Notes under the pieces: model-generated
Told to the model about the DNA's origin: nothing
The model's input: the letters and a program-made list of their open reading frames with translations, nothing else
Databases searched by the model: none
Virus record (IMG/VR): IMGVR_UViG_3300031414_000021
Location: 7,790-71,789 of that record
Origin: a virus
Taxonomy: Duplodnaviria; Caudoviricetes
DNA: 64,000 nucleotides
Reading direction: 5' to 3' (one strand)
Part shown: positions 1 to 64,000 of the stretch, piece after piece
Layout of the letters: every line of letters begins with the position of its first letter
Position numbering within the stretch: position 1 is the first letter of the stretch
Made by a program: the position numbers and the translations under genes

Positions 1-1560
1 GATGCGCTGCTTGACTTGTTTCCTGCTGCCCTCAGGCTTCTTAACCTTTTTAGGACGGCGCAATGATTCAAGTTTGGTTGTCAACTTATCAAACTTCTTT
101 GCCTGTTCAAAGTCGGTTTCGATTTGTTCAATCTTGGCACGCACCTTGTCCAGACTTTTCTTCAACTGCTTTTTACTGTGCTGAGGACGCTCAACTGGAT
201 CAGCTTGGAGTTCTTCCAACTCAGAGCTAAACACATGGTAGATGATATCGTGGTCGCAGTCTGCAACAGTCTTCTCAGCACGCACCTTAGCTTTGCCCAA
301 ACTCTTTATGTCAACGTCCTGACTACAGGTAGGACAGGTTGTGCCGTCATCAAGATGTTCGTGCAGTCTGTGGTAGGCTTTGATTACTGCTCTGGCTTCT
401 GCTCTTTCTTCCTCAGCTTCTTCACGAGTTCGCTTAGGCTTTTTGCGCTTAGCCAGTTCGTCAGCCAACTCCTGGAGTCGTCCCTTGTAGGAGTCGTAGG
501 CTTGTCCTTGCTCATCAAGGTCTTCCAAGTCTTGCTCAATCTGTTCCTCTTCCTTGATCAAGGCACCGTGGCGTTTCGCCAGCTTTTTGGTGTCTACGCT
601 TTCTGACAGACCAAGCTCTGTGATACGCGACTCAAGCTCCGTGCGAGTCTCTTTATATTCTTCCAGTTCTTCCGCATAGTCGGCATAGTCTGCAAACTGT
701 TGGAGTTGAACACGCAACAGCTTTAACTCTGTGCGGCTGTCATCTGACTCAACACCTAGTTGTTCAATCTTGGCCAACGTTGCTTCATACTGCTTGGCAT
801 TGTTGCGTACAGTACTCAGTTCAACAAAGCTCTGGTACATTTCGTTGCGCTGCTCTTTGAGAGTGTCGCAACGGGCGATCATCTTCTTGAGGCGCTTGCG
901 GTCTTTCGGACTGATCTTGATTGCGTTCTGCTTGCGTTGAGTAACATCAAGCATGTCCGCCAGACCTTTGGATTCAGTCTCTGCATCACGGGCAGCGTCC
1001 AGCTTTTCTTTCAGCTTGGCACGAATGCGGTCATACACATCAAGATTGAACACGTTGGTCAGATACTGGAGACGCTCACTCGGTGTTGCACGCTGGAACG
1101 GATGAGGTACCTGCGTTGTGATATAGGCATAGCTGTAGAACTCTTCCCTGTTGAGAGGAAAGTGTTTCTCAATCCAGCCACGCGCAACGTCCTGACGATC
1201 TACTTTCTGGTCTTCGCCGTCGTGAGTAACCTGATACTTCTTGGCTGTCTGCAACACGGTAATGTCTTTGCCATCAGGTGCGCCCCAAGTAAGTTCGATT
1301 TCACTTTCCTTGTTGCCCAGCATGTTGGTCTTTGCTTTCTTGGTCATTGCCAAGGGGTCTGCTTCATACAACAGATTTGGAATACTACCAAACATCAAAC
1401 TCTTGCCAACACCGTTACGGTTGTCTTTGAGATTCTGACTGTCCTTGTTCAGGCCACTGATGGTTACAAACCCTTCATTATCGAGGTCTTGAAGATTCAA
1501 TTCCTCGTAGACGCCTACTTTTTTAAGACGTATAGACTTTAGGCGAATGCCGTGCTGCAT
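1..1560 (-). CDS. SbcC/Rad50 (gp46-like) recombination ATPase, N-terminal part; runs off the window start
   Basis: Read manually because the ORF track omits it (no stop inside the window). ATG at 1560 gives MQHGIRLKSIRLKKVGVYEELNL...NRNGVGKSLMFG (Walker A), followed by a long K/E/Q coiled coil. TGATG overlap with the upstream ORF. Confidence 0.85.
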   Translation of the reverse strand, partial: MQHGIRLKSIRLKKVGVYEELNLQDLDNEGFVTISGLNKDSQNLKDNRNGVGKSLMFGSIPNLLYEADPLAMTKKAKTNMLGNKESEIELTWGAPDGKDITVLQTAKKYQVTHDGEDQKVDRQDVARGWIEKHFPLNREEFYSYAYITTQVPHPFQRATPSERLQYLTNVFNLDVYDRIRAKLKEKLDAARDAETESKGLADMLDVTQRKQNAIKISPKDRKRLKKMIARCDTLKEQRNEMYQSFVELSTVRNNAKQYEATLAKIEQLGVESDDSRTELKLLRVQLQQFADYADYAEELEEYKETRTELESRITELGLSESVDTKKLAKRHGALIKEEEQIEQDLEDLDEQGQAYDSYKGRLQELADELAKRKKPKRTREEAEEERAEARAVIKAYHRLHEHLDDGTTCPTCSQDVDIKSLGKAKVRAEKTVADCDHDIIYHVFSSELEELQADPVERPQHSKKQLKKSLDKVRAKIEQIETDFEQAKKFDKLTTKLESLRRPKKVKKPEGSRKQVKQRI

Positions 1561-1748
1561 CAATCGGCCTCTGTGATTTCATCAACGTGCAGACCTTCCA
1601 GCCCATTCTGTCGGGCGAGTTGATCTAGTTCTCTGTCCGTAAACTCACGGGTTCCCTGAGCGACAACAACGATCTCATCATTGCCATCAATGTCATGAGT
1701 TGACTTGCGATAGTACGCACGGTGAATGATAACGCGATGTTTAGCCAT
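1560..1748 (-). CDS. hypothetical protein (MAKHRV...)
   Basis: ORF track; probable start at the internal ATG 1748; stop overlaps the SbcC start. Confidence 0.6.
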   Translation of the reverse strand: MAKHRVIIHRAYYRKSTHDIDGNDEIVVVAQGTREFTDRELDQLARQNGLEGLHVDEITEAD

Positions 1749-1750
1749 AG

Positions 1751-1948
1751 TCAGGACCACACTGAGGTAGGTTGAACCCAAACGTCTGCGCCATACTGAG
1801 CACGGAACTGATCGAGAGTTTGTTCGGACACAGGACAAAACGTCTGCTCCAGGACTTCTACTTCAACGATTGGCTCGTTGGTGTACGGGTCAATGTCTGG
1901 AACGTGACGGCAGATTGCGAATGCTGAGTGAGGCTTAAAATGTGACAT
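1751..1948 (-). CDS. hypothetical protein
   Basis: 65-aa ORF with a CTGTAAAT motif 37 nt upstream. Confidence 0.6.
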   Translation of the reverse strand: MSHFKPHSAFAICRHVPDIDPYTNEPIVEVEVLEQTFCPVSEQTLDQFRAQYGADVWVQPTSVWS

Positions 1949-2012
1949 ATCAGAAACCTGTTAAGATACAAGACTATGCCCAATATTTACAGAATTTTCT
2001 CATGGAACGACA

Positions 2013-2041
2013 AAAGGACCACCAGCAGGCAGTCCTTTGTT
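2013..2041. terminator. intrinsic terminator
   Basis: AAAGGAC...GTCCTTT stem with A/T tracts on both sides. Confidence 0.6.
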
Positions 2042-2482
2042 TTATAGCTTCCTCAGCTTCTTGCGCTTGTCTGGGTTGGCACGTTCAGGACGTTTAATCT
2101 GATTGGCAGACTTGCGTGCCTGAGCAATGCGGCGTTTGAGATCTTCGCGCTGACGCTTGTTGCTGTCGTTGTCCTGATCGGTACCTTCAAGTTTCTTCAA
2201 ACGGTCAAGCTGTTCAACCATTCGATCAATTTGTGCAGCACGTCCCAGCTTTTGCTGGTGGACACGCACAGCATCTTGTTGAACCATGCGGCTACGTTGT
2301 GCTTGTCTCATCTTCTTTCTGGCAGGAGCAGGGTCACGCCCTTTTGCCTGTGCATCGCTTACATCTTTTCTGGCTTCTGTTTCATTGCGCTTAGCATTTT
2401 GGAGATCGTTTTTGCTGTTCTCCAATGCCTTCTTTTGATTCTCAGTCATCTTTGAATCACTGAGACTGATAAGAATTTCCAT
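2042..2482 (-). CDS. basic coiled-coil protein with N-terminal ISLS motif (MEILISLS)
   Basis: ATG 2482 after GGAG; K/R/Q-rich 146 aa. Confidence 0.75.
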   Translation of the reverse strand: MEILISLSDSKMTENQKKALENSKNDLQNAKRNETEARKDVSDAQAKGRDPAPARKKMRQAQRSRMVQQDAVRVHQQKLGRAAQIDRMVEQLDRLKKLEGTDQDNDSNKRQREDLKRRIAQARKSANQIKRPERANPDKRKKLRKL

Positions 2483-2493
2483 ACGTGCTCCAA

Positions 2494-2531
2494 AAGAAAA
2501 GGGGATGAGCCACGCTTGGTGAGTCATCCCC
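2494..2531 (-). terminator. intrinsic terminator
   Basis: GGGGATGA...TCATCCCC stem followed by a T-rich tract on the minus strand. Confidence 0.65.
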
Positions 2532-2631
2532 TATTGGTCAAGGTGCGCTATACACCCGGCCTTCTGGCCTACCATATTTGATAACCCTGCTGTGGTCACA
2601 GGGAGATAGGGATCACCTCCAAACGCACTAC

Positions 2632-3093
2632 TCATGCAGATGCTGTGTGCCATGCCAAATGCCTTCGAACAAATCGTTTAACATCTGGCTCGACGCCAAT
2701 CTCACGGTAATAGTTTATAAGCTCTTGCTCACTACGGAACCACAGCAAGTCTTTGCCCAGAAAGGGAATGACAATATACTGGTGGCGGCCCAGCACGTTA
2801 ACGCTGAGGTAGGTATCCCCGTTGTACTGATTATTAGCGATGGGTAATACTGACATTATCTCACGAAAGTCTGGAGCTGACACTAGGCTTTTTGTGCCTA
2901 TGCTCCACACTGCACCATTTTGTCCGTCATGTTTTATAATCACAGGTCCCATGCAAGATACAAACCGCGCGACTTCTTGGCCGTTAACGCGTTGTGCACC
3001 AAACATAAAGCGTGCTAGATTCTTGAGATCAGAAGAAGTGAACGGATGCTTAACTGTGCAGCGGTCTTTACTTAAACTAAGTAGACCGGACAT
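2632..3093 (-). CDS. hypothetical protein (MSGLLSLS..., ISLS-like start)
   Basis: ORF track 2632..3126; second ATG at 3093. Confidence 0.65.
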   Translation of the reverse strand: MSGLLSLSKDRCTVKHPFTSSDLKNLARFMFGAQRVNGQEVARFVSCMGPVIIKHDGQNGAVWSIGTKSLVSAPDFREIMSVLPIANNQYNGDTYLSVNVLGRHQYIVIPFLGKDLLWFRSEQELINYYREIGVEPDVKRFVRRHLAWHTASA

Positions 3094-3204
3094 ATACAAC
3101 CCCTTGTTGGCTTGCAGCCTCATCACTATACGACTAAATTAGCAACAGGACTGAGTTTCGTGAATGGAAACAGAAAAGGGAAGGCTTGCGCCCTCCCCTT
3201 CAAA

Positions 3205-4512
3205 TTAGTCCCGAGACTTGGTCTTCTTTTTCTTCTTCTTCTTTTCAGATTTATCTGCTTTGGCGTCTTCAGGCATGGACAAGGTGCTCATCTTGCCTTC
3301 ATTGAGATCTGCCATCAGGGTCATGACCTTGGACTCAATCATGATCTCTGCTGGAATGCTGGTGGTGTTAAACCCAATCTCAGATTCAGCCAGTGCAGTT
3401 TGCAGATAGATCAAACGCACAGGGTTAACGTTGATCTTGTTCTGCTTGGCCATGTTGAGGAACATCTTGAGGCCAGCCGTCTGCCACTTGTTCGTCTCAG
3501 CCATGTGACCGATGATGCCGTGAATAACCCAACGCGCTTTCATCACAATGCCACGCGGGTTGTTTGCCTCACGAATAAACTGGACGACACTGATAAGGTC
3601 CATATCGAGATACGCACCAATCATCTGAACTGCTTTAGCTTCCATTTCGATTTCTGGATCAGCTGAGGCAAGTTCATTGACCAATGCCTTATCAAACTTC
3701 TCACCGCCAACTACAGACGAGTAGATCGTTTGCAACATGCCGATTGCACCACGCATCTGTCCACCAGCATACTCTGCCACTGACTTGATCGCTTCTTCTG
3801 CACGTTCACGCGACTTGTCTTTCTTAGGCATGATGCCTTCTGTTTCAGCAATCTCGGTCAGACGCTTGGCGATAACATCGAGTTTGATTGGCTGAATAGG
3901 AAGGTTGGTAGCACGACTGACGATAGTCGGCTTCATCTTCTCAGGGTTGGTTGTGACAAAGATCCACACAGTGTGCTCTGGCGGTTCTTCTGTTGTCACA
4001 AGGAACTTGGACTCTGCCTGAGGACTCATCAAGTGTGCTTCGTCGAGAATGTACACACGACGTTTGAACATCGGACTGAGTTCAGCACTATCAATGATCT
4101 TCTGGCTGCCGTCTACTTTACCCCAATCGCCACCCATGTCGTAGCTCAGGATATCTGGATGCGCGTCTTTGCCCATGTCAGCCATCTTACAGCTACGGCA
4201 TTTACCACAGGCGGAGAACGTGTCACAGTTGATGTACTTGGCCACAAGCCGTGCAAACGTTGTCTTACCAGAACCATAATGACCAGTAACAAGAATGGTC
4301 GCAGGCACGATACCGCTCTTGGTCCAGCCTCGGAAGATCTTAACGATGTGGTCTTGACCCACGTAATCTTCAATTACGCGTGGACGGTACTTGGCAGCAA
4401 AGTTCACGGTCTTGAGTTCAACTACCTCACCGCCTTTGCTGCTCTTTTTCTTGCTTGACTTCGGCTCGTCATCACTCGCGCCAAAGCTCCGCTGTTTCTT
4501 GTCTTTTGCCAT
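3205..4512 (-). CDS. dnaX: DNA polymerase III gamma/tau (DnaX)-like clamp loader subunit
   Basis: Walker A GHYGSGKTT, Zn motif C..CGKCRSC, ILDEAH Walker B, EEPP..WIFVTT, TIVSR arginine finger; poly-K C-terminal tail. Confidence 0.9.
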   Translation of the reverse strand: MAKDKKQRSFGASDDEPKSSKKKSSKGGEVVELKTVNFAAKYRPRVIEDYVGQDHIVKIFRGWTKSGIVPATILVTGHYGSGKTTFARLVAKYINCDTFSACGKCRSCKMADMGKDAHPDILSYDMGGDWGKVDGSQKIIDSAELSPMFKRRVYILDEAHLMSPQAESKFLVTTEEPPEHTVWIFVTTNPEKMKPTIVSRATNLPIQPIKLDVIAKRLTEIAETEGIMPKKDKSRERAEEAIKSVAEYAGGQMRGAIGMLQTIYSSVVGGEKFDKALVNELASADPEIEMEAKAVQMIGAYLDMDLISVVQFIREANNPRGIVMKARWVIHGIIGHMAETNKWQTAGLKMFLNMAKQNKINVNPVRLIYLQTALAESEIGFNTTSIPAEIMIESKVMTLMADLNEGKMSTLSMPEDAKADKSEKKKKKKKTKSRD

Positions 4513-4568
4513 TTTTGAAAATACCCTTCGTGAGTTTACTCATATTTACAGATTTTCCATGTCCATAG

Positions 4569-4605
4569 ACAAAAAAAAAGGGACAGACCAAATCCATGGC
4601 TGTCC
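4569..4605 (-). terminator. intrinsic terminator
   Basis: GGGACAG...CTGTCCC stem with a T9 tract on the minus strand. Confidence 0.7.
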
Positions 4606-4687
4606 CGTATATAAAAGCAAAAGCAAAAAAGACACGATGTTCTGGAGGATGAATCCAGAGGGTATTTGCAGTGTGGCATCTACAAAT

Positions 4688-4912
4688 TCAGGCAACGAAA
4701 GCAAGTCCAGGTTCGAAACGTGGAGTCACTTCTGTGTAATCTTGGTAGGCAGCATCGTTCTGCTGGCGGGCACGGTTCACACGTTCAATCTCACGTTGGA
4801 CGTCAGAGTAACTGCGGATATTGCTGCGTACAGTGCGGGTTTCAAATGTGCCATCGTGGCGAACCAAATCCACGACAACACGATAACAACTTCTGTTCAT
4901 GTTAGTCTCCAT
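4688..4912 (-). CDS. hypothetical protein
   Basis: 74-aa ORF with CTGTAAATA 41 nt upstream. Confidence 0.6.
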   Translation of the reverse strand: METNMNRSCYRVVVDLVRHDGTFETRTVRSNIRSYSDVQREIERVNRARQQNDAAYQDYTEVTPRFEPGLAFVA

Positions 4913-4992
4913 TAATAGGGCCTTTCAGCCCTAGAATTATCTGCTGCTTTATATTTACAGAAAGCAGCCACATGTGGAGGCTAAGACAACTC

Positions 4993-5352
4993 TTATTTTT
5001 TAGCCAGTGGATCAGTGACAATCTGAGGCTGAGGAATCTGGTCTGTTTTAGCACCGAGACGCTCAAGCCCTGATTTAATGTCCTGCACCAGGTCATGCAT
5101 TTGCTGAGCAACGCCAGCCACCGCTGTGGCAGATTGCTCTACCGAAGTCAGGCGGCCATCAAGCCCATCAACAACAGAGCTGAGTCGGTCAGTCTGCTGC
5201 TTAACGGTTGCTTCAAGGTCTTTGCGCGAGTTTTCGAAGTCCTGATAATAACGCTGCGATTCGTTGGGATGGCGTTTAGTCCACCACACACCGAATGCAA
5301 ACATACCAATAGCAACGATCACTGTAACGATTAACCAAGCAAGTGTGGTCAT
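4993..5352 (-). CDS. single-pass membrane protein with coiled-coil tail
   Basis: MTTLAWLIVTVIVAIGMFAFGVWW TM segment, then heptad-like region; GGAG upstream. Confidence 0.7.
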   Translation of the reverse strand: MTTLAWLIVTVIVAIGMFAFGVWWTKRHPNESQRYYQDFENSRKDLEATVKQQTDRLSSVVDGLDGRLTSVEQSATAVAGVAQQMHDLVQDIKSGLERLGAKTDQIPQPQIVTDPLAKK

Positions 5353-5379
5353 AAGGAAATCTCCGAGGATAGTTATTAA

Positions 5380-5812
5380 ACCAGCCAAGGAAATATGACC
5401 AGGGCTGGCGTGGTTCAGCCCCATGCGTTGAGGACTCCAATACACACTCGTAAATGCATATTGGAGTCCACCCAGTGAGCAACGCGAATCAATCAACTGG
5501 GCTTTCTCCCCCTCAGTTTAAGGCGCCTAGAGGGATTGCGGCGCCCGAGAGAGTCTTACACCTTTGTGCGCACGGCTGACGACGGCACAGGTAGCACTGT
5601 TGGCATCAGCGTGCAGCGAGGTTGCTCTGCTCAAAACCAGCATGACGGTGCTGGTCAGAGTGTCCGCCTAACGAGGCAGCTCCAGGTTATGCAGGACACG
5701 ACTCTCACTAATAAGCCATCTAACACCGCTGACCGTGAGAGCATGAATTGGTTGCGATGCGCACAATGCACAAAAAGGAGAAGGGCCAGAGGGATTGCTT
5801 CCAGCCCTTCTC
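5380..5812 (-). ncRNA. candidate structured non-coding RNA or long structured leader (family not recognised)
   Basis: No credible ORF; about 9 stems in 430 nt (e.g. 5432-5442/5459-5469, 5471-5476/5496-5501, 5522-5527/5540-5545, 5636-5642/5649-5655, 5660-5665/5694-5699, 5702-5708/5735-5741); G-U extensions form only on the minus strand. Confidence 0.5.
5772..5812 (-). terminator. terminator-like hairpin
   Basis: GAGAAGGGC/GCCCTTCTC 9-bp stem with T5 on the minus strand, downstream of the HAD gene. Confidence 0.6.
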
Positions 5813-5894
5813 AAACGTGCAGAAGAACACTCCGTGTCCTTCATTTGTTACGCTATTTAATTAGTGAAATTTGCCGAAGTGGCTAAGATTTTTC

Positions 5895-6488
5895 TTAACT
5901 ATTTATGGCACTAAGGTCGCGTTGCATTTGCTCGATGGCGTCAAAGAATTCATCGCGCTCAAAGGTATCAATGCGGTACGGATGTGGGATGTGACTGTTC
6001 CAAGGTTGATTCTGGAGCAATACATTACTAGGCAGGGGTCTGGACTGGTCAAAGATTGGTTTGTCGTCAACAAGGATAAAGTTGTTGTGCCCAAACATCT
6101 GTTGGAGATACACCAACTTGTCTTTGGTGGCTGCGTCATAGGGATCTATAACGTGTAAGCGGCCAATCAAGTTGTGCAGGTTATTCTGCTCCAGACTTCG
6201 GACGGTGTATAAGAATCCACGTTCATTGTAACCACGATGTGTGCAGACATGTACCGTACGGCCAGAAGCACGCAACAGGTCAAGAGTGTTTGCCACAAAC
6301 GGACGCAGTGGTACGTGTAACATAAATTCAGCGCTGGCCAACAGTTCAAGGAAATGAGGTCCAGCGTTAGCTGCTGTGAGGTAATGACCTTGACAATCCA
6401 CGCCACGACTTTTCAGATACTGATCAAAGTATGGGTAGGTCGCAAACGCGGTATCGTCAAGATCAACTACAATGTCTTTTATAAACAT
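5895..6488 (-). CDS. HAD-superfamily 5'(3')-deoxyribonucleotidase-like protein
   Basis: DLDDT motif I, CTHRG motif II, LVDDKP motif IV, QPWN. Confidence 0.7.
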   Translation of the reverse strand: MFIKDIVVDLDDTAFATYPYFDQYLKSRGVDCQGHYLTAANAGPHFLELLASAEFMLHVPLRPFVANTLDLLRASGRTVHVCTHRGYNERGFLYTVRSLEQNNLHNLIGRLHVIDPYDAATKDKLVYLQQMFGHNNFILVDDKPIFDQSRPLPSNVLLQNQPWNSHIPHPYRIDTFERDEFFDAIEQMQRDLSAINS

Positions 6489-6874
6489 TAATGTTCCACG
6501 CTGGGTAGGAGCAAGGGCAGTCCGTTGATCATTGCCAGAGTGAGATTAAATTCGCAGTAAGCACGAACAAAATCATCATGGTTGCCCATAATAGTACACT
6601 CTTCATCCTCACTGATCTCGAAACTGTCACGGCTTATCAGGTCAAGCCCGTAGTTCCGTGACGGTACCATTTCGTGAGGATTGATCATCCACATCTGCCC
6701 TGCTGTTTCAACAATGTGCCCGACGTAATCGGTACGGCCACGTCGCACAAAGCGCAACATGGGACCAATGTTTGACAGTGCTTGGGTCAGTTGCTGTTCG
6801 TTCAGATCAACTGAATGCACTACATCATCGTCGGAGAAATCAAAATCAAAGTCATCATGCTCTACGCTTTGCAT
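6488..6874 (-). CDS. hypothetical protein
   Basis: ORF coupled to its neighbours. Confidence 0.65.
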   Translation of the reverse strand: MQSVEHDDFDFDFSDDDVVHSVDLNEQQLTQALSNIGPMLRFVRRGRTDYVGHIVETAGQMWMINPHEMVPSRNYGLDLISRDSFEISEDEECTIMGNHDDFVRAYCEFNLTLAMINGLPLLLPSVEH

Positions 6875-7457
6875 CAGGTACTACTCCTTTGAGACCACGT
6901 ATTACCGAGGGGCTCATACCGATTAACATCGATCGGCCAACCGAAGTATGCATACGTTGGTTAACTGCGAGATTAACTAGGTTGTCCACTACAAAGTCAA
7001 TGTCTTTACCTATCTTGTTACAGACATGGTTGATCATCGCCTCGCTGGGTTGAGCAAAGAACGTTAATATCTCGGCGTCGTGCAGAATCTTTCCTTCATC
7101 TGTCAACGGCGCTAGTGGCGTCTCTTGGTCTCTGATGTAACTCGTAATAACAGGACCTTCAATTTTATTCGACAAGTTGCCGAACACCTGAACGAGATTG
7201 AGTGCCGATGCAACACTGTACTTGTGTTCAACGGCAACCATTCGCAAGAAAAGGCTTGCAGCCAAAAGATTGTGGTCGATGCGCAGACGTTCCGATGTCA
7301 GAGTCAGAATATCGTGCGACAGGCCAACCACATTCAAGGCAAAATCTCGGGTGTACATGGAGTGTTGCTTGTTGTGTTTGTCAAAGAACTGGGTGGCGGT
7401 TACCAATCCAATTCGTGCCAACAACAACTCTCCTTTTACGCTGTTGATGTTATACAC
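6855..7457 (-). CDS. HD-domain-like protein, apparently degenerate
   Basis: LLAASLFLRM and EGKILHDAEIL resemble HD-fold helices, but the HD dyad is absent. Confidence 0.4.
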   Translation of the reverse strand: MYNINSVKGELLLARIGLVTATQFFDKHNKQHSMYTRDFALNVVGLSHDILTLTSERLRIDHNLLAASLFLRMVAVEHKYSVASALNLVQVFGNLSNKIEGPVITSYIRDQETPLAPLTDEGKILHDAEILTFFAQPSEAMINHVCNKIGKDIDFVVDNLVNLAVNQRMHTSVGRSMLIGMSPSVIRGLKGVVPDAKRRA

Positions 7458-7461
7458 AGCA

Positions 7462-8430
7462 TCACTCGGCGCGTACTTCTTTCAGGCTGTTCTTGATTGC
7501 CTTGCGCAGTGTCTTGCCAACGTCAACACCAGACACATGTCGGGCAAACGTATAGGCAAACAGGCTTGGGGCATTCTTCATTGCAGCCTTTTCAAGATCA
7601 GGACGCCCTTCGGCAACCTCAATCTCTCCCGGCCACAAATCAGCAACTGACGTTCCGTCCTGCTGTGCCATGAGTTCCAACTCTCTGACTGAGATAGAAC
7701 GTTGTCTGGCGATTGATCGGAAGATCAGATCGACAAACGGCAACAGGTCTTCGGACACCACATTCTTAACATCTTTCGCATCACCAGCGTGGAGGAAGTC
7801 TTCAAGCAAACCTGCCAAGACTTCTTTATCCAAACGATGAACATTGCGCAACTTGTTGAACAGGACGAGCCAGCGAACTTTGCGCTTGGAACTTAACAGG
7901 TGAGTCCAAATGCTTTCGCCAATCCCATACAGCAAGCGGTTATAAACATCTTCTCCGACGTGGGTCGAATCGAGGTATACTGTGAGTTCGTCCTGCCACT
8001 CTTCCTTTTTAAAACGTGAACGGAAGGTGTGAGTCTTGCTGCCGCCCTGCTGAACAAAGTTGATAGCCGTCATGCGGCGAATAGCCTCATGCAGGTTATA
8101 CTTGTCAACGATTTTGGGCAGGCGCTTGAGACCAACACGGGCAGCCTTACGAACTTCATCAGGGCGTCCGTACAGATGCATCTTGGGCAGCGTGCTGATA
8201 TCAGGCAGGCTGTGATACGGTCTGACGGTAACGCCAAATGCGCTGGCACCAGGTTCAGGGTCAGCGCCAAGAACGCAGAGCACGTCTACGCTTGGACTAA
8301 ATTTGATTGTCTCTACTTCGCTCTTGTGCATGGTATTTGCAAGGATGCCAACTGTTTTACCAGTGGCCAGTACCAACACGTTTTTGTTACCAGAGCGAAC
8401 CACGAGATAATCATTCTCGTTATGTTTCAT
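7462..8430 (-). CDS. hypothetical protein
   Basis: 322-aa ORF with phage-like codon use; CTGTAAAT 57 nt upstream. Confidence 0.75.
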   Translation of the reverse strand: MKHNENDYLVVRSGNKNVLVLATGKTVGILANTMHKSEVETIKFSPSVDVLCVLGADPEPGASAFGVTVRPYHSLPDISTLPKMHLYGRPDEVRKAARVGLKRLPKIVDKYNLHEAIRRMTAINFVQQGGSKTHTFRSRFKKEEWQDELTVYLDSTHVGEDVYNRLLYGIGESIWTHLLSSKRKVRWLVLFNKLRNVHRLDKEVLAGLLEDFLHAGDAKDVKNVVSEDLLPFVDLIFRSIARQRSISVRELELMAQQDGTSVADLWPGEIEVAEGRPDLEKAAMKNAPSLFAYTFARHVSGVDVGKTLRKAIKNSLKEVRAE

Positions 8431-8462
8431 CTTTTATCCTGAGAATGTTGTTTCTCGTACAA

Positions 8463-8636
8463 TCAAATTACGACGGTACGAATGGAATTTACAGAAACGC
8501 TCATATCGAACGTGTTGAGACTTTTCTTAATCTTTTGCAACGCCTCTTCCTGATGTGGAAGGAGTTTAACGCGGACGTTCTGCAACGCGGGTTTGGTCGG
8601 ACGACGGCCTGTTGGACTACGCAGATTTTTGTTCAT
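8463..8636 (-). CDS. small basic hypothetical protein (MNKNLRS...)
   Basis: Internal ATG 8636 overlapping the end of the upstream gene. Confidence 0.5.
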   Translation of the reverse strand: MNKNLRSPTGRRPTKPALQNVRVKLLPHQEEALQKIKKSLNTFDMSVSVNSIRTVVI

Positions 8637-9126
8637 CACTTGCTCCAGTGTATTCAACGCAACTGTTGGGACACGCACCGCACCACGTGCCGGGCTTACA
8701 AGCTGTGGTGTTTGCGGCTTGCTGTGAGTCATCAAGGACAATCACAAGCTGCTCATACCATTGATCGGTATCTTCGAGTGCGAGACAGATGCTGGACAGC
8801 CCTTGATTGGACGCCAGCATCTTATCGATCACAATATATTGAGGACAACCTAACTCGCTTAGAATTTGTCCGACGCCCAAAGCTGGTGGCACCACATAAC
8901 GGTCTACGTCTTGGCGCAGGAAGCGATCATCTTTTGTAATGACTGCAACCTCGAAGCCAGCAAGGTCCATGTTGTTGCAAAACACTGTGTCGAACTGCCG
9001 ATAGGTTGACGAGCTGACACGCACTTCAACAACATTGAGGCCCATGGGATTGTCTCTGATCACCGTACAGTGAAAGCCAATCTCATCAGCCATGGAGCTA
9101 ACCAGCTTATTAATAATGTCGGACAT
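8617..9126 (-). CDS. hypothetical protein with Cys-rich C-terminus
   Basis: ORF track; CKPGTWCGACPNSC. Confidence 0.6.
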   Translation of the reverse strand: MSDIINKLVSSMADEIGFHCTVIRDNPMGLNVVEVRVSSSTYRQFDTVFCNNMDLAGFEVAVITKDDRFLRQDVDRYVVPPALGVGQILSELGCPQYIVIDKMLASNQGLSSICLALEDTDQWYEQLVIVLDDSQQAANTTACKPGTWCGACPNSCVEYTGASDEQKSA

Positions 9127-9142
9127 TCTAGGCGATGCCTCT

Positions 9143-9802
9143 CTATGATGCGAAGTGAATCAAGAACTGCACAGGTCGGACACGAGGATTATGTACGGCT
9201 CTCAGCAATTGCTCAAAGCGAACGTCACGACCGCGCAGGTAGTTTGCGTTGTCAAACACGATCAGGCTGTACGGTGGCTGCGATTGGGCAGATGCACCAA
9301 ACTGCTCGAAAATGTTTGGCTCCCGAGATTCTCGGAGCTGCTTACACATACGGCCGTAACCCGCAGCATCGTGAATTATAAAAGCGTCACAGTTGCAACT
9401 AGGGTCAGTGACCTGAAACAAGTCAGGCTCACGGGTGCCGATGTACAAACAATGTGCGTGTGGGTACTTCTCCATAAAGTCCATCAGGAGGTACTGAGCA
9501 AACACAGTTGCACCGCTGCGCTGAGGCAAGTGGAAGCCCAGCGTGTGGAAGTCCCGCATTGTTTCAAACGAGATTTCCATTGACTCGACTGTTTCTTCGA
9601 TTTGCCCTGGCGTTGGACGAATGCGTTTGTCTTCGAGTTCATCGTAACTGATTTTGCCAATGGCTGCCTGAAACTCACGGTCACCATTAAGCTGTTCGTC
9701 AACGTAGTGATAGGCAGATCGCTGGACGTTTTCAAAGGCACGTTCTTGTGCTGTCTGAATAATCGTGAGCAATGACTGCTGGACAGGGTTGAGTTCAATC
9801 AT
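9143..9802 (-). CDS. hypothetical protein
   Basis: 219-aa ORF, RBS AAGGAA upstream. Confidence 0.7.
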   Translation of the reverse strand: MIELNPVQQSLLTIIQTAQERAFENVQRSAYHYVDEQLNGDREFQAAIGKISYDELEDKRIRPTPGQIEETVESMEISFETMRDFHTLGFHLPQRSGATVFAQYLLMDFMEKYPHAHCLYIGTREPDLFQVTDPSCNCDAFIIHDAAGYGRMCKQLRESREPNIFEQFGASAQSQPPYSLIVFDNANYLRGRDVRFEQLLRAVHNPRVRPVQFLIHFAS

Positions 9803-9811
9803 GGTAGTTCC

Positions 9812-10018
9812 TTACTCTTCGGGATCAAGTCCCAGTTTACGACAAAGGTCCTCGAACTCGTCTTCCGACATAGTATCGAGGCAGGAGTTGCGAAATGCGT
9901 CCCAGTGTTCTTCGGCAAAGCGACGCACCGCGTGGAGTTCATCTTCATTGAAATGAGTCATAGCACGTTCCTCTATTAGTCTGGCTTGATGCCCAGATCG
10001 ATTAAAAGTTTTCGCCAC
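9812..10018 (-). CDS. small acidic hypothetical protein (start may be 9961)
   Basis: ORF track. Confidence 0.5.
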   Translation of the reverse strand: MAKTFNRSGHQARLIEERAMTHFNEDELHAVRRFAEEHWDAFRNSCLDTMSEDEFEDLCRKLGLDPEE

Positions 10019-10302
10019 TCAACGTCGCTCATTGTGGCAGGACGTCGTTTTGGTCCTAAGCCTGGTCCAGTCTTGCCTGGAAGATCCCGGTCAGAGTGTT
10101 CAACAAGGCCTTTCTTTAAAAAGGCAGGCAGACCAAAATCGTTGTGCTTAACATAAGCATTAATACCAACATGCGCGTGACTTACTCGCGGCTTGGTGGG
10201 ATTCTTACGCCGGTGTTCTGCATCAATATCGTCAAAGATACCAACGGCACGGCAACGACGGTAATTGGGATGAACACTGATATGTTTGACGACGGCTGTC
10301 AT
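9976..10302 (-). CDS. hypothetical protein
   Basis: 108-aa ORF. Confidence 0.55.
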   Translation of the reverse strand: MTAVVKHISVHPNYRRCRAVGIFDDIDAEHRRKNPTKPRVSHAHVGINAYVKHNDFGLPAFLKKGLVEHSDRDLPGKTGPGLGPKRRPATMSDVEWRKLLIDLGIKPD

Positions 10303-10310
10303 GTTTTACC

Positions 10311-10829
10311 TCAATCAGGTTTATCGAGAAGACGATCTATTTCCCACTCCATGTAATCGTCAGGGTTCCAACTTGAGGGATCATCAGGATGATAATCATC
10401 AGGATCGTACAGCCCTTCAAGATTTGGAGATACGTCTCTGTGGTAAATGTGCTCGCAGGCAGTAGCACTATTAGATTCGAAATTGGGGATGCAGAAGACA
10501 GGAAGACAAAAGCGTAAAGGAAAATCTTTTACGATAGTCTTTTCAACATCAGCATCATCGTCTGTCCATGGGACGTGGATTTTTTCTTGAGCTTGGACCA
10601 AAGCAAAGTAGCGTTCGAATTTCTCACGGTCTCCGTATTGCTCCCAGCCTAACAACATGCGGTTCAAAAACACATGTTGGCTGATATCGAATTTTTCATA
10701 CTCTTTGGTAATCACTTCAAAACAGCTAACATCAGGGTTCTGAGCAATTCGATACTCAAGGTAGATTTCCATCTTGACGGCGATGCGTAGTCGAGATTTT
10801 ATGCTCAAGCTATAAGGGCTTCGCTTCAT
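10311..10829 (-). CDS. hypothetical protein (AT-rich gene, PDDY repeats near the C-terminus)
   Basis: Coupled to the PolA-like ORF; atypical codon use. Confidence 0.6.
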   Translation of the reverse strand: MKRSPYSLSIKSRLRIAVKMEIYLEYRIAQNPDVSCFEVITKEYEKFDISQHVFLNRMLLGWEQYGDREKFERYFALVQAQEKIHVPWTDDDADVEKTIVKDFPLRFCLPVFCIPNFESNSATACEHIYHRDVSPNLEGLYDPDDYHPDDPSSWNPDDYMEWEIDRLLDKPD

Positions 10830-12427
10830 TATTCGTCACTCATAAAATCTAAGGCATCGGAGAATCGTTTGACAACAAACTTAGCAGTGCCGGAAACAAT
10901 TCCCTCAGGACCGGTCTGCATCAAAGCACCGTCATGCTCCAACGAGAAAACTATTTGAACGTTATCACTCAGGATAGCGTCAAACAGCCTTTTTGATTCT
11001 ATGCCCGAAATCTGATGGCTCATCGTACTTCGGCACAAGTTGCGCTTACCCATTCCAACATGAGTGTTTGGGAGAAATGGGGTATGTGTATCATTGCGTA
11101 ACAGAGGGCCCTCGCGAGTAATTCGAAATTGCTCAACGTACACGGCACTAAGTTTTCGCAGTGCTTGGATAAATGGAATACAGGTGATGTTCCACGTTTC
11201 CAAGAACTGATACACCTCATCTTTGTTTTTGAAATGAGGACGCAGGGCTTTGTAGGTGCTGCTCTTAGGACTCTTGACCAAAGTGCTGACACTAAACAAA
11301 GTGGCATAGAAACAGATTTTGGCCAGCTTTTTAGGCAGGCCAACTCTTTCAGCTATATCATTTACAGAATTGATATCCGCTAGAAATGAACACTCAATGC
11401 CATACTTAGCCAGCTCCTCACGAATGATATTCAACTGGCTGCTTTCCATATCCCAGTTGGTGCCCACAACACTACACCTCTGTTTGAGAATTGCAGGGAA
11501 GCTCTGGAAGCCTCCTCCTTCTTCAAACAGGCGTCCTCCAATTCGAGCCAGCTTGTACGCAGGGTAATATCGAATGACGAGAGGTTTGTCTGACACTATC
11601 TGAATCGGACCGTTGATGATCGCCAGTAGACAGTGAAGCACCTGATGGAACTGACGTTGAGCCTTGTCAGTTTTACGAAAGCTCTTTGTCTCCAGGTATT
11701 CTAAGATAGGGTCGATTGCAATTTCATTAGGCCCCAGCTTCTTCAATACCTTGAGATACAACTGTCTGGCTTTGCGATCTTCATTAGCCCGCAACCGTTC
11801 AAGATCGTGTTTGCGCCTTTTTAAAGGGCGATTAGCATTGACACGTATCTCCTCAAGAATCGTCAGGCCAAAGTTCTCCTGAACAACTTGAACAGGACTG
11901 TAGTAACGGGTCAGCTCCAAAATCTCACGGCTAGACCTAGGTCGTTGTGGATACATCTGGGCGATATGAACGCTTTTGACGCGATACTCACAACTCATGC
12001 CAGGACCATTAGCAGTTTTCTTTTTGTAGCCCTTGCGGTCGATAACACAAGCCACCAGCCACTCCAAGGCACGAGTAAAGTGTTTTGGAGTTCTGTTTAA
12101 CATTTTAGGGCCTACAGGACCCCGTTTAGCATTTTTACAGCCAAAAACCATCGGCAATTCGCGTCTACCGAGTTTTGCGCTGATTGGCACCCAAACTGTG
12201 CCAAATTTCTCAAATCTTTTCTTTTTCGACGGATACAAGGAGCTTTGGAGCACATGCCAGAAAAACAGATTGATTTGGCGTCTGTATTCGTTTTCGAGCT
12301 TGGCTGGACCGTCATACGGACAACGATCAACAACGTTTTCTTTGACCCACTTTAAGGGTTCCAGCTCCTGGTAGGTGGGATTCTTTATCAAGAACGCTTC
12401 GCGCTTCTTGTCTGAGGAAGAAGACAT
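10829..12427 (-). CDS. divergent family-A polymerase-like protein (532 aa)
   Basis: GGRLF, NWDMESSQL (motif A-like), AKICFYATLF (motif B-like) and SLEHDGAL (motif C-like) occur in PolA order; no exonuclease domain; AT-rich. Confidence 0.5.
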   Translation of the reverse strand: MSSSSDKKREAFLIKNPTYQELEPLKWVKENVVDRCPYDGPAKLENEYRRQINLFFWHVLQSSLYPSKKKRFEKFGTVWVPISAKLGRRELPMVFGCKNAKRGPVGPKMLNRTPKHFTRALEWLVACVIDRKGYKKKTANGPGMSCEYRVKSVHIAQMYPQRPRSSREILELTRYYSPVQVVQENFGLTILEEIRVNANRPLKRRKHDLERLRANEDRKARQLYLKVLKKLGPNEIAIDPILEYLETKSFRKTDKAQRQFHQVLHCLLAIINGPIQIVSDKPLVIRYYPAYKLARIGGRLFEEGGGFQSFPAILKQRCSVVGTNWDMESSQLNIIREELAKYGIECSFLADINSVNDIAERVGLPKKLAKICFYATLFSVSTLVKSPKSSTYKALRPHFKNKDEVYQFLETWNITCIPFIQALRKLSAVYVEQFRITREGPLLRNDTHTPFLPNTHVGMGKRNLCRSTMSHQISGIESKRLFDAILSDNVQIVFSLEHDGALMQTGPEGIVSGTAKFVVKRFSDALDFMSDE

Positions 12428-12875
12428 TCGAATCTCCTGAATGGAACTTCTTTTTTACGTTTTCTTGTTTTATCTTTACAGTTTTAGCTACGCTATCTCG
12501 AAGCACATACAAACCTCAGCTGGCAGGCAGGAGAGGAGGACAGGCAGGCAGGAAGGGCAGGGCACAGATAAGCACAAGCTACGCTTAATAGATACAAATA
12601 CAAGAAGGCTTTAGGTGGTCTCCATTTTATATTTGATGATTTTGCGCCACAGCTCACTGCTCAACAGATCCCACTGTCCAGGGCGTTTAACCCTGCTCCA
12701 GGGCGATCTCCACCCATCTGTCAAATGCTCCCTAGCGGATGTAAATTTTTCGCTTAAATCTAGCCAAAACTGTCCATTTTCTGACCAAAGGCGCCTAAGC
12801 TCATGTTTCAGCTCTGAAAATCCCGATTAAAACAGGATTTTCAGACGAATCTTAGGGCCTTTGAAGTGGCCGATA
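12428..12875. other. non-coding block with strong purine skew, short repeats and an inverted repeat (origin-like)
   Basis: GGCAG repeats 12522-12561; AGCTACGCT x2; TCCAGGGCG x2; 10-bp IR CTGAAAATCC/GGATTTTCAG at 12814-12844. Confidence 0.4.
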
Positions 12876-13571
12876 TTACTTTTTACGGCTCACCACTTTG
12901 TTCAGCTTGACGCCAATAGACGTCAGAATGCGCTGGACAGTCTCACCGTCATGATTCTTAATCGCTGCGGCCAGCTGATCACCCTGCTCACGGCTCAATT
13001 CAGGCATGATCAGCTTCAACATTTGGCTGCGTGCTTTAGCTGATGGGCTTTTACCACGAGATTCACTGGCCATCATGGTAGTAGCAGGCACGCCTTCACG
13101 TTCCTCAATGGTAAGCATTTCGCCCTGAGGCACGTTCTTAACAATGCGATGTGGGCCCTCGCCACGCAGGATAGCTGCCAGACGTTCGCCCAAAGGTGCA
13201 AAGATGCGCTCAAATTCAGTTCGCGGTTCCCATTTGTCGTCGTTGCTGTAGGTGAACACCTCTGTATCGCTGAGGTTCTCGCCTTTGTTGCCTAGATTGG
13301 CTGCCTTGCGTGCTAGATCCCGGCCCGTCTGTTGCTCATCATCCGTTTGCTGACCACCACGCACAGCTTTAGGCCCGGGTTCAGCACGGAAATCAGTGTT
13401 ATCCGCGCCAACACGCTTGTCCGTGAGACGAGACTGATCCCCAATGGCTGTAGGCTTAACATCGCGTACCGGATCAGGATTGTTTGTTGAATCGTTGATC
13501 GACTGATTCGGCGTTACATTAGGCGGCTGAGTAACAGAGTTTTCACGGCTCACGCTTAAACGAAGTTTCAT
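12876..13571 (-). CDS. low-complexity protein with ISLS-like start (MKLRLSVS), probable virion protein
   Basis: ATG 13571 after GAGGA; N/P/D/Q-rich N-terminal half. Confidence 0.7.
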   Translation of the reverse strand: MKLRLSVSRENSVTQPPNVTPNQSINDSTNNPDPVRDVKPTAIGDQSRLTDKRVGADNTDFRAEPGPKAVRGGQQTDDEQQTGRDLARKAANLGNKGENLSDTEVFTYSNDDKWEPRTEFERIFAPLGERLAAILRGEGPHRIVKNVPQGEMLTIEEREGVPATTMMASESRGKSPSAKARSQMLKLIMPELSREQGDQLAAAIKNHDGETVQRILTSIGVKLNKVVSRKK

Positions 13572-13582
13572 TGCATTTCCTC

Positions 13583-14683
13583 TTATCGGACAATAAAGCC
13601 CTTGTCGATGTTGTATTGGATTTCTTTGCGTTGAACAGGACGCGTTGTCGCAACCCATTCCCATGCCTGCTGGCGTGAGTTACGCTTTTTAGGAGCCTCC
13701 ATGACCTTGAGAACATAGTTCCTGTCTGGCAGAACGATAATGTCCTCAGGTTCAATCATGCCAACTGATGCCGGCAGGACAACTGTGAGATTACCCACAG
13801 TCAGTTCCTGATCGTAGTTCAGCACGTTGGCTTCCTCGCTGATGTTGCAGCGCACTGCCTGCACACCCTGATCGAAAATCATAACGCAGTGCGTGAACGT
13901 TTCAACATTGCGGACGCGAATGATAATATTCTGTCCACGATGCTGATCAAGCAAGGCCATTGTGAGTTCGGTAGGCTGGTTGTTGATAACAGCCATCGGA
14001 CGATACTCGGCACTGTACAGCTTGTCGTTTTCCCTGATGCTGTATTTCACTGTCTTGAAATACTTGGGCACGGTAACGTCGAAGTCAACATATCCGTCCT
14101 TGCGTACCTGCCTGAACAGCAGTGGTGCAACGCTGGGGTCAAGGCTGTAGCCAACAAACTTGTTGACGTGGTGGTGAGACATTACCACGTACTGGTAACC
14201 CACAGCAGCAAAGCCCGGCTGTACGCCCTGACGATAGCAGATGCCACAGTTAACAACGTTGCCACCATCCCAGCGCGTGTCAAACTCATCGCCGTCTGTC
14301 GCAAGATCAACTGCGTCAATCATGGCACGTCCAGCAGGATTGATATCGTCCAGAGATACGGCACTTGACGAACCGCCGCCAAACATAGTGCGGTTGGCAG
14401 GAGTGATTTCAACGTTGCGCTGGTGGATATCCGATTCACGTCCAACAGACTTCAAACCACCAGCCGTATCGCCTGGCAAGTTGTCAACGCGGTTGCAGCT
14501 ACACACCAGACCAAACTTGGCTTTTTTGTAGATGATGCAGCGGGTAGAATCCACAGCCAGTGCCTGTTCCACCTTGGACTGCACGGCAGGTATGATACTA
14601 TCCATCCTTTTTTGGACACGTTCTCCTTCAAAGGTTTTGTAGCGGGTAAACGGAACATTTTTACCGCGTTTAATCCAGCTCAT
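13583..14683 (-). CDS. hypothetical protein, possibly virion structural (head-tail/neck-like)
   Basis: 366 aa with RBS GAGGAG; CSCN and CGIC motifs; beta-rich C-terminus. Function is inferred only. Confidence 0.6.
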   Translation of the reverse strand: MSWIKRGKNVPFTRYKTFEGERVQKRMDSIIPAVQSKVEQALAVDSTRCIIYKKAKFGLVCSCNRVDNLPGDTAGGLKSVGRESDIHQRNVEITPANRTMFGGGSSSAVSLDDINPAGRAMIDAVDLATDGDEFDTRWDGGNVVNCGICYRQGVQPGFAAVGYQYVVMSHHHVNKFVGYSLDPSVAPLLFRQVRKDGYVDFDVTVPKYFKTVKYSIRENDKLYSAEYRPMAVINNQPTELTMALLDQHRGQNIIIRVRNVETFTHCVMIFDQGVQAVRCNISEEANVLNYDQELTVGNLTVVLPASVGMIEPEDIIVLPDRNYVLKVMEAPKKRNSRQQAWEWVATTRPVQRKEIQYNIDKGFIVR

Positions 14684-14742
14684 ATCGTTCTCCTCTAGTG
14701 TCTAAAATTAGTGATCTTCTCATTTATCAATCTTCCTAGAGA

Positions 14743-14770
14743 TTCTTATAAACTTTATAATATATAAGAA
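14743..14770 (+). promoter_or_regulatory. inverted repeat enclosing a TATAAT -10 box (candidate RHH operator or left-end hairpin)
   Basis: TTCTTATA-N12-TATAAGAA with TATAAT at 14756-14761. Confidence 0.5.
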
Positions 14771-14788
14771 GACATGAGGAGAATCCCA

Positions 14789-14938
14789 ATGAGTAAAAAA
14801 CCAAGAGCATATAGCATTAGCGACGATGTGTTTAATGCAGTGCGCAAACGCGCCTTGGAAGAGAGCACTAAGAAGGGTAAACGTGTGTCGGAATCGGAGA
14901 TTGTCGAGAAGACACTGAGAAAGGCATTTGTACGATGA
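14789..14938 (+). CDS. 49-aa ribbon-helix-helix-like DNA-binding protein
   Basis: Not in the ORF track. MSKKPRAYSISDDVFNAVRKRALEES...VSESEIVEKTLRKAF; RBS GAGGAG; ATGA overlap with tnpB. Confidence 0.75.
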   Translation: MSKKPRAYSISDDVFNAVRKRALEESTKKGKRVSESEIVEKTLRKAFVR

Positions 14939-16092
14939 TCGGTTTCGTAGGACTTAAAGTCCGACTATATCCAACAGAGGTCCAGAGAAGTCTTATTGAA
15001 AAGACCTTTGGCTGTTGTCGAAAAGTTGCTAATGCTATGCTGGCAAAAAGAATTGAAGTGTGGACAGCGGAGCAGAGGACAATCGCACGAAACAAATTTA
15101 TCAATGCTCTGCCTAACTTGAAGAAAAAGTTTCCATGGCTGAGTGAGGTTGATAGTCAAGCATTACAGCAGGCTATCATCGACATGGATAAAGCCTTTGT
15201 CGCTTTCTTTGACAAGAAAAGTCACTTCCCTCAATTTAAATCCAAGCATGGGCCACAAGCGTTCAGATCAACTCAGCAGAATAGAGTTATGGACGATAGC
15301 CACATAAAAATAGGCAAGACTGGTGTTGTGCGTTGTCGAGGTATGAACGGCAGATACTCTGGTGAGAAAATAAGAAATGTTACTGTGAGTAGAGATTCCT
15401 GTGGACATTATTATGCCTCAGTCCTCATAGAGAAAGATAGAGTCGTGTACGATCATTGCCATGAGTTTATAGCCTGTGGCGTTGATGTGGGTATAGCCAA
15501 ACCTTTAACAATAGGGTGGGAAGACAACGACAATAAACCCAAGTACAGACACATAGGTAATCTTTTTACTAACAGGCTTGCTGTTAAAGAACAGAAACGG
15601 CTTAAATACCAGAAACAACTATCTCGAAAGAAAGTCGGCTCGAATGGATTCAAGCGTGCCAAGGTTAAGCTTGCCAAAGCCTTTGCTTCTGAAAGAAATT
15701 TACGGGACGACTGGCGCAAAAAGACCGCGTTATTTCTGTGCCGTAAGTTTACTCAGATCAATTTTGAAAAACTCAACCTAAGGCGTATGCTTTCAACAAA
15801 GACAGTAGAAGCGGAAAGGATGAAGCAGCATAAAACAAAACTCAATCGAGATTTATCCAGATTGGGATTTGCAGACCTGATCGCATTCTGTGAACAAAAA
15901 GCAGTTCAGTTTGGCGTGACCATTCAGTTAGTAGATCCTAGAAATACGTCACGCCAATGTAGTTGCTGTGGGCATACTGAGAAAGCCAATCGTATATCCC
16001 AAAGCCGTTTCAAGTGCGTTTCTTGCGGGTTTGAGGCAAACGCCGATGCGAATGCGAGCTGGAACATTCTTCGTCGTCCTGCTTTTGGATAA
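14935..16092 (+). CDS. tnpB: RNA-guided endonuclease TnpB (IS200/IS605 OrfB)
   Basis: N-terminal KVRLYPTEVQ; RuvC motifs GVDVG, FEKL and NADANA..NI; Zn ribbon CSCCG..CVSCG. Confidence 0.92.
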   Translation: MIGFVGLKVRLYPTEVQRSLIEKTFGCCRKVANAMLAKRIEVWTAEQRTIARNKFINALPNLKKKFPWLSEVDSQALQQAIIDMDKAFVAFFDKKSHFPQFKSKHGPQAFRSTQQNRVMDDSHIKIGKTGVVRCRGMNGRYSGEKIRNVTVSRDSCGHYYASVLIEKDRVVYDHCHEFIACGVDVGIAKPLTIGWEDNDNKPKYRHIGNLFTNRLAVKEQKRLKYQKQLSRKKVGSNGFKRAKVKLAKAFASERNLRDDWRKKTALFLCRKFTQINFEKLNLRRMLSTKTVEAERMKQHKTKLNRDLSRLGFADLIAFCEQKAVQFGVTIQLVDPRNTSRQCSCCGHTEKANRISQSRFKCVSCGFEANADANASWNILRRPAFG

Positions 16093-16186
16093 GACGTTTT
16101 TGCTCTTGTTCGTGTTCAAACTCCAGGTCTGTTTTTTCACGCACCTCTTTTATTTCTGCGTCAGAAAGACTTATTAAAATCTGCAT
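16010..16186 (-). CDS. ISLS-motif charged protein (MQILISLS); 3' end overlaps tnpB convergently
   Basis: ATG 16186 after GAGG; an in-frame upstream ATG at 16321 also has GAGGAG. Confidence 0.6.
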   Translation of the reverse strand: MQILISLSDAEIKEVREKTDLEFEHEQEQKRLIQKQDDEECSSSHSHRRLPQTRKKRT

Positions 16187-16381
16187 AGAATAAACCTCAT
16201 ATCGGATTATGTACCGTCGGGCTGACGGGAATTTACGCGAGTGGAGTGTGATTTTATCGCACAATGATGCTCGAAACAGTATTAAATTATTGTACGCCAT
16301 TAGTGACATAGATTTTCGCATTCACTCCTCAGAATAGTTATTTCTTGTTGCTTATAACTTTTAGCCCATGCGAGGCATATC

Positions 16382-16930
16382 ATGCGCATTCTTACGGGCG
16401 ACCCTGGTAAAGTTAATTTTGCCCTTAGTGTTATTGAGGTCAAAGGTAAACACCTGGATGTGATTGGTACGCGCATGTTTCAGCGTCCAATCCAAAATTT
16501 GCATCTGGACATGCGAGAGCCTACAAAGGAGTTCCTCAAAGAACTGCGCGAAATGAACAAGCTGTATGGACCGTTTGATGCCTTGTGCTTTGAACGTTTC
16601 CAATCGCGTGGTCTTGGTGGTAACACGATTGAGGCTATCAGTCTGATGCTGGGTGTTGTATCAGTGTTTGCCGTGCAACAAAACATACCTCTTGACTTGA
16701 TCACAGCAAGCCAGTGGAAAAACGCATTCAACCGACATATGGTTCTCAAGGACTTTTATGCCGAGTTTAACCTGACGTCCAAAAAGAGTCGCAAAGCAAT
16801 TCATGAGTTTGATGCGACGCTTATCGGCGTGTATACCTTCTGCCGACACAACAACGTTAAACCCTTCGCTGGATTCAATAAAGTGATCTACGCCTTTATT
16901 GAGAAGTTCCTGTCCAGCCCCGTTCTCTAG
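16382..16930 (+). CDS. ruvC: RuvC-like Holliday junction resolvase
   Basis: RILTGDPG, CFERFQ and HEFDA acidic motifs. Confidence 0.75.
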   Translation: MRILTGDPGKVNFALSVIEVKGKHLDVIGTRMFQRPIQNLHLDMREPTKEFLKELREMNKLYGPFDALCFERFQSRGLGGNTIEAISLMLGVVSVFAVQQNIPLDLITASQWKNAFNRHMVLKDFYAEFNLTSKKSRKAIHEFDATLIGVYTFCRHNNVKPFAGFNKVIYAFIEKFLSSPVL

Positions 16931-16936
16931 GAGACC

Positions 16937-17209
16937 GTGATGTTTTCAAACAAAGATCTGGTAGCACTGATCAACGAAGTCGCTGAGCCTGTGTATATCT
17001 CGCAAGGCCAAGTTGCTGCAATGGGACAGCGCTACTTTTCCGAAGAGCCGCACATGTTCCCACAGGACAAGGCAGAGGAACAAGTACGCAACCTGCTGGC
17101 AGAAAACATTGACCAAGATGCTCGTGGCGTTGTGTCTTACCGTGACGTATCGGAACTGGATTCGGATGACGGCAAGTTCGTAAGCGTCATCCTGGGTTTC
17201 CTCCAGTAA
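16937..17209 (+). CDS. hypothetical protein
   Basis: RBS AGGAG. Confidence 0.65.
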   Translation: MMFSNKDLVALINEVAEPVYISQGQVAAMGQRYFSEEPHMFPQDKAEEQVRNLLAENIDQDARGVVSYRDVSELDSDDGKFVSVILGFLQ

Positions 17210-17221
17210 TTGGCCATAAAA

Positions 17222-17258
17222 CTGTAAATAAATTTCAGGTTAAGGTATATCTGTAAAT
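17222..17258 (+). promoter_or_regulatory. two CTGTAAAT motifs (candidate phage-sigma promoter)
   Basis: Motif recurs 30-60 nt upstream of many starts on both strands (see findings). Confidence 0.6.
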
Positions 17259-17271
17259 CAGAGGTTTATTT

Positions 17272-17919
17272 ATGGCGCAGGCTACGAAAAAGAAATTGAA
17301 GAAGCGGCAGGTCAAGCAAGCTGCCGCTATTCCTGTGCGTGTGATTGAGGACACGAGGCCTGTTAATCTGTGTCCCGAATTGGAAAACGATGCGGAACCG
17401 TTTAAGTTCCGAGGCCAGTGTCCAATCACTCGCTGCCAGTATTGCACCACCAGCAGTCCAACAGGATGTATGGCTCTGGACCGCAGAGAGGCTAGTGACC
17501 GCAGCATCAGCCACAAAGAGATCGCCTACTACAAACGTGGTCTGTTTCCTGAACTGCGTGACTACGACCAAAAGCAACTCGACACAAGCATCCGACAGGC
17601 GCAGACGCGAGCCAAAGCCGCAGTCGCCCTGAACTCGTACATTGCCCAGCTTGATGATACGGACTGTGATAAAACGTTCACGTATCAGCAGGGCAAGAAT
17701 CCCTGGATTGATCATGTTCACAACTACATGGCTCAAACGTTTCCTGGGTATCGACCGTGGATGATGGCTTATCTGGATGACGCTACCCGCTTCCGTGCGG
17801 CTGTCAAAAAGATTGCCGATGTTGAGATTCAATTAGGCACAACGCTGCGACTGACACCCAAGAAGTATCTCGGGTTCTGTGCGGCGCTGCGAAAACTTAA
17901 ACAGTCTGGAGAGAAATAA
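17272..17919 (+). CDS. hypothetical protein with Cys cluster
   Basis: CP..CPITRCQYC..GC; RBS GAGG. Confidence 0.7.
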   Translation: MAQATKKKLKKRQVKQAAAIPVRVIEDTRPVNLCPELENDAEPFKFRGQCPITRCQYCTTSSPTGCMALDRREASDRSISHKEIAYYKRGLFPELRDYDQKQLDTSIRQAQTRAKAAVALNSYIAQLDDTDCDKTFTYQQGKNPWIDHVHNYMAQTFPGYRPWMMAYLDDATRFRAAVKKIADVEIQLGTTLRLTPKKYLGFCAALRKLKQSGEK

Positions 17920-19658
17920 TGTCTGAGATTACGCTGGAGCAATACAAGGCGTTGCGTGCTCGTAACGTCCTTAGTGAGCCACCTTTTCTCGTTGTGAACA
18001 AGACCAGTCCTCAAGGCTCAATCAGCTTTGAAGTTGTTGGCGACAACCTGAAATCGAAAACAATCACCTTGCCTGCGTCATACGCCTCAGTTGACCTGAC
18101 GCACGAAGCAAGCATTGAAGCTCTGTTGTCAAGCTCAAGCCTCAAAGCCCTGTTTGATAAAAACATGATCGCAATCATCAACGCCGATGAGATTGTTGTT
18201 CCTACCAAAGTGATTGACCAGCCGACTGTTGATGGCGTCAATGCTGGTGCAACGGTAATCTCTGGCACAACAGTTCCTAACGCGACTGTGATTGTGATGC
18301 AGGGTACCAACACGTGGCGTGGCGCCTCTGATCCATCAGGCCGCTTCTCCATTCCTATCGTCGGTCTGGTCGAGGGTGATTACACCATCTTGATTTCAGC
18401 CGATGGCTATCAGACTCAGGGCTACACGTTTACCGCTGGTGCAGTGGTTGAACAGCCGTATCCTGTTGTCACTGACATTCAAGGTGAATATCGTGGAACG
18501 CATGTTACGGGCACCACAGTTCCTGATGCCGATGTTTCTGCTTCTTTTAACGGCAAATCCTACGACGCCACTTCTGACTCCAACGGCGCGTTTGACATTA
18601 CGACCGACCCTCTGCCATTCGAGCCTGTTACTCTGACCTTTGCCGCTGACGGTTACTCAACGCATGAGCAGACCTTCACACCAGCAGCAATTGAAATGAC
18701 TGATCTCAGTGTGACCAAGCCTAAGTTCTTTGACACAGAGATTGCGGGCAACACAGTTGCTGATGCGGAGAATCTGGTTGTTATGGTAGCGCCGGACGGT
18801 CAGCCTGAGACTCAGGCAGTTGTTGAATCAAACGGTGACTACACTGCAACCATTCAGCCACTGAAAGGCAGTGTTCGCGTTTATGCCAACGCTCCTGGTT
18901 ATCGTCAGACCGAAGTTACTGCCACGCCTGATCGCGGTGAGCTGGGTAATGTGAGTGTTGAATCAGTGTCAGAGACTTCTACTGAACTGCGTGGTAGTGT
19001 GGCGGGCATCAACTCCGCTGCTGGCGCAACGATTGAAGTTGTGACTGAGGCTGGACAGACTAACGGCGTGGTAAATGCTGATGGTTCGTTTGTTGTGCCT
19101 AACGTGAACTTCTCTAAGGGCACCACTGGTACCGCTACAGTCAAGTCCGAGTTCTACGCAGACAAGCAAGTTAAGTTTGATATCCTGCAGGACTTCACAA
19201 CGTTCACCCTCGATCGTGGTGTTGAAGGCAATCCTGTTACCGGTACAACTGAGCCAAGCGCTAACATTGTTCTGACTCAGAGCACCCACACGGCCAGCGG
19301 TACTGCAAACACTGATGGCCAGTATGCTATCGACTTCCCAGAAATCGTGTCTGGTAAAGTTCAGGTAGATCTCAGCAAGCCTGGCTATGCACCTGAGCAA
19401 CTCGAAATCACTGTTGAAATCGAAGCGCGTCTGGTACTCAACCCTGTTGCGGTTGATGCTGAGTCTATCACAGGTCAAGGCACTCCTAACGCAGACGTTA
19501 CCTTTGTCCAGGGTGCAAACACTGCAACTGGTAAAGTCGGCACCGACGGTCAGCTTGACCTGCCTCTGACTTCTAACGTAGTTGCTGGTGAATATACAGT
19601 GACTGCAAGTTTGTCTGGTTATGAAACCAAGACTTTGACTGAAACAGTTTCTGCTTAA
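17919..19658 (+). CDS. Ig-like/carboxypeptidase-regulatory-like repeat protein, probable capsid decoration protein
   Basis: About 6 repeats of G.T.P.A.V...(A/S)D..G.F/Y...GY; T/V/G-rich. Confidence 0.75.
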   Translation: MSEITLEQYKALRARNVLSEPPFLVVNKTSPQGSISFEVVGDNLKSKTITLPASYASVDLTHEASIEALLSSSSLKALFDKNMIAIINADEIVVPTKVIDQPTVDGVNAGATVISGTTVPNATVIVMQGTNTWRGASDPSGRFSIPIVGLVEGDYTILISADGYQTQGYTFTAGAVVEQPYPVVTDIQGEYRGTHVTGTTVPDADVSASFNGKSYDATSDSNGAFDITTDPLPFEPVTLTFAADGYSTHEQTFTPAAIEMTDLSVTKPKFFDTEIAGNTVADAENLVVMVAPDGQPETQAVVESNGDYTATIQPLKGSVRVYANAPGYRQTEVTATPDRGELGNVSVESVSETSTELRGSVAGINSAAGATIEVVTEAGQTNGVVNADGSFVVPNVNFSKGTTGTATVKSEFYADKQVKFDILQDFTTFTLDRGVEGNPVTGTTEPSANIVLTQSTHTASGTANTDGQYAIDFPEIVSGKVQVDLSKPGYAPEQLEITVEIEARLVLNPVAVDAESITGQGTPNADVTFVQGANTATGKVGTDGQLDLPLTSNVVAGEYTVTASLSGYETKTLTETVSA

Positions 19659-19726
19659 CGGCAGACAGCCTTAAACACTAATGGGAGTCCTTGTGGCTCC
19701 CCAAAACAATTCATTGGAGAGTACCC

Positions 19727-20395
19727 ATGGCTAAAGTAAAAACGATCACACTGAATCAGTTCATGAATCAGTATGACCTCAACAAAGCACCAAGTCTTTA
19801 CGTGATCAACCGTACTGGCGCTACTGGTGGTTTGGGCAACATCAACTTCACCTGTCTTAACGACATGGGACAGCAGTCGAGTGTTACCATTCATGCGACA
19901 GGCATTCCTCTGGACCTGACTTCACAGGTACCGGCTGAGAATTTGGTCAAGTCCTCTCACTTCCGCCGTGTGCTTGAAAAAGGCCAGGCACGAATCGTTA
20001 CTACCGAAAGTGCTCAGGAATACATCCGCGAAAGCAAGATGTATCAGGACGAATATGATCGCGTCCACAAAATTCAACGCAGCGAAGACGCCGACTTCAA
20101 AACCATTCGTGGTGAAGGCAGCGAAGAAGAAATCGATCTGGACCGCGGCATGGGACAACATCGCAACAAGCACGTTGTCGAAGGTCAGGACTACTCTACC
20201 AACATGTTTGTTAATGCATTCATCCTGCACTGCAACGATGAAACCTACACCGACAAGATGCTGAATGCAGAGTTCCTGTCTAAAGGCATCGGCCTGCCAC
20301 GTAGTGAGCTGGAGATTCTCCTGCAGTACGTGAACCGTCAAGAGATTCGTGACCTGGTTGTTATGGCTATCGAAGATCTGCCAGACGGCGAATAA
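19727..20395 (+). CDS. hypothetical protein sharing its N-terminal domain with 17919-19658
   Basis: RBS GGAG; visible paralogy over about 85 aa. Confidence 0.75.
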   Translation: MAKVKTITLNQFMNQYDLNKAPSLYVINRTGATGGLGNINFTCLNDMGQQSSVTIHATGIPLDLTSQVPAENLVKSSHFRRVLEKGQARIVTTESAQEYIRESKMYQDEYDRVHKIQRSEDADFKTIRGEGSEEEIDLDRGMGQHRNKHVVEGQDYSTNMFVNAFILHCNDETYTDKMLNAEFLSKGIGLPRSELEILLQYVNRQEIRDLVVMAIEDLPDGE

Positions 20396-20396
20396 A

Positions 20397-20438
20397 GACA
20401 AAAAAAAGGGAGGCCCCGTGAGGAGTCTCCCTTTTTTA
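20397..20438. terminator. bidirectional intrinsic terminator between convergent genes
   Basis: A-tract-GGGAG...CTCCC-T-tract. Confidence 0.75.
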
Positions 20439-21593
20439 TTACAGACTCATACGCGTTGAACTGCCTGAGTCTCGCTTCACTGTCTTTTCTTTTTTCGCCA
20501 CTACTACTTCTTTTTCTCGCCGCTTTGTTTTCTTCTTTGTCACAACCTTCTCTGCTGGCTTTCTGTTCCAGCCCAATGTCTTTGCAGGAATCAAGCACGT
20601 CTTGCCGTGACGCTCTTTCAATGCAGACTTAACTTCTCGAATTATTTCCATCGGACAGTTATCAGGGTCCAGCTTGATCAATTCACCTTTCGCGTTGTAG
20701 TCTCGTGGTAGTTTGAAGTGACGCACCTTAACACCGCTTGCTTTGAACGCTTCCTGAATCTTGTTACGCAGCAACTTACCACCACCATCATTGTCTGTCA
20801 TGGTGTAGCAGGTGCTAACGTCTAGCATTTCAATCGATCTAACTTTCGTCATACCAAACTGTTCAGCACCCAACACGGCAAGTGCTGGAATGCCATACGA
20901 CAACAAAGCAAGTGCATCGCGAGGTCCTTCGACCAACACAACATAACGCAGCTTGTACTTCTTCATCATCTTGCGCGTTAGCTCTATCGGGAACAAGCCT
21001 TTCTCTTTTGCCCAATCGCCGTTTGAGTTCACATAGCTGGTGCCGTTCATCTGCTTTCTGAGATACGCAGCAACACCACCTATGTATTTCGAACCGTGCT
21101 TACATGGAAAGAAACAAACGTTGCTGCCTGTGCGCTGTGCATTTAACAATCCACCAGCAGCATGTACCAACTGTCCAGGATATCCACGCCACTCAACATC
21201 TTCTGGCCATTCCATGTAACTGTTTCTGCCAAGTGCTTTCATCAACAACGCAACAGAGGCATACGTACCGACACGATTCTCAATCCTGTCATACGTCTTG
21301 ACCAATGCGCTGAGTGAGTTCTCCGATGCGTCTTTGAACTTCCACTCTTTGATGACTGTGAGATCGCACTGCTCTGCAATCTTGTTCCACTGACCCTTCT
21401 CACCACAGCCGAAGCAGTGGAAAAAGCCAAGTGGAATCTCCATGCCGACAGATGTATAGATACCGCAGCTTGGAGTTTTATCACTGTGAAAAGGACAGCA
21501 CACCATCACTGTGTCGCCGTTGTATTTCTTGTCACCGGGAATCCGGCCAATCTCTTCCATGATCGTTTGGTGTATATCTTGTGACATAATCAC
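20439..21593 (-). CDS. DNA primase (DnaG-type: CHC2 Zn finger + TOPRIM)
   Basis: CPFHSDKTPS..FHCFGCG; LVEGPRDAL; DNDGGG; K-rich tail. Confidence 0.9.
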   Translation of the reverse strand: MIMSQDIHQTIMEEIGRIPGDKKYNGDTVMVCCPFHSDKTPSCGIYTSVGMEIPLGFFHCFGCGEKGQWNKIAEQCDLTVIKEWKFKDASENSLSALVKTYDRIENRVGTYASVALLMKALGRNSYMEWPEDVEWRGYPGQLVHAAGGLLNAQRTGSNVCFFPCKHGSKYIGGVAAYLRKQMNGTSYVNSNGDWAKEKGLFPIELTRKMMKKYKLRYVVLVEGPRDALALLSYGIPALAVLGAEQFGMTKVRSIEMLDVSTCYTMTDNDGGGKLLRNKIQEAFKASGVKVRHFKLPRDYNAKGELIKLDPDNCPMEIIREVKSALKERHGKTCLIPAKTLGWNRKPAEKVVTKKKTKRREKEVVVAKKEKTVKRDSGSSTRMSL

Positions 21594-21651
21594 ACCTGTT
21601 TGCTTAATTTAAACGAGCTACAATAAAGGCTATTTACAGTATCTTAGGAGC

Positions 21652-21966
21652 GTGATCATGTCTCAAATCTTCGCAACCAACCTGTCACGCCGCTACTATG
21701 ATGCGCACTGGTTGAGCCTATGTCGCCACCTCGGACTTGATGCCCAAGAGGTTGCAGCATTCAACGGTGACACAATGATAGGTGTAAAGATCAGTCTCAA
21801 GCAGTTCGAGGCGATCAGACCGCAGTTGGCACAACTCAACCGTGTAGCGACCAAAGTAGAAAACGAAGTGCCGCTCAGCGTGTATCTGTTTGCTGCCCGC
21901 CGCTATCGTTTTGTGGAGTTTAAGGACTACTGTGCAATAACAGAGGTACCAAATGAGGACGTTTGA
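21652..21966 (+). CDS. hypothetical protein
   Basis: RBS AGGAG. Confidence 0.65.
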   Translation: MIMSQIFATNLSRRYYDAHWLSLCRHLGLDAQEVAAFNGDTMIGVKISLKQFEAIRPQLAQLNRVATKVENEVPLSVYLFAARRYRFVEFKDYCAITEVPNEDV

Positions 21967-23038
21967 TAAAGTACCCAAGTTTATGGACAACCGATCGCTT
22001 AGTCGAATCGGGCGCATGATTGATGCCGCACTTGATCACACGGTCAAGGAGCGGCGCGAGTACGTCAAGAAGCGCGTCAGCCCTTCAATGTTTCCTGTGT
22101 GCAGCGTGCTGGAGTATGCAAAGCTGCTTTACTCGAAACACAACAAGGCAATGACAGGCGAGTCCGGCACCATGCTCAACATCTTTGCCAAAGCCGGTAC
22201 AGGCATGCATGAATCTGTGCAGAATGCCTTGGGCGCCAGCGGGCAGATGGTCGGGCACTGGAAATGTACCAACAGAAAGTGTGAGGAACACCACAAGACA
22301 AAAGATGTGTGGCGCGACGGCAAACGAGTCAAGAAGGGCAAGTTCACCCGCACGCGCTCTACAAACAACAAGTGTCCCAAGTGCAAACTGCCAATGGACT
22401 ACGTTGAACTCAAGGTACTCTATAAGTCCCTCAAAGGATATGTTGATGGTCTTATTGATAACCTCGATGGCACGTACAGCATTATCGATCTCAAGTCCAC
22501 AACAGTTACCAAAGCCACAGACGGTACTTTCTTTGTCAAGTATCACAGATATCAGATTGCAACCTACGCATACATCCTGAGCAGTCGTTACGGCTACAAA
22601 ATCCGTGACTACACTTTGGTCTATGTGCCGCGTGACAATCCCAAGAAGTTTGTGGAAAAGAGTTTTGTGTATGATGAGCAAGAGGCCAAGACAGCGCGTG
22701 ACTTTATGATGCGCCAGATCAACGCCTGGGATTCCTCAGTTCGCAGCATTGAGAAAGGTGATCCCCGTGATGCAATCAAACACAAGCCGTGCAAATCTGA
22801 AAAGCAATACTTCGAAGAAATGCACAGCGAATACAACCCTTGTCCGTTGGTCAACTACTGCTTTATCACCTCGCACCTGACCAAGTTTCTTGCTGACTTT
22901 GAACAGTCCGTGATGGCTAACCCTGATCTCACTTACACAGAGATTGTCAGCCCACGCAAAGCTCAGGAGCAATCGGGCTTGGTCAAGAAAAAGAACTTCC
23001 GCGAGAAGACTAAGGTAGTAAAACAATTTGAGCTTTGA
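21953..23038 (+). CDS. PD-(D/E)XK exonuclease, Cas4/RecB-like with Cys ligands
   Basis: AGTGMH, GYVDG..IIDLKS, QIATY; N-terminal C plus C-terminal C..CP..C. Confidence 0.8.
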   Translation: MRTFDKVPKFMDNRSLSRIGRMIDAALDHTVKERREYVKKRVSPSMFPVCSVLEYAKLLYSKHNKAMTGESGTMLNIFAKAGTGMHESVQNALGASGQMVGHWKCTNRKCEEHHKTKDVWRDGKRVKKGKFTRTRSTNNKCPKCKLPMDYVELKVLYKSLKGYVDGLIDNLDGTYSIIDLKSTTVTKATDGTFFVKYHRYQIATYAYILSSRYGYKIRDYTLVYVPRDNPKKFVEKSFVYDEQEAKTARDFMMRQINAWDSSVRSIEKGDPRDAIKHKPCKSEKQYFEEMHSEYNPCPLVNYCFITSHLTKFLADFEQSVMANPDLTYTEIVSPRKAQEQSGLVKKKNFREKTKVVKQFEL

Positions 23039-23042
23039 GCCT

Positions 23043-23447
23043 ATGCGCAAAGAATTTGATAAATCGATTTCCCGCATACGCGAGGCGATCAACACAATGG
23101 AGTTTGTTGGCCGTGACTGTGAGGACATGCGACAATTGCTGGCATGCCTCAAGCACCCACGCTCCATCAGTGACCGCAGCTATTGTACCGTCGTGATGCT
23201 GGCCAGCCATGTGTGCGTGACCGTGAGTCGCTACTACGAGGACCTGAGCCAGATAGACGTTAAACGCAACATGCTGCAAAACAAACTCTATACGCCTGAG
23301 ATCGGTGGTAAGCTGACAAGATTGCAGCGTGCCCGCGATACCGTGGAGCGCAACGTTGGATGCTACAGGCAGTTGCTGGACTACCGCTGCCTTGCGGTTA
23401 AAAGCATTTGCGACAACGTGCCGTTCAAAAACCGATACTACCGATAG
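23043..23447 (+). CDS. hypothetical helical protein
   Basis: ORF track. Confidence 0.6.
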   Translation: MRKEFDKSISRIREAINTMEFVGRDCEDMRQLLACLKHPRSISDRSYCTVVMLASHVCVTVSRYYEDLSQIDVKRNMLQNKLYTPEIGGKLTRLQRARDTVERNVGCYRQLLDYRCLAVKSICDNVPFKNRYYR

Positions 23448-23457
23448 GAGAACTATC

Positions 23458-23979
23458 TTGGAAATTTTCGTAAGTCTTAGTGCGGCAGCGACTGATAAAG
23501 ATCGCTACAAGATGGGTGGCAGTGATGGCCAGACCGGACGTGCTGATCTCAGTGAATACGCCAATCTGGAAAAGAAACTGCGTATCAACGACGAAGCAGC
23601 GGAGAAGGAAAAGCTGGCTAAAAAGGCTAGTGGCGGGGATTCTGTAAATAAGAAGAAAGCAGCTAAACCCGATAGCGACGATTCAGACAAGTCTGGAGAC
23701 GATGATGCAAAAGATGACGACGGATTCGGCGAGGACGATGACGAAGGATTTGGAGCAGACGACGACTCAGATGGATTTGAATCTGATGATGGAGACGACT
23801 CCGATGCAGCAGATGATTCCGCAGATAGCAAACCCACTAAGGGTAAAGGCAAGAAACCAAAATCCGATGATGAAGATGGATCTGACGAATCCTCAGGTGA
23901 TGAGGGGTCTGACGATGCTGAGGATGATTCAGGAGAAGATGACTCAGAGGAGCTTGACGAAAGCGACTTGGAAGAGTGA
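23458..23979 (+). CDS. ISLS-motif protein with a long Asp-rich tail (TTG start, MEIFVSLS)
   Basis: AGGAG 7 nt before TTG at 23458; D/S/G low-complexity C-terminus. Confidence 0.7.
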   Translation: MEIFVSLSAAATDKDRYKMGGSDGQTGRADLSEYANLEKKLRINDEAAEKEKLAKKASGGDSVNKKKAAKPDSDDSDKSGDDDAKDDDGFGEDDDEGFGADDDSDGFESDDGDDSDAADDSADSKPTKGKGKKPKSDDEDGSDESSGDEGSDDAEDDSGEDDSEELDESDLEE

Positions 23980-23998
23980 CGCTGAGCAGTACGAAGCC

Positions 23999-24439
23999 TT
24001 GCGCGATTGCTTGATCGCCATATCGTACAGCCTCAAGATCATGTACTATCCTGGTATCTCAGCAGCAATCCGTCAGCACAACGACCTGTTGATCCTGAGC
24101 AACATCTGGTTTTCAGGCAAGCCCAATCAACAGTGGGAGTTCTATACAAAGCAAGATGGCATTCGTAATCTGACTTGGCTGGTGGCTCAGTTCACCGCCC
24201 TTGCTACTTACTTTGGACTGACTGGTGTTATCCACAGCTATCATGCTAGTGGCACCAACCCACGCATGTGTGAAACGCTGGCTCGATACAATGCAAAGAT
24301 TCATGACCGTGCTGAGTGGCAACGCAGTCGTCAACTCGAAACACGTCATGAGGAGTTCAATCTCCCTAGAACAGCCTTTTATGTATTAAGGGAAAAACTT
24401 ACAAATGGCCAAGTACAAGTCACTGGCGAAGGCTCCTAA
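23999..24439 (+). CDS. hypothetical protein (start uncertain)
   Basis: Coding-like 3' part of ORF 23702..24439. Confidence 0.5.
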   Translation: MRDCLIAISYSLKIMYYPGISAAIRQHNDLLILSNIWFSGKPNQQWEFYTKQDGIRNLTWLVAQFTALATYFGLTGVIHSYHASGTNPRMCETLARYNAKIHDRAEWQRSRQLETRHEEFNLPRTAFYVLREKLTNGQVQVTGEGS

Positions 24440-25061
24440 AAAGAGCGCTGCCGCAAAGGCCGCTGAGGAACGTGCCAAAGGAATGCGTCAGGTCAAGCGA
24501 GGCAACTATGAACAGGGCGTCAAGACTGTTTCCGCTGCCGGCAAGACTCGACGCATGACACAGGGAGAGAAGCGTGCAATCTCTATCACGCCGTTTACTC
24601 CCAAGCAAGTGCCTCAGCCTCCACAAACTGCCAAGACACTTAAGGGCTTGAGTCTTAATGGCTTGATCAAAGCCAGCCCGCGTCTCATGAAAGAGAACGC
24701 AATGGAGTGTTACGTTACATCAGTGAAACGTGGCAAGACGGCAAAAGCCCTACCGTTCATTACAGCAAAAGTCCGACACAAAGATCCATTGCGTCCTAAC
24801 AAGACGGTGCGCCTGCACGAAACAATGATCATCGGACTTGATGACCCGTTCAAACCCATCACCAAGCAAAAGCGTGTGATGTGTAGTTGTACCTGCGAGA
24901 ACTGGGTGTTCATGTGGGAATACGCCGACGCTGAACATGGCGCTGCACGTATTATCTATGGCAACGGTGAGCCGCCGGGCTTTACCAACCCAGGTCACGC
25001 ACCGGGTCTTTGCAAGCATCTTCTTGCGCTTGCGGACAAAATGAAAATTAATGGGGACTAA
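24405..25061 (+). CDS. basic protein with SWIM-type Zn finger
   Basis: CSCTC...LCKH. Confidence 0.7.
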   Translation: MAKYKSLAKAPKKSAAAKAAEERAKGMRQVKRGNYEQGVKTVSAAGKTRRMTQGEKRAISITPFTPKQVPQPPQTAKTLKGLSLNGLIKASPRLMKENAMECYVTSVKRGKTAKALPFITAKVRHKDPLRPNKTVRLHETMIIGLDDPFKPITKQKRVMCSCTCENWVFMWEYADAEHGAARIIYGNGEPPGFTNPGHAPGLCKHLLALADKMKINGD

Positions 25062-25066
25062 TAATT

Positions 25067-25261
25067 ATGACCACACAGCAAGCACGTCCAACAACTACCA
25101 ACGGCCAGCCAGTTCAGAATCACTGCATCCAGTGCGCAGGCACAGAAATGTTGCGCATGATGTATCGTGATCTGGTACGCGATGGCTATATCGTCAATCG
25201 CAATGAGTACGGTGATGCCGTTTCAGTTTCCAAGGACGGCCGTACTCTCCCAATCAGCTAA
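25067..25261 (+). CDS. hypothetical protein
   Basis: 64-aa ORF. Confidence 0.55.
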   Translation: MTTQQARPTTTNGQPVQNHCIQCAGTEMLRMMYRDLVRDGYIVNRNEYGDAVSVSKDGRTLPIS

Positions 25262-25269
25262 GGACAACA

Positions 25270-25809
25270 ATGCCAGAAGATTTCTATAGTTCAGACACTC
25301 ACTACTCGCATGAGCGCACGCGTCAACTCAGCCGTCGCCCATTCGCCAATGTTACGGACATGGATGAAGCCATGATACTGCGTACCAACGCAATGTGCCG
25401 TCACATCGACACCCTGTACCATCTCGGTGACTTTGGCGATTACCGAGTAGTGAGTCGTCTTGTTCCTCGTGTCATCCTGATATGTGGCAACTACGAACAC
25501 GACGACATTAACAAATTTTACGGTGGTGACTTCCAACTGTTCCGCAGACGCCTGATTCAGCTTGGCTTCAAAGACGTTATCCTGAACAGCATGGGCCATC
25601 GTGGTATGTGGCTGAATCACTTTCCCAACAGGCGTGTTGAAGATCGTTTCAACCTGTTCGGACATATTCATCGGCTCCAGATGGTCAAGCACAACGGACT
25701 CAATGTTGGTGTTGACTGCCACGACTATGCGCCCGTCAGTACCGATACTGTTGAGTTCTACCGCAACTTTATTGAAAATGTTTGCGACGACGAGGTGTTC
25801 AATCCGTGA
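25270..25809 (+). CDS. calcineurin-like metallophosphoesterase
   Basis: SDTH, HLGDF, GNYE (variant of GNHD), FGHIH, NVGVD. Confidence 0.85.
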   Translation: MPEDFYSSDTHYSHERTRQLSRRPFANVTDMDEAMILRTNAMCRHIDTLYHLGDFGDYRVVSRLVPRVILICGNYEHDDINKFYGGDFQLFRRRLIQLGFKDVILNSMGHRGMWLNHFPNRRVEDRFNLFGHIHRLQMVKHNGLNVGVDCHDYAPVSTDTVEFYRNFIENVCDDEVFNP

Positions 25810-26060
25810 CAGACTTTTATCCTGAGCTGTGTCAACGCTATCTGGATATCTTAGACGCCCCGCCTGTGTGCAATACCCAGCAGCCCACCAGCTCTGGCCA
25901 TCTTGCTTGGATGCTGACGGAGCTCCAGACAAATGGCACACAGAGCCTGACCAAGAAACATCGTTGGTTGGGTTGTGTGCAGGGCATTATGATCGCACAG
26001 GGCATGATCACTGTAAATGATGAGCGTGATGCAACGCGCAGCATCTTCAACGGGAGTTAG
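25806..26060 (+). CDS. hypothetical protein
   Basis: GTGA overlap; HRWLGCVQG. Confidence 0.6.
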   Translation: MTDFYPELCQRYLDILDAPPVCNTQQPTSSGHLAWMLTELQTNGTQSLTKKHRWLGCVQGIMIAQGMITVNDERDATRSIFNGS

Positions 26061-26062
26061 CT

Positions 26063-26593
26063 ATGAACAAAAAACCTGTAGCGAGGTTTATTCGAGGCAT
26101 GACCGTAACCACGGCTGCCGAGCTTGTGCGAAACCCATATCACATCGGACAGGGTCTGGTTGATGAGCTTATTCAACCTGTAGAGATTGAGTTCGGCTCG
26201 TATACAGGACAGAGCTTTTCACAGGACAACAAAATCCTGGAAGAGTTGCAGAACAAGATGATGAGTCAGATGGTTCACCGTCAAGTGTCTGGTGCTGTTG
26301 ACCGTGGCTTGCAGCCTGGCATTCCTGTCGCTGCTACAGTTGAGCACGATTGGGATTCAAGCACGATGAACATGAGCATGTCGATTCAGCATTGGATGGA
26401 CGTTATTCGCCAGACCAAGGTTGAAGAAACAACGTGCCGTGTGCCGCCCGAGCTGTACGAACGTTTCATGGCAGAAGGCTTTACTGAGGACGAAGTTAAG
26501 CGCATGGTCATTTATCCAGAGCGCTGCCAGTTGACTGTCCCTGATGTAGAAATCGTATACAAGCTGGACCCGGCGCAAGATGGCGTGTCCTAG
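26063..26593 (+). CDS. hypothetical protein
   Basis: RBS GGAG; CTGTAAAT 52 nt upstream. Confidence 0.7.
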   Translation: MNKKPVARFIRGMTVTTAAELVRNPYHIGQGLVDELIQPVEIEFGSYTGQSFSQDNKILEELQNKMMSQMVHRQVSGAVDRGLQPGIPVAATVEHDWDSSTMNMSMSIQHWMDVIRQTKVEETTCRVPPELYERFMAEGFTEDEVKRMVIYPERCQLTVPDVEIVYKLDPAQDGVS

Positions 26594-26795
26594 CTGTAGA
26601 CGTGTTAGACGAATTTCTTACGGTGGACGTTCAGAACAGTTGGCAGCTCCAGCTCCTGAACCTGAAACTTTAAGTGCAGCGCGTCTAACGCCTCACGGGT
26701 GGGTAAAGACTTGCACCAAGTGCGGTCAAGTCTCCGACCCTTCACCTTTCGCTGACTCAATCACACAGACGTGTGGCTGCCAGCGCGAAGGATAG
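26580..26795 (+). CDS. small Cys-rich Zn-binding protein
   Basis: CPSC, CTKC, CGC. Confidence 0.55.
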   Translation: MACPSCRRVRRISYGGRSEQLAAPAPEPETLSAARLTPHGWVKTCTKCGQVSDPSPFADSITQTCGCQREG

Positions 26796-26815
26796 TGTAA
26801 CCAAGAGAGAACACA

Positions 26816-27553
26816 ATGAGCAACGCGAAGTTTCTTGTTTCCGATCTGCCTCGTACTGCCGACAACTTATTCAGTCTTGAGTTTTTCGTCCGCAATATTA
26901 ATCAGATTCAAGATGATAAAATGCTTTTCCATAAGCAGCCCGGTCGTTGGGACAGCTTGAATGAAGCCACGACAACAACCGACTGGCACTACTTGATTCA
27001 AACGCGCTTAGCAACGTTGAAGCACTTAGTCACGTTGCCTCAGCCCACTGCTTTCCGTGATAGCTTTCGTACGGTTGATAGCATTTGGCGTGAGATTCAT
27101 GATGCATACTGCGAAGAATATCCAGACTGCGTAGATGCGTTGCTTGCGATGGTACCAACGCCTCGTAAGGCTCCTGAGTTTGAGCGCGTCGAATACTCTG
27201 CGGAGAACTATCGCGAGGTGTACTCGGCTCAGTTCATGGAAGTTCAAAAGCAGATTGATGCCTACTGGCAGATGTGCGAACTTGAATATTTCCTGCGGCG
27301 TGACGAGAACGGGATACTTCCAGAGCCCCGTGCCGACAGTGATTATTTCTGGGATCACATGTGGTCCAGCGTTGAGGAACTCAGTTACAGACTGATGGAC
27401 GCTATGATCCATACACGCATTAGCGGCGGCACTAACGATGTGCTACAGCGCTACGGCCGTGAAGTTTCCATGCGGCATATCACTGATATGTGGCAGCACC
27501 AACAGAGTTATAGTGCTCATCGTGTTTGGCTGCATCTGGGGAAATCAAAATGA
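26816..27553 (+). CDS. hypothetical protein (paralog of 27550-28311)
   Basis: ORF track; shared motifs. Confidence 0.7.
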   Translation: MSNAKFLVSDLPRTADNLFSLEFFVRNINQIQDDKMLFHKQPGRWDSLNEATTTTDWHYLIQTRLATLKHLVTLPQPTAFRDSFRTVDSIWREIHDAYCEEYPDCVDALLAMVPTPRKAPEFERVEYSAENYREVYSAQFMEVQKQIDAYWQMCELEYFLRRDENGILPEPRADSDYFWDHMWSSVEELSYRLMDAMIHTRISGGTNDVLQRYGREVSMRHITDMWQHQQSYSAHRVWLHLGKSK

Positions 27554-28311
27554 ACAACGAGCACACAGGTAGCCTGTGTCGGACAGCGGGACAGTTAAGT
27601 TCTTGTCTGTTCTATCTGCGCAATGCCAGTCGCATTGAAGAATTTGCGACACTGTACCCAGTTCCCTGGCTTCCTAAGGCGAAAGACAAAACTGATCACT
27701 ACTGGCATCAGGTGATTCACTCTTTCATTCGTCGTATTGAATGGCAACTTCATCGACCTCTGACAAACCAGTTCCGCTCTGGCGTCAACGATATTCACGC
27801 ACTTTACGCCCGACACCGTGCTAACTATCTGATTGAGTTTCCTGAGCAGGAAGACGCTGTTTACTCTATGCAGATGCCTCCAATGGTTGATGCTCCTGAA
27901 ATGCCCGTGATGCTGATCGAGCGTGAAGGTGTTACGTTGGACGATTCTGAGGCATTCAACGACGAGTTCTACCGCACGTATTTCAGTGCTGTTGTTGATC
28001 AGGTAGAGGCATACATCTGGATGTGCCAAATTGATCGTGTCACTCAACAGGGTCGTGCTGTAGACCTGCCTGTCGTGTTCGAGCCTGCTGACTTGAACTA
28101 CGCCTTAGGCTGGCAGGCAATTGAACCTCTGTCCGTGAGTTTGATGCGCATCATGTTATCAAACGATAGTGAGCGCAATCAGGTGCGTCCAACTCTAGGC
28201 CTGTATGGGCCAAAGATCATGATCAAACGTCTTGCTGTTCTCGGCGACGTTATGGAAGTTTGGTTAAAAGAAAGAACTCGTATTCGTCGGGAGCAACGCA
28301 ATGAGCAGTGA
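27550..28311 (+). CDS. hypothetical protein (paralog of 26816-27553)
   Basis: ATGA overlap. Confidence 0.7.
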   Translation: MNNEHTGSLCRTAGQLSSCLFYLRNASRIEEFATLYPVPWLPKAKDKTDHYWHQVIHSFIRRIEWQLHRPLTNQFRSGVNDIHALYARHRANYLIEFPEQEDAVYSMQMPPMVDAPEMPVMLIEREGVTLDDSEAFNDEFYRTYFSAVVDQVEAYIWMCQIDRVTQQGRAVDLPVVFEPADLNYALGWQAIEPLSVSLMRIMLSNDSERNQVRPTLGLYGPKIMIKRLAVLGDVMEVWLKERTRIRREQRNEQ

Positions 28312-28855
28312 AATCGTAGCAAATCTGATTCCAACTATTAAAGCCGTGGCCAGCGCTGTTAGCTTTGAGTGTGACGTAACTAATCGTCCATCTGGCATGA
28401 TTCCTATGTCTGCTGAACTTGATGACAACGGTGACAAGCCCACATTCGGTTACCACATGGGTAACGCAGAAGTTGGTCAGGGTAAACATCATGTTCAAGA
28501 CATTCTGATCTATCCACGTAAAGACTTTGATTACGTGGCGGAACACAGTCGTACTGTTGGCGAACTCAACATCGAAGCTATTACAAAAATCGGTGCTGAG
28601 ATCTTACGCCCGTTGGTTCAGGCCCGTCAGATTGATGCAACTGCTCGTAGCTTTACCGCACCTGATGGCCGTTCGGGCACATTCATTCGCGTATTCCGCG
28701 CCTCAGATTACCCATGCAGTGAGCATCCTGAAATGCTGCTGGGTCAACCTCTGGGCCAATATCATTGTCCTGCCTGTGGCGAAATGCAGATGGCAGGTTG
28801 TTTCCACTTACCCCGAGAATTTGATGATGAAGGTAACCCTACCAATCAGCAATAG
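28301..28855 (+). CDS. hypothetical protein with C-terminal Cys/His cluster
   Basis: CSEH...HCPACG..CFH. Confidence 0.7.
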   Translation: MSSEIVANLIPTIKAVASAVSFECDVTNRPSGMIPMSAELDDNGDKPTFGYHMGNAEVGQGKHHVQDILIYPRKDFDYVAEHSRTVGELNIEAITKIGAEILRPLVQARQIDATARSFTAPDGRSGTFIRVFRASDYPCSEHPEMLLGQPLGQYHCPACGEMQMAGCFHLPREFDDEGNPTNQQ

Positions 28856-29321
28856 TTCCGCACAAGATAGTGCTGGTGGCTATTGGGAAGTAATGCCCGA
28901 CGGTCCGTCTGAGCAACTCCTGCGACAGATTGCCAGTTCTATCATGGACACTGATGACTTGCATGACCTGCACGTTACTTTGGCTTATGATAACCGCAAC
29001 CCTGTTGTTGCTGCCCAGCCCAATCCTGATGCAGAGTTCACTGCGACTATCAAGGGCGTAGCCTTGTTTGGTGGCGAAGAAGCTGTGCTGGTATTGCTGC
29101 TGGACAGTCCTGACCTGCAGGCTGAGCATGATCGCATCCATGCTTGCGGCTGTGCTAACTTCGACTTCAAACCGTATCAGCCTCATGTGAGTCTCAAGTA
29201 CGGCGCACAACAACGTGATTTGGACTTCCTGCAAGATTGGTTGCTCAAGCCTGGTACTCCTCCTATCGATTTGCTGTTCACTGGTGAGCATCAAGAGCCA
29301 ATCGACAACGACGCTCGATAG
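28824..29321 (+). CDS. 2H phosphoesterase (T4 gp57B/Acb1-like candidate)
   Basis: Two HxT/S motifs, LHVTLAY and PHVSLKY; about 165 aa. Confidence 0.8.
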   Translation: MMKVTLPISNSSAQDSAGGYWEVMPDGPSEQLLRQIASSIMDTDDLHDLHVTLAYDNRNPVVAAQPNPDAEFTATIKGVALFGGEEAVLVLLLDSPDLQAEHDRIHACGCANFDFKPYQPHVSLKYGAQQRDLDFLQDWLLKPGTPPIDLLFTGEHQEPIDNDAR

Positions 29322-29374
29322 TAATATATAACGGTGGCCCTGTGCCGCCGTTTTCACATTCTAGGAGAAATTCT

Positions 29375-29689
29375 ATGGAAATCATTATCAGCCTCAGCAA
29401 CACAGAACTCAATCCACAGCCTGACCTCACGCCTCAAGCCCGTGCTGCTAATGACCGTGCAGAGCGTGAGCGTCTTGAGCAGGAGTATGCGGGTGAAGAT
29501 ATGACTGAGAAAGAGATTCAGAAAAAGGAAGAAGATCTCAAGGAACAGGAAGAGCAGCGCAAGAAAGATGACCCAGCAGCCCTGCCTCGTGAAATGCCCA
29601 AAGACATTGGTCTGCCTAAATTTAAAGAAACAGACACCGCCACCAGCATCACCAATCGACACGACAATTTGCCTGAGGCTAAGATCTAA
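29375..29689 (+). CDS. ISLS-motif charged protein (MEIIISLS)
   Basis: AGGAG RBS; E/K-rich. Confidence 0.75.
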   Translation: MEIIISLSNTELNPQPDLTPQARAANDRAERERLEQEYAGEDMTEKEIQKKEEDLKEQEEQRKKDDPAALPREMPKDIGLPKFKETDTATSITNRHDNLPEAKI

Positions 29690-29739
29690 AACTGTAAATA
29701 TGCTGTAACGAAAAGCACATCGCAGAAGGCATCTGTCGT

Positions 29740-30783
29740 ATGAAGAATAAGTCCAATCTCACAGGTGGCCAGATAGAAAACGTGATGGACACGCTGCTCC
29801 ACGATTGTCTCCGCGAGATTGTAGAGAACACCGGCGTGTTCGACGTACAACTGACCTACCTGCTGAGCTTGATTACGTCAAACAAGAAACGCAAGCCGCA
29901 CAACGCTGCTAACCGTGATCGAGCAATCAGCCTTTTGATTCGTGCGCTTAGCGTCCCACGCGATCAAAAGATGCAGTACATTATGGAAGTGAAGATGGAA
30001 CGAAATTTCATCTACATGTTCCTGCAAAATGTAATTAACCGGTACTACCAACCGTATGTTGATTTGTATCGCAAGTATCTTGTTGTTCAAGACCCTGTTC
30101 AACGCACGCGCTATCAGGCACAGCTTGATGCCTACGTCCGAACTGTGGGTGCTGAGTCGCGCTCCAAGCTGTTTGTCGCACTCAACAACCTCAACGATCT
30201 CCTGCCTGTGTTCATGAGTTACTTCCACACTGTGGTCGATGACTTTTACCGACTGTGTACACAGCACGCAAAATTTTATGTTGATACCAACAGGGGCAAG
30301 CAGTACGACTCCAAAGACGTGCGACAGAACTTCCTGCGCAACGTTATCATTGCTATCAACAAGTATGACTCCTCTCGCGGTGCGATTGTGAGTTACGTTA
30401 AGTGGTGGATTCTGAATGCGCAAACGTGCAGTAGTTCAGAACATGAGTATGGTATCGCATACACCATTCCTCAGACCCAGCGCAAGAAACTTGCATCTGG
30501 ACAAGACACCACATCAGTGAATTTCTCGGTTAGTCTGGACGCACCAGCATCTGAATCGGATGAGGGTATGGACGCATCCCTTCATCACAAGGTAAGTGAC
30601 AGTCACCACCTTGAAGATACAGTGGACAGCGGCCGACGTGCTGAGAAAATTGGGCTGTTGATCAAACGCATCGATCCCATGGGCATCGCTCGCCTCACAA
30701 TGGACATACCTGAGGTGTTCGAGCCAGAAGAACGACAACACATGCGAAATCACATGCTCAAACAGGGCCTGTTAAACAAATAG
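29740..30783 (+). CDS. phage RNA polymerase sigma-70-like factor
   Basis: Region-2-like NVIIAINKYDSSRGAIVSYVKWWI; region-3-like SVSLDAP. Confidence 0.75.
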   Translation: MKNKSNLTGGQIENVMDTLLHDCLREIVENTGVFDVQLTYLLSLITSNKKRKPHNAANRDRAISLLIRALSVPRDQKMQYIMEVKMERNFIYMFLQNVINRYYQPYVDLYRKYLVVQDPVQRTRYQAQLDAYVRTVGAESRSKLFVALNNLNDLLPVFMSYFHTVVDDFYRLCTQHAKFYVDTNRGKQYDSKDVRQNFLRNVIIAINKYDSSRGAIVSYVKWWILNAQTCSSSEHEYGIAYTIPQTQRKKLASGQDTTSVNFSVSLDAPASESDEGMDASLHHKVSDSHHLEDTVDSGRRAEKIGLLIKRIDPMGIARLTMDIPEVFEPEERQHMRNHMLKQGLLNK

Positions 30784-30835
30784 GAATCTGTAAACAGTAG
30801 CACAAGCAGATTCTACTCAATATTGAGGATTTAAG

Positions 30836-32119
30836 ATGGGACGCGGATTTGATTCCATTCCAGACAAGAGCAGTCGTGACAATGTGCGCGAAACTGACAT
30901 GTTTGAAGTTTATCAGTTAAACAAGAAAGCGAAAGATACATGGGTAACCCTACGCTTTCTGCCAGGTGATCTGCTGCCAATTAAAAAGCACTGGATCAAA
31001 ATCATGGGTGGTAAGGACAAAGACAAGGAACTTAAAATTCCTCGTATGTGCGTCAACTTTAACCCTGATGACAAAGCTCCGCTGCGTGACATGAAGTGTC
31101 CGTACTGTGCGCTTGACCACGGCAACGATGAGTCTGGTGCACCGGCGCAGTATGATTTCAAATGGTGGACTCAGGCGATTGTTCGTGACGAGCAGGCCAG
31201 TGCTCCACGCAAGCAGCCGAAACGCACCAAAGGCGAGCTGAAAACAGGCAAGAAAGAAAAGGCCAGTGATAGCTGGACGCCTGTGTACTGTATTCCACTG
31301 ACCAACAGTCAGGCAGGCATGATTCGTACCATGGGCGAACGTAACTTTGCTCAGGTAAAAGATAAAAAGTCTGGCCAGAAAGTTAAAACTGCATTCCCAA
31401 TCACTGATGCCAAGTACGGTCTGGACATTGATATCAAATATGTCCCAAGCAACCCGCCGACCAACCGTTATGTGATGGAGAAAGGCGAACGTACTCCTCT
31501 GACCGAAGAAGAACGTGATTACCTCACGTGGGACTTCTCCGATTGGGAAGGCATCTACGACGCGCTGGGCCGTCTCAACGAAGCAGACGCAATGACTGAC
31601 TTCAAAAAGATGGACGTGATCGGTACCAACTCTGATTCTGATGATGACGACGATGACGATGATGACAGCATGAGCCTTGGCAAGAAAAAGAAAGGCAAAG
31701 GCAAAGGCAAAGGCAAAGGCAAAGACTCATCGGCCAAGTCTGGCAAAAAACGTCGCGCCCTCGATGATGACGACGAGGACGATGATGACGACGAAGACGA
31801 AGATGATCGTCCGTCGAAAAAGAAAAAGTCCACCAAGTCTAAGCGTCTGCTGGACGATGATGAAGATGATGACGATGATGAGGACGAAGATGATCGTCCT
31901 AAGAAGAAGAAGAAAAAGTCTTCTGACAAATCATCCAAGTCTTCTAAGTCGGCCAAGTCTTCCAAGAAGAAGCGCTCAGACGATGATGACGATGATGAAG
32001 ATGATGAGCCGAAGAAGAAAAAGAAATCTTCGGACAAGTCGTCTAAGTCTTCGGTGAAGAAAAAGAAAAAGTCTTCTGATGACGACGAGCCAGTCAAGAA
32101 GAAGAAAAAGAAAAAGTAA
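30836..32119 (+). CDS. putative single-stranded DNA-binding protein with blocky D/E-K tail
   Basis: LRFLPG..W..H, CP.C, directly upstream of recA; C-terminal 160+ aa of alternating acidic and Lys blocks. Confidence 0.6.
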   Translation: MGRGFDSIPDKSSRDNVRETDMFEVYQLNKKAKDTWVTLRFLPGDLLPIKKHWIKIMGGKDKDKELKIPRMCVNFNPDDKAPLRDMKCPYCALDHGNDESGAPAQYDFKWWTQAIVRDEQASAPRKQPKRTKGELKTGKKEKASDSWTPVYCIPLTNSQAGMIRTMGERNFAQVKDKKSGQKVKTAFPITDAKYGLDIDIKYVPSNPPTNRYVMEKGERTPLTEEERDYLTWDFSDWEGIYDALGRLNEADAMTDFKKMDVIGTNSDSDDDDDDDDDSMSLGKKKKGKGKGKGKGKDSSAKSGKKRRALDDDDEDDDDDEDEDDRPSKKKKSTKSKRLLDDDEDDDDDEDEDDRPKKKKKKSSDKSSKSSKSAKSSKKKRSDDDDDDEDDEPKKKKKSSDKSSKSSVKKKKKSSDDDEPVKKKKKKK

Positions 32120-32128
32120 TGTGACCAA

Positions 32129-32158
32129 CAGGGGTGGCTAGCGCCGCCCCTTTGTTTT
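32129..32158 (+). terminator. intrinsic terminator
   Basis: AGGGGTGGC...GCCGCCCCT followed by a T-rich tract. Confidence 0.65.
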
Positions 32159-32180
32159 TCTCAACCGAGTAATCGACGAC

Positions 32181-34739
32181 ATGGCAAAAGCTAAAGCGAA
32201 AGCGAAACCAGAAAAAGAAACGAAAGAGAAAAAGGTCAAGAAGCCGAAGAAGACGGCTGTGGCAAGTGCCATTGAATTGGACCAGATTGAAAAAGTAGTT
32301 GGGTTTGATATTGGCAGCCTCATGGATGATGAGCTGGACTATATCGAGAAGAAAGTAAAAATCAGTTCGCAGGATGCAGCACGCTTTGCATTGCGCGTAT
32401 CAACAGGTCAGCTTGCACTGGACATGTTCCTCTCAGGCGGTATCGTACCTGGTGGCTGGTACACATTCAGCGGCGGTGAGCAGTCCTGTAAATCAACTCT
32501 GACCATGAGCATCATGGCAAGTCTGATCAAGTTGGCATACACTGGTATCAGTGCTGTGTTCGACTACGAAGGTTCAACTGATGCCGAATACGTTGCGGGC
32601 CAGCTCAAAACGTTTGGTGTTAGTGTTGACGCTAAAACAATCTTTGGCGTGCGTGACCCAGACGATGAGAAGCGCTGGCTGATCAAACCAAAAATCCGTT
32701 ACTACGCACCAGAGAACGGTACGCGCTTCTTTGACTTTATGTCCATGCTGCGTCGTCGCCTTCCCAAGAAGATTGTGGAGAAAGACGGCACTGCTTGGTT
32801 GTACTTTGAGAACAACAAAGAGAACGCCAAGAAAGTCGCTGGTCAGTATGACAAGAAGTGGTTCAGTGCGCACAACGAATTCAAAGTTAAGGCAAACGAC
32901 AGCCACATGCAGGCGATTGCTATCGTTGACTCCTATCCTGCAATGCTGCCAGACCAGCTGGATGATGATGAAGGTTCAAACGCGATGGCTATTCAGGCGC
33001 GTATGTTCAGTGATGGCATCAAGCGTTTCCGTGGCGGTATGCGTAGCAAGATGATCACAGTCGTTGGCGTTAACCAGTTGCGTCAAAAGCCTGCGACAAT
33101 GTTCGGCAGCCCTGAGTATGAGCCGTGCGGTGACGCGTTGAAGTTCTATTGCTTTGACGAAGCCACACAGATTCGTACCAACTATGGCACCTTAACTGCG
33201 CCTCAGATTCAAGAAATTCTCGACAACCCTACCAAGCAACATGATCGTCCACTTCTGGTGGAAACGCAGCATGGCTTTGAGCCAATCATGAAAGCGTGGC
33301 AGGTAGAAGAAGAACGTCTGGTCATGAGCCTTGAGACTGCAAGCCGTAGTTATATCGGCAGCGATCAGCATCGCCAGTTGGTGTTTATCCACGACACTAC
33401 AGATGCAGATGAGCCAGCACTGCGTACAGAGTTCCGTACTCTGGCACAGATTGCAGCTCAACAGGCGTATCGTGAAATCTACGCGGTGATGCGCATTCCA
33501 AGTCCTGGCGAGATTCGCCTGCATGGCGCAGCGGCTGCTGACGCATCAAGCCGTTACGTGCTCCAGTTCATGCGCGATGCAGCACGCAGCAACATGATCA
33601 ACGTTGCGTCTGGCTATCAAGTTGTCTGCACGGACATTAAAACAGAAGCAGGCCACCAGCAAGCTGTTATCAATAGCTTGGCTGACGTTGGTGTTATTGC
33701 ACAAGCACGGGGCACCGATAGTGTTACTGTTCCTGGCCTGAGCTTTGCAACACTGCGTAACATCCTGCAGAATCGTTGCACCACAGAGAAGTCACAGTTG
33801 GTTCAGCGTAGCGTGATGTTCCATCTGGCTATCAACGACGTGTTCCCAGACCTCAGTGAGTTTCTTGCTGATTACAACATGGAAGTCAACGCTGAGGAAG
33901 CATCTTACTTTGGTGCTGATGGTGTTGAAGACCAGTTCATCTATCTGGCAGATGACACAAGTCTGGAACTCGCACTGCATGGTCTGTTGCAGCGTAGCAT
34001 TGGGTCCAAGCATTACGACAACTACGAAGAGATCAGCCGCCAGTCTGCGTACATCGAAGACCTGGTGACCTTCGAAGGTCAGAGCTTCCCAATCTCCTGC
34101 CGTGTCCGTACTGTTGAGAAAGAGATCGCTGACAAGACTCGCCTGTGGGATGTTACTGTCCCAAGCACCAGCATCATTGTTACCAACGGCTTTGTAAGCC
34201 ACAACAGCGATGTGCGTATCCGTCTTGCATCGCGTGCTGTGCCTGCTGGCTGGACAACGCTGAAAGACGAGCGTGGTATTGTTGGTGAGAAGTCTGTGAC
34301 AGTTGAAGGCGGTACTGACCGCTATCGCTTTATCGCAGCCAAGACTATCAAGAACAAGATGGGTGGTATCCCTAACCAGCAGACGTGGATGCGACTGTGG
34401 GAAGCAGATGGTAACGGTGAAGCACGCGGCTTTGACCCCGTGTTCGACACATGGCACTATCTGAAAACTCTGGGCCTGATTCAGGGTGTGCGCAAGCGCT
34501 TCAAGATTAAAGCGCCATGCCCACTTGCCTCTGACAAGCCTATGGATTGGGATCAGTTCCGTACGCTGATCAACGGCAGCAAAAAGCAAATCGCCGAAGT
34601 GTGTGGTCAATTGGGTGTTAAGCCTGCTGGACTGCGTGCGTGGTGTTTCAAATTCATCGTCAGCGAGAAAGGTAGTGCAATGCTGAAAGACAGTATCAGC
34701 CGCAGTACCAAAGGCGGTGACGACGAAGCTGACGACTAA
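32181..34739 (+). CDS. recA: RecA/UvsX recombinase containing an intein
   Basis: GGEQSCKST (Walker A variant), IVDS, QARMFS, NQLR, ALKFY|intein|SDVRI, KNK. Confidence 0.9.
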   Translation: MAKAKAKAKPEKETKEKKVKKPKKTAVASAIELDQIEKVVGFDIGSLMDDELDYIEKKVKISSQDAARFALRVSTGQLALDMFLSGGIVPGGWYTFSGGEQSCKSTLTMSIMASLIKLAYTGISAVFDYEGSTDAEYVAGQLKTFGVSVDAKTIFGVRDPDDEKRWLIKPKIRYYAPENGTRFFDFMSMLRRRLPKKIVEKDGTAWLYFENNKENAKKVAGQYDKKWFSAHNEFKVKANDSHMQAIAIVDSYPAMLPDQLDDDEGSNAMAIQARMFSDGIKRFRGGMRSKMITVVGVNQLRQKPATMFGSPEYEPCGDALKFYCFDEATQIRTNYGTLTAPQIQEILDNPTKQHDRPLLVETQHGFEPIMKAWQVEEERLVMSLETASRSYIGSDQHRQLVFIHDTTDADEPALRTEFRTLAQIAAQQAYREIYAVMRIPSPGEIRLHGAAAADASSRYVLQFMRDAARSNMINVASGYQVVCTDIKTEAGHQQAVINSLADVGVIAQARGTDSVTVPGLSFATLRNILQNRCTTEKSQLVQRSVMFHLAINDVFPDLSEFLADYNMEVNAEEASYFGADGVEDQFIYLADDTSLELALHGLLQRSIGSKHYDNYEEISRQSAYIEDLVTFEGQSFPISCRVRTVEKEIADKTRLWDVTVPSTSIIVTNGFVSHNSDVRIRLASRAVPAGWTTLKDERGIVGEKSVTVEGGTDRYRFIAAKTIKNKMGGIPNQQTWMRLWEADGNGEARGFDPVFDTWHYLKTLGLIQGVRKRFKIKAPCPLASDKPMDWDQFRTLINGSKKQIAEVCGQLGVKPAGLRAWCFKFIVSEKGSAMLKDSISRSTKGGDDEADD
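33150..34205 (+). mobile_element. intein (352 aa) at the ALKFY/S site of RecA
   Basis: Starts CFDEAT, block B SDQH, ends WDVTV...NGFVSHN followed by Ser; no intact LAGLIDADG motif seen. Confidence 0.9.
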
Positions 34740-34778
34740 TCGTGTGGGCAGGGACGCCCAACCAATAGGAGCAACAAC

Positions 34779-35156
34779 GTGGAAAAGATTTATCCTGACC
34801 AAATCGGTTATCTGGGTACCATCAAGCAAAGCATCGATAAAGGTACTATGCAGCGTGACCTGACCATTCGTACCATGCTTGACATTGAGCAGGCGATTGA
34901 CCTCGGGCCTGATTATAAAGGCAGTAAGGTATTCATCGTCGGCATGAATGTTATGCCTGAGATTGCCGACAAGCTGATCAACCATTTCGATCCCACTGAG
35001 CTGGTTGCTGATATTCAGCGTGGCTATCTCGGTCAAGTGTTGGGTCTGCCTGTGCTGGCCACTGGTGCAGTACCTGCGGACAGTGTGAGCTGTGCCCTGT
35101 TGTTGCCTGATGAAGATATCCATATCATCGGTGCAGTAATGTCTGTAGTAGTCTAA
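34779..35156 (+). CDS. hypothetical protein
   Basis: GTG start after AGGAG. Confidence 0.65.
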   Translation: MEKIYPDQIGYLGTIKQSIDKGTMQRDLTIRTMLDIEQAIDLGPDYKGSKVFIVGMNVMPEIADKLINHFDPTELVADIQRGYLGQVLGLPVLATGAVPADSVSCALLLPDEDIHIIGAVMSVVV

Positions 35157-35203
35157 ATCTAAATCAAACCCGTCTCGATAGCCCAAAGTGGCAGGAGAAT
35201 TTC

Positions 35204-35950
35204 ATGAACGTAATCCAAGTCAAATCAAATGAAGTATTCGAAGGCATGTTACACGGCTACATGCACAAAGGCCTCAACGATGCACAACAGGATCAGCGCA
35301 ATAACCACACGCCGCCTGATGTGATTTATATCAGTACCAGTGATCGCGCCGCTGACTTTGAAGTGCGTGGCATCTTGCGTAAGAGCACGATACCAGACAA
35401 CTTTATCGTGTCCGGCTATTCGAGTTTGCAGGTGCGTGTGCGCGGTCGTTCGCTGAATGATACCTCAGTGTTTATCTCGCCTGAATGTTTGCACGTTGAC
35501 CGTGACTTGCTTACTGGTAGTCTTGCCGAGCTTATTGAGCACCGTACTGCCCACAAGTGGGTTGAAGTATCCACGATGATCGTTCACGGTCCGAGCAGTC
35601 ACTGTATGCCTGAAGGCCTGCAGGAGCGTTTGTATCAGAACTATCTCGGACGTAATCCAATGTTCCATCAGGGCATTGTGGACATGCGTAGTAACACAAC
35701 ACCAGAACAGTTTGCGGAGTTGGTGGCGGAAACTGCCACATTAAAATCACCGCAGCAAAAACGCATTCGCGCACCTCTGTATTTTGGTGATGAGTTTATG
35801 TCACTTGACATGAAGCAGTTCTATAAGGACCTGCTTGTGTTGCACCCGCGTATGCCTGCAGGCGATAGTCTTGTGTTTAGTCCTGCGCTGTTGTTCCGTG
35901 TTTACTCTGCGGCAATCTCCTATCTGCGTCTGCCGATAACAACACTGTAA
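35204..35950 (+). CDS. hypothetical protein
   Basis: AGGAG RBS. Confidence 0.7.
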   Translation: MNVIQVKSNEVFEGMLHGYMHKGLNDAQQDQRNNHTPPDVIYISTSDRAADFEVRGILRKSTIPDNFIVSGYSSLQVRVRGRSLNDTSVFISPECLHVDRDLLTGSLAELIEHRTAHKWVEVSTMIVHGPSSHCMPEGLQERLYQNYLGRNPMFHQGIVDMRSNTTPEQFAELVAETATLKSPQQKRIRAPLYFGDEFMSLDMKQFYKDLLVLHPRMPAGDSLVFSPALLFRVYSAAISYLRLPITTL

Positions 35951-35998
35951 ATATAAGAGGCGATCTTCGGGTCGCCTTTTTACTTTCAAGGACTAGAC

Positions 35999-37039
35999 AT
36001 GTACAAACACAGTTTCAATAGACGTGAGCACCAACGCTTCCAAACAGATCTAAAGCCTCGTATGCGATTGATGTTGGGTCGCTTTGAGGACTACCTCAGC
36101 GATAACAAAGGTAAACTTGATCCGTCAGGTGTGTTGCTGGATGAGTTCGCAGGTTGGGGAGCAAACGCCGCAACTCGCTATCTACTACAGAATCTGAACC
36201 CAACCCTCCTCAGAAACTTTGCTTACATCTATGGTCAATTCTTTTGGCAGTTCTCTAAGTTGGAACTCTGTATTCACGATGAGATAGTTGATCACATTGT
36301 TCAGTCCGATCCGCCTAGCAGAATGCCTGCCGAGATTCTCAGACGACTGCCCTACATCAGCCAGTGGATTCAAGCACCCATCGGCATTGATGTTAGTGAG
36401 TTCCCTAGTGAAAAGGAACTGCACGAGAAACAGCCTACGTTCTATTTTCCTGGCGCGTTTGTCTCTTACTACAGGCTTGACTGTGGTCGTCGCGTTATGA
36501 GCATGACCTGTTCTGTCCTGTGTGGTGCAGCCCAACTGGTTGATCCCGAAAATGCCATGTATGCTTCTGTGATGGTCTATGTTGATGAAGATTTTAACTC
36601 TTCCGGCACAGGTCAAATGAGTGCTGCAATGGTTAACATCAACAGGAGCATCAAAGACAAATCAACGATTGCCATAATCGACGGAGCTGTGGAGCGTTGG
36701 GCGAAGCAAATGTTGAGTTGCATTCTGTTTGTGTGCTCACAGGAAGATACCTTGTTGAAGGGAGGCGCTACTGGCCATCGTTCTACCAAAACAAATCCCA
36801 ACAGCTACAAACTGGCTATTGCAGCCAAACCACGATCGATTGTTGTTGGTCAGGAGTTTGTGGAAGAAGTGAAGAAGTTTGAGCGTGAGCAAGCAGATAG
36901 TGTTTCTTTCTCTGGTCGTCGCGCACACATGCGTCGTGGTCACTACCACAACTTCTGGACTGGACCCAAAGCAGGTCCTAGACGTTTGGTGTGTAAATGG
37001 CTGCCTCCAACGGTAGTCAGAGGAACCTTGGCAGACTAA
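35999..37039 (+). CDS. hypothetical protein with C-terminal HxRRGH..W..W.PP motif
   Basis: RAHMRRGHYHNFWTG...KWLPPTVV; CTGTAAATA upstream. Confidence 0.75.
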   Translation: MYKHSFNRREHQRFQTDLKPRMRLMLGRFEDYLSDNKGKLDPSGVLLDEFAGWGANAATRYLLQNLNPTLLRNFAYIYGQFFWQFSKLELCIHDEIVDHIVQSDPPSRMPAEILRRLPYISQWIQAPIGIDVSEFPSEKELHEKQPTFYFPGAFVSYYRLDCGRRVMSMTCSVLCGAAQLVDPENAMYASVMVYVDEDFNSSGTGQMSAAMVNINRSIKDKSTIAIIDGAVERWAKQMLSCILFVCSQEDTLLKGGATGHRSTKTNPNSYKLAIAAKPRSIVVGQEFVEEVKKFEREQADSVSFSGRRAHMRRGHYHNFWTGPKAGPRRLVCKWLPPTVVRGTLAD

Positions 37040-37116
37040 GAATAATCTTAGACCTTTTCTCTAATTTGTAGAGCAGGCAAGAAGTGCCGGCATACTATTA
37101 ATTGGGGATTACCTTT

Positions 37117-37386
37117 ATGTGTCAAAGAACTCTGGAACGCCTGCGTTACCATTCGCGTAATGCTAGTTGGATAAACCGAACGCCCGAGCCGCTGTCATTG
37201 AAACGTCATGCTGCTCAGGTAGACTGCGGACAGTTCACAACAGCAGTCAAAGGATGCCGTACGGTTCAACTCTCGCCACACTTAGTCAACTTCTATCAAG
37301 GCCAAGATCTTGTAGGTCAAAGCGTTTGGCATCAAAGTCCTGAAGGCGACACTGAACTACAATTCCGTCTTCTCGCAGCACACTAA
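37117..37386 (+). CDS. hypothetical protein
   Basis: ORF track; followed by a terminator-like stem. Confidence 0.5.
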   Translation: MCQRTLERLRYHSRNASWINRTPEPLSLKRHAAQVDCGQFTTAVKGCRTVQLSPHLVNFYQGQDLVGQSVWHQSPEGDTELQFRLLAAH

Positions 37387-37502
37387 TAAAAACAACACAC
37401 AGCAACCTGATAAGGGCTGCCAGAGACATTGTGCTTTGGCGCCCTTTTCTCGTTTTGACGATAATTTTTGCCTACGATAAGACACGAGTATATGGAGCCC
37501 AG

Positions 37503-38159
37503 ATGGAAATCATGATTTCGTTGTCGTTCAAGCAAATAGAGCCGCCAATCGTTTCATACGATCCACAAAAGGCGCCACACGTTAACGACAACAGCAAGCC
37601 TGGCCAGGTGTTTGACCTGCACACGTTGCAGCAAATGAGCTATCTGGACATGAAGAAGGTCAGAGGTGATGCAGGCGCAAAGTACGCTAAGGTAATTGCG
37701 CAGTGGCTAAATGGACAACGTAACATCGAGGTCAAGTTCCGCGTTTCACGACGCAGCAAGATATCGATCGAGGTTAAGAACACCAAGCAGCTTGCAGCAC
37801 GTTACACAGAGGTCTATCTCCTGAGTCCAGAAAAGACTAAATCGAAAGATTGGGAATTGATAGGCACTGGGCCTCACGGCAATGAGAACGTTGTGCAGCT
37901 TGGTGGTCGTATGCAACCTGATGTGTTGTATGCAACGGCACGCAGTATGCTGGGCGCTCACCTGCCTACAGAAGAATGGCCAGGTGACAGCACCCGAGAG
38001 CAAGTAATCGCCAAGTTTGATAAGCAGCGCAAAGAACATCGCACTGTTCCTGACCGCGCTTACAAGTATGTCAACAACAACGAAACCCAATTGATCACCA
38101 TGATGCAAGATGGCATGAGCATTGATGAGATTGTGGCTTGGGTATTAAACCAATACTGA
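37503..38159 (+). CDS. ISLS-motif protein (MEIMISLS)
   Basis: GGAG RBS before ATG 37503. Confidence 0.75.
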   Translation: MEIMISLSFKQIEPPIVSYDPQKAPHVNDNSKPGQVFDLHTLQQMSYLDMKKVRGDAGAKYAKVIAQWLNGQRNIEVKFRVSRRSKISIEVKNTKQLAARYTEVYLLSPEKTKSKDWELIGTGPHGNENVVQLGGRMQPDVLYATARSMLGAHLPTEEWPGDSTREQVIAKFDKQRKEHRTVPDRAYKYVNNNETQLITMMQDGMSIDEIVAWVLNQY

Positions 38160-38167
38160 GGAATCCT

Positions 38168-38863
38168 ATGAGTATCATTTCTATCTCGGCCACAAAAGCC
38201 CAAAAAGATGGCGCCAAGTATCTGTTCGGCACTAAGGGTGAAAGCATCCTTGCTGTGCTGGAAGCCCTGTCGAAAGCCAAAGAGCTGCGTAGCTCACACC
38301 TGAATGGCCTGATCCTTATGCTGAAAGATGCAGAAGATGACGAGCTGATCGCGTTCAAAAACAGCGCTGGTGGCAAGCGTACCATTGAAGCTGCCAAGCT
38401 GTTGGCAACTGCAAAGACTTTGGGCACCAGCCTTCAGGGCTTGCGTAAGGTCAAAGTGCCAAGCAAGTGGATTCAAGATCACGACGATGCAAAAGCTGCT
38501 GGCGCCACTGAGACCAAGACTCATAAGGCTACTGGCAAAGGCACTCGTCCCCAGAAAGCAGAGCAGGTCGCTAATCCGCAGGCACCTGAGCCTGAAACTG
38601 TTGCTCCTAAATCGACTCCTAATACTGGTAAGTTCAAGTATTACTTCACCGTGGATAACGTGAAGCGCGCAGGTCTCGCTGCACGAGTCGATGCAGCCAT
38701 TCAGAAGTTGCATCCAAGTGTCATCAAAGAAGTTAACGGTGACTTTGTGGAATACTCTGTTCGCACCAAGCGCGAACTCAACGAACTTGCTGAGGCAGCA
38801 GGCATCGAGATCAGCGACAAGGGTGTGGCTACTTCCGCCAAATGGTTTAGCTCAAAAAAGTGA
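38168..38863 (+). CDS. protein with ISLS-like start (MSIISISA)
   Basis: GAGGA RBS; K/A/T-rich linker. Confidence 0.75.
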   Translation: MSIISISATKAQKDGAKYLFGTKGESILAVLEALSKAKELRSSHLNGLILMLKDAEDDELIAFKNSAGGKRTIEAAKLLATAKTLGTSLQGLRKVKVPSKWIQDHDDAKAAGATETKTHKATGKGTRPQKAEQVANPQAPEPETVAPKSTPNTGKFKYYFTVDNVKRAGLAARVDAAIQKLHPSVIKEVNGDFVEYSVRTKRELNELAEAAGIEISDKGVATSAKWFSSKK

Positions 38864-39243
38864 CCAGCGAGCCTGCTTCAAAAACGAATGGTAAGTCCCA
38901 GACCGCGCTGGTGGACGAACTCTCCGAAATGCAGCCTCGCAAGTACGCCAAGTTAAGTCAGCCTAATCAGTATGCTTACATGGAAGCACTGCGTGATATG
39001 GTGCGCAACGCTGTGCCTAGCAATCAGAATATTCAAATCCTGGTTCCAGAAGACGGCCCATGTTTGAGTATCGGTAACGGCAAACGCAAGACCTATACAT
39101 TCTTCGTCAAAGGCAATAACTGGGTGCGTCAAAGCAGCTCTGACAAATCCACTGTAAGCCTGGGCGATTCTCTGGATGTTGCGGAATTGATCGAAGCAGC
39201 GCACGAAACTGCCAAGACTTCCAGCATTGTCTCAACGCGTTAA
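38860..39243 (+). CDS. hypothetical protein
   Basis: GTGA overlap. Confidence 0.65.
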   Translation: MTSEPASKTNGKSQTALVDELSEMQPRKYAKLSQPNQYAYMEALRDMVRNAVPSNQNIQILVPEDGPCLSIGNGKRKTYTFFVKGNNWVRQSSSDKSTVSLGDSLDVAELIEAAHETAKTSSIVSTR

Positions 39244-39248
39244 AACCA

Positions 39249-39277
39249 AAAGGGTGGCCTCAGGGCTGCCCTTTTTC
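39249..39277 (+). terminator. intrinsic terminator
   Basis: AAAGGGTGGCC...GGCTGCCCTTTTT. Confidence 0.7.
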
Positions 39278-39508
39278 CATTCAGTCACAAAAATTTACAT
39301 ACCAATCATAAATAACCTAGTCCAGCCCCATGCCTGCGTACTCTACTGATCACCTGCCCCATGACCACTATACACGGCCTGGACTAAGACCATTCTTAAT
39401 AGCTGCTGGTACTGCCTACTATAATTGAATACCACTCATTTTGATTTCTCGTTAATATGTAGTGCGGGCAAGCTACCCGCGCAATTGACTATTAATGAGG
39501 AATATTCC

Positions 39509-41353
39509 ATGATCGAAGTAAACAGCTTTGCAGAACTGCGAACCACTGCTCCTGCTAAAGCGGGTGATACAGCCTACCTGACGCGTTACTACGACAAGGA
39601 CAGCAAGTTCCGAGGCGGCGGCTGGTTCATCGGCTATCCACAGAAGAACGTACCGAAAGATGACGGCGGTATCTATGCTGTGGGTAAAGACGGCAAAGGC
39701 AATCCGTTCTTCTGGCAGCGTGTTGTTGATGACCCGACTAACATCAACATCCTGCACTTCGGTGCACGCCTTGATGGCAAGACTGATGATGCCGATGCGT
39801 GGCTGCGTAACTTCATGTGGGTTTTCAACATGAAGGACGGCAGTGACACTCTTGGTGTTTGCATTCCATCAGGCCCTATCCTGTTAAGCCCTATCGACCT
39901 CACCAACTTGGGTGAGATTCCAGTGTTCGCCCTTTATGGTGATACTCGTTGTACTAAAGGCTGGCGCCCGCGTGTCAAGATTATCAGTAACCAATCTGAC
40001 AAGCAGGTGTTCAAAGTTAATGCCCGCCGTACAATCATCAAAGGCCTGAACTGGAACGGTCAGTGTGTTGCAGTCAAAGACGGTAAGAAAGTTGACGTGG
40101 CGACTATCAAAGGCGCAGTAATGCCAGCGAACCGCTCGAACAACCAGATCTTCTTTGAAAACATCTGTACCATGGGCCAGTACGTGGGCATCGACTGCGT
40201 TCGTGTGGAGAACACCGGTGGTTCAGCGTTGAAGTTCCAGGACACCCTCGACACTTCAATCACTGAGATCTACGGCAGCAAACTCTTTGGTGCTGCTATC
40301 GAAGCCAAGTGGTCTGACACAGTGCAGGCAGGTTGGAACCACTCGACCGCTGTGCGTCTTGAGAACGGTAACTTCCAGTACGGCTACGGCCCTGCTGTGT
40401 TGGATATGCCACGTATGACTCAGGCGTTCATGAAGAATATCTGGATTGAGCACACGCGCTTCCCAGGTAATCTGAATGACGGTCAGTGGGTGCTTGAAGG
40501 TAACTCAATTGAGAGTTCTGACAACCCAATCAACTTAGCCAACACCCGCTGTGTGATCAACGGCTACTACTTCCAAGGTCAAGGCACCATGACTCTGGAA
40601 CGTAAGGCTAGCTCAGACAACTGGCTGTCAGGCTATGAACGTGGTAACATCCGCACTGAGACTTACGGCATCATGATGACCGATGCTTGCTTCCGTGCTG
40701 GTTACTACACTGGCTACAAGATCACGAACAACACCGACCAAGACAAGTGGGTGTACATCGGTGACTTCGCCTTCATGAAGATGAACCAGATCTGGGAAGT
40801 CGAGTTCCTGGGCAAACGTGGCGGTGTTGTTCCTAACGCACGCAGCGAACAGCCAGCTCAGATGAACGGCATGGGTCGTCGTGTTATTACCATGCAACGT
40901 TGTAATGCACCGCAGAAGAAAGTCTATGCGGACATGCGCATGGAAGGCAGCGATGCAATCCTTGATGTTGTGTACCAGCGCCTGTGGGATACCCATGCTA
41001 AGGTGTTTGTTAAACTGGCGGCCAACAGTGGCGACACTATCTTCAACCTGACTACCAACGGTCCAACACGCTTTGAAGAAGGCATGTGTACCTTGTACAG
41101 CGAAGGCCCTGTAGATTGTGTTGACCCGCTGTTGTCTGAAATGACCACCTGTGTCGAGAAGAATCAGAAAGACTACGCTCGTCCACAGGCACGTTTCAGC
41201 ATCCACAACGGCATTGCCGGTATTGGTGCTAACGAGCAGGGTGTTGTTACTCTGCAAACGGCAGAAGGCAAGGCGCCGAAAGACCCTGCCAAACCTGCGG
41301 GTTACACCACGCTTAACATCAATGGCGTGGACCGTGTTGTTCCCTACTACTAA
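39509..41353 (+). CDS. AmsF/WceF-like beta-helix (tailspike-fold) glycan-active protein
   Basis: EVNSFAELRTTAP..GGGWF head; NILHFGA..DG..DDA pectate-lyase-3-like start; C-terminal GIGANEQG...PAGY..NING..VPYY; family assignment recalled, not searched. Confidence 0.65.
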   Translation: MIEVNSFAELRTTAPAKAGDTAYLTRYYDKDSKFRGGGWFIGYPQKNVPKDDGGIYAVGKDGKGNPFFWQRVVDDPTNINILHFGARLDGKTDDADAWLRNFMWVFNMKDGSDTLGVCIPSGPILLSPIDLTNLGEIPVFALYGDTRCTKGWRPRVKIISNQSDKQVFKVNARRTIIKGLNWNGQCVAVKDGKKVDVATIKGAVMPANRSNNQIFFENICTMGQYVGIDCVRVENTGGSALKFQDTLDTSITEIYGSKLFGAAIEAKWSDTVQAGWNHSTAVRLENGNFQYGYGPAVLDMPRMTQAFMKNIWIEHTRFPGNLNDGQWVLEGNSIESSDNPINLANTRCVINGYYFQGQGTMTLERKASSDNWLSGYERGNIRTETYGIMMTDACFRAGYYTGYKITNNTDQDKWVYIGDFAFMKMNQIWEVEFLGKRGGVVPNARSEQPAQMNGMGRRVITMQRCNAPQKKVYADMRMEGSDAILDVVYQRLWDTHAKVFVKLAANSGDTIFNLTTNGPTRFEEGMCTLYSEGPVDCVDPLLSEMTTCVEKNQKDYARPQARFSIHNGIAGIGANEQGVVTLQTAEGKAPKDPAKPAGYTTLNINGVDRVVPYY

Positions 41354-41367
41354 AAGTGAGATTAATC

Positions 41368-41829
41368 ATGTCTTATAAAGTAGAACTTCCAGTGTTAACC
41401 TCTGGCAGTAACGAGCTTCCAGATGAGCTGAAACAGTTTGTTGATGCGAACAACATCACCTACACAATCGGCGACGCGAGTTCGGACCGCAGCATTGTGA
41501 CCTTTGAGTCTCAGGGCCGCGATCAGTTGCAGAGCATGATTGAACAGGTCTATGCGCCTTCGAAAGAAAGCGAATGGTCACAGTTCACTTCTCAGATCAC
41601 GGCAGAAGGCGTAGACGCTGGCCAGGAATCTTACCTGACTCAGAGTTCACGCGAAGTTCCGCCGCACGTTGATGACGATGTTGAGCCTCAGCCAGAAGCA
41701 GACTTCCTTGAACAAGAAGACGAAGTTGAAGCCGAGCCGCAGTCAGACGAACCTGTCGATGAGCCTATCAGTTCTCAGACCATCGCCAGCGACGTTGAAC
41801 GTGACGACGCCAAGCCTGAGCAAAAGTAA
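41368..41829 (+). CDS. acidic protein, N-terminal domain paralogous to 42159-42419
   Basis: ORF; D/E/P-rich tail. Confidence 0.75.
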   Translation: MSYKVELPVLTSGSNELPDELKQFVDANNITYTIGDASSDRSIVTFESQGRDQLQSMIEQVYAPSKESEWSQFTSQITAEGVDAGQESYLTQSSREVPPHVDDDVEPQPEADFLEQEDEVEAEPQSDEPVDEPISSQTIASDVERDDAKPEQK

Positions 41830-41844
41830 TCTGTAGATAAGTTT

Positions 41845-41871
41845 AAGGGCTGCCTTCGGGTGGCCCTTTTT
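41845..41871 (+). terminator. intrinsic terminator at the boundary of the early region
   Basis: AAGGGCTGCC-TTCG-GGTGGCCCTTTTT. Confidence 0.8.
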
Positions 41872-41950
41872 CAGTTCCTACACAAATCTCCGGCAGACCT
41901 TAAACAGGGTTAAACGTGCTTAGTCTTGGAAGTCTCCAGAAGCCCACTAT

Positions 41951-42006
41951 TCAGCAAATCTGCGGCTGAAATATTCAGAGAAATAGCTTGCCATGAAACG
42001 TAGATT
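41951..42006 (+). promoter_or_regulatory. early promoter, extended-element class
   Basis: TCAGCAAATC...GCTGAAATA-N4-GAGAAA-N17-TAGATT. Confidence 0.5.
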
Positions 42007-42158
42007 ATGATACGCCAATCGTCTGAAAAATAAAATCAAAAATGTGTTGATCTGACGTGCAGACGTGATACTATGCAATCTCAGTAACACGCAGCGACAA
42101 ACGCAGCATGTTGCATCGCTCTTTAACAATCAGACAATCAACTATGAGAGATCATGTT

Positions 42159-42419
42159 ATGAAAACTATGTTTAATTCTTTCGCTGTAGAACTCGACGTA
42201 ATTGCAGACGACGCACACGCCGTGCCTAGCGATATTATCGAATATTGCGAAGCAAACAACATCGGCGTTTTCGTTGCTAAGCGTGACGGCGTAGACAATT
42301 TGCCTGTCGTGTTTACGGCGCAACGCGAAGAAGATTTAAAAGAAATGATCAACACAGTTTATGAGACAGAAGATAAAGAGCAGCAAGAATTTTTCGCCAC
42401 TCTGATTCAGAAATTCTAA
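42159..42419 (+). CDS. small acidic early protein (paralog of the N-domain of 41368-41829)
   Basis: ORF track internal ATG; followed by a terminator. Confidence 0.7.
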   Translation: MKTMFNSFAVELDVIADDAHAVPSDIIEYCEANNIGVFVAKRDGVDNLPVVFTAQREEDLKEMINTVYETEDKEQQEFFATLIQKF

Positions 42420-42472
42420 TAAACTTCTCAGGCGATGGCACAAGCTGTCGCCTTTTTCTTTTGAGGCAGAAA

Positions 42473-42916
42473 ATGAAAACTCTTTTCATTCGTTGTGACG
42501 CAAAAAGTTTCTATCAGGGCCGTGTAGAATTGCGTGCTGTGAATTTGAAACGTGCTGCTGATATTGATCGCCTAGTGTTTTGCGTTTTTGATCGTGACGT
42601 GTTATCGCGTACAGTTCAAATGCGCCAAGTAAGCATCGAACATGTGGCACACAACGGCGAATCGCTTTGCTATGCGTTTTGCTTCACTAGCGCCGACTAT
42701 GTTGACGTAGCGCTGACTGATAAAGAAAGCGAACGTCTGGCTCATGTGCGTAACAATCGCTTTTTCACAGAGACGCTAAAGCGTGTCGAAGTCGAATTGA
42801 GCCTAACGATTGAGCAAGCGCCTAAGCAACGTCAAACACTCGAAGCGTACACAGTAGAAGAATTGCTGGCGCACCTCAGACAGCGCCTGAACGCCAAGAT
42901 AACAGTTGAGCTATAA
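42473..42916 (+). CDS. hypothetical protein
   Basis: GAGG RBS; followed by hairpin 42921-42950. Confidence 0.7.
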   Translation: MKTLFIRCDAKSFYQGRVELRAVNLKRAADIDRLVFCVFDRDVLSRTVQMRQVSIEHVAHNGESLCYAFCFTSADYVDVALTDKESERLAHVRNNRFFTETLKRVEVELSLTIEQAPKQRQTLEAYTVEELLAHLRQRLNAKITVEL

Positions 42917-43019
42917 GCACAAGGGGCCACTCGAAAGAGCTGGCCCCTTTGCTGTTTCAGAATCAGAATTTGCTCAGACCAGACTTATCTCAAATCGCTG
43001 TAAATAGACATAACTCAAA

Positions 43020-43075
43020 TCAGCAAATCGCTGGTCAAAATATGTGTTGAAAACATGGCGATTGTCAAGCACTAT
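43020..43075 (+). promoter_or_regulatory. early promoter, extended-element class
   Basis: TCAGCAAATCGCTGGTCAAAATA-TGTG-TTGAAA-N17-CACTAT; 25-nt near-copy at 46445. Confidence 0.6.
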
Positions 43076-43134
43076 ATAGACTCACGACGCAGCTTGTGGG
43101 CTGTGTCACTAATCAACATACATGAGGCAGCACA

Positions 43135-43467
43135 ATGACAGACGAACGCTTTGCAGGTCAGATCGACGCAGAACAAGTCGAAACAGCAAACGCACTGATC
43201 AAACGCATTAACCCGCAACTGCCGAAAGGCGTTAAGCTGATTTTCTTCTCTGCCGAAGAGAGTGGCTTAGACTGTGGTATGTTGATGGTTGCCTATTTTG
43301 ACGAGAATGGCGAAGAGACAGGCGACTGGGGATGGCACATTGATCTTCCTGATGCGTCCGGCCGTTACACATTCACCTACGCAGGCAATTACTGCCACGA
43401 GAAAGAAGGCACGGTTGAGGGAACTGATCAGGCCTTGATTGAGAAAATCAGCTCACTGGAATTTTAA
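43135..43467 (+). CDS. hypothetical protein
   Basis: GAGG RBS. Confidence 0.7.
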   Translation: MTDERFAGQIDAEQVETANALIKRINPQLPKGVKLIFFSAEESGLDCGMLMVAYFDENGEETGDWGWHIDLPDASGRYTFTYAGNYCHEKEGTVEGTDQALIEKISSLEF

Positions 43468-43516
43468 TACGTGTGGCCTTGCGGGGCCACATCAACTCAA
43501 CTGTTGGAGAATCGCC

Positions 43517-43957
43517 ATGTACTTTAAATCGAAAAAGAACGCCGCTGAATATGATCAGCAAACTGCCAAGTATTTCATTCGCATGGCACTCGCCCTGCAA
43601 ACTGCCATGTATAAGCAATACGGCCGTGACGATCTCGCAGTTGAAATCGAATATAGCGGTTTGACTGAAAGCCAGCACCCAGCAGAAGATTCTGTGCCTG
43701 ACGACAATCGCCCGTACATTGTTATCACAAACACGGAACGTGAAGACGAGCATACACAAGGCTATCGCCTTAACATTGATACGGTTATAGTCGCCTTCCC
43801 GTCTGCTATAGGCAAAGAGCGTGGATTAGACGAACGTTGGTTTGTTACTGCCATGTCTCCTGAGTGTAGCAGTATGCGCAGTGTTGCGCTTGCTAATGAC
43901 ACTACCAGCGACCGTATGCTGTTGCGTCTTGCTACGACTGTTAACGCTCTTATCTAG
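43517..43957 (+). CDS. hypothetical protein
   Basis: GGAG RBS. Confidence 0.7.
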   Translation: MYFKSKKNAAEYDQQTAKYFIRMALALQTAMYKQYGRDDLAVEIEYSGLTESQHPAEDSVPDDNRPYIVITNTEREDEHTQGYRLNIDTVIVAFPSAIGKERGLDERWFVTAMSPECSSMRSVALANDTTSDRMLLRLATTVNALI

Positions 43958-44003
43958 CATACGGCAGGGCTTACGGGCCCTGCTCTTTACTCGGAGTTTG
44001 ACC

Positions 44004-44231
44004 ATGACCAAGAAATTGACCAAACAGGACGTGCGTCCTATCATTGTTGCGTATCTCGACAAGATCGAACAGACTGATGTTGAAATCAGCGACCGCCAAC
44101 GTAAGAGCACGCTGTACCATCACGTTGTCGATCTGCGTAACAAAATGCTGGCAGATTGGTTCTCGCCTGGTCAGGCACTGCGTTACTTGAAGCAGTATCA
44201 ACGCAAAAACAAAGACTTTATCGGAGAGTAA
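44004..44231 (+). CDS. hypothetical protein
   Basis: GGAG RBS. Confidence 0.65.
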   Translation: MTKKLTKQDVRPIIVAYLDKIEQTDVEISDRQRKSTLYHHVVDLRNKMLADWFSPGQALRYLKQYQRKNKDFIGE

Positions 44232-44233
44232 GA

Positions 44234-44953
44234 ATGAAAACAGCACCCGCCGTTAGCGATGAACGCAACTTTAAGATTGAAGGCATTGACGACCTGTGCC
44301 GCGAACTCAAATCAAATCGTGCACCACGCGGCATGGCCCTGATGCGTAACAGCATCTGGCGTGAAGCCCGCGCGTTGCAGGCTGAGTTGAGCCATCGTCT
44401 GATTCTGAGTTTCGGCAATCCCGAATCCACATATAATGGCGATTACCCAGAAACAATCGCTGTGGCGCTGTATGAAACTGAATGTGAAATCTACGCCCTG
44501 ATTGAGCAGGCGATTCGTCTCGTTCTGCCTTCGTTCTACCAGAACACAATGAAAGAGCCTGTAGAGCCGCCAGTAAAGACTGCTGTGGAAAATGACAGCA
44601 ACGATACACTGCCGCTCCAAGGCAAAAAGCCCCGTAAATCAAACGTTCCTCAGATCACGCACAACAAAGGCGAGCCAGTAGTCGAATTGCTCAAGCTCGA
44701 TAGAAAGACTCTCGCTGACCTGAAATCATTCTGTGCTGGTAAGATATCAATGAATGAACTCACAGAGAACATGCAGGACGATCACAACATTGATATTGTG
44801 CGTGTGCGAGTGGCTACGCGACTCGATAAAACGTATGGCGTTAACATTGTGCCCAACGGCAACATCGCTTTTGATATTGAACGCACTGTGCATCATCATC
44901 GCGATAACAACGGCAACAAAATTGCCACTCACCTCGTCACTGTTATTGTTTAA
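44234..44953 (+). CDS. hypothetical protein
   Basis: GGAG RBS. Confidence 0.7.
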   Translation: MKTAPAVSDERNFKIEGIDDLCRELKSNRAPRGMALMRNSIWREARALQAELSHRLILSFGNPESTYNGDYPETIAVALYETECEIYALIEQAIRLVLPSFYQNTMKEPVEPPVKTAVENDSNDTLPLQGKKPRKSNVPQITHNKGEPVVELLKLDRKTLADLKSFCAGKISMNELTENMQDDHNIDIVRVRVATRLDKTYGVNIVPNGNIAFDIERTVHHHRDNNGNKIATHLVTVIV

Positions 44954-44963
44954 GGAATCCATC

Positions 44964-45557
44964 ATGAATCGTTACGGTCTGTTTGTACCCGTGCTGCACG
45001 CCGATGTGGCAAAACCTATTCGTCTGCGTATGGACGAGTCCGATATTGAGCTGGTGCATCGCGTGTTCATCTTAGGCATCGACCCAAGCCACGAGCCTCG
45101 TCTGTTCTTTGTAAACAGTGTTGATGCGATTATGGAATCGTTGGGTGACGGCACTACTGATCTAACGCTCTCTAATCCTGAAACGTATGAGCAGGCGCAG
45201 CGACCGTCGAATAGTTTGATTAACGCGACTATCGGCACGCGCTGCAACACCAGCTTTCCGGAAGGCTGCTACAACCTACGCGAACTGCCAGACAAATCTG
45301 AGTTCCTAGAGCCGACTCGTTTTACGGTGAAAGATCGCATCGCGTGGCAGGACACAACCAACCCAGAAGTGTTGCGTTATGTCTTTGGCTCATTCCCTAC
45401 TGCATTGCTTGAAGCAGAGCTGGAGCGTCGTCGTATTGAGAACGAGCAAGACGCAGAGCAAGACGCACACGAACTTGATGTGCGGGAGCAGGAGCAGGAT
45501 GAGTATGACGAACACCAGCGCCGTGAACTGGACCGTGAACGAGGCCGTCGCCAATGA
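44964..45557 (+). CDS. hypothetical protein with charged tail
   Basis: AAGGA RBS. Confidence 0.7.
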   Translation: MNRYGLFVPVLHADVAKPIRLRMDESDIELVHRVFILGIDPSHEPRLFFVNSVDAIMESLGDGTTDLTLSNPETYEQAQRPSNSLINATIGTRCNTSFPEGCYNLRELPDKSEFLEPTRFTVKDRIAWQDTTNPEVLRYVFGSFPTALLEAELERRRIENEQDAEQDAHELDVREQEQDEYDEHQRRELDRERGRRQ

Positions 45558-46108
45558 AAGATAATCACCTTGTCTTGCTGGTGGCGCAAGCAGACGCAGA
45601 TCGCCCCATTCGCATTCGTGCGCTGAATAGCGATATGGCGAACATCAAATATCTGACAGTCATTCTGGAATCTGATACTCGCCCACCACGACCTTTCAGC
45701 GTAAAGAAATGCCACCTGGTTGTCGAGTTGCTCCACCCTGTGATTCCTAACAGCGCTGAGTACGAATTCCACATTGATGAAATGGAACCGTATGTCGCAC
45801 GCAACACCGACGGCGCTGAGGTGAAGTTTCTCAAGAACAGCGGACGCTGGTACACACGACTCACGGACCCTGTGTTTAAAGCAGTGCCCGTGTGTGAGTT
45901 CACTACACACCTCATCAAGCTGGAGGATAATCCAAACAACTGGGTGCAGCAGGCACGACTCGAAGCATTCACCTGCCAGCAACTGTTAGACGAGATTGAA
46001 CGGCGCACAGCGGAAATCATGCTGCACCGTTCACTGTATGAAAGCCGTGACACGCCAGTGACTGACGCCGAGTGGCGCCAGTATGATGCACGACACTCTG
46101 GAGAATAA
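45554..46108 (+). CDS. hypothetical protein
   Basis: ATGA overlap; VKFLKNSGRWY. Confidence 0.7.
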   Translation: MKDNHLVLLVAQADADRPIRIRALNSDMANIKYLTVILESDTRPPRPFSVKKCHLVVELLHPVIPNSAEYEFHIDEMEPYVARNTDGAEVKFLKNSGRWYTRLTDPVFKAVPVCEFTTHLIKLEDNPNNWVQQARLEAFTCQQLLDEIERRTAEIMLHRSLYESRDTPVTDAEWRQYDARHSGE

Positions 46109-46111
46109 GCC

Positions 46112-46444
46112 ATGACCATCTTATACGTTCGTTGCACTGAGGGCCAGTTGTTGCGCCGTCGTGTTGAACTCAACTCCATGTATCACAAAAACATGCACCG
46201 TGTATCAAGCATCGTCCTGCTGGTACTGGATGCAGAGCATGGCGAATTGAAGTACGCGGCAGAAGTCAACGCAGCCAACATTGTTGTCTCGCCACGCAGC
46301 AACATGACCAGCCAGCTACAGATTGAAATCAAGCGCTATACCAAGCGCCCTCTGACTGAGCACCATCGCGCTTACGCCCGTTCATCGTATAAGCATATTC
46401 TAAGTCAAGCAGCACAACGCGCAGAGCTAAGCTGGTCGAAGTAG
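46112..46444 (+). CDS. hypothetical protein
   Basis: GGAG RBS. Confidence 0.65.
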   Translation: MTILYVRCTEGQLLRRRVELNSMYHKNMHRVSSIVLLVLDAEHGELKYAAEVNAANIVVSPRSNMTSQLQIEIKRYTKRPLTEHHRAYARSSYKHILSQAAQRAELSWSK

Positions 46445-46500
46445 TCAGCAAATCACTGGTCAAAATATGAGTAGAAACGATCAGAACATTCTGATAGACT
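46445..46500 (+). promoter_or_regulatory. early promoter, extended-element class
   Basis: TCAGCAAATCACTGGTCAAAATA-TGAG-TAGAAA-N17-TAGACT. Confidence 0.65.
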
Positions 46501-46561
46501 AATTAGGCAGCACATATAAACAACTCTACTCACATTAACTTTTCCAACACCGGGGAATATC

Positions 46562-46765
46562 ATGGCCGTCTTAGCAGCAATCGTTATCGCGCTTATCGTG
46601 TTGCTTACTTTCATCGCAGTTGTCCTGAGTATCGGACAGAGAGCGATTGTGGTTGAGATGGAACTTGAACTGGAAGAAGCACTGGAAGCCATCGCAGCGG
46701 CCCGTCGTTTCTACGAACGCCAATCCGTACATCACCTATTAATGAGAAGGGACTATGCCAAATAA
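46562..46765 (+). CDS. small membrane protein
   Basis: N-terminal TM helix, then coiled coil. Confidence 0.65.
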   Translation: MAVLAAIVIALIVLLTFIAVVLSIGQRAIVVEMELELEEALEAIAAARRFYERQSVHHLLMRRDYAK

Positions 46766-47288
46766 ACAGTGGGTATCACAAAATAATCGTCTGACTCCAG
46801 CAAACCGTGCTCGTTTAGAAGCCACGGTCAATCGTGAGATTCAGATCGTAATCGACCAGTGCAGCTTGATGGTGGCTCGCTCTGAGAGCGGCGGCTTCGG
46901 ACACGTGGCTGACCACCTGACCGGCCTCAGTACAATGAGCATCTATGCACGCGCTCTTGGCGGCATTCAACGCAACTGGCAAATGCCTACCGTTGTTATC
47001 TCGTCTATCAACGTAATGCCGAGCTACCAACGCAAGGGCGTGTTTGCTGTGCTGTGTGATAACCTGATTGAGCACTGCACTGTCAACAACTGGGTTCTCA
47101 AAGTTGAGAACGTGTTGGTGCCGTATCTGCGTCAGCATCTTGAGCAACGTGGCTTCTTGCCTGAGCCGAACGCTAAAGGCAGTGAGCTGCTACATGGCAG
47201 CATGTACTGGCTGCCTCGTCCTGAACTGCGTGATACCCTGCCTCGTCTGGATATGTCACGCATCAGCCAACTCGGGAAAACAGCGTGA
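46755..47288 (+). CDS. GNAT-family acetyltransferase-like protein
   Basis: INVMPSYQRKGVF acetyl-CoA-binding motif. Confidence 0.6.
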   Translation: MPNKQWVSQNNRLTPANRARLEATVNREIQIVIDQCSLMVARSESGGFGHVADHLTGLSTMSIYARALGGIQRNWQMPTVVISSINVMPSYQRKGVFAVLCDNLIEHCTVNNWVLKVENVLVPYLRQHLEQRGFLPEPNAKGSELLHGSMYWLPRPELRDTLPRLDMSRISQLGKTA

Positions 47289-47500
47289 AATCATTCTATC
47301 GTGCAATACTCGCAGGCTGGGCAAAGCTGCGAGGCTATGAACAGGTAGCAATCACCCTTGTGTTGGTGAACCTGTTGGGCGCCGTGTTGGTCAACATGAT
47401 CAACCAAAACTTATCGCTGTTTCTACCCAGCGTGTTTTTGTTTGCTCTTAGCGGCATGGTCAGTGTTGGCCTTTGCATCAAAGAGCACAAGGTAGACTAA
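47285..47500 (+). CDS. small two-TM membrane protein
   Basis: Two hydrophobic segments. Confidence 0.6.
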   Translation: MKSFYRAILAGWAKLRGYEQVAITLVLVNLLGAVLVNMINQNLSLFLPSVFLFALSGMVSVGLCIKEHKVD

Positions 47501-47535
47501 ACGATTTTCCATTTACTGTAGCTGAGGAGCTAACA

Positions 47536-47853
47536 ATGGCAACTGCATCAACTCAAATCACTTTCATCTTCCCATTCCTGTCCACCTATGAAGTAACGCT
47601 AGGCAGTGGTAGCTTGGCAAACAAGCTGGGCTGTAATGAAATGCAAGAAAAGACCTACAATGGTCCGCAGGCACTCAACATCATGCTTGGCCTGCATGTT
47701 CAAGACGCGCTGCCTCTGTTCGACCGCAGCATCGTTAATCTGATGATTGATCGTCAGATACGTTATGAAGAAGATATTGTCAGTGGCATGTATGATGCCT
47801 CTGGCCATGCGCCTCACGCAGGCCTTATGGTTGTGGTACACCACTTCCGATAA
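47536..47853 (+). CDS. hypothetical protein
   Basis: GAGGAG RBS. Confidence 0.65.
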   Translation: MATASTQITFIFPFLSTYEVTLGSGSLANKLGCNEMQEKTYNGPQALNIMLGLHVQDALPLFDRSIVNLMIDRQIRYEEDIVSGMYDASGHAPHAGLMVVVHHFR

Positions 47854-47918
47854 GTGGGCTTGCTGGAACGTCTTTGCGAAGGCGTTCTGTCAATCTTACA
47901 TATTGCTAAGGAGCATGT

Positions 47919-48329
47919 ATGAATCGACCGCAACGTGGCGCAGTTTATAACCTGTCAGAAATCCTGTGCGACCTTGAACTTCTCAAGTCAGCCTGCCTGT
48001 GCTTTTATGTGCAGGACCTGTGTTACCCTGACAATCGTAGCAGCACCGAACAGATTGTTGACTTCACTCACCTGACGGATGACCAACTGCTGGCTATTCC
48101 GGGCTGGTCTGAAACACAGTGGCGTTTTGCATACGAGACAGAAGAGTGGACGCCTGTGTTCCGCGCCATCGATGATCGCAGCGTAGAACGTCTGTGTCAC
48201 ATTGAGCCTTATGTTGACCGTGACATGCAAAGCATTAACCACATGTGGGTAACACCACGCGGCGGTGAACTTGCGCAGCAGCCTGTTGCGTATAACCCTG
48301 AACTTCATGGAACTCTGGAGGCACGATGA
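47919..48329 (+). CDS. hypothetical protein
   Basis: AAGGAG RBS. Confidence 0.7.
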   Translation: MNRPQRGAVYNLSEILCDLELLKSACLCFYVQDLCYPDNRSSTEQIVDFTHLTDDQLLAIPGWSETQWRFAYETEEWTPVFRAIDDRSVERLCHIEPYVDRDMQSINHMWVTPRGGELAQQPVAYNPELHGTLEAR

Positions 48330-48658
48330 ACAAAGAACAACGCACCCGTATCATTACTGCAATGATGACGAACCTTGTCGAGATTCGCAAAGTGACCGAC
48401 ATTGTTATTCACGAACAAACGGTTGAGTTCAAACTCAAGGGCAGCGCGTACATTGCGGAAGTTCCTGAAAGCAATCCTGAGAAAATCAGTGTGCGCTTCC
48501 GCGATGACTATCAGTGGGCACCTGACATTGAAAAGCAACTCAACCATCGTCCGCCTGTGCAACACACCGTTAATCGTGATCTGTTGCGCAAGCCTGACAA
48601 TCACCCAAAGACATTGCATGATGTGATTCAGGCAAAGTCAGTACGCAGAAGTTACTAG
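48326..48658 (+). CDS. hypothetical protein
   Basis: GGAGG RBS, ATGA overlap. Confidence 0.7.
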   Translation: MNKEQRTRIITAMMTNLVEIRKVTDIVIHEQTVEFKLKGSAYIAEVPESNPEKISVRFRDDYQWAPDIEKQLNHRPPVQHTVNRDLLRKPDNHPKTLHDVIQAKSVRRSY

Positions 48659-48660
48659 CC

Positions 48661-48798
48661 TTGCGCCGCTCTCTTAAAAAGCAGAAGTGGTGGCAGGATA
48701 TTGAAAAGCAGTACACAACGATCATGCTTGGTCTCACCGCTGCCTGTTTTATCGCAGCAGGAGCAATTGCTTGGTTGTATGTGCATTACGTGGGTTAA
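48661..48798 (+). CDS. possible 45-aa membrane peptide
   Basis: Read manually from TTG: MRRSLKKQKWWQDIEKQYTTIMLGLTAACFIAAGAIAWLYVHYVG; no clear RBS. Confidence 0.35.
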   Translation: MRRSLKKQKWWQDIEKQYTTIMLGLTAACFIAAGAIAWLYVHYVG

Positions 48799-48945
48799 TC
48801 ATCTGAGGGGGATGTACTGTAAATGATCGATAGCACATAGCAATAACATAAAGTATTTGTAGTGGCAGTAAAGGCAGTAAAGGCAATACAAACAATCCAC
48901 CGGCATAGACCGGTATAAAGAAAATACCTATACAGGACATAATAA

Positions 48946-51528
48946 ATGAAAACTGCAATCAAAACCTCTATCGTAGCTTCTCTGGTAACTCTGGCTCTGG
49001 CAAACGTATCAGTGGCCAACGCAACAACTTCGTATGACGGCGGCCTGATTAACGTGGGCGGCGGCGATGGTGGCTTGATTAACATTGGCGGCACCGGCGG
49101 CTTTATCAATATCGGTGGCAACACTGGTACGCAGACTGCACTCAATGGCCTGAACAACAACCTCAATATTCTGGACGGCAAAGTAACTGTGATTGACGGC
49201 AAAGTCGTTGACCTCAGCAACAACGTCAGTGGTCTGAATACTACCGTGTCTGGTCTGTCTGGCACTGTAGCGCAGAACACCAAAGACATTGGCACACTGA
49301 CCAACAGCCTGAATCAACAGAACACCAACCTGACCAACGCAATCTCAGCGGGCGATAAGCTGTTAAACGACAAGCTGACCTCAGCAACGAACACGCTGGG
49401 TACGCAAATCAAACAGACCAACGACCTGGCTGTGCAGGGTAACGCAACTGCTAACAACGCCCTGACCACTGTGTACGGTTTGATTCCTCAAGTGCTGAAC
49501 AATGGCAAAGCAATCGCCGATGTGAAAACTGATCTGGCTACTGCGGTTGAACAGGGCAAGCAAGTTGCTACCGGCCTGAACAACAAAATTGACGGCGTTG
49601 ATTCGAAAGTTGATTCGCTGGCGCAGCAGGGCCAAGCGGCATACACTGACCTGAACGGTAAAGTCAGCGCAGTAGATGATCGTGTGACTGACCTGGCTAA
49701 CACTGGCAAAGCAGTTGCTGGTCAACTCGACGCTAAGATTGACGGCGTTTCAACTCAGACCAACGGACGCATCGACGGTCTGGTTGAGCAAGCGAATCAG
49801 TTTGCTTCCGATACCAACGCAGCGCTCGGCAAAGTCGATAACAAAGCTGACCTGGGCATCGCGCTAGGTGCAACTGCTAATGTGAAAGCTGATCTGGTAG
49901 GCGCGGGCTTGATTGCTAACACTGCGTGGGATATCAAACAGCAAAAAGAAATCGACGCCAACACCAAAGGTCTGGCAGCGAACAACGCACTGGATGTCAA
50001 GCAGCAAACGCAGATTGACTCTCAGGGTAAAGCAATCGGCGGTCTGCAATCCGGCCTCGCTGCTAACACTGCCGTTGACGCGAAACAGCAACATCAGATC
50101 GACTGGCTGAAATCTGATTCGGCTGCAAACAAAGCAACCGATGCCAAACAGCAAACACAGATTGATGCCAATACAAAGACCGGTGCGCAGAACGGTAAAG
50201 CAATCGGTGATCTGCAATCTGGTCTGGCTGTGACCGATGACCGCTCCATCAAAAACTCCGACCGCATCAGTGACCTCGTATCCGTCACTGATAAAGACCG
50301 CACTGACATTAACACCCGTGTTGATGGCGTGTCCTCTCAGGTCAATGCTAACGGTGAGCGCATCAGTGATCTGGTGGCTGTAACTGATAAAGACCGCACC
50401 GATATCAATACCCGTGTTGACGGTGTAAGTGGTCAAGTCAACAAAAACTCTGATCGCATTACTGACCTGGTTAGCGTGACTGATAAAGACCGCACCGATA
50501 TCAATACCCGTGTCGATGGCGTGAGCACTCAGGTTAACAAAAACACCAACGACATTAAAAACGTCAGCAACGTTGCCAACGATGCATATAACAATGCATA
50601 CAACGCGCAGCAAACTGCCAACGCTGGTGTAGCAATCGGGCAGGACGCCAAGAACACTGCAATCAATGCGCAGAACACCGCCAACGTTGCAGTGGGTATC
50701 GGCCAGAAGAACAGCAACGACATTGTTAATCTGGACAGCCGCGTGACTACCAACACTGGCGCGATTCAGAAAAACAGCAACGACATTGTTAATCTGGATA
50801 ATCGCACAACGCAGAACACGTCTGACATTCAGACAACGCGCAACGATCTGGTCAACACTAACAACGTGCTTACCCAGAATGTTAAGCAAACGCAGTCCAA
50901 CACCAATCGCATCACGGTGAATGAAGGCAACATCGCCAACAACACCAAGCAGATCAATGTTAACACCACTAACATTGCGAACCACGACGTGCGCATCACC
51001 AACAACGAAACCAACATTGCAAACAACACCACTGAGATCAAAAAGACTCAGACCGTTGTGAACAATCAGGGCAAGGTGTTGCAGAACCATGAGACGCGCA
51101 TCACCAACAACGAAACCAACATCAACAACTTGGCTGGTGACTACTACCAGTTCCAAGATACCTACAACTACAACAACCAGGTTATCAACCAGAACATTCA
51201 GAGCTACTCCAACCAAGCTGTGCAGAAGTCTAAAACGTATACCGACGAACAAGTTGGTAAACTGCGTAACGACTGGCAGCAGGGTCGTAGCGATGACCAG
51301 AACGAATACCGCTCAGGTATCGCGGGTGTAGCAGCAATGTCTAACATCCCGAACGTCCCAGGTACCAAGTGGAACATGGGTGCAGGTCTGGGCCAGTTCC
51401 ATGACAAAACAGCGCTGGCAGTTGGTGGTCACCTGAACATCAGCCAGAATGTCTCTGTTAAAGCAAGCGTGGGCTTTGCAAACAACAGTGATGCCGTCGC
51501 AGGTATCGGCATGAGCATCGGTAACTAA
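48946..51528 (+). CDS. YadA-like trimeric autotransporter adhesin
   Basis: Sec-type signal peptide; N/T/Q-rich stalk with NxxxI heptads; SKTYTD neck; C-terminal anchor GIAGVAAM..GLGQF..ALAVGG..SVKASVG..AGIGMSIG. Confidence 0.85.
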   Translation: MKTAIKTSIVASLVTLALANVSVANATTSYDGGLINVGGGDGGLINIGGTGGFINIGGNTGTQTALNGLNNNLNILDGKVTVIDGKVVDLSNNVSGLNTTVSGLSGTVAQNTKDIGTLTNSLNQQNTNLTNAISAGDKLLNDKLTSATNTLGTQIKQTNDLAVQGNATANNALTTVYGLIPQVLNNGKAIADVKTDLATAVEQGKQVATGLNNKIDGVDSKVDSLAQQGQAAYTDLNGKVSAVDDRVTDLANTGKAVAGQLDAKIDGVSTQTNGRIDGLVEQANQFASDTNAALGKVDNKADLGIALGATANVKADLVGAGLIANTAWDIKQQKEIDANTKGLAANNALDVKQQTQIDSQGKAIGGLQSGLAANTAVDAKQQHQIDWLKSDSAANKATDAKQQTQIDANTKTGAQNGKAIGDLQSGLAVTDDRSIKNSDRISDLVSVTDKDRTDINTRVDGVSSQVNANGERISDLVAVTDKDRTDINTRVDGVSGQVNKNSDRITDLVSVTDKDRTDINTRVDGVSTQVNKNTNDIKNVSNVANDAYNNAYNAQQTANAGVAIGQDAKNTAINAQNTANVAVGIGQKNSNDIVNLDSRVTTNTGAIQKNSNDIVNLDNRTTQNTSDIQTTRNDLVNTNNVLTQNVKQTQSNTNRITVNEGNIANNTKQINVNTTNIANHDVRITNNETNIANNTTEIKKTQTVVNNQGKVLQNHETRITNNETNINNLAGDYYQFQDTYNYNNQVINQNIQSYSNQAVQKSKTYTDEQVGKLRNDWQQGRSDDQNEYRSGIAGVAAMSNIPNVPGTKWNMGAGLGQFHDKTALAVGGHLNISQNVSVKASVGFANNSDAVAGIGMSIGN
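50257..50544 (+). repeat. three tandem 96-bp (32-aa) repeats in the adhesin stalk
   Basis: (S/G)(D/E)RI(S/T)DLV(S/A)VTDKDRTDINTRVDGVS.QVN units at 50257, 50353 and 50449. Confidence 0.9.
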
Positions 51529-51581
51529 GTAAAAACCATTGGGTGTCTTCGGACACCCTTTGTCAATTCTGGAGACTCGTC

Positions 51582-51770
51582 ATGGGTTATCAAACGTGTG
51601 CTGATTGCGGCTGCCGTATTCGCAGTGGCTATTGCACCAACTGTCAGGAAGAGGCTTACATCATGGACATTCAGAATGTAGAGCCTGATTTAGAGTTCAG
51701 TCAAGAGTTCACGCAAGCCGCCGCAGAACAGCGTGCTCAGGGCAACAAAGCAGAAAGGAAAACACGATGA
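51582..51770 (+). CDS. small Zn-ribbon protein
   Basis: CADCG..CTNC; GGAG RBS. Confidence 0.65.
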   Translation: MGYQTCADCGCRIRSGYCTNCQEEAYIMDIQNVEPDLEFSQEFTQAAAEQRAQGNKAERKTR

Positions 51771-52282
51771 GTTATGGTATCATCAAAGCACTTAAAGCAG
51801 TTGGTGAAGACGTTGATAGCCAGTTCAACGCCAGCCCGTTTCATGCAACAGACATTCGTTTGACTTGGGCACAGCAGGCAACAAATGACGATTTCATTGA
51901 TGAGTTCACTCGCATTGATTTCCGTGTGTTCACCAAGCAAACTCATCCCAGCGAACTCCAGCACAAAAAGATGGAAGACTACACGCTGGGCTTCGAGTTT
52001 CGTTGGGATGCCAGTGCTGAATCTCCTGACGCCTATGTTCGTTTTGGGCTGTATTCTGTTTCAGGCCTGGAAGCAACTATCCTGCCGTGGTTCACGTATG
52101 AAGAATTTGTCGATCACTCCGCTTTTGGTTTATGTAACAGGCTGGTAGGACAAGTTTCTCACGCACCTAGGTTTCAGGCGCATTTAAAAGAGTATACCGA
52201 TGCCGCCGTTGATTCAGGATGGATTGCAGATGTTCTAAGTGCATTTGCCGATCAGCGTACCATGATCAAGTCATGCCTGTAG
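51767..52282 (+). CDS. hypothetical protein
   Basis: ATGA overlap. Confidence 0.65.
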   Translation: MSYGIIKALKAVGEDVDSQFNASPFHATDIRLTWAQQATNDDFIDEFTRIDFRVFTKQTHPSELQHKKMEDYTLGFEFRWDASAESPDAYVRFGLYSVSGLEATILPWFTYEEFVDHSAFGLCNRLVGQVSHAPRFQAHLKEYTDAAVDSGWIADVLSAFADQRTMIKSCL

Positions 52283-52560
52283 CCTACGAGGCTGTTGTCG
52301 AACTTGTGGAAGAAGACGGCAGCTATGACCTACCTGAACTTCCACCCAAATACTCTGCGTTTGTCCGTGACGTTTGGACCAACAAACGTATCGATGTAAA
52401 GACACGCGGAGTTACTAAACTGCCTGAGGGCAAAATTCGTTGGTCAAGGTCCCAAGAACTTGTTGAATGGTTCGACGTTGACCCTTCTCGCTACACGTTA
52501 TTTATTGTAAGTCCGTATGACGGTCCAGCAGAGGTTGTTGAAGATGATCGAGAAGCATAA
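52273..52560 (+). CDS. hypothetical protein
   Basis: ORF track internal ATG. Confidence 0.6.
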   Translation: MPVAYEAVVELVEEDGSYDLPELPPKYSAFVRDVWTNKRIDVKTRGVTKLPEGKIRWSRSQELVEWFDVDPSRYTLFIVSPYDGPAEVVEDDREA

Positions 52561-52930
52561 TGTACGCACGGCTGTTGTAAAATTCCGTAATGAAGAATAC
52601 CGCATGTTCTTCTTGGGCTACACAGCATACATCGATGTGCGCAAGTTTTGGGAAGAGCAAGTTGGCGCACGTACTGACCTGTTCGTTCCGCCAGAAGGTC
52701 GCATGGCAATCCATATCGAAAACGGTATGGAAGAACTGACTCTTGCTACACTTGAAGATCTCAAGCAAGCTATCCACGGTCTGCGTAACCACACCACTTG
52801 GTGGGACTACGTGTCCGAAGAAAAGTTCGAACGCCTGTGCATGTTTGCTCAAGTGTTGAGTGAGGTAGAAGCGAATGGTGAATGGACCAAGCTGCACCTC
52901 AACAATGAAACGTTTGTCTGGTATGAATAA
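52544..52930 (+). CDS. hypothetical protein
   Basis: GAGG RBS. Confidence 0.65.
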   Translation: MIEKHNVRTAVVKFRNEEYRMFFLGYTAYIDVRKFWEEQVGARTDLFVPPEGRMAIHIENGMEELTLATLEDLKQAIHGLRNHTTWWDYVSEEKFERLCMFAQVLSEVEANGEWTKLHLNNETFVWYE

Positions 52931-52954
52931 ACAACCTCCTATAAGGACTATCGA

Positions 52955-53836
52955 ATGAATATCTATCTTGGAAATGTGGACGCACGGGCGCAGCTTGCTA
53001 ATGCCCTGCCTGTTGTTTTAATCGATGGCAAAAAACTTTCAAGCAGCCTCGTGCCTATCTCTCACGTAATGCAGTGGCAGGCAGGCACTATTCAGCTTCA
53101 ACTGATCAACGGTCAAGATGCACCGAACCGTGATGGTATCTATCTGTGTACTGACATGAACGGCAATGTTCGTTATGGCCTGGTGACTGCTACCGCTGCT
53201 AATTGCTATCGCTTCCAAGAGCACTACGCTAACGGCGGCAGTACAATGTGGTTCGACAAGGCAAGCGCGGATGATGGTGTTCTCTCCGAAGATGAACTTG
53301 ATATGAATGAACTGTCTAACTGGATGCTGTTGCTGCCCACGGACAGTGTGAACCGCAGCGACAAGACAAAGTTCCCAGAGAGCTACAAGCCCTCTGATGA
53401 GGCGACACCGTGCAGCGTCGTGCCAAATCCATGCGACAACAGAACGCAGGCACAAAAGAATCAGGCTGAAACTGACAGCGCAAAAGATCGCGAACAGGCA
53501 GACGGCGAAGCGCACTATCGGAACTACCGTTGGCTGAGAAACATTCGTGGTCGTTACCTTGATACGTTCGAAAGATCTGTTGCATCGTTCTTGGACGTAA
53601 AACGGGAACCGTACTTTCTGGACAGCGTGTCGTTTTCTGATTGGAAGCGATACGCCGAATACCTGCACGACAACGATATCGGACCTGATGTAGTAGGCGC
53701 ACACGAAATCTCCCGCTGCCGTAACATTCACGTTATTGCTCGTAGTTGCTATTATCGACTCATGGATAAAAAGCCTGCGCCTAACGTGTACTTTGACCAA
53801 GAACTGGAGAAACTGAGAAATGGTAGAACTCGCTAA
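52955..53836 (+). CDS. hypothetical protein
   Basis: AAGGA RBS; 293 aa. Confidence 0.7.
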   Translation: MNIYLGNVDARAQLANALPVVLIDGKKLSSSLVPISHVMQWQAGTIQLQLINGQDAPNRDGIYLCTDMNGNVRYGLVTATAANCYRFQEHYANGGSTMWFDKASADDGVLSEDELDMNELSNWMLLLPTDSVNRSDKTKFPESYKPSDEATPCSVVPNPCDNRTQAQKNQAETDSAKDREQADGEAHYRNYRWLRNIRGRYLDTFERSVASFLDVKREPYFLDSVSFSDWKRYAEYLHDNDIGPDVVGAHEISRCRNIHVIARSCYYRLMDKKPAPNVYFDQELEKLRNGRTR

Positions 53837-54029
53837 AGGCCCTGTCGGTCGACTGCTGGTAATGTGGATTGCAGTCATGGTTTACTGTGAACTGCGACTT
53901 ACTGATTCTGTACCAGAGGAGCCTTTCGGACTTGCTTGCATGTTTGCTGCCGGGATCGCTATCGCACGCATGACGCCTCCTGCCTGTGAGGCATTTCGTA
54001 GTTATTGGCACCAAAGAAGGAAGAACTAA
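53820..54029 (+). CDS. small membrane protein
   Basis: Two hydrophobic segments. Confidence 0.55.
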   Translation: MVELAKGPVGRLLVMWIAVMVYCELRLTDSVPEEPFGLACMFAAGIAIARMTPPACEAFRSYWHQRRKN

Positions 54030-54358
54030 TGTTTCAGCGATTGAAAGAGTTTTTAGAAATCTGGCCGACTGTTGATCAGGCTCTGACCAAGAAAGCCCGC
54101 TGCGTCAAGACTGGCCATCACCACTATGTTGTGAAAGACAAGTCTGGTCAGGCAGAAGCCCAGCAACGTGAGACTGATAGATTGTGCCCTCAATCCGACG
54201 AGCAACCTGAGTACGAGAAGATTCGGCTCACCATTGCGCGCGAACTTGCAGCCGATACCACACCCTATCCCAAGCTGTTATCCTTTGGTACAACTGGCAG
54301 AGTGATTGTGATGGCATTGAACTATGACGTAAACATTGCAGACATGATGGACTTATAA
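54029..54358 (+). CDS. hypothetical protein
   Basis: TAATG overlap. Confidence 0.65.
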   Translation: MFQRLKEFLEIWPTVDQALTKKARCVKTGHHHYVVKDKSGQAEAQQRETDRLCPQSDEQPEYEKIRLTIARELAADTTPYPKLLSFGTTGRVIVMALNYDVNIADMMDL

Positions 54359-54359
54359 T

Positions 54360-55202
54360 ATGCTTAAACGTATCTCATTCGGCTCAGCACTTCCTTACCT
54401 CGAAATTCGTCACGACAAACAGCCCAAGCGTAGTCTGGTGCTAACTGACAGATCGTTTGAGTTCAAGCCCGGTCTCAACATGCTGGTGGGCGCTAACGGT
54501 AGTGGCAAGTCAACCTTGCTTGAAGCCATTGCAAAGCGCTTCCTGTGTTTCAACTTCGGTACGCCAAACCTCGATAAAGAAACGTTTGGCTATATGTCAG
54601 AGCTGTGGCAAGAAGACGAAGAACATTCATGGCGCGATCACAAGTTCTTGCCTTACGTCACAGCGGAATACGATCAAGTTCCTTACATGATGTACGCCAG
54701 CCCTGAGTTCACACCTCTGGGACAACCGAATCGTGCGTATGCCATGTGCTATGGGCTGGGCAAAGCAGCCACTGAACACTATGACATGGTAGACAGTCAC
54801 TCCAGCGGTGAAGGTATGCGCAACGTCATGGCCAAGATGTTCAACATCCTACGCGGCGCAGAACGTCCCATCAATCGTAATCAGGTACAGAAGCATGATT
54901 GGCGGGATGAGCGCGATAGTGGCAAGCGCCAAGTAAACTGGCTTGATCAAAACATACTGCCTCAGCCTGACGCTCCGATGGTGTTGCTTCTCGATGAGCC
55001 GGAACGTGCGCTCGACCTGCAGGCTCAACTCGCCTTCTGGGCAGACCTGACGAAACTCACAGCACAGCCCAACGTGCAGGTCATCATTGCAACTCACAGC
55101 ATCATCCCACTGTTCATGCCAGACATTCAGGTCAACTATGTTGAAATGACTGAGGGCTATGCGGACAGTCTGCGTACTGGAGTTGAGAAACTCAACAAAT
55201 AA
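54360..55202 (+). CDS. ABC-type (AAA_21-like) ATPase
   Basis: GANGSGKST, SSGEG signature, LLLDEPE, ATHS. Confidence 0.85.
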   Translation: MLKRISFGSALPYLEIRHDKQPKRSLVLTDRSFEFKPGLNMLVGANGSGKSTLLEAIAKRFLCFNFGTPNLDKETFGYMSELWQEDEEHSWRDHKFLPYVTAEYDQVPYMMYASPEFTPLGQPNRAYAMCYGLGKAATEHYDMVDSHSSGEGMRNVMAKMFNILRGAERPINRNQVQKHDWRDERDSGKRQVNWLDQNILPQPDAPMVLLLDEPERALDLQAQLAFWADLTKLTAQPNVQVIIATHSIIPLFMPDIQVNYVEMTEGYADSLRTGVEKLNK

Positions 55203-55203
55203 C

Positions 55204-55247
55204 TGGTCAAAACAACTACTGCAAAAAGGAGCTCTGTATGCTATACT
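55204..55247 (+). promoter_or_regulatory. early promoter, extended-element class
   Basis: TGGTCAAAACA-ACTA-CTGCAA-N17-TATACT. Confidence 0.6.
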
Positions 55248-55288
55248 TACTAACGGGCAGTCAATCACGAAAATACAGGGACTTCACT

Positions 55289-55567
55289 ATGAACAAACAT
55301 CAAAAGCGCTGCATCATGCGGGCGTTCTGTTTTGCGGTAGGCTTGTCGTTTGTTTGCGGCCTGTGTGTTGGTTATTTTATCTGGTACGCTCAACTCGACT
55401 TTACTTTGTTTGCCGTGTCCACTGGTTTTGGTGTTGTTCTTATCGTGGCACTGTTGGAGATTGGCACATCGATTGCCAACTGCCTTGCACATGGACGTGT
55501 TAATGCTCGTCGGTACATCAACCGTACCGTACGCAGAGCACGTTATGATTTCGTCAACCATAGATAA
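55289..55567 (+). CDS. two-TM membrane protein
   Basis: Hydrophobic segments. Confidence 0.6.
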   Translation: MNKHQKRCIMRAFCFAVGLSFVCGLCVGYFIWYAQLDFTLFAVSTGFGVVLIVALLEIGTSIANCLAHGRVNARRYINRTVRRARYDFVNHR

Positions 55568-55579
55568 TGCGAGGGCATT

Positions 55580-55933
55580 ATGATTCCGTATTACCACAGT
55601 CCGTTCTATTCTTCCTTGATCATCTGGCGTAAGCGCTTGCGTAACTGCATGGCGTTGCTGATAGGCATAATGTTGTTTCATGGGCGTGTGCCTCCTCCTG
55701 AGTCCATACCTGATATGTGGTTCTGGACAGGCGTTGTGTTTGGTATTGTGCTGCTGGTCTGCTACGCAATGGTGTGTCAGTACGAGCGCTACATTGTTGA
55801 GGCGTGTGGGTATCTCAACAAGAACACAATCATTGGCGTGACAAATTTTAAATCCATCCACAAACGCCACGTTAAGTGGTTCCGTCGTGAGTTCAAATCC
55901 GACCCTGATGACACTAACTCTTGGAAGATATAG
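55580..55933 (+). CDS. two-TM membrane protein
   Basis: Hydrophobic segments; GAGG RBS. Confidence 0.6.
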   Translation: MIPYYHSPFYSSLIIWRKRLRNCMALLIGIMLFHGRVPPPESIPDMWFWTGVVFGIVLLVCYAMVCQYERYIVEACGYLNKNTIIGVTNFKSIHKRHVKWFRREFKSDPDDTNSWKI

Positions 55934-55934
55934 T

Positions 55935-57164
55935 ATGACTATGCTGCGCAATTTTACCGCTGTACTGCCTGTGACCTGTAACGCCGACTGTGGCTTTTGT
56001 CCTGAGAAAGAAATGGAACAGAAAGCCAAGCCCAAAGACTGGCAAGAGGCGCTGATTGATTCCATCGTTGATAACGAACATCGTGTTGACCACGTTTCTA
56101 TTAGTGGCGGCGAGCCAACGCTTCGCATGAACTTCCTGTTTGAGACCATTGATGAGATCTTGTCGCGCACAGGCATCGGCAATGTGGGTCTGACAACAAA
56201 TGGCCGCTTCCTTGAAAGCCCAAACAGCGTGCTCAAGTTTCTTGATCTGAACACTGACCGCTTGCTGCGTAGCAAGTTGAGTCACCTGAATATCTCCATG
56301 CACTCGTTTGACCGCGCACTGGCAAACAAGATCATGGGCGTTGAATACTCGTGGACAATGGACGACCTTGTGCGCTTCCGTCGTCAACTCGGCCGTGACG
56401 TTAGCTTTCACATCAACTTTGTGATCAACGAACACAACATCAAAAACATCGAGCATGAGTTTATCGCTGCCCGCGATTTCATGCACGCCAACCCTTGGAT
56501 TGATGTGGTGTTCCGTATTGACTATAACAACGCCAAGCTCAGCAAAGACCTGCGTGCTTATGGCCAAAGCGTTGAAGCATGGCGCGAGTCAACTCGCGGT
56601 AGTATCAAGGAAGAGAAAGCGGCACGCAAGCGCATTCTCAAGCAACCAAAGATGTTGCAAATGTTCGACGAGATCTTCAATGGCAGTCTGGCTGATAGTT
56701 TCAATGATGATTGGCTGCCAAGCTCTGACGGTCCTAATACGTCAGCTTGCCCGAGCTGCTTTACTCATCAAAGCCCAGAGATCAACAACAGCTTTGCGTG
56801 GCTGAAAGCAAGTTCGTATGAACCCAACGACGATGAGCCTGAGTTCACCGAGCTGGTGTTCCACATGGACGGCAAGCTGTACTATGACTGGTCACGCAAC
56901 ACGCCAGCCAAGAAAGACACTTGGTCACCAGCCAAGGCTGAAAAAGCTGTTCGTCGCATTCGTAGGTCGCGTTTTGATCTTGAGCCTAAAGCTGAGGAGC
57001 CTAAAGCAAAGGCAGTCAAGAAGCGTCCTGCTAAAAACAAAAAGGTAGAGTTCGACGCATCGGACTTGGAAGAAACAAATACCTTTCGTCGCAAGGAAGA
57101 GCAGATGCCAAAAGGCGGTACATGTAGTTACGATGATCGTGGCAAATGCAACTATAGAGGTTAA
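55935..57164 (+). CDS. radical SAM enzyme
   Basis: CNADCGFC (CxxxCxxC), SGGEPTL, TTNG, NISMHS. Confidence 0.9.
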   Translation: MTMLRNFTAVLPVTCNADCGFCPEKEMEQKAKPKDWQEALIDSIVDNEHRVDHVSISGGEPTLRMNFLFETIDEILSRTGIGNVGLTTNGRFLESPNSVLKFLDLNTDRLLRSKLSHLNISMHSFDRALANKIMGVEYSWTMDDLVRFRRQLGRDVSFHINFVINEHNIKNIEHEFIAARDFMHANPWIDVVFRIDYNNAKLSKDLRAYGQSVEAWRESTRGSIKEEKAARKRILKQPKMLQMFDEIFNGSLADSFNDDWLPSSDGPNTSACPSCFTHQSPEINNSFAWLKASSYEPNDDEPEFTELVFHMDGKLYYDWSRNTPAKKDTWSPAKAEKAVRRIRRSRFDLEPKAEEPKAKAVKKRPAKNKKVEFDASDLEETNTFRRKEEQMPKGGTCSYDDRGKCNYRG

Positions 57165-57166
57165 TC

Positions 57167-57424
57167 ATGGCAGTAGGCTTTGCAAAAGATGACGGTGTTA
57201 ACGACACCATTGAGAGCAATATCAACAACGAGATTGATTTTGCTCGTGCCCAACTCATGGGCGTAGGCTCAGAGTATTGCTTGGAATGTGATAGAGAGAT
57301 TCCTCTCCGCCGTCGTCAAGCAATGCCCAACGCCAAGTATTGTGTCGAATGTCAATCAGACCACGATGGCACAAGTCACAGCTATTATAATCGTCGCGGC
57401 TCTAAAGACAGCCAGCTGAGGTAA
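57167..57424 (+). CDS. TraR/DksA C4-type zinc finger protein
   Basis: CLECDREIPLRRRQAMPNAKYCVECQ. Confidence 0.9.
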   Translation: MAVGFAKDDGVNDTIESNINNEIDFARAQLMGVGSEYCLECDREIPLRRRQAMPNAKYCVECQSDHDGTSHSYYNRRGSKDSQLR

Positions 57425-57426
57425 TC

Positions 57427-58038
57427 ATGCAGCCAATCATTGTACCAACAAGTGATGGAATAACATCCCCTATTCAAGAACGAGGTGTTCTTGGAAATGA
57501 AATTAATCCTCAGTTACATGCATTAGCTAAAGCCTCGGCTAATCTGCGTAAACATCTGGAGGAGAAGGGCCTGCCTGTTATCCGCTACGAAATTAAGTCT
57601 GATGTATGGTTAGCCTATTTCAAGCAATACGGCAATCATGAAATACTAACTACCCTCAAGTCGCTGCTTGGCCAGCGTTCGCCTTACGTCGGGCGTCGTT
57701 TGGAGATAATGATCTCTTCTGTACTGGACCTTCCTGAAAGAGAGAAGCCAATGTTCTTCCAAAACATTCGGAACTCCTACAGTGGAGACGCACCTTCTGA
57801 TTGCTCAGAAGATGAGGAAGAGGATGATGTGGGTTCTGATCCTATTGTCGAACAGCCTTCTGTCTTAGATTTAAAGCGTCAACGAATTATTGATCGTCTT
57901 ATGCAAGAAGACGAAGTGGAAGATGCTTTACGCAGCTACAGAACCGACCCTGTGTCGCAGGCAAAGCGCCGTGTGATTGAATGTATTCTTGCCGAAGCTG
58001 ATTGGCTGAACGAACTTAAGGAAATGCAAAGTGAATAA
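57427..58038 (+). CDS. hypothetical protein
   Basis: GAGG RBS. Confidence 0.7.
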   Translation: MQPIIVPTSDGITSPIQERGVLGNEINPQLHALAKASANLRKHLEEKGLPVIRYEIKSDVWLAYFKQYGNHEILTTLKSLLGQRSPYVGRRLEIMISSVLDLPEREKPMFFQNIRNSYSGDAPSDCSEDEEEDDVGSDPIVEQPSVLDLKRQRIIDRLMQEDEVEDALRSYRTDPVSQAKRRVIECILAEADWLNELKEMQSE

Positions 58039-58522
58039 TAAAAAACCAAAACTCAACCAGACAGTATCGAGGTTTTCAATGCCTGCTAAAACTCCATTCA
58101 GTCCTCAGCAGTTTGCTGATCATCAGGCAGAGCAACGAGAGTTCCGTGAGCAGTGGTTGATTAAGAGAACGCAGGAAGTAAACGAAATTCTGTATCATCT
58201 GGCTGGCGGCAAACCTCAGAAGTCCATGCTCAATATGCGCAACGAACTGGACCCAGACTATGTTGATTACATGATCAATCGCAGTGAGCAGCCTGAACAC
58301 AAGCACATCAACAAAGATACTATCCTGATCTTTCTTGATCTCGGTACTTGGTTGGTTTGCGACGACAAACTGCTTACCGATTTTGCTCAATTGTTCATTG
58401 ATGTGGGCTGGGGCCCTCACACATCGGCTCATATTCGTGCCGGCGAGAAGTATGACGTGTGGCTGGCACTGGAGAACGTTGCTGAGCCTGATGAAGATGA
58501 AGATGAGGAAGAAGACGAATGA
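58031..58522 (+). CDS. hypothetical protein with acidic tail
   Basis: GTG start overlap. Confidence 0.7.
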   Translation: MNNKKPKLNQTVSRFSMPAKTPFSPQQFADHQAEQREFREQWLIKRTQEVNEILYHLAGGKPQKSMLNMRNELDPDYVDYMINRSEQPEHKHINKDTILIFLDLGTWLVCDDKLLTDFAQLFIDVGWGPHTSAHIRAGEKYDVWLALENVAEPDEDEDEEEDE

Positions 58523-59130
58523 TCAACATTCCACTTTCAGACTTAACTGTAGCCAAGTCTGGTGATCACACAGTTATTTCTATCGATGACTATGTGCGCC
58601 ACATCGGACCTGAGGTCGGTATCTTTTATGAGAAGTCACTTGACCTCAGCGCTCAGGGTTTCAATCGTCGTCAGGTAGCGTGTGTTATGCATATCTCCGT
58701 GGAAGAAGTTGCTCGTCTAGCTACAGGCAATCGGCCTTATCCTGAGATTCACGCTATGAACGCAACAGATTCTCAGGAACTGCCTGAGCCTGATACTATC
58801 GATCTTGACCGAGAGTTGCGTGAGATTGATTTTGTATTCGGTCTCCATACTCCAAAGCCTCGTCGTCGTATGGAAGACCCGAAAATAAGCCAAGCAGCAC
58901 GCATGTCCCAACTAAAACGGCGTTATGAGAATGCACCCAGTAACATTCCATATCAGTCTCAGGACGACACAGCCGTTATGGTTGCTACTGCTGCCGCGGT
59001 GTATGTTGCAACATCGGGCAGTGATAGCGATACGTGCAGTCGGTCAAACGATGATTATTCATCACCGTCACCATCGTATGATTCGCCGAGCAGCGGCAGC
59101 GATAGTGGTGGTAGCAGCGGTTGTGACTAA
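58519..59130 (+). CDS. hypothetical protein with S/G/D-rich C-terminal tail
   Basis: Ends SSPSPSYDSPSSGSDSGGSSGCD. Confidence 0.7.
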   Translation: MINIPLSDLTVAKSGDHTVISIDDYVRHIGPEVGIFYEKSLDLSAQGFNRRQVACVMHISVEEVARLATGNRPYPEIHAMNATDSQELPEPDTIDLDRELREIDFVFGLHTPKPRRRMEDPKISQAARMSQLKRRYENAPSNIPYQSQDDTAVMVATAAAVYVATSGSDSDTCSRSNDDYSSPSPSYDSPSSGSDSGGSSGCD

Positions 59131-59142
59131 GGAGCCTATATA

Positions 59143-59289
59143 GTGAAACGCTTAATTGCTTTTTTCCAACGCTGGTGGCACAGCGATGAGATCGAACAGC
59201 GTGACCGTCGTCTTCGCCGTATTGAAGAAGAGTTGAAACACAAAGCGCTGGCGATGAAGAATGAAAACGCAAAGCGCGGGAGTTGGTGA
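59143..59289 (+). CDS. 48-aa hypothetical protein
   Basis: Read manually: AAGGAG then GTG; MKRLIAFFQRWWHSDEIEQRDRRLRRIEEELK... Confidence 0.6.
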   Translation: MKRLIAFFQRWWHSDEIEQRDRRLRRIEEELKHKALAMKNENAKRGSW

Positions 59290-59753
59290 CTGGCCTCGAC
59301 CAACCCTACAAGCAAGAGGCCAACAAGTCTAAGCAGCATTTCAATAGACTTATTCGCAAAGCACGGCAGATCCATGCAGCACCCCTTGAACCTGCTGTGG
59401 CCGAAATAATTCGGGAGGCTACCATGCACGTACCGATTGAAATCAAAAGAGACTTCTTAGCTGTTAAACGCTTTTGTTATTGGCTTGCCATTGAACTCCG
59501 TCAAGGTACGTTGCTGCTGAACGCTGAGGCAGATCGTCTTTGTGTGATTGAGTCCTGTCGGCTTGTGCTCGAATCTAATCGCCCACACTTTGTGGCTTAT
59601 ACTGTAAACGAACATATCTGGCCTGCACTTAATGCTGCCGTTGAACTGCGTGCCGTTGAAATTGTTACGCGGGCTGCAAGTGCTGCCGATTACTTTGTTG
59701 ACGAAAATGCAAAAATTGCCTATACCCGAGGAGAGTTAGATGCGCCCGAATAA
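59283..59753 (+). CDS. hypothetical protein
   Basis: ORF track. Confidence 0.6.
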   Translation: MVTGLDQPYKQEANKSKQHFNRLIRKARQIHAAPLEPAVAEIIREATMHVPIEIKRDFLAVKRFCYWLAIELRQGTLLLNAEADRLCVIESCRLVLESNRPHFVAYTVNEHIWPALNAAVELRAVEIVTRAASAADYFVDENAKIAYTRGELDAPE

Positions 59754-60588
59754 CAACGCCCAGTTCGACGAACACCAGATCAGTGCTGATGGTATCATGG
59801 TTGAAGTGCTGCGTGCATTCGGAGACTGTGCTGAAATGCTGGTGGTATGCAGTGACGAACAACTCCGCAAGCTGCTGGTTCAGTTCGGTACTTCTTACAG
59901 CAACATCGAAGAAGACAACCGTCTGGAACTGCTTTATCTCCTGACCAAGAAAGTTGTTGATCAGGACGACGCTCTCCGTGTTGCTGCTTTCTTCACAAGC
60001 GAGTTCGGTGCCAGCGAGGACGATGATGTTCTGCTCCACCTGTGCGAAGGTCTGGTCGACTACACCTCATTACTTGGTGAAGACGACGATGAAGAAGACC
60101 AAACTATCTGCGATGAATGCGGACAGGACTTTGATTCAGTAGGCCGGTGTGGTTGTGCCACCAGCTATGACTTCGACGAAGATCATAAAGAGGACAATGC
60201 CGTGATTAAATCTAAAAAGACAAGTGAAGTGCTGGCAGTTAACTATTCCAATGCTGTTAACGCACTGCGTGACGATGTTGTGCTGACCATGGTACCACAC
60301 ATCATGTCCGTTGAAGGTGCCGACATTCATGTGCATACTGCCGAGCAAGTTCGTCTGTGGCTGCAACAGGCAAGCAAGCGTGACCTGATGAATGTGCTGC
60401 ATAACATCGTGGCGCCTGATGAAGAACTGCGTGATCACCCTGTAGTTGAACAGAACCCTAATCTGTTCAGCGAAAAGCACATGGTGCTGCTGGAGATTCT
60501 CAACGAACTCCATCCGCAAGATCCTCCATCCGATGAAGTCGAAGAAGACGATGACGCCGATGACGAAAACTTCACCCTCCGTTCGTAG
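59740..60588 (+). CDS. acidic hypothetical protein with central Cys motif
   Basis: GAGGAG RBS; CDECG..CGC. Confidence 0.7.
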   Translation: MRPNNNAQFDEHQISADGIMVEVLRAFGDCAEMLVVCSDEQLRKLLVQFGTSYSNIEEDNRLELLYLLTKKVVDQDDALRVAAFFTSEFGASEDDDVLLHLCEGLVDYTSLLGEDDDEEDQTICDECGQDFDSVGRCGCATSYDFDEDHKEDNAVIKSKKTSEVLAVNYSNAVNALRDDVVLTMVPHIMSVEGADIHVHTAEQVRLWLQQASKRDLMNVLHNIVAPDEELRDHPVVEQNPNLFSEKHMVLLEILNELHPQDPPSDEVEEDDDADDENFTLRS

Positions 60589-60604
60589 TCCTGAATTTCC
60601 ACAC

Positions 60605-60931
60605 ATGACAGACACGGAAGTCGAGTCATTTCTGTTGGCGCCTGACAAATGCAACTTTGTTAAAGTGCGCAAGCTGCCCGACGGCGAGTGGATTGGAATA
60701 TACAAACTCGCCTTCACATGGAGCGTGTGCTGTGGCATAGGTGAGATTACCAGCTTCAAGTATCGTTGGTGTTTTGAGCACCGTGAGGAAGCTGAATACA
60801 TGTTTGCTAATCTCGAAGCCTATGATGATCCACCTCATGAAGATCACAGGCACAGCCTGCGTGGTCATCGTTATTGGGGACGTGAGCCTCTTCTCAGAAT
60901 GCAAGATGAAAACGGAATAGACAGATGGTAA
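60605..60931 (+). CDS. hypothetical protein
   Basis: ORF track internal ATG. Confidence 0.6.
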   Translation: MTDTEVESFLLAPDKCNFVKVRKLPDGEWIGIYKLAFTWSVCCGIGEITSFKYRWCFEHREEAEYMFANLEAYDDPPHEDHRHSLRGHRYWGREPLLRMQDENGIDRW

Positions 60932-61101
60932 AGCAGCCTAACGAAGTACCTGAAAAAATGCGTAAGCGATTGCCTGATAGCCATGTGTTGCCACATGGCT
61001 TGAAGCAGAACCCAAACATCGGCAATAAAATTCCTGAATCTCTGCGTAAAGGCATACCTGATAACCATGTGATGCCTGATTCGAAATACGATTCTTTTTG
61101 A
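60925..61101 (+). CDS. 58-aa protein with an internal duplication
   Basis: Read manually: VPEKMRKRLPDSHVLP / IPESLRKGIPDNHVMP. Confidence 0.55.
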   Translation: MVKQPNEVPEKMRKRLPDSHVLPHGLKQNPNIGNKIPESLRKGIPDNHVMPDSKYDSF

Positions 61102-61102
61102 G

Positions 61103-61417
61103 GTGAATATGAGACATATCTTAGCGCGGCTGTTTCAATACTGCTGCTCCGGCGATTGTCCAGACACAGATCTGGTTGAGATCGTCACTGAGTACGACGG
61201 CACGGTTGAGTCCATCGATGAGGACCCAAGCCCGTTCTTAAACTATCTGCACCTTGAGTGTGACCTGTTAGATTGGTTCAGCATTCGTGAAGCACTCGCT
61301 TTGCTGTGTGGCAAACAACTGCCTCGTCTGTTTGAAGAACGCCTCGAAGGTGCTACTACCATTGAGCAGTTCGATCAGGTCATGGGCCCTTATCTGGAAC
61401 TGGACCATGAGCAATAA
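61103..61417 (+). CDS. hypothetical protein
   Basis: ORF track. Confidence 0.6.
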   Translation: MNMRHILARLFQYCCSGDCPDTDLVEIVTEYDGTVESIDEDPSPFLNYLHLECDLLDWFSIREALALLCGKQLPRLFEERLEGATTIEQFDQVMGPYLELDHEQ

Positions 61418-61895
61418 AGAATCGACGCTGATCATTCCAAACGCAGAAGACCATCAGGGTATTGATTGCGCCGTGATTCTTGTCGATTCTCAGATTGAGA
61501 TTGGCAAGCAGCGCATCGAAAGGACACTGGCTAATTTCAACATGTCGGCCAGTGATATTTTCTATGACCCATGCTGGTACGATGGAACGGAATCTCAAGG
61601 CGGCTGGGGATGTACGTTGGACGATGCAACCAAAGAGAAGCTGAATGCCTCTAACGACAAGTCTCTGTGGAAAGTTGGTATGCTGAGCGGTGATGACATT
61701 GAGCAGATGCTGGATGTTATTCGTGACACAGGCCACGCAATGACTCGACGTGCCCTAGCAACCAGCGCTAGTCGCAGCACTGACCCTAAAAAGCGTACTG
61801 TCCGCCTTGAACTAACGCTGGCAGAATACGACAGCTTGAAATCAAAAGCTGGTGGTCAATCCATTCAGGACTACATCAAGAGGAAACTCCTGTGA
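61407..61895 (+). CDS. hypothetical protein with C-terminal RHH/CopG-like segment
   Basis: KKRTVRLELTLAEYDSLKSKAGGQSIQDYIKRKLL. Confidence 0.65.
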   Translation: MSNKESTLIIPNAEDHQGIDCAVILVDSQIEIGKQRIERTLANFNMSASDIFYDPCWYDGTESQGGWGCTLDDATKEKLNASNDKSLWKVGMLSGDDIEQMLDVIRDTGHAMTRRALATSASRSTDPKKRTVRLELTLAEYDSLKSKAGGQSIQDYIKRKLL

Positions 61896-62179
61896 TAGAT
61901 TTTAATCCAATCGCACTGCGCCCACTGATCAAGAAGTTCCAGAAGGGCCTTGCTCCACTGACCAATGACGAAGTTCGCCAACTACGTGCTTACTACCGCA
62001 TGGCCAGCGATGTTGCAAAAGCTGACCCAGCTCTGGAAGGCGTTAGCTCTTACGTCAACCTCAGCTATCAACAGCTTGACCGTTACTTTGAAGCACGCAA
62101 GATGCAGGAAGAAGAGGACATTCCTGCTGTCTACGATACGTCAGGTGAGACTGTTGCATCACCGCCTCGAAAACCATAA
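61892..62179 (+). CDS. hypothetical protein
   Basis: GTGA overlap. Confidence 0.6.
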   Translation: MIDFNPIALRPLIKKFQKGLAPLTNDEVRQLRAYYRMASDVAKADPALEGVSSYVNLSYQQLDRYFEARKMQEEEDIPAVYDTSGETVASPPRKP

Positions 62180-62243
62180 TCTGTAAATAACACTAGGGAG
62201 ATCTGAAAAGATTTCCCATTGTGCATTCTGCTGGAGAAAACGT

Positions 62244-62669
62244 ATGCCACGACCTATGTCTAGTCCATATCGCTACATGGAGATTACGCTGCCAAACATT
62301 CAGGCTTTCTTAGAAGACTTGCGTCAGGACAGCGATTCCAAAGAGTGTGTGAAACTAATGCAGCCGCATGTCTGCAACCCTGAGATTACAATCTATGCTG
62401 CTTTTTACGATAGCCGCCCTGTAGCCGTGTTGGGTATCTATCGCGGCATGTATCTGGCTTTTGTAATTGTACGTGAGCCACATCGCAGACAAGGTGTTGG
62501 TCGCTGCTTGATTGAAAAGTACGCCACCCGAGTTCAGTCCATCCTGATTAAACATGCAGATCGTGGTAACAGTCTGGCGCACAAGTTTTTACGCAATGTT
62601 GGTTGGCGTGATTACAAGCAGATGGACCCAAAAACTGATTCAATGATACGTGAAGATTTCAAAGCATAG
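62244..62669 (+). CDS. GNAT-family acetyltransferase
   Basis: VIVREPHRRQGVGRCLI; N..A..FL..VGW. Confidence 0.8.
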   Translation: MPRPMSSPYRYMEITLPNIQAFLEDLRQDSDSKECVKLMQPHVCNPEITIYAAFYDSRPVAVLGIYRGMYLAFVIVREPHRRQGVGRCLIEKYATRVQSILIKHADRGNSLAHKFLRNVGWRDYKQMDPKTDSMIREDFKA

Positions 62670-62676
62670 GTAATTT

Positions 62677-63654
62677 ATGAAACTCGGTTTCGCCTGCAAG
62701 TATATCGACTACAACGGCAAACAGCCTTTTGCCAGTCGCAGTGTTAATTTCAGTCAACTGTCCAAGCTCGACCCTGATCAGCAAATCGACAAGCTGATTG
62801 AGATTGCAGGCCACAATGTTGCTGTGTTGTTTAGCATGATTGAGCACGTGGGCAAACAGCGTCCTGACTTGCGCATGTTCCGTATTACAAGCGACTTGCT
62901 TCCACTGTTTACGCATCCCAAGGTGCATCACCTGTATGCGCGTCACGTCAATCATCTAGTCAGCCCTGTGCTGGCCATGTGTGGTAAAGTGGCTCGTCGT
63001 CATGGTGTGCGTCTTAGCTTTCATCCTGGTCAATTCACGGTGCTGGCCAGCGACAAGCCTCATGTGGTAGACAGTGCGATTCAGGAGCTTGAGTACCATA
63101 CATGGTGCGCCGTACAGATGGGTTATGGTCAAAAGTTTCAAGATTTCAAGATCAATATTCATCTTAGCGGTGCCGGCGGCGCAACTGAGTTTCGTCGTAA
63201 TTTTAAACGTCTCAGCCAAGAGTGTCGTCGTATGCTCACAGTTGAGAATGATGAAGTCTCCTCCAGTGTTGAACAGTGTTTGACGCTGGCGGATATCTGT
63301 CCTGTTGTTCTCGACATTCATCATCATTGGGTTATGACCAACGAGTACATCATGCCCAGTGATGTCCGGGTTCAACAGGTTATTGGCTCATGGCGTGGCG
63401 TGCGTCCAACAATGCACTTCTCTGTGTCGCGTCCTGAGTTCGTTCCTAGCGTCGGTCTGCCTGACCAAAACAAGCTGCCAGTAGCTCGTGGTAAATTGCG
63501 TGCGCACTCTGACTACTATCACAACGAGGCAGTCAATGAGTGGGCTTTAACTTTTGACCAGTTTGATATTATGTGTGAGTCGAAGGCGAAGAATCTAGCC
63601 CGTACGTTGCTGTTGCTAGACAAGCCGTATTCGACAAATCAATGGTCAAAATAG
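62677..63654 (+). CDS. uvsE: UV damage endonuclease UvsE/UvdE
   Basis: LGFACK, MFRITSDLLP, RLSFHPGQF, LTVENDE, VLDIHHH, HSDY, ESKAK. Confidence 0.92.
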   Translation: MKLGFACKYIDYNGKQPFASRSVNFSQLSKLDPDQQIDKLIEIAGHNVAVLFSMIEHVGKQRPDLRMFRITSDLLPLFTHPKVHHLYARHVNHLVSPVLAMCGKVARRHGVRLSFHPGQFTVLASDKPHVVDSAIQELEYHTWCAVQMGYGQKFQDFKINIHLSGAGGATEFRRNFKRLSQECRRMLTVENDEVSSSVEQCLTLADICPVVLDIHHHWVMTNEYIMPSDVRVQQVIGSWRGVRPTMHFSVSRPEFVPSVGLPDQNKLPVARGKLRAHSDYYHNEAVNEWALTFDQFDIMCESKAKNLARTLLLLDKPYSTNQWSK

Positions 63655-63686
63655 CGCTAGATACTGCAAGCCTGTCGTGCTATACT
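63643..63686 (+). promoter_or_regulatory. early promoter, extended-element class
   Basis: TGGTCAAAATA-GCGC-TAGATA-N17-TATACT. Confidence 0.65.
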
Positions 63687-63734
63687 TTGCATAGGCAGAC
63701 GTGTCGCGTTAAACGTTTCAAAGAGGCCTGTTTA

Positions 63735-64000
63735 ATGTATACTGCACCGTCTGAAAAACCCAAGTCACGAATCCACGATCTTGACCTGAGCCAAATCAAG
63801 CTCAAGGTTGTTCCACCTTCTCGTCGCACCTATCGCCTTGCACTCAACGTGCTGGAGATTGCGCCTGAGGTTAAACGTGCTGCTCGTCGCGCGGGGATCG
63901 TGATGGGTATCGACAACTTCCGTGAGACGTTCACAGGTGAGCGTAACGAACTTGTGAACCTCATTCAAAAGCACCTGGCGCCTAACAACCCTGCTAAACA
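63735..64000 (+). CDS. hypothetical protein, partial (runs off the window end)
   Basis: ATG 63735 after GAGG; MYTAPSEKPKSRIHDLDLSQIK... open to the end. Confidence 0.6.
   Translation, partial: MYTAPSEKPKSRIHDLDLSQIKLKVVPPSRRTYRLALNVLEIAPEVKRAARRAGIVMGIDNFRETFTGERNELVNLIQKHLAPNNPAK

What the first reader, a model, noticed from the sequence alone, without database searches (positions are those of the whole stretch)
2042..38863. Shared N-terminal M-x-I-x-I-S-L-S signal on many unrelated, dispersed proteins: candidate capsid-targeting or maturation code
Seen: MEILISLS (2482-), MQILISLS (16186-), MEIFVSLS (23458+, TTG start), MEIIISLS (29375+) and MEIMISLS (37503+), plus variants MKLRLSVS (13571-), MSIISISA (38168+) and MSGLLSLS (3093-). 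The DNA codons differ between copies, so the conservation is at protein level. Beyond residue 8 the proteins show no evident similarity, and most are highly charged or disordered (basic coiled coil, Asp-rich, Glu/Lys-rich). Established: T4 internal proteins carry a short N-terminal capsid targeting sequence that the prohead protease removes. Inference: this is a phage-wide sorting or protease tag for a family of internal/ejected or scaffold proteins. It could be a portable tag for loading cargo into jumbo capsids.
Basis: partly seen in the sequence, partly recalled or inferred. Interest (0 to 1): 0.78.

Follow-up and report, generated by a model that had tools for sequence, protein, structure and literature searches.

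The report
Shared N-terminal address tag, jumbo phage
About eight to sixteen otherwise unrelated proteins of this Erwinia jumbo phage and its relatives begin with the same eight-residue peptide (M-E-I-x-V/I-S-L-S), which is most likely an address label that loads them into the phage head for delivery into the host, although no packaging has yet been measured.

Summary
The window is part of an Erwinia jumbo phage, about 85% identical to pEa_SNUABM_5, in the PaBG/Yoloswag/Y3 "hairy myovirus" group. Five genes start with M-[EQ]-I-x-[IV]-S-L-S, against 0.01 expected by chance. A matrix built only from five other genomes scores these five at 19-25 bits, the best five of all six-frame positions in the window.

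The tag (M-[EKQ]-I-φ-[VI]-S-L-S-[A]) heads 6-10 genes per genome in five genera. It falls almost only on start codons. Serine codons switch between AGY and TCN, so selection acts on the peptide. At least 15 unrelated families carry it.

Cargo includes T4-internal-protein-like charged disordered proteins, a Nudix hydrolase whose PaBG homologues lack the extension, and a polyvalent-type ADP-ribosyltransferase. It also includes KMPT-N proteins and, with a shorter form, genes beside the prohead protease and the capsid gene, plus an SNF2 helicase found in PaBG virions.

I read it as a capsid-loading tag that works like the T4 capsid targeting sequence (confidence 0.5). It is not a member of that family: the sequence is unrelated and no protease site follows it. 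The main rival is a docking peptide for another hub such as the sliding clamp. Earlier notes of this scan report similar leader tags in other jumbo phages.

The parts
2042..2482 (-). Family C: 146-aa very basic (pI 10.6) coiled-coil-like protein starting MEILISLS. Tag codons 2459-2482.
   Evidence: PSSM 20.4 bits. Orthologues in six genomes; the tag is the most conserved block (M1, L4-S8 invariant at 36-63% overall identity). phrog_28362, function unknown.
16010..16186 (-). 58-aa ORF starting MQILISLS. Tag codons 16163-16186. It overlaps the 3' end of a TnpB gene on the other strand and lies inside an insertion.
   Evidence: PSSM 19.1 bits. The segment 14690-16298 is absent from pEa_SNUABM_5 and from other phage records.
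23458..23979 (+). Family B: 173-aa Asp/Glu-rich (36% D+E, pI 4.1) protein with a TTG start, MEIFVSLS. Tag codons 23458-23481.
   Evidence: PSSM 25.0 bits. Orthologues carry the tag in SNUABM_5, Yoloswag, Alexandra and Y3, with a degenerate MHVLISLG in JA11. phrog_30142, function unknown.
29375..29689 (+). Family D: 104-aa acidic protein starting MEIIISLS, just upstream of the sigma-factor gene. Tag codons 29375-29398.
   Evidence: PSSM 22.4 bits. Orthologues start MEIIISLS, MQIVFSLS, MEMIVSLS, MEMLISLS and MKIYVSLS, MEMLVSLS in two further genomes.
37503..38159 (+). Family F: 218-aa protein starting MEIMISLS. Tag codons 37503-37526. A disordered N-terminal third is followed by a folded C-terminal part.
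   Evidence: PSSM 21.5 bits. All 8 database homologues (62-88% identity) keep the tag. AlphaFold model: residues 1-58 have pLDDT below 50, mean 54.7.
2632..3093 (-). Family G: 153-aa globular protein with a decayed tag, MSGLLSLSK.
   Evidence: Orthologues in Alexandra, Y3, JA11 and 10 further genomes start MEIFVSLSK or MQIVFSLSK. AlphaFold mean pLDDT 78.8, with residues 4-8 modelled as a low-confidence strand. No PDB fold match.
12876..13571 (-). Family H: 231-aa protein with a variant tag, MKLRLSVS.
   Evidence: PSSM 7.3 bits. Orthologues start MKLRLSLS (SNUABM_5), MKLKINLSES (Yoloswag), MKVKISLNSE (Alexandra) and MRVMISLNSE (Y3). phrog_31583.
38168..38863 (+). Family K: 231-aa basic protein with a tag one residue short, MSIISISA. 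It lies directly downstream of family F.
   Evidence: The Yoloswag orthologue starts MSIISLSA (14.0 bits) and the SNUABM_5 orthologue MSIISISA (10.7 bits).

Best explanation
The peptide M-[E/K/Q]-I-φ-[V/I]-S-L-S-(A) is a portable N-terminal address tag. It sits on a flexible linker in front of many unrelated cargo proteins.

The cargo is of two kinds. Some are highly charged, disordered polypeptides like the internal proteins of T4. Others are enzymes or effector modules: a polyvalent-type ADP-ribosyltransferase, a Nudix hydrolase, KMPT-N proteins and an SNF2 helicase.

Most likely the tag docks as a short extended strand, with Met1 retained, onto a component of the assembling prohead. Candidates are the scaffold or core proteins, or the N-terminal propeptide region of the capsid protein. 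The cargo is thereby enclosed, stays in the head beside the DNA and is ejected into the host at infection.

Shown: the tag exists, is specific to N-termini, is selected as a peptide, is appended to independent folds, and is conserved across five genera. Also shown are the domain identities of some cargo.

Inferred: the docking partner, packaging and ejection. Unlike the T4 capsid targeting sequence, the tag does not seem to end in a head-protease cleavage site, so it may stay on the cargo.
For: Specificity to N-termini:
- Strict motif: 5 observed against 0.01 expected, all at starts.
- PSSM hits of 15 bits or more: 39 at start codons of ORFs of at least 50 aa, against 14 elsewhere, over six whole genomes. 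Two of the 14 are offset N-termini. Most of the rest lie in short non-coding frames, at the shuffle level of 1.4 per genome.
- In called genes: 34 N-terminal against 2 internal in about 400,000 positions.

Selection on the peptide:
- AGY/TCN serine codon switching and six Leu codons.
- Residue 2 is always large (E 20, K 8, Q 6 of 38), so Met1 should be kept (established methionine aminopeptidase rule).

Portability:
- At least 15 BLAST-unrelated families carry the tag.
- The Nudix domain has a 15-aa tag-plus-linker extension in Erwinia phages. Both PaBG Nudix homologues start directly at the domain.
- Within families the tag is as conserved as the body or more so.
- In the family F model, residues 1-58 are disordered.

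Cargo types match known or predicted packaged and injected proteins:
- ART-PolyVal, PF18760, E = 2e-27.
- KMPT-N, PF20294.
- SNF2 helicase, 1937 aa, with a short tag MIISMSK. Its PaBG orthologue gp202 starts MGSLFTLNSLSAA and is band 1 of purified virions (PMC7412058 Table 1).
- PMC5512222 argues that such modules are packaged and injected, as T4 Alt and P1 DarB are.

Links to the virion modules:
- Short-tag genes lie next to the prohead protease (MLLSLS; PaBG MLLSLSLAS), next to the capsid gene (MKSLSGS) and between the tail tube and terminator genes (MLPFFISVSA).
- The N-terminal region of the capsid protein, upstream of a conserved φ-x-E|A site, holds two tag-like segments.

Tagged genes cluster, and their content varies between phages, like the T4 internal-protein locus.
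Against: - No virion proteomics or N-terminal data exist for any tagged protein of the window. The Y3 virion mass-spectrometry paper is not held.
- Most tagged genes lie among replication and recombination genes, not in the head module.
- The tag is not followed by the T4-type φ-x-E site inferred for the capsid protein, so one defining part of the T4 mechanism is missing.
- PaBG shares the head genes at 44-47% identity yet lacks the full tag.
- The tag-like segments in the capsid protein score only about 6 bits, roughly a 3% chance event.
- The short forms (M-x-S-L-S-A) are weak motifs.
Confidence: 0.5

Rival explanations
1. The tag is a docking peptide for a non-capsid hub inside the infected cell. 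The hub could be the phage sliding clamp or another replication or recombination scaffold. This would resemble the beta-clamp-binding hexapeptide QLxLxL (N-terminal in Hda), or the shared gp45-binding ends of T4 gp43, gp33 and gp55. The tag would recruit many factors to replicating phage DNA or to a replication compartment.
For: - Most tagged genes sit among replication and recombination genes, next to DnaX, SbcC, primase, sigma factor, SSB and UvsX.
- The register [E/Q/K]-I-φ-[V/I]-S-L formally fits Q-L-x-L-x-L (motif from my own knowledge of Dalrymple 2001 and Wijffels 2004).
- The group encodes a Pol III beta-like clamp: PaBG_00207 (weak PF02768 match; PMC7412058).
- Some DNA enzymes carry tag-like starts: the SNF2 helicase, and the ligase of SNUABM_5 and JA11 only.
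Against: - The invariant residues are Ser6 and Ser8 (38 of 38) and Leu7. Gln is at position 2 in only 6 of 38 tags.
- The DNA polymerase, primase, DnaB, clamp loader, SSB, UvsX and sigma factor do not start with the tag.
- An ADP-ribosyltransferase, KMPT-N proteins and genes in the tail and head modules do carry it.
- The tagged SNF2 helicase is a virion protein in PaBG (PMC7412058).
Confidence: 0.2
2. The tag is a recognition signal for N-terminal processing or controlled turnover, unrelated to packaging. One option is a small-x-small (S-L-S|A) cleavage site for a phage peptidase. Another is a degron read by a host AAA+ protease that limits the lifetime of early proteins.
For: - Ser at positions -3 and -1 with Ala at +1 (17 of 38) resembles the small-x-small rule of signal-peptidase-type enzymes (the rule is established knowledge).
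- The K-variants (M-K-I-L-I...) resemble the ClpX N-motif 2, Met-basic-φ-φ-φ (my own knowledge, Flynn 2003).
- A fused protein keeps a relic tag, LVSESAKAPSY, at the junction of two modules, as a polyprotein site would.
Against: - Cutting off eight residues serves no evident purpose unless it is coupled to sorting.
- Position 2 is acidic in most tags (E in 20 of 38), unlike the ClpX motif.
- Position 9 is Ala in fewer than half of the tags.
- High-scoring internal copies are nearly absent from real proteins (2 in about 400,000 positions), which is unlike a general cleavage site.
Confidence: 0.12
3. There is no peptide function. The resemblance would be chance, a remnant of one duplicated gene, or a nucleotide-level translation-initiation element.
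For: - Several small charged families (B, C, D and the 58-aa ORF) could in principle be diverged paralogues.
- The ribosome-binding-site contexts look alike.
Against: - 0.01 expected against 5 observed, and a 600- to 1000-fold excess at start codons.
- Codons vary freely at the conserved residues.
- The tag sits on independent folds: Nudix, ART, SNF2 and KMPT-N.
- PaBG Nudix homologues lack it.
- It is kept across five genera at 36-63% body identity.
Confidence: 0.03

Closest known systems
Capsid targeting sequence (CTS) of phage T4 internal proteins IPI, IPII, IPIII and of Alt (Mullaney & Black 1996; cited in PMC13326640, PMC5512222)
   Same: - A peptide of 8-10 residues at the very N-terminus, shared by otherwise unrelated proteins.
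- The cargo includes small, highly charged proteins and an ADP-ribosyltransferase.
- The cargo genes are clustered and vary between related phages.
- The genes lie outside the main head-gene block.
   Different: - There is no sequence similarity to MKTYQEFIAE (from my own knowledge).
- The tag does not end in the L/I-x-E site of the head protease, and no such site is enriched after it.
- Far more families carry it: at least 15, against about 4-6 in T4.
- Packaging has not been demonstrated.
Phage P1 Dar antirestriction proteins (DarB, an SNF2-type helicase-methylase, packaged via its N-terminal region) and the polyvalent proteins of Iyer et al. 2017 (PMC5512222)
   Same: - An SNF2 helicase of about 220 kDa that is a virion component in PaBG.
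- ART-PolyVal and KMPT-N domains among the tagged proteins.
- Effector modules that occur fused in some genomes and separate in others.
   Different: - Here the modules are mostly separate small genes, each with its own short tag, rather than one giant multidomain protein.
- No methylase domain was detected in the helicase.
- No common short tag is described for the Dar or polyvalent proteins.
Encapsulin cargo-loading peptides (such as ...LTVGSLRR, SLGIGSLK), which bind the inner face of an HK97-fold shell
   Same: A short extended peptide with hydrophobic residues followed by a small-Ser-Leu core. It is joined to diverse cargo by a flexible linker. The container has an HK97-fold shell. This resemblance is drawn from memory and is a lead only.
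   Different: Encapsulin peptides are usually C-terminal. No binding site on the capsid protein has been tested here. A tailed phage additionally has a scaffold, a protease and a portal as possible receptors.
Beta-clamp-binding motifs (QL[SD]LF, QLxLxL) and the T4 gp45-binding terminal peptides
   Same: A short terminal peptide shared by unrelated proteins, with a similar spacing of hydrophobic residues. The location can be N-terminal, as in Hda.
   Different: The invariant residues differ: two serines here, against Gln and Phe/Leu in the clamp motifs. The canonical clamp clients of the phage lack the tag.

Membership tests
T4-type capsid targeting sequence (CTS) | A short peptide (about 10 aa) at the extreme N-terminus, shared by otherwise unrelated proteins | tested here: met
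T4-type capsid targeting sequence (CTS) | Sequence related to the T4 CTS (MKTYQEFIAE) | tested here: not met
   The consensus M-E-I-φ-V-S-L-S-A has no similarity. The T4 sequence is recalled from the literature.
T4-type capsid targeting sequence (CTS) | The tag ends in the prohead-protease site (L/I-x-E) and is removed | tested here: not met
   A φ-x-E motif occurs in residues 9-40 of 45% of tagged proteins, against 36% in shuffles, and it is not positionally conserved. Removal itself cannot be tested here.
T4-type capsid targeting sequence (CTS) | A gp21-type prohead protease with φ-x-E specificity in the same phage | tested here: inconclusive
   A head maturation protease is present (phrog_18299). 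It has no Pfam or PDB sequence match. The capsid protein keeps an invariant [LVFI]-x-E|A at about residue 90, consistent with the roughly 20% mass loss of the PaBG capsid protein (PMC7412058).
T4-type capsid targeting sequence (CTS) | Tagged proteins are present inside virions, and the tag suffices to package foreign proteins | not testable with these tools
   The only indirect datum is PaBG gp202, orthologue of the short-tag SNF2 helicase, found in virions (PMC7412058).
Beta-clamp-binding motif | Consensus QL[SD]LF or QLxLxL with a conserved Gln | tested here: inconclusive
   The hydrophobic register fits, but Gln is present in only 6 of 38 tags and Glu in 20 of 38. The invariant residues are Ser6 and Ser8.
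Beta-clamp-binding motif | Carried by the canonical clamp clients (replicative polymerase, clamp-loader subunit, ligase) | tested here: not met
   No PSSM hit at the termini of the polymerase, DnaX, primase or DnaB. The ligase is tag-like only in SNUABM_5 and JA11.
Sec/Tat signal peptide or lipoprotein signal | A positively charged n-region, a hydrophobic h-region of at least 7 residues, and a lipobox Cys for lipoproteins | tested here: not met
   There are only 3-4 hydrophobic residues, residue 2 is mostly Glu, there is no Cys, and the cargo is highly charged.
Polyvalent-protein effector modules (Iyer et al. 2017) | Domains of the polyvalent-protein repertoire | tested here: met
   This holds for part of the cargo only. 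ART-PolyVal, E = 2e-27, in a JA11 tagged gene. KMPT-N in three proteins. SNF2 plus Helicase_C. LPD3 only at E = 0.049, below threshold. The window's five proteins have no domain hit.

The most novel reading that the evidence does not exclude
A tailed phage uses an uncleaved, encapsulin-like cargo-loading peptide. The eight-residue tag would copy a strand of the capsid protein's own N-terminal propeptide (E-L-A-L-S-x-S / E-L-V-H-S-x-S-A). It would thereby dock more than 15 unrelated cargo families onto the scaffold or shell of the prohead. The result would be a modular, exchangeable arsenal of ejected proteins and a ready-made minimal tag for loading foreign proteins into a jumbo capsid.
Probability: 0.15. 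Interest if true: 0.8.

Novelty: new variant of a known kind. Interest (0 to 1): 0.6.

Why it matters
If the tag is a capsid-loading signal, it identifies in one stroke the likely ejected-protein arsenal of a whole group of cultured jumbo phages. Their hosts are the plant pathogens Erwinia amylovora and Dickeya solani, and these phages are candidates for biocontrol.

It would also show that the T4 principle of one short leader on many cargos has arisen with a different sequence and without the coupled protease site. And it would give an eight-residue handle for loading foreign proteins into a large capsid.

If the tag instead docks proteins on a replication hub, it would define a new hub-and-client system in phage replication.

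Either way the claim can be tested directly on available isolates with routine virion mass spectrometry.

Tried and rejected
- **Promoters.** I looked for a shared promoter upstream of tagged and structural genes and found no consistent motif. CTGTAAAT is enriched in the window (16 against 1.9) but does not precede tagged genes.
- **Protease site.** A φ-x-E site after the tag is not enriched.
- **Function of cargo.** Pfam, PHROGs and NCBIfam give no domain for the five window proteins or for families A, G, H and J. The ESM Atlas gave nothing for F.
- **Structure models.** AlphaFold of G gave a confident small alpha/beta fold with no PDB match. AlphaFold of F was poor.
- **Family J.** A profile comparison with the JA11 ART was not significant (E = 0.055).
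- **Head protease and head-module ATPase.** Neither has a sequence match in PDB.
- **DNA ligase.** The tag-like start of the SNUABM_5 ligase (MKVQLSLSAS) is absent from most orthologues, so I did not count it.
- **Window ORF 8617-9126.** The SNUABM_5 orthologue looked tag-like, but the window copy does not.
- **Literature.** The Y3 virion-proteome paper is not held. I found no paper describing this motif.

Full report
**Identity of the window.** The window is 64 kb of a 71.8-kb contig. Its GC content is 47-50%. It matches Erwinia phage pEa_SNUABM_5 (267 kb, Rivsvirus) at about 85% nucleotide identity. It matches Yoloswag, Alexandra and further Erwinia jumbo phages more weakly. These phages belong to the PaBG/Lu11/Y3/JA11 "hairy myovirus" group (PMC6143709, PMC7412058). 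The matching part of SNUABM_5 encodes a helicase, a primase, exonucleases, a sigma factor, SSB and UvsX. It also encodes a tail-spike-associated hydrolase and an adhesin, and the window has an Ig-repeat protein. The region is therefore not purely "early".

**The observation.** Each sits on an ATG or TTG behind a GGAG/GAGG site.
- The strict pattern [start]-[EQ]-I-[ILFM]-[IV]-S-L-S occurs five times in six frames of the contig, against 0.01 in shuffles, and always at a start codon.
- I fetched five whole relatives (SNUABM_5, Yoloswag, Alexandra, Y3, JA11) and PaBG. Each of the five Erwinia/Dickeya genomes has 6-10 such starts.
- From 38 of them the consensus is M - E20/K8/Q6 - I25 - L/F/I/V - V20/I13 - S38 - L33 - S38 - A17.
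- A matrix built without the window's sequences scores the window's five tags at 19-25 bits. The next start-codon candidate scores 10.
- Over the six other whole genomes, 39 hits of 15 bits or more are at start codons of ORFs of at least 50 aa, and 14 are elsewhere. Two of the 14 are N-termini offset by one or two residues. Most of the rest lie in short non-coding frames, at the rate seen in shuffled DNA (1.4 per genome).
- In called genes there are 34 N-terminal against 2 internal hits in about 400,000 positions.

**Peptide or nucleotide signal.** Ser6 is AGY 32 times and TCN 12 times. Ser8 is 22 and 22. Leu7 uses all six codons. The constraint is on the peptide. Residue 2 is always a large residue, so the initiator Met should be retained (established methionine aminopeptidase specificity).

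**A portable module.** BLAST clustering and tblastn give at least 15 unrelated families that carry the full tag in at least one genome.
- In the window: C (basic coiled coil, 2482-), B (Asp-rich, 23458+), D (acidic, 29375+), F (37503+) and the 58-aa ORF (16186-).
- The three "variants" are real members whose tag has decayed or is shortened in this lineage. G (3093-) is MEIFVSLSK or MQIVFSLSK in more than 12 other genomes. K (38168+) is MSIISLSA in Yoloswag. H (13571-) is MKLRLSLS in SNUABM_5.
- Outside the window the tag heads a Nudix hydrolase (PF00293). Its two PaBG homologues start directly at the Nudix fold and lack the 15-residue tag-plus-linker.
- It also heads an ART-PolyVal ADP-ribosyltransferase in JA11 (E = 2e-27).
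- It heads KMPT-N proteins.
- It heads a 600-725-aa family annotated "SbcD", a label with no support from any library.
- Several further orphan families carry it as well.
- In SNUABM_5, Yoloswag and the window's own contig, two modules are fused. They are separate tagged genes in JA11 and Y3. The junction keeps a relic, LVSESAKAPSY, against MKIFISLSAKTPSY.
- Within families the tag is conserved as well as, or better than, the body.
- In the AlphaFold model of F, the first 58 residues are disordered. In G the tag region is a low-confidence edge strand.

**Links to the virion.**
- Shorter forms (φ-S-φ-S-A/K right after Met) head four genes of interest. One lies beside the prohead protease: MLLSLS in SNUABM_5, (VK)MLISLS in Yoloswag, MLLSLSLAS in PaBG. 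One lies beside the capsid gene (MKSLSGS). One is a KMPT-N gene between the tail tube and terminator genes (MLPFFISVSA). The fourth is the 1937-aa SNF2 helicase (MIISMSK; JA11 MQIFSTSA).
- The PaBG orthologue of that helicase is PaBG_00202, which starts MGSLFTLNSLSAA. It is band 1 of the virion proteome (PMC7412058, Table 1).
- SNF2 helicases of this kind (P1 DarB), ARTs of the polyvalent type and T4 Alt are known or predicted to be packaged and injected (PMC5512222).
- The capsid protein has an invariant [LVFI]-x-E|A near residue 90. That is a T4-like maturation site and fits the roughly 20% mass loss reported for PaBG.
- The part of the capsid protein upstream of this site holds two weak tag-like segments (about 6 bits). 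This is a lead, not a result.

**What does not fit the T4 model.**
- The tag has no similarity to the T4 CTS.
- It does not end in φ-x-E, and such a site is not enriched in the next 30 residues (45% against 36%).
- Most tagged genes are among replication genes.
- PaBG, with a related head module (44-47% identity), lacks the full tag.
- No proteomic evidence exists for the window's five proteins, and the Y3 virion paper is not held.

**Rivals.**
- The strongest rival is a docking peptide for a non-capsid hub such as the phage beta-clamp (PaBG_00207). The hydrophobic register fits QLxLxL and Hda carries its motif N-terminally. Against this, the invariant residues are the two serines, the canonical clamp clients lack the tag, and an ART, KMPT-N proteins and head- and tail-module genes carry it.
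- A processing or degron signal is possible (small-x-small S-L-S|A). Eight residues cut off without sorting makes little sense, and internal copies are nearly absent.
- Chance, paralogy and RNA-level explanations are excluded.

**Verdict.** This is a peptide-level, N-terminus-specific, portable tag, conserved in five genera and in three metagenomic genomes. The capsid-targeting reading is the best-supported explanation (0.5) but rests on analogy and indirect links. The tag works like the T4 CTS but is not a member of that family. I found no description of this motif in the papers searched. Earlier notes of this same scan report comparable leader tags in other jumbo phages. Those are unchecked AI notes, not independent evidence.

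Noticed in passing
window 14690-16298: A TnpB gene (14935-16092, +) and the tagged 58-aa ORF (16186-16010, -) form an insertion of about 1.6 kb. It is absent from pEa_SNUABM_5 and from all other phage records. Homology resumes at window 16299. The short ORF may be the stump of a tagged gene cut by the insertion.
   Followed up: partly
SNUABM_5 101892-103007 (L021:17893-19008, -) and orthologues; not in the window: The capsid protein has an invariant [LVFI]-x-E|A at about residue 88-90 in six genomes, including PaBG. This is probably the maturation cleavage site. Two weak tag-like segments (ELALSxSTGE, GELVHSxSA) lie upstream of it.
   Followed up: partly
own contig left of the window (contig 4641, - strand); SNUABM_5 163782-165710: A 642-aa protein (MAQVVVSVAAS... 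or MTQIVVSVSA...) is a fusion of two modules that are separate tagged genes in JA11 and Y3. A relic tag (LVSESAKAPSY in Yoloswag) sits at the junction.
   Followed up: partly
window ~2500-2540 (-) and ~29320-29350 (+): A GC-rich hairpin with a T-run ends only 15-20 nt before the start codons of tagged genes C and D. The same layout precedes SNUABM5_00140 and 00145. It could be a terminator of the upstream unit or a 5' stabilising stem.
   Followed up: no
window, 16 sites (e.g. 1985-1992 -, 4544-4551 -, 21632-21639 -, 29692-29699 +, 35945-35952 +): CTGTAAAT occurs 16 times against 1.9 expected. It mostly lies 30-60 nt upstream of gene starts (DnaX, primase, sigma factor) but not upstream of tagged genes. 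Two copies lie directly after the stops of tagged genes C and D.
   Followed up: partly
SNUABM_5 103834-105936 (L021:19835-21937, -): A 700-aa protein that PHROGs labels 'ATPase' (phrog_20988) is encoded between the capsid/scaffold-like genes and the prohead protease. It has no Pfam or PDB sequence match. It could be a candidate loading factor, but this was not examined further.
   Followed up: no
window 17919-19658 (+): A 579-aa protein has four CarboxypepD_reg-like and Big_6 Ig-like repeats. It is probably a surface or virion-associated protein lying inside the 'replication' region.
   Followed up: no
SNUABM_5 158731-160908 (L020:18732-20909, -): The GenBank label 'putative exonuclease SbcD' for tag family A has no support in Pfam, PHROGs or NCBIfam. 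The neighbouring 349-aa gene is the more likely SbcD.
   Followed up: partly

Follow-up and report, generated by a model that had tools for sequence, protein, structure and literature searches.

The 64,000-nucleotide stretch of viral DNA analysed here (the window) carries a structured non-coding RNA of a previously undescribed family, which occurs in a clade of Enterobacterales jumbo phages (Erwinia, Dickeya, Yersinia). The RNA is located in a replication-gene module, 5′ of the clamp-loader module and, according to synteny across the loci of its relatives, invariably directly 3′ of a gene for a HAD-like phosphatase. Representatives measure approximately 250 to 450 nucleotides overall and are built around a universal core of approximately 125 nucleotides. 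In the window, the RNA occupies a gap of 542 nucleotides (positions 5353-5894) that carries no conserved ORF and is flanked by two minus-strand genes. The window is part of a 71.8-kb contig, a 27%-complete fragment of the genome of an Erwinia jumbo phage near pEa_SNUABM_5 (Rivsvirus), in which a covariance-model search finds a single copy of the RNA. No description of the RNA was found in the literature searched.

Distribution and conservation of the family

Homologues are present at the syntenic site in Rivsvirus, Yoloswagvirus, Alexandravirus, Sasquatchvirus, Snuvirus and Salmondvirus, and also in Yersinia phage fHe-Yen9-02 and at least four metagenomic contigs. We divided them into the window's own lineage (which includes phages pEa_SNUABM_5 and Yoloswag), the Alexandra-type sequences, the JA-type sequences from Salmondvirus JA29 and JA11, and fHe-Yen9-02. 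A blastn search with the gap recovers pEa_SNUABM_5 (Rivsvirus) at 91.6% identity and Yoloswag at 76%, and the Yoloswag alignment covers the gap only, with the flanking genes not aligned. The syntenic gap of Alexandra shares blocks of sequence with the window gap. When used as a query, it matches 46 phage records from Alexandravirus, Sasquatchvirus (Y3), Snuvirus and Dickeya phage AD1, where the RNA is unannotated and resides at the same locus in 46 of 46 cases.

The more divergent members, fHe-Yen9-02 and the Dickeya Salmondvirus phages JA29 and JA11, were reached by tblastn with the HAD-like protein and share both the gene order and the RNA. This protein has homologues in 136 jumbo-phage records, some of which are annotated as HAD-like or as deoxyribonucleotidase. 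One homologue is encoded by Serratia phage KpHz_2, whose corresponding locus is densely coding and in which the RNA was not found.

The RNA is also carried by the IMG/VR metagenomic contigs L054, L055, L070 (nhmmer) and L085. A scan for the inverted repeat ACTCCAATA...TATTGGAGT returned 51 loci, mostly chance or unrelated, among which L054, L055 and L070 are real members by nhmmer. Contigs L055 and L070 have identical nhmmer scores. A looser three-block pattern applied to IMG/VR and metagenomes likewise matched mostly by chance, and the covariance model R1 described below confirms L085, L095 and L106 among the matches listed. The only match to an exact 18-mer in IMG/VR lies inside a coding region and was judged to be due to chance, and the signature of the window-lineage and Alexandra-type RNAs does not occur in any of the 185,579 prokaryote genomes scanned.

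The RNA is conserved more strongly than the neighbouring genes and their proteins. This is evident because blastn aligns the Yoloswag gap and not its flanks, and because the HAD-like protein encoded in the window is 34% identical to that of Alexandra (60% to that of Yoloswag), yet a model built from Alexandra-type RNAs still finds the RNA in the window.

A non-coding RNA on the strand of the flanking genes

An earlier note on this DNA had described an ORF-free tract with about nine stems, a description that the ORF list and the MFE fold confirm. The MFE of the gap is -214.4 kcal/mol for the minus strand (z -6.10) versus -198.7 kcal/mol for the plus strand (z -4.82), relative to shuffles. In the alignment of relatives, paired cells include 117 G-U and 10 A-C combinations, and this imbalance assigns the RNA to the strand of the flanking genes, which is the minus strand of the window. 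Both results agree with the minus-strand RNA that had been proposed from the 11-bp perfect stem at 5432-5442/5459-5469. This stem is present, and its extension through G-U pairs on the minus strand brings it to 17 pairs.

A protein-coding gene or small ORF was ruled out by three properties of the alignment. ORFs of at least 25 amino acids differ in strand, place and length even among close relatives, and none keeps a common position or strand. Across the three phases, variable columns are spread evenly (38/75, 35/74 and 40/79) without 3-periodicity, and indels of 1, 2 and 7 nucleotides are common. The small ORFs annotated in this region disagree with each other: pEa_SNUABM_5 and Yoloswag have different ones, the former on the opposite strand, and that of fHe-Yen9-02 falls inside the core. 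Several 'hypothetical proteins' annotated in family genomes are mis-calls over the RNA gene.

The RNA also does not belong to a catalogued class. None of the 4227 covariance models of Rfam 15, searched with permissive E-values, reaches its gathering threshold in the window region, and this collection includes models for riboswitches, ribozymes, RNase P, 6S, CsrB/RsmB, GOLLD, ROOL and HEARO. The best match in the region is to a trypanosomatid snoRNA (22.3 bits versus a gathering score of 40, E 0.19), and six other family members have no Rfam match in the RNA region. ARAGORN reports 0 tRNA or tmRNA genes in the 64 kb, in agreement with the absence of a tmRNA or tRNA match in the earlier reading, and no conserved CCA end follows helix H6 in the aligned sequences.

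Additional candidate classes were considered and rejected. For a CsrA/RsmA sponge, a count by eye gave about nine GGA motifs in the 542 nucleotides, compared with about eight expected, and there is no CsrB/Rsm match. Resemblances to the glmS ribozyme, T-box and pistol RNAs involve words that vary across lineages, and Rfam gives no match to any of them.

Covariation supports the structural model

Covariation across related phages, which had been suggested as a check on the proposed RNA, is strong. The model for 17 Alexandra-type sequences comprises 76 pairs in 11 helices. Pairing is observed in 95.4% of the cells, versus 31-46% when the 3′ partners are slid, and 23 of the 76 pairs are changed on both sides versus 3-7 in the slid controls. 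For pairing, compensatory counts and covariation score alike, none of 500 shuffles is as high as the real alignment, and the picture is unchanged when the 3′ domain is analysed alone. In these Alexandra-type sequences, changes on both sides affect 9 of 14 pairs in helices 6-7 (the equivalents of H3), 5 of 12 pairs in H5 and 4 of 6 pairs in the pseudoknot. In the window's own lineage, 22 compensatory pairs are found among three sequences.

Covariance model R1 was built from Alexandra-type 3′ domains only, with the window's lineage left out. It matches the window at 5431-5561 on the minus strand over all 125 positions with 51.5 bits (E 3e-11). Scores are 53-58 bits for pEa_SNUABM_5 and Yoloswag, 32-35 bits for the JA-type RNAs and 30 bits for fHe-Yen9-02. 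These R1 matches all fall at the syntenic site in the sense orientation, and on the opposite strand only the palindromic H6 hairpin is matched. The window carries each of the features by which the family is defined, namely the GUAAG junction, the S1-loop pseudoknot, GGGGAG, H5, H6 and the location 3′ of the HAD-like gene.

Table 1. Features of the RNA locus, listed 5′ to 3′ on the minus strand, and tnpB
Feature	Position	Strand	Basis or remark
HAD-like phosphatase / 5′(3′)-deoxyribonucleotidase-like gene, 197 aa	5895-6488	-	ORF list, tblastn
AT-rich box CACTAATTAAATAG, candidate promoter -10 region or 5′ leader	5853-5866	-	CTAATT core common to all lineages
Hairpin hp1, GGAGU loop	5822-5842	-	MFE fold; between stop codon and terminator
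Intrinsic terminator: 13-bp hairpin (5778-5812), loop with GCAAUCCCUCU, then CUUUUUG (5771-5777)	5771-5812	-	Fold
Extension hairpins (5701-5742 and 5660-5699)	5660-5742	-	Fold, compensatory pairs
Helix H2, loop CACCGUCAUG	5637-5654	-	Compensatory pairs
Long helix H3, invariant GCUACCUG in terminal loop	5560-5622	-	Fold, compensatory pairs
Junction motif GUAAGAC	5553-5559	-	GUAAG invariant in family (alignments)
Hairpin S1 (GGCGCC/GGCGCC), loop is second GCAAUCCCUCU copy	5522-5545	-	MFE fold, covaries
Pseudoknot 5′ strand UCCCUC, in S1 loop	5530-5535	-	Cognate pairing
Pseudoknot 3′ strand GAGGGG (5509-5514), overlapping family-invariant GGGGAG (5506-5511)	5506-5514	-	
Helix H5, loop UUCGCGUUGCU	5470-5502	-	Fold, compensatory pairs in window's lineage
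Helix H6, the 11-bp perfect stem	5432-5469	-	Fold, alignments, covariation
Terminator-like hairpin, poor U-tract	5401-5422	-	Terminator scan (call at 5400-5423); Rivsvirus only
Membrane / coiled-coil protein gene, 119 aa, downstream of RNA	4993-5352	-	ORF list
CTGTAAA motif ahead of 74-aa gene	4954-4960	-	Enrichment and placement
74-aa gene	4688-4912	-	Homologue of the gene following the RNA in Alexandra and fHe-Yen9-02 (protein homology)
Clamp loader gene	3205-4512	-	ORF list
tnpB	14700-16186		9 kb from RNA

The universal core

The core (5431-5561) is arranged in the order junction GUAAGAC, hairpin S1, H-type pseudoknot, H5 and H6 (Table 1). The pseudoknot occurs in eight covarying versions, of which UCCCUC/GAGGGG is that of the window. 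The others are CCGUGC/GCACGG, CCGUGU/ACACGG, CCUGCAC/GUGCAGG, CCGCAC/GUGCGG, CCCGC/GCGGG, CCCAC/GUGGG and CCUCU/AGAGG. The pairing sum for cognate strands is 138, versus 100.9 +/- 7.9 for permuted strands, and only 3 of 40,320 permutations give an equally high value. An alternative CUCUCUC/GGGGGAG pairing that is mutually exclusive with the pseudoknot is possible in the window's lineage and in JA-type RNAs, and it is the arrangement that the nested MFE predicts. This alternative is absent in Alexandra-type sequences.

Helix H6 includes the segments ACUCCAA/UUGGAGU, which form its first seven pairs and are invariant family-wide, and a distal part that, together with pairs 7-9, covaries in distant lineages. 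Compensatory changes are observed at pairs 7 and 9 in the JA lineage and at pair 9 in fHe-Yen9-02. Between the H6 arms, both distance and sequence differ among members, and the arms still pair.

The same 11-nucleotide loop sequence had been noticed in two hairpins (5529-5539 and 5788-5798), and it is indeed present in exactly two copies in the 64 kb. The two loops are not equivalent, however, because one is part of a terminator and the other takes part in the pseudoknot. Their identity is limited to the window's lineage and, in part, fHe-Yen9-02, where the twin loops could compete for one GAGGGGG partner. The suggestion that UCCC loops act as free anti-SD seeds was not borne out, since the loop at 5529-5539 pairs with GAGGGG at 5509-5514.

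Elements upstream of the core and lineage-specific parts

The AT-rich box that follows the HAD-like gene is unchanged between the window and Yoloswag even though the adjacent protein is only 60% identical. Its CTAATT core is kept in Alexandra-type and JA-type sequences regardless of reading frame, and it is unique in each genome. Genome searches did not find the CTAATT box as a recurring promoter motif, and we consider it a candidate for a promoter -10 region or a 5′ leader. The hairpin hp1 has a stem with compensatory changes between lineages and a GGAGU loop that is constant in 22 of 22 aligned sequences. This loop recurs in fHe-Yen9-02, as read from the sequence, and the JA lineage has no hp1.

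The next hairpin (5778-5812) has the stem, U-tract, location after a stop codon and covariation that are characteristic of Rho-independent terminators, and on these grounds it is identified as the intrinsic terminator of the HAD-like gene. It is located 83 nucleotides beyond the stop codon and is supported by five compensatory pairs among three sequences. Every Alexandra-type and fHe-Yen9-02 sequence has a counterpart hairpin followed by 6 to 12 U nucleotides, and the Alexandra-type stem is 16 bp long. A consensus terminator scan misses the hairpin in the window because its loop exceeds 8 nucleotides. The single tract of the earlier note is therefore correct as a structured non-coding RNA, but it is composed of several elements, of which 5778-5812 is assigned to the upstream gene.

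Downstream of the terminator, the extension hairpins form an insertion relative to the Alexandra-type RNAs and are confined to the window's lineage, except that the first is also found in fHe-Yen9-02. The hairpin common to the window and fHe-Yen9-02 reads GGCU(U/A)AUUAGUG(A/G)G. Helix H2 changes from CCAGC/GCUGG in the window to UCCGC/GCGGA in Yoloswag, and the homologous helix covaries in Alexandra-type sequences. In H3, the sequence GCUACC is constant in the window's lineage and the Alexandra-type RNAs, and on reading the sequence it is present in fHe-Yen9-02 too. In the alignments, loop words resembling ACCGUCAU and CGCGUU appear to have been swapped between hairpins across lineages, which is a behaviour that would fit recognition sites better than structural filler.

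The 3′ hairpins of the window are shared with the 92%-identical pEa_SNUABM_5 and are absent from Yoloswag despite its equal gene order. A switch had been proposed here in which 5402-5408 pairs with either 5381-5386 or 5416-5421. Complementary segments do exist at these positions, but the arrangement is restricted to Rivsvirus and lacks comparative support.

Transcription context

The sequence CTGTAAA occurs 20 times in the window versus 8 expected, and its usual form is CTGTAAATA after A-rich sequence. Every copy is on the coding strand, 35-80 nucleotides ahead of a start codon, and often a terminator immediately precedes it. The same placement is observed in Alexandra. Given this enrichment and placement, we read CTGTAAA as a putative phage promoter motif.

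Alexandra-type phages and fHe-Yen9-02 carry this motif in the interval that separates the RNA from the next gene. In JA-type phages, the RNA is followed first by a strong terminator, then by CTGTAAAT and finally by the clamp loader. In the window's lineage, the gene for the 119-aa membrane protein is inserted between the RNA and the CTGTAAA motif. This gene is confined to the window's lineage at this place, with a homologue in Yoloswag, and is missing here from Alexandra-type and JA-type phages and from fHe-Yen9-02. The next gene after the RNA thus varies by lineage and codes for a 65-aa protein, the membrane protein or the clamp loader.

Upstream of the RNA, CTGTAAA was not found in the window or in Alexandra, and a sigma-70 promoter scan of positions 4900-6600 gave no hit. 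An intrinsic terminator immediately precedes the RNA in three lineages, and in the JA lineage this place is taken by the stop codon of the HAD-like gene. Terminators also follow the RNA within 50-900 nucleotides.

Possible functions of the RNA

Several elements of the RNA are invariant beyond the needs of base pairing, including GGGGAG, which is exposed between the pseudoknot and H5. This is the basis on which we predict, with a probability of roughly one half, a stand-alone RNA that acts through its fold together with a protein or ribosomal partner. The RNA would most likely be the RNA part of this partner or a decoy for it, and the partner would read the H6 duplex, GGGGAG, GUAAGAC and loop motifs such as GCUACCUG. 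It might be produced when transcription reads through the upstream terminator, which would then be leaky, or from a promoter near the CTAATT box that escaped recognition.

The absence of a recognisable promoter before the core, together with the location of the RNA behind a terminator or stop codon, means that it could instead be a 3′-UTR or intercistronic element acting in cis. Such an element might serve the transcription unit that extends from the peptidase and HAD-like genes to the clamp loader as an mRNA stabiliser, as a processing signal, or in put-like processive antitermination, where a modified RNA polymerase would pass the terminators that precede the replication genes. This is the main rival reading, although we consider it rather doubtful. 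It is consistent with the constant attachment of the RNA to the 3′ end of the HAD-like gene, with the start of the JA-type RNA at the HAD-like stop codon without an intervening terminator, and with the terminators that lie beyond the RNA. However, three lineages carry a strong terminator (13-16 bp and 5-12 U nucleotides) between the upstream gene and the RNA, so most upstream transcripts would exclude it. The next genes also have their own CTGTAAA promoter motif, and an RNA of approximately 125-350 nucleotides with a pseudoknot and invariant loops far exceeds what known stabilisers and put RNAs need.

A riboswitch or protein-responsive leader that controls the downstream gene through alternative 3′ hairpins, which is close to the regulatory leader proposed in the earlier note, is unlikely. 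The RNA of the window and of pEa_SNUABM_5 leads into the membrane-protein gene, and about 30 nucleotides ahead of the RBS there is a terminator-like hairpin for which a downstream segment can compete. Because the window's lineage has no promoter motif before this gene, a leader role is conceivable there. Across the family, the downstream gene is inconstant, and a CTGTAAA motif insulates it from the RNA in most lineages (Alexandra-type, JA-type and fHe-Yen9-02), with an additional terminator in Salmondvirus, which argues against this class of RNA. The alternative hairpins are themselves a Rivsvirus-only platform missing from Yoloswag, whose gene order matches, and Rfam gives no riboswitch match.

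It is similarly improbable that the invariant loops are multiple seeds for pairing with phage or host mRNAs. The C/U-rich loops do look like anti-SD seeds, and two perfect 12-nucleotide loop complements are found on mRNA-sense strands, versus about 0.07 expected for the nine 12-mers tested. One is between the H5 loop and 26818-26829, which spans the G of AUG to codon 5 of the gene at 26816-27553 and is kept in pEa_SNUABM_5, and the other is between the H2 loop and 10926-10937, inside a polA-like gene. However, the gene at 26816-27553 is restricted to Rivsvirus whereas the H5 loop is conserved in Yoloswag as well, the equivalent test with Alexandra-type RNAs yields only chance-level sites within coding regions, and one of the twin UCCCUCU loops is occupied by the pseudoknot.

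We consider it very unlikely that the region functions as DNA, either as a replication origin or as an operator formed by the ACTCCAATA/TATTGGAGT inverted repeat beside the replication genes. Its position in the replication module and the invariant H6 arms, which are reminiscent of a protein-binding palindrome, would suit such an element. The 117:10 ratio of G-U to A-C is meaningful for one RNA strand only, however, and the variable region between the H6 arms, the eleven covarying helices and the pseudoknot all speak for RNA; direct repeats or an AT-rich unwinding element were not noticed when the sequence was read by eye. The remaining proposal, also raised in the earlier note, is a guide or scaffold (omega) RNA for the TnpB encoded in the window, and the chance that this is correct is negligible. 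The structured, pseudoknotted RNA and the tnpB gene do share the window, but omega RNAs are encoded at the 3′ end of tnpB, either overlapping or adjoining it, whereas here the gene is 9 kb from the RNA. Both position and distribution contradict the assignment, since the RNA has its fixed locus in all 46 matching records and the relatives' loci that were examined have no neighbouring tnpB.

Returning to a stand-alone RNA with a partner, a more specific and tentative proposal is that it is a subunit or decoy of a new ribonucleoprotein involved in replication-phase gene expression of jumbo phages. In one version, the fold would capture a host factor, such as the ribosome or 30S subunit via the exposed GGGGAG, RNA polymerase, or a global regulator that binds RNA. 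In the other, a phage protein that recognizes the invariant H6 duplex would use the fold as its scaffold. If true, the RNA would represent a new functional class of phage RNA rather than a cis signal.

Comparison with known systems

RNAs that are large, intricately folded and strongly covarying are uncommon, and time and again they have proved to be ribozymes, riboswitches or the cores of ribonucleoproteins. The RNA described here spans at least seven genera of jumbo phages on plant and animal Enterobacterales and is absent from RNA catalogues. Its 125-nucleotide core, together with the cultured phages and hosts, makes it a tractable entry into the RNA functions of jumbo phages.

Among known systems, the omega RNAs of TnpB (IS200/IS605) are similar in being pseudoknotted non-coding RNAs in a genome that encodes TnpB, whereas the jumbo-phage RNA is not beside tnpB and is without a transposon end or guide segment. 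RNAIII-type regulators of Staphylococcus aureus, which have UCCC hairpin loops, are resembled by the two hairpins of the window's lineage with the C/U-rich loop AAUCCCUCU, which is complementary to purine-rich SD-like sequences. However, one of these loops forms the pseudoknot with GAGGGG in the same RNA and the other is the terminator loop. The C/U-rich motif is also absent from the Alexandra-type and JA-type loops and thus is not a family feature.

The put RNA of phage HK022 is approximately 70 nucleotides long and forms two simple stem-loops without a pseudoknot. Both put and the jumbo-phage RNA are structured phage RNAs situated inside a transcription unit, with terminators and essential early or middle genes further downstream. 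The jumbo-phage RNA differs in lying downstream of a terminator and in being followed by genes with their own promoter motif.

GOLLD (RF01998) and ROOL (RF03087) are likewise phage-borne RNAs of several hundred nucleotides with multiple helices and pseudoknots supported by covariation. They are also single orphan RNA genes and not leaders of a fixed downstream gene. Searches with Rfam models of seven family members gave no sequence or structure match to either class. GOLLD and ROOL lie by tRNA clusters and are found in phages and prophages, whereas the jumbo-phage RNA is smaller, lies by replication genes and is confined to lytic Enterobacterales jumbo phages. The resemblance to GOLLD and ROOL is therefore one of kind and not of homology.

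Reading frames at the RNA locus

Small ORFs annotated as hypothetical proteins over the structured minus-strand RNA disagree in position and strand from record to record (pEa_SNUABM_5, Yoloswag and Yersinia phage fHe-Yen9-02), and in all likelihood they are miscalled. The membrane-protein frame is open upstream as far as a TTG at 5496, which would give a 167-aa product (4993-5496, minus strand) whose coding region crosses helices H5 and H6 of the RNA. The annotation of the closest relative does not include this extension, and a strong RBS (GGAG) precedes the ATG at 5352. In most lineages, the RNA locus is followed by a gene for a conserved uncharacterised protein of 65-74 aa (35-46% identity).

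Features at the RNA locus and elsewhere in the window
Feature	Location	Strand	Remark
65-74-aa protein gene	window 4688-4912	-	
65-74-aa protein gene	L006 7925-8122	-	
65-74-aa protein gene	L074 (fHe-Yen9-02) 3543-3740	+	
ORF over RNA	L001 (pEa_SNUABM_5) 2752-2877		pEaSNUABM5_00214
ORF over RNA	L002 (Yoloswag) 2630-2794		YOLOSWAG_203
ORF over RNA	L074 3271-3477		fHeYen902_106c
H5 loop complement, perfect 12 nt	window 26818-26829	+	G of AUG to codon 5, gene 26816-27553
H2 loop complement, perfect 12 nt	window 10926-10937	-	within polA-like gene 10829-12427
CTGTAAA(T)A, example sites	window 4954-4960, 4545-4551, 8488-8494, 12475-12481	-	
CTGTAAA(T)A, example sites	window 29692-29698, 35945-35951	+	

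Loop sequences and related elements

Perfect 12-nt complements of the RNA loops occur twice in the window, compared with about 0.07 expected. The H5 match is conserved in pEa_SNUABM_5, and the 245-aa protein encoded by the matched gene is confined to Rivsvirus, being missing from other phages of the RNA family. In pEp_SNUABM_52 (L008, about 570-590), the H2 loop word GUAACACCGC is itself repeated as a 10-nt tandem duplication. The poly-T tract behind the HAD-gene terminator ranges from 6 to 12 T among loci of the Alexandra-type phages, and differs even among otherwise close phages.

A loose pattern scan also surfaced a near-identical element, ordered GGGGGGUAAGGUAUAUAUACCCCCC, GGGGGGGAG and then ACUCCAAAA...UUUGGAGU, that is common to several unrelated IMG/VR and metagenome contigs (L078, L086, L088, L110/L141). 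The covariance model built from Alexandra-type 3' domains rejected this element as a member of the RNA family.

The CTGTAAA motif

The sequence CTGTAAA(T)A, preceded by an A-rich stretch, is enriched in the window (20 sites versus 8.1 expected). Every site is on the coding strand with a start codon 35-80 nt downstream, frequently right behind a terminator, and the 65-74-aa protein gene carries a CTGTAAA motif of its own. The motif, present too in Alexandra, the Dickeya phage JA29 and fHe-Yen9-02, probably serves this group of phages as its promoter motif.

Follow-up and report, generated by a model that had tools for sequence, protein, structure and literature searches.

Introduction

Elements of the IS605 family that carry arc and tnpB only have been described by Moon, Zedaveinyte, Wiegand and Sternberg (bioRxiv 10.64898/2026.09.24.754181); the Arc proteins of IS605 elements bind promoter palindromes, and Arc represses the transposon promoter (same preprint). 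For ISDra2, the guide RNA of TnpB derives from the element's right end and some 16 nt of adjoining sequence, and the TAM sits 5' of the left end (review PMC13565253). In bacteria, TnpB has been shown to home by means of its RNA guide; for phages sharing a cell this has been proposed, as has 'transposon non-restorative homing', to which we liken the cassette described here (same review, PMC13565253); in the literature searched, no worked natural example of TnpB homing in phages was found.

The DNA analysed here (the window; 64,000 nt, positions 7,790 to 71,789 of the 71.8-kb record IMGVR_UViG_3300031414_000021 in IMG/VR) contains a cassette of ~1.6 kb that, from its sequence, is best read as a TnpA-less arc-tnpB-omegaRNA element of the IS200/IS605 family, and we consider it rather probable that RNA-guided homing is how it passes from one phage to another in co-infected cells. 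With the elements carrying arc and tnpB only it has in common a small, predicted ribbon-helix-helix (RHH) protein encoded next to tnpB, a candidate promoter palindrome, an omegaRNA at the tnpB-distal end and no need for TnpA. It differs from them in that arc is co-directional and translationally coupled with tnpB, in its lytic-type jumbo phage replicon, in a convergent small gene between tnpB and the omegaRNA module, and in an 8-bp direct repeat.

The cassette and its insertion site

The block and its left junction are given below (coordinates throughout are those of the window).

14715..16306 (alternative register 14707-16298), plus strand: inserted cassette, 1592 bp, a block missing from relatives
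14707..14714, no strand assigned: left copy of an 8-bp direct repeat, from the alignment to the empty site of pEa_SNUABM_5 and from contig joints in metagenome runs X4, X5 and X7

The carrier is a Rivsvirus-like, Erwinia-type jumbo phage. In three complete relatives (pEa_SNUABM_5, Alexandra and SNUABM_2) the cassette is absent, its place being taken by a 98-104-bp divergent intergenic region, and tnpB has no copy anywhere in their genomes. The empty site also occurs in near-identical phages of the three metagenome runs X4, X5 and X7, with contigs joining 14714 to 16327, and the filled allele is found in the window and in run X2, so that phages are polymorphic for the presence of the cassette at a single homologous position, with exact junctions. 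This site is a promoter region from which two genes diverge, a conserved unknown one and that of a Holliday-junction resolvase. From left to right, the cassette comprises a candidate promoter with a palindrome, a gene for a 49-aa Arc-like, predicted RHH protein, tnpB, an antisense ORF (here named ISLS), an omegaRNA 3' module and, after a weak terminal hairpin, the right end; the 71.8-kb record holds one copy.

A comparison with relatives lacking tnpB, as suggested in the initial annotation, mapped both junctions to within the register of the 8-mer: the repeat is present at both ends, and the left junction falls either before or after its left copy. The 8-mer occurs five times in the window against 1.8 expected and the corresponding 9-mer once; the idea that the 8-mer is a recurrent phage promoter motif was rejected on these counts. 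Canonical peel-and-paste insertion by TnpA yields no flanking direct repeat. In agreement with the initial annotation, no Y1 (HUH) TnpA (PF01797) was found in the 71.8-kb record, which amounts to 27% of a genome, with control genomes positive. At the left end, a repeat search and inspection of the sequence revealed no LE hairpin similar to the RE hairpin, and a calibration of LE, RE and TAM on multi-copy relatives yielded RE lengths and no usable LE pairs. The 8-bp repeat and the lack of such an LE hairpin both weigh against the reading preferred here.

The predicted arc-tnpB operon

14743..14770, plus strand: candidate promoter/operator of the arc-tnpB operon, an 8-bp inverted repeat around a perfect -10-like hexamer (14756-14761), from repeat search and sequence
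14789..14938, plus strand: Arc-like, putative ribbon-helix-helix gene, 49 aa, Shine-Dalgarno sequence at 14776-14781, ATGA overlap with tnpB
14935..16092, plus strand: tnpB, 385 aa, Pfam HTH_OrfB_IS605, OrfB_IS605 and Cas12f1-like_TNB, catalytic triad and zinc ribbon intact

The Arc-like gene is translationally coupled to tnpB via the ATGA overlap. In Alcaligenes phage Afa-NA1, an ORF of 47% identity likewise lies directly 5' of tnpB, and a search of 1.8 billion representatives returned three homologues of the Arc-like protein with 54-69% identity. The protein has no Pfam match and no PDB sequence match, and Foldseek of its model against the PDB gave nothing at E<=0.001. The AF2 monomer (pLDDT 84.7) has an extended N-terminus followed by helices spanning residues 12-29 and 35-48, and the top-ranking VIA-align matches of this model are mostly RHH proteins (Z 3.4-5.4, rmsd about 1.9 Å), Arc (1arq) among them. 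A scan for consensus sigma-70 promoters left the palindromic candidate unflagged and gave nothing over the shuffled background.

TnpB scored 47.8, 34.4 and 67.6 bits for HTH_OrfB_IS605, OrfB_IS605 and the zinc-ribbon TNB domain, each over the cut-off, and matched phrog_506 with E=3e-82. Aligned with 15 relatives, TnpB shows no variation at residues D184, E278 and D371 or at the zinc-ribbon cysteines C342, C345, C361 and C364, which bears out the initial description of the RuvC acidic motifs and zinc ribbon as intact. The best solved relative is the TnpB-omegaRNA complex of ISDra2 (PDB 8BF8, 8EX9, 8H1J; E=5e-36 over residues 7-381), with whose catalytic positions the D/E/D residues are aligned. 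ISDra2 TnpB differs in its identity of about 30% and in a ~35-residue C-terminal tail that is missing from the present clade; moreover, a TnpA is present in ISDra2, whose RNA overlaps the 3' end of tnpB. The phage protein is predicted to cleave DNA in an RNA-guided, TAM-dependent manner.

Identities within the TnpB clade range from 39 to 59%, and further relatives from genome, metagenome and viral contigs, plasmids and phages reach only <=41%. All of the nearest relatives, at 51-59% identity and with 386-392 aa, stop 6-8 residues past the same N-I-L-R-R, and the C-terminus of TnpB is therefore of native length; the initial view that its stop was supplied by the antisense of a neighbouring gene, implying truncation, does not hold. 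As a separate observation, the stretch common to Afa-NA1 and Sen-NF is, oddly, the exact tnpB ORF plus 4 nt only (99.9% identity), and this pair was left out of the boundary calls.

The omegaRNA module and the right end

16199..16275, plus strand: canonical omegaRNA 3' module, covariance model R1, 26.6 bits, E=3.2e-6
16214-16228, 16238-16243 with 16268-16273, and 16246-16262, plus strand: parts of the module, namely hairpin, outer helix and inner stem-loop
16276..16298, plus strand: candidate right end from the fold, a weak AU-rich terminal hairpin (16276-16293) with a 5-nt tail

Covariance model R1, for which 89 modules from IMG/VR were used, has its sole match in the window and in the 71.8-kb record at 16199-16275, outside the coding sequence of tnpB; it also matches directly 3' of tnpB in ~50 loci gathered by protein similarity alone. 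The helices of the module were recovered by MFE folding. Covariation across independently collected loci supports the outer helix, of whose cells 96.8% are paired vs 79% in shuffles, and the outer helix of the window is retained despite two double substitutions, which are compensatory pair swaps. No match, and no omegaRNA family at threshold, was obtained with Rfam 15 over 14000-17500 at E<=1; a search of IMG/VR for the exact RNA pattern of the window gave no match, and a terminator scan yielded nothing over the shuffled background.

Where relatives are present in several copies, 22-31 nt follow the module up to the element's end, as a hairpin and an 8-10-nt tail. The distance from the tnpB stop to the right junction of the block is 206-214 nt, a stretch that accommodates both the module and the terminal hairpin, so the initial claim that there was no room for a non-coding right end has to be given up. 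We place the putative omegaRNA scaffold at the right end, from about 16183/16199 to 16298, and predict that its RNA is transcribed and processed. A standard omegaRNA module together with a right-end hairpin had been named in the initial annotation as the observation that would speak against its reading; both are essentially present, only that the module is displaced by a ~106-nt spacer and does not span the 3' end of tnpB.

The convergent ORF and the spacer

16010..16186, minus strand: 'ISLS' ORF, 58 aa, convergent with tnpB, inside the inserted block
16093..16198, plus strand: spacer of ~106 nt from the tnpB stop to the omegaRNA module, a length outlier among relatives

The Shine-Dalgarno sequence (16195-16198) and the first 31 codons of the ISLS ORF lie in the spacer, and its last ~27 codons are antisense to the conserved C-terminus of TnpB. 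The convergent overlap of 83 nt between this minus-strand ORF (16186-16010) and tnpB is as initially reported, as is the identity of 16067-16078 with the reverse complement of D-D-E-E codons, although the overlapping part had been put at about 18 aa. A search of 5.8 billion proteins returned near-identical copies only. An N-terminal peptide motif of the ORF is common to three other annotated phage genes and is otherwise confined to genes of this phage lineage. The spacer resembles neither other parts of the window nor any locus compared with it.

In the AF2 model of the ISLS product, an extended N-terminus leads into a single long helix (residues 9-41), followed by an unstructured tail of low confidence (pLDDT about 60). 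Two assignments were considered and rejected: a second RHH protein, as the model contains just the one long helix and a paralogue sharing the motif has prolines directly after it; and an Hsp70 fragment, as this assignment came from a language-model resemblance (0.94), with no Pfam or PDB sequence support.

The initial annotation regarded ISLS as the neighbouring gene, to which the right end of the element had been lost by fusion, leaving a scaffold that was intragenic or supplied in trans, or else an orphaned TnpB. The overlap is real, and relative L095 has a tnpB squeezed between genes with just 90 nt downstream. Those 90 nt, however, include the module; here, the canonical module and terminal hairpin lie inside the cassette, 3' of tnpB, the ISLS ORF is itself part of the block missing from relatives, the C-terminus of TnpB has its native length, and the 71.8-kb record contains no second omegaRNA module. 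We regard this explanation as scarcely credible.

The module is far from the tnpB stop because the ISLS spacer is nested between them. Its 3' end lies at +183 nt from the stop, compared with -116 to +80 nt in 43 loci collected by protein similarity, and its conserved 10-mer at +144 nt, compared with -126 to +50 nt in pattern-collected loci with a TnpB-like ORF upstream; the module is thus at least 100 nt farther from the stop than in ~100 compared elements. With a tnpB-module distance that is without precedent among these elements, the omegaRNA may be impaired. The cassette could then be a stranded relic, in which TnpB is open, the omegaRNA was uncoupled by insertion of the ISLS spacer, and nothing is cut; it would hitch-hike, its patchiness resulting from ordinary recombination and deletion. 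Besides the outlying spacer, this would accord with the lack of TnpA from the 71.8-kb record and of an LE/RE hairpin pair, with the unremarkable fold of the right end (z-score -0.87) and with the single copy of the cassette. Unlike in decay, however, the helix of the module is preserved via the two compensatory swaps, TnpB is intact, and two phages with a diverged flank have almost the same cassette. Among working-looking relatives, furthermore, the module shifts by ~200 nt with respect to the stop, and the scaffold therefore appears to be an autonomous unit. A relic is, in our assessment, unlikely.

Predicted guide, target site and flanking markers

16299..16314, plus strand: predicted guide in register 1, the right copy of the 8-mer and the next 8 nt, equal to natural empty sites over 18 nt
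16307-16322, plus strand: predicted guide in register 2, with mismatches to the empty sites at guide positions 11 and 16

In register 1, all 18 of 18 nt are identical to the natural empty sites; neither guide has a further match in the window. An AT-rich motif ending at 14706 lies 5' of the guide match, and TAMs of IS200/IS605 elements are expected to be AT-rich (review PMC13565253). Both the TAM and the guide register are putative. The left junction keeps an 8-nt seed match to the guide of register 1 beside the same upstream motif. If the right end included the 8-mer, as in register 2, a TAM and a target would lie at the right junction of the element itself.

In run X2 the cassette differs at 2 positions in about 1530 nt, and its left flank has 0 differences in the adjacent 135 nt and about 20 in the 250 nt beyond (8%); run X4, in which the cassette is lacking, differs from the window's flanks at one position (about 640 nt of flank compared), the contigs of both runs being short, of low depth and perhaps from one sampling campaign. 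Six differences, at 16317 and 16322-16326, track the filled vs the empty state across the window and runs X2, X4, X5 and X7. The divergence profile of X2 and the linked differences at 16317-16326 would fit co-conversion; ordinary phage recombination could give the same pattern.

Proposed homing

The sequences at hand suggest the following course for homing of the cassette. A Rivsvirus-like jumbo phage would have received the cassette in the divergent promoter region named above. The small Arc-like RHH repressor and the intact TnpB nuclease would be expressed from an autoregulated promoter, and the guide of the omegaRNA would be formed by flanking phage sequence. In a co-infected cell, TnpB-omegaRNA would cut the sibling's uninterrupted site, consisting of the AT-rich motif ending at 14706 and the guide match, and recombinational repair off the cassette-bearing genome would then copy across the cassette along with short stretches of flank. 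The free-standing homing endonuclease genes of T-even phages (Seg, Mob) resemble this arrangement in that a nuclease gene sits amid conserved phage genes, is present in some and absent from other close relatives, and has adjacent markers travelling with it. They differ in that target recognition here would be by RNA guide and TAM instead of by protein, and self-immunity would come from the insertion splitting the TAM off the target instead of from target polymorphism.

A role in homing or phage-phage competition had been raised in the initial annotation, and this idea has gained support, as empty and filled alleles coexist, the guide of register 1 matches the empty site, and the cassette is far more conserved between two phages than their left flank. 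A rival reading takes the cassette for a domesticated weapon or regulator kept by the phage, with TnpB-omegaRNA destroying sibling competitors or repressing the promoter region, ISLS being a phage-adapted cargo, and selfish homing not being the main role. The location of the target between two conserved genes, in their divergent promoter region, the 8-nt seed match with its adjoining motif at the left junction, and an ISLS motif otherwise restricted to genes of this phage lineage would all be in keeping with such a role. The catalytic residues are intact, however, unlike in nuclease-dead TnpB-derived repressors, and the cassette is dispensable in close relatives; competitor killing and homing, for their part, cannot be told apart by sequence data alone. 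Domestication as the main role seems to us quite improbable. Returning to homing, a bolder form of the proposal, which we offer tentatively and hold to be doubtful, is that the TnpB cassette is now sweeping, in a gene-drive-like manner, through natural lytic jumbo phages on plant surfaces, having gained a nested convergent gene with the lineage's own N-terminal tag, such that nuclease, Arc, guide RNA and phage cargo gene would form one co-evolving homing unit.

Implications

The locus is a natural candidate for TnpB homing in phages, with filled and empty alleles on near-identical backgrounds and a guide that is legible from sequence, and with relatives culturable on Erwinia amylovora, a host is at hand in which co-infection could be tested directly. 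Where an antisense ORF runs across a tnpB element's right end, the guide RNA need not be missing. A nested gene can part the omegaRNA scaffold from tnpB, with the scaffold tolerating this or at least persisting, and the separation bears on the route by which guide RNA genes gained independence in evolution towards CRISPR-Cas12.

Inserted block and empty sites

Mapping of the junctions against relatives that lack tnpB, as proposed in the initial annotation, placed both ends of the cassette, with the only ambiguity arising from an 8-bp direct repeat:

14715-16306 or, equally, 14707-16298: inserted block, 1592 bp, from the junction alignment
14707-14714 and 16299-16306: 8-bp direct repeat, identical copies at both cassette junctions

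The nearest isolate, the Erwinia jumbo phage pEa_SNUABM_5 (Rivsvirus), is 88.7% identical over both flanks and has no cassette; 104 bp separate the two divergent genes at the site, which encode a conserved 366-aa unknown protein and a Holliday-junction resolvase. The same intergenic site spans 98 bp in Alexandra and SNUABM_2, and no tnpB was found anywhere in these three genomes. Contigs of near-identical phages in the public metagenome runs X4, X5 and X7, from three separate studies (phyllosphere 2019, plant 2024, aquatic 2025), jump from 14714 to 16327 and thus represent the empty form; the 20 letters at their joint are the counterpart of 16307-16326, with six differences. A further run, X2, holds the filled form. 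The ORF converging with tnpB (ISLS ORF), at first taken for a neighbouring phage gene, lies inside the block that is missing from the relatives and from X4, X5 and X7, and tnpB has therefore not run into a resident neighbour. The 8-mer of the junction repeat is no recurrent motif of the genome. Neither TnpA peel-and-paste insertion nor homing would be expected to leave such a repeat; staggered-break capture or microhomology-mediated insertion are possible origins.

TnpB gene

14935-16092 (+): tnpB, 385 aa, full TnpB domain set

The RuvC acidic residues and the zinc ribbon are intact, as originally noted: an alignment with 15 relatives shows no variation at D184, E278, D371 or any of the four zinc-ribbon cysteines, and these positions align with ISDra2 TnpB structure sequences (E=5e-36). 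A truncation of tnpB, implied by the proposal that its stop comes from the antisense of the neighbour, is not borne out; the protein is of native length, because its nearest relatives, 386-392 aa long and 51-59% identical, all end 6-8 residues past the shared N-I-L-R-R. The reverse complement of D-D-E-E codons at 16067-16078 and the 83-nt convergent overlap of tnpB with the ISLS ORF (16186-16010, minus strand) were both found as described, the D-D-E-E being no more than conserved TnpB codons read in antisense. At 16020-16130 (+), a long imperfect hairpin with the tnpB stop at its centre can be folded from about 70 nt of the tnpB 3' end plus the initial ~35 nt (one third) of the adjoining spacer (-37.3 kcal/mol, z=-2.87; 2 of 200 shuffles gave an equally good fold).

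omegaRNA module

In the two nearest TnpB relatives with readable DNA, locus L095 (41%) and Alcaligenes phage Afa-NA1 (38.6%), the tnpB stop is followed by a hairpin starting 8-12 nt on and then by two conserved motifs, a 10-mer and an 11-mer, with a variable stem-loop between them. The two-motif pattern of 10-mer and 11-mer has at least 119 occurrences in IMG/VR. An alignment of 89 non-redundant copies, in which RNAalifold pairs the 10-mer with the 11-mer, was used to build a covariance model of the omegaRNA 3' module (R1). The covariance-model search, likewise proposed at the outset, returned exactly one match, both for the 64-kb window and for the whole 71.8-kb record. R1 also matches directly 3' of tnpB in about 50 loci gathered by protein similarity alone. 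Covariation in these protein-collected, independent loci supports the outer helix: 96.8% of its cells pair, whereas shuffles give 79% and slid partners 32-51%, and double-sided changes occur at 5 of 5 pairs. In the window, two pairs of this helix are changed on both sides (C-G to G-C, U-A to A-U), with pairing retained and neither change shared by any other member, which argues for continuing constraint and not decay. A minimum-energy fold of 16199-16298 reproduced the main elements of the module and added a further hairpin beyond it; these are listed below the R1 match:

16199-16275 (+): omegaRNA 3' module, R1 match (26.6 bits, E=3e-6)
16214-16228 (+): hairpin
16238-16243 with 16268-16273 (+): outer helix
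16246-16262 (+): inner stem-loop
16276-16293 (+): AU-rich hairpin, then 5 nt to the junction

The elements of multi-copy relatives extend 22-31 nt past the module and close with a hairpin and short tail, in agreement with the 23 or 31 nt between module and right end in the window. The supposed lack of room for an omegaRNA tail was thus mistaken, as module and terminal hairpin sit 3' of tnpB within the block. The tnpB of L095 (2977-4260, IMG/VR contig 3300042268_000114) is a phage copy packed very closely between other genes, with no arc gene: its start overlaps the stop of the previous gene and only 90 nt separate it from the next, yet these contain a full omegaRNA 3' module whose end is ~20 nt from the following start codon.

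Displacement of the module and the ISLS ORF

The module is displaced in the window. Its 3' end lies +183 nt from the tnpB stop, compared with -116 to +80 in 43 protein-collected loci, and the conserved 10-mer lies at +144 nt, compared with -126 to +50 in pattern-collected loci with a TnpB-like ORF upstream.

16093-16198: spacer of ~106 nt between tnpB stop and omegaRNA module

No similarity of the spacer to the rest of the window or to any fetched locus was found. The ISLS ORF has its Shine-Dalgarno sequence and first 31 codons in the spacer; its last ~27 codons are tnpB antisense, read until a chance stop. Against a gene, antisense ORFs of this size are ordinary (54 ORFs of at least 40 aa within 6.5 kb), family searches assigned no protein family, and among 5.8 billion proteins only near-identical copies from the same element were found. 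In favour of a gene are a good ribosome-binding site and an N-terminus (M, E/Q, I, L/I/M, I, S, L, S and a less strictly conserved tetrapeptide, D/N/F-x-x-M/I/L) common to four ORFs of the window:

2042-2482 (-): motif ORF
16010-16186 (-): ISLS ORF, 58 codons
29375-29689 (+): motif ORF
37503-38159 (+): motif ORF

The motif is conserved at the peptide level, since the four copies use different synonymous codons and have unrelated DNA 5' of them. Its degenerate DNA pattern has four matches in the record and three in pEa_SNUABM_5, the latter exactly on the annotated starts of gp209, gp247 and gp255; there were none in Alexandra and none with a reversed control pattern. We estimate the probability of a chance match at an ATG in the record at ~1e-3. 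The four proteins are charged and otherwise unrelated. The AF2 model of the ISLS product starts with an extended stretch, continues as a single long helix and finishes in an unstructured tail of low confidence, largely the tnpB-antisense portion. On balance we lean towards a real gene that sits within the cassette and is adapted to the phage lineage. The shared N-terminus could be a targeting or processing tag, for which the capsid-targeting sequence of T4 is a precedent.

Arc-like gene, candidate operator and TnpA

14789-14938 (+): Arc-like ORF, 49 aa, ATGA overlap with the tnpB start

This ORF has three homologues (54-69% identity) among 1.8 billion representatives, and a 47%-identical counterpart directly 5' of tnpB in Afa-NA1. 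Its model consists of two confident helices, with mostly ribbon-helix-helix proteins, Arc included, as top structural neighbours, at the low Z expected for 49 residues. Arc proteins are encoded in IS605-family elements, some with arc and tnpB only, where they bind palindromic sites and repress the transposon promoter (10.64898/2026.09.24.754181). An 8-bp inverted repeat (14743-14770) surrounds a perfect -10 hexamer just 5' of the ribosome-binding site of the Arc-like ORF. Afa-NA1 (1290-1330 of the fetched locus) has a 7-bp inverted repeat with a similar half-site 5' of its Arc-like ORF, which may be a conserved operator. In line with the initial statement, no TnpA was found in the 71.8-kb record, which is 27% complete.

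Afa-NA1 and Salmonella phage Sen-NF, from unrelated hosts, share exactly the tnpB ORF and 4 nt (1492-2671 in both fetched loci, 99.9% identity), as well as a piece of primase gene; the shared stretch ends before the omegaRNA module of Afa-NA1. This sharing points to chimeric records or to a very recent transfer.

Predicted guide register and population pattern

In the established scheme, an omegaRNA extends from the right end into ~16 nt of flank, and TnpB cuts where the TAM, 5' of the left end, directly adjoins the guide-matching flank, i.e. at the empty site (PMC13565253). With the right end at 16298 (register 1), the guide would be 16299-16314 and the TAM an AT-rich pentamer ending at 14706. 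This guide equals the X4, X5 and X7 empty sites over 18 consecutive positions, and the filled genome would be protected from its own TnpB, because the TAM-equivalent position at the right junction is GC-rich. With the right end at 16306 (register 2), the guide would have two mismatches to the natural empty sites, at its positions 11 and 16, and the cassette would bear TAM and target at its own right junction; on these grounds register 1 is judged distinctly the likelier.

The cassette of X2 differs from that of the window at 2 positions in ~1530 nt. Its left flank has no differences in the adjoining 135 nt and ~20 in the following 250 nt. X4 lacks the cassette, and its aligned flanks differ from those of the window at one position, apart from a cluster right of the insertion. 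This cluster, six differences within 10 nt (16317 and 16322-16326), separates the filled window and X2 from the empty X4, X5 and X7 among these five closely related phages, so that the X4 allele cannot stem from simple excision from the window genome; pEa_SNUABM_5 has the empty-type base at 16317 and the filled-type pentamer at 16322-16326. These data are consistent with spread by recombination, and the X2/X4 pattern, from short contigs, fits the trace expected of homing with short co-conversion tracts. Ordinary phage recombination could leave the same flank pattern.

The locus is an arc-tnpB-omegaRNA element of known kind, atypical in that it resides in jumbo phages and is naturally present in some and absent from others, in the nested convergent ISLS ORF that displaces the guide RNA module, and in the 8-bp flanking repeat. 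It is of value chiefly as a natural system in which RNA-guided homing between phages can be tested.
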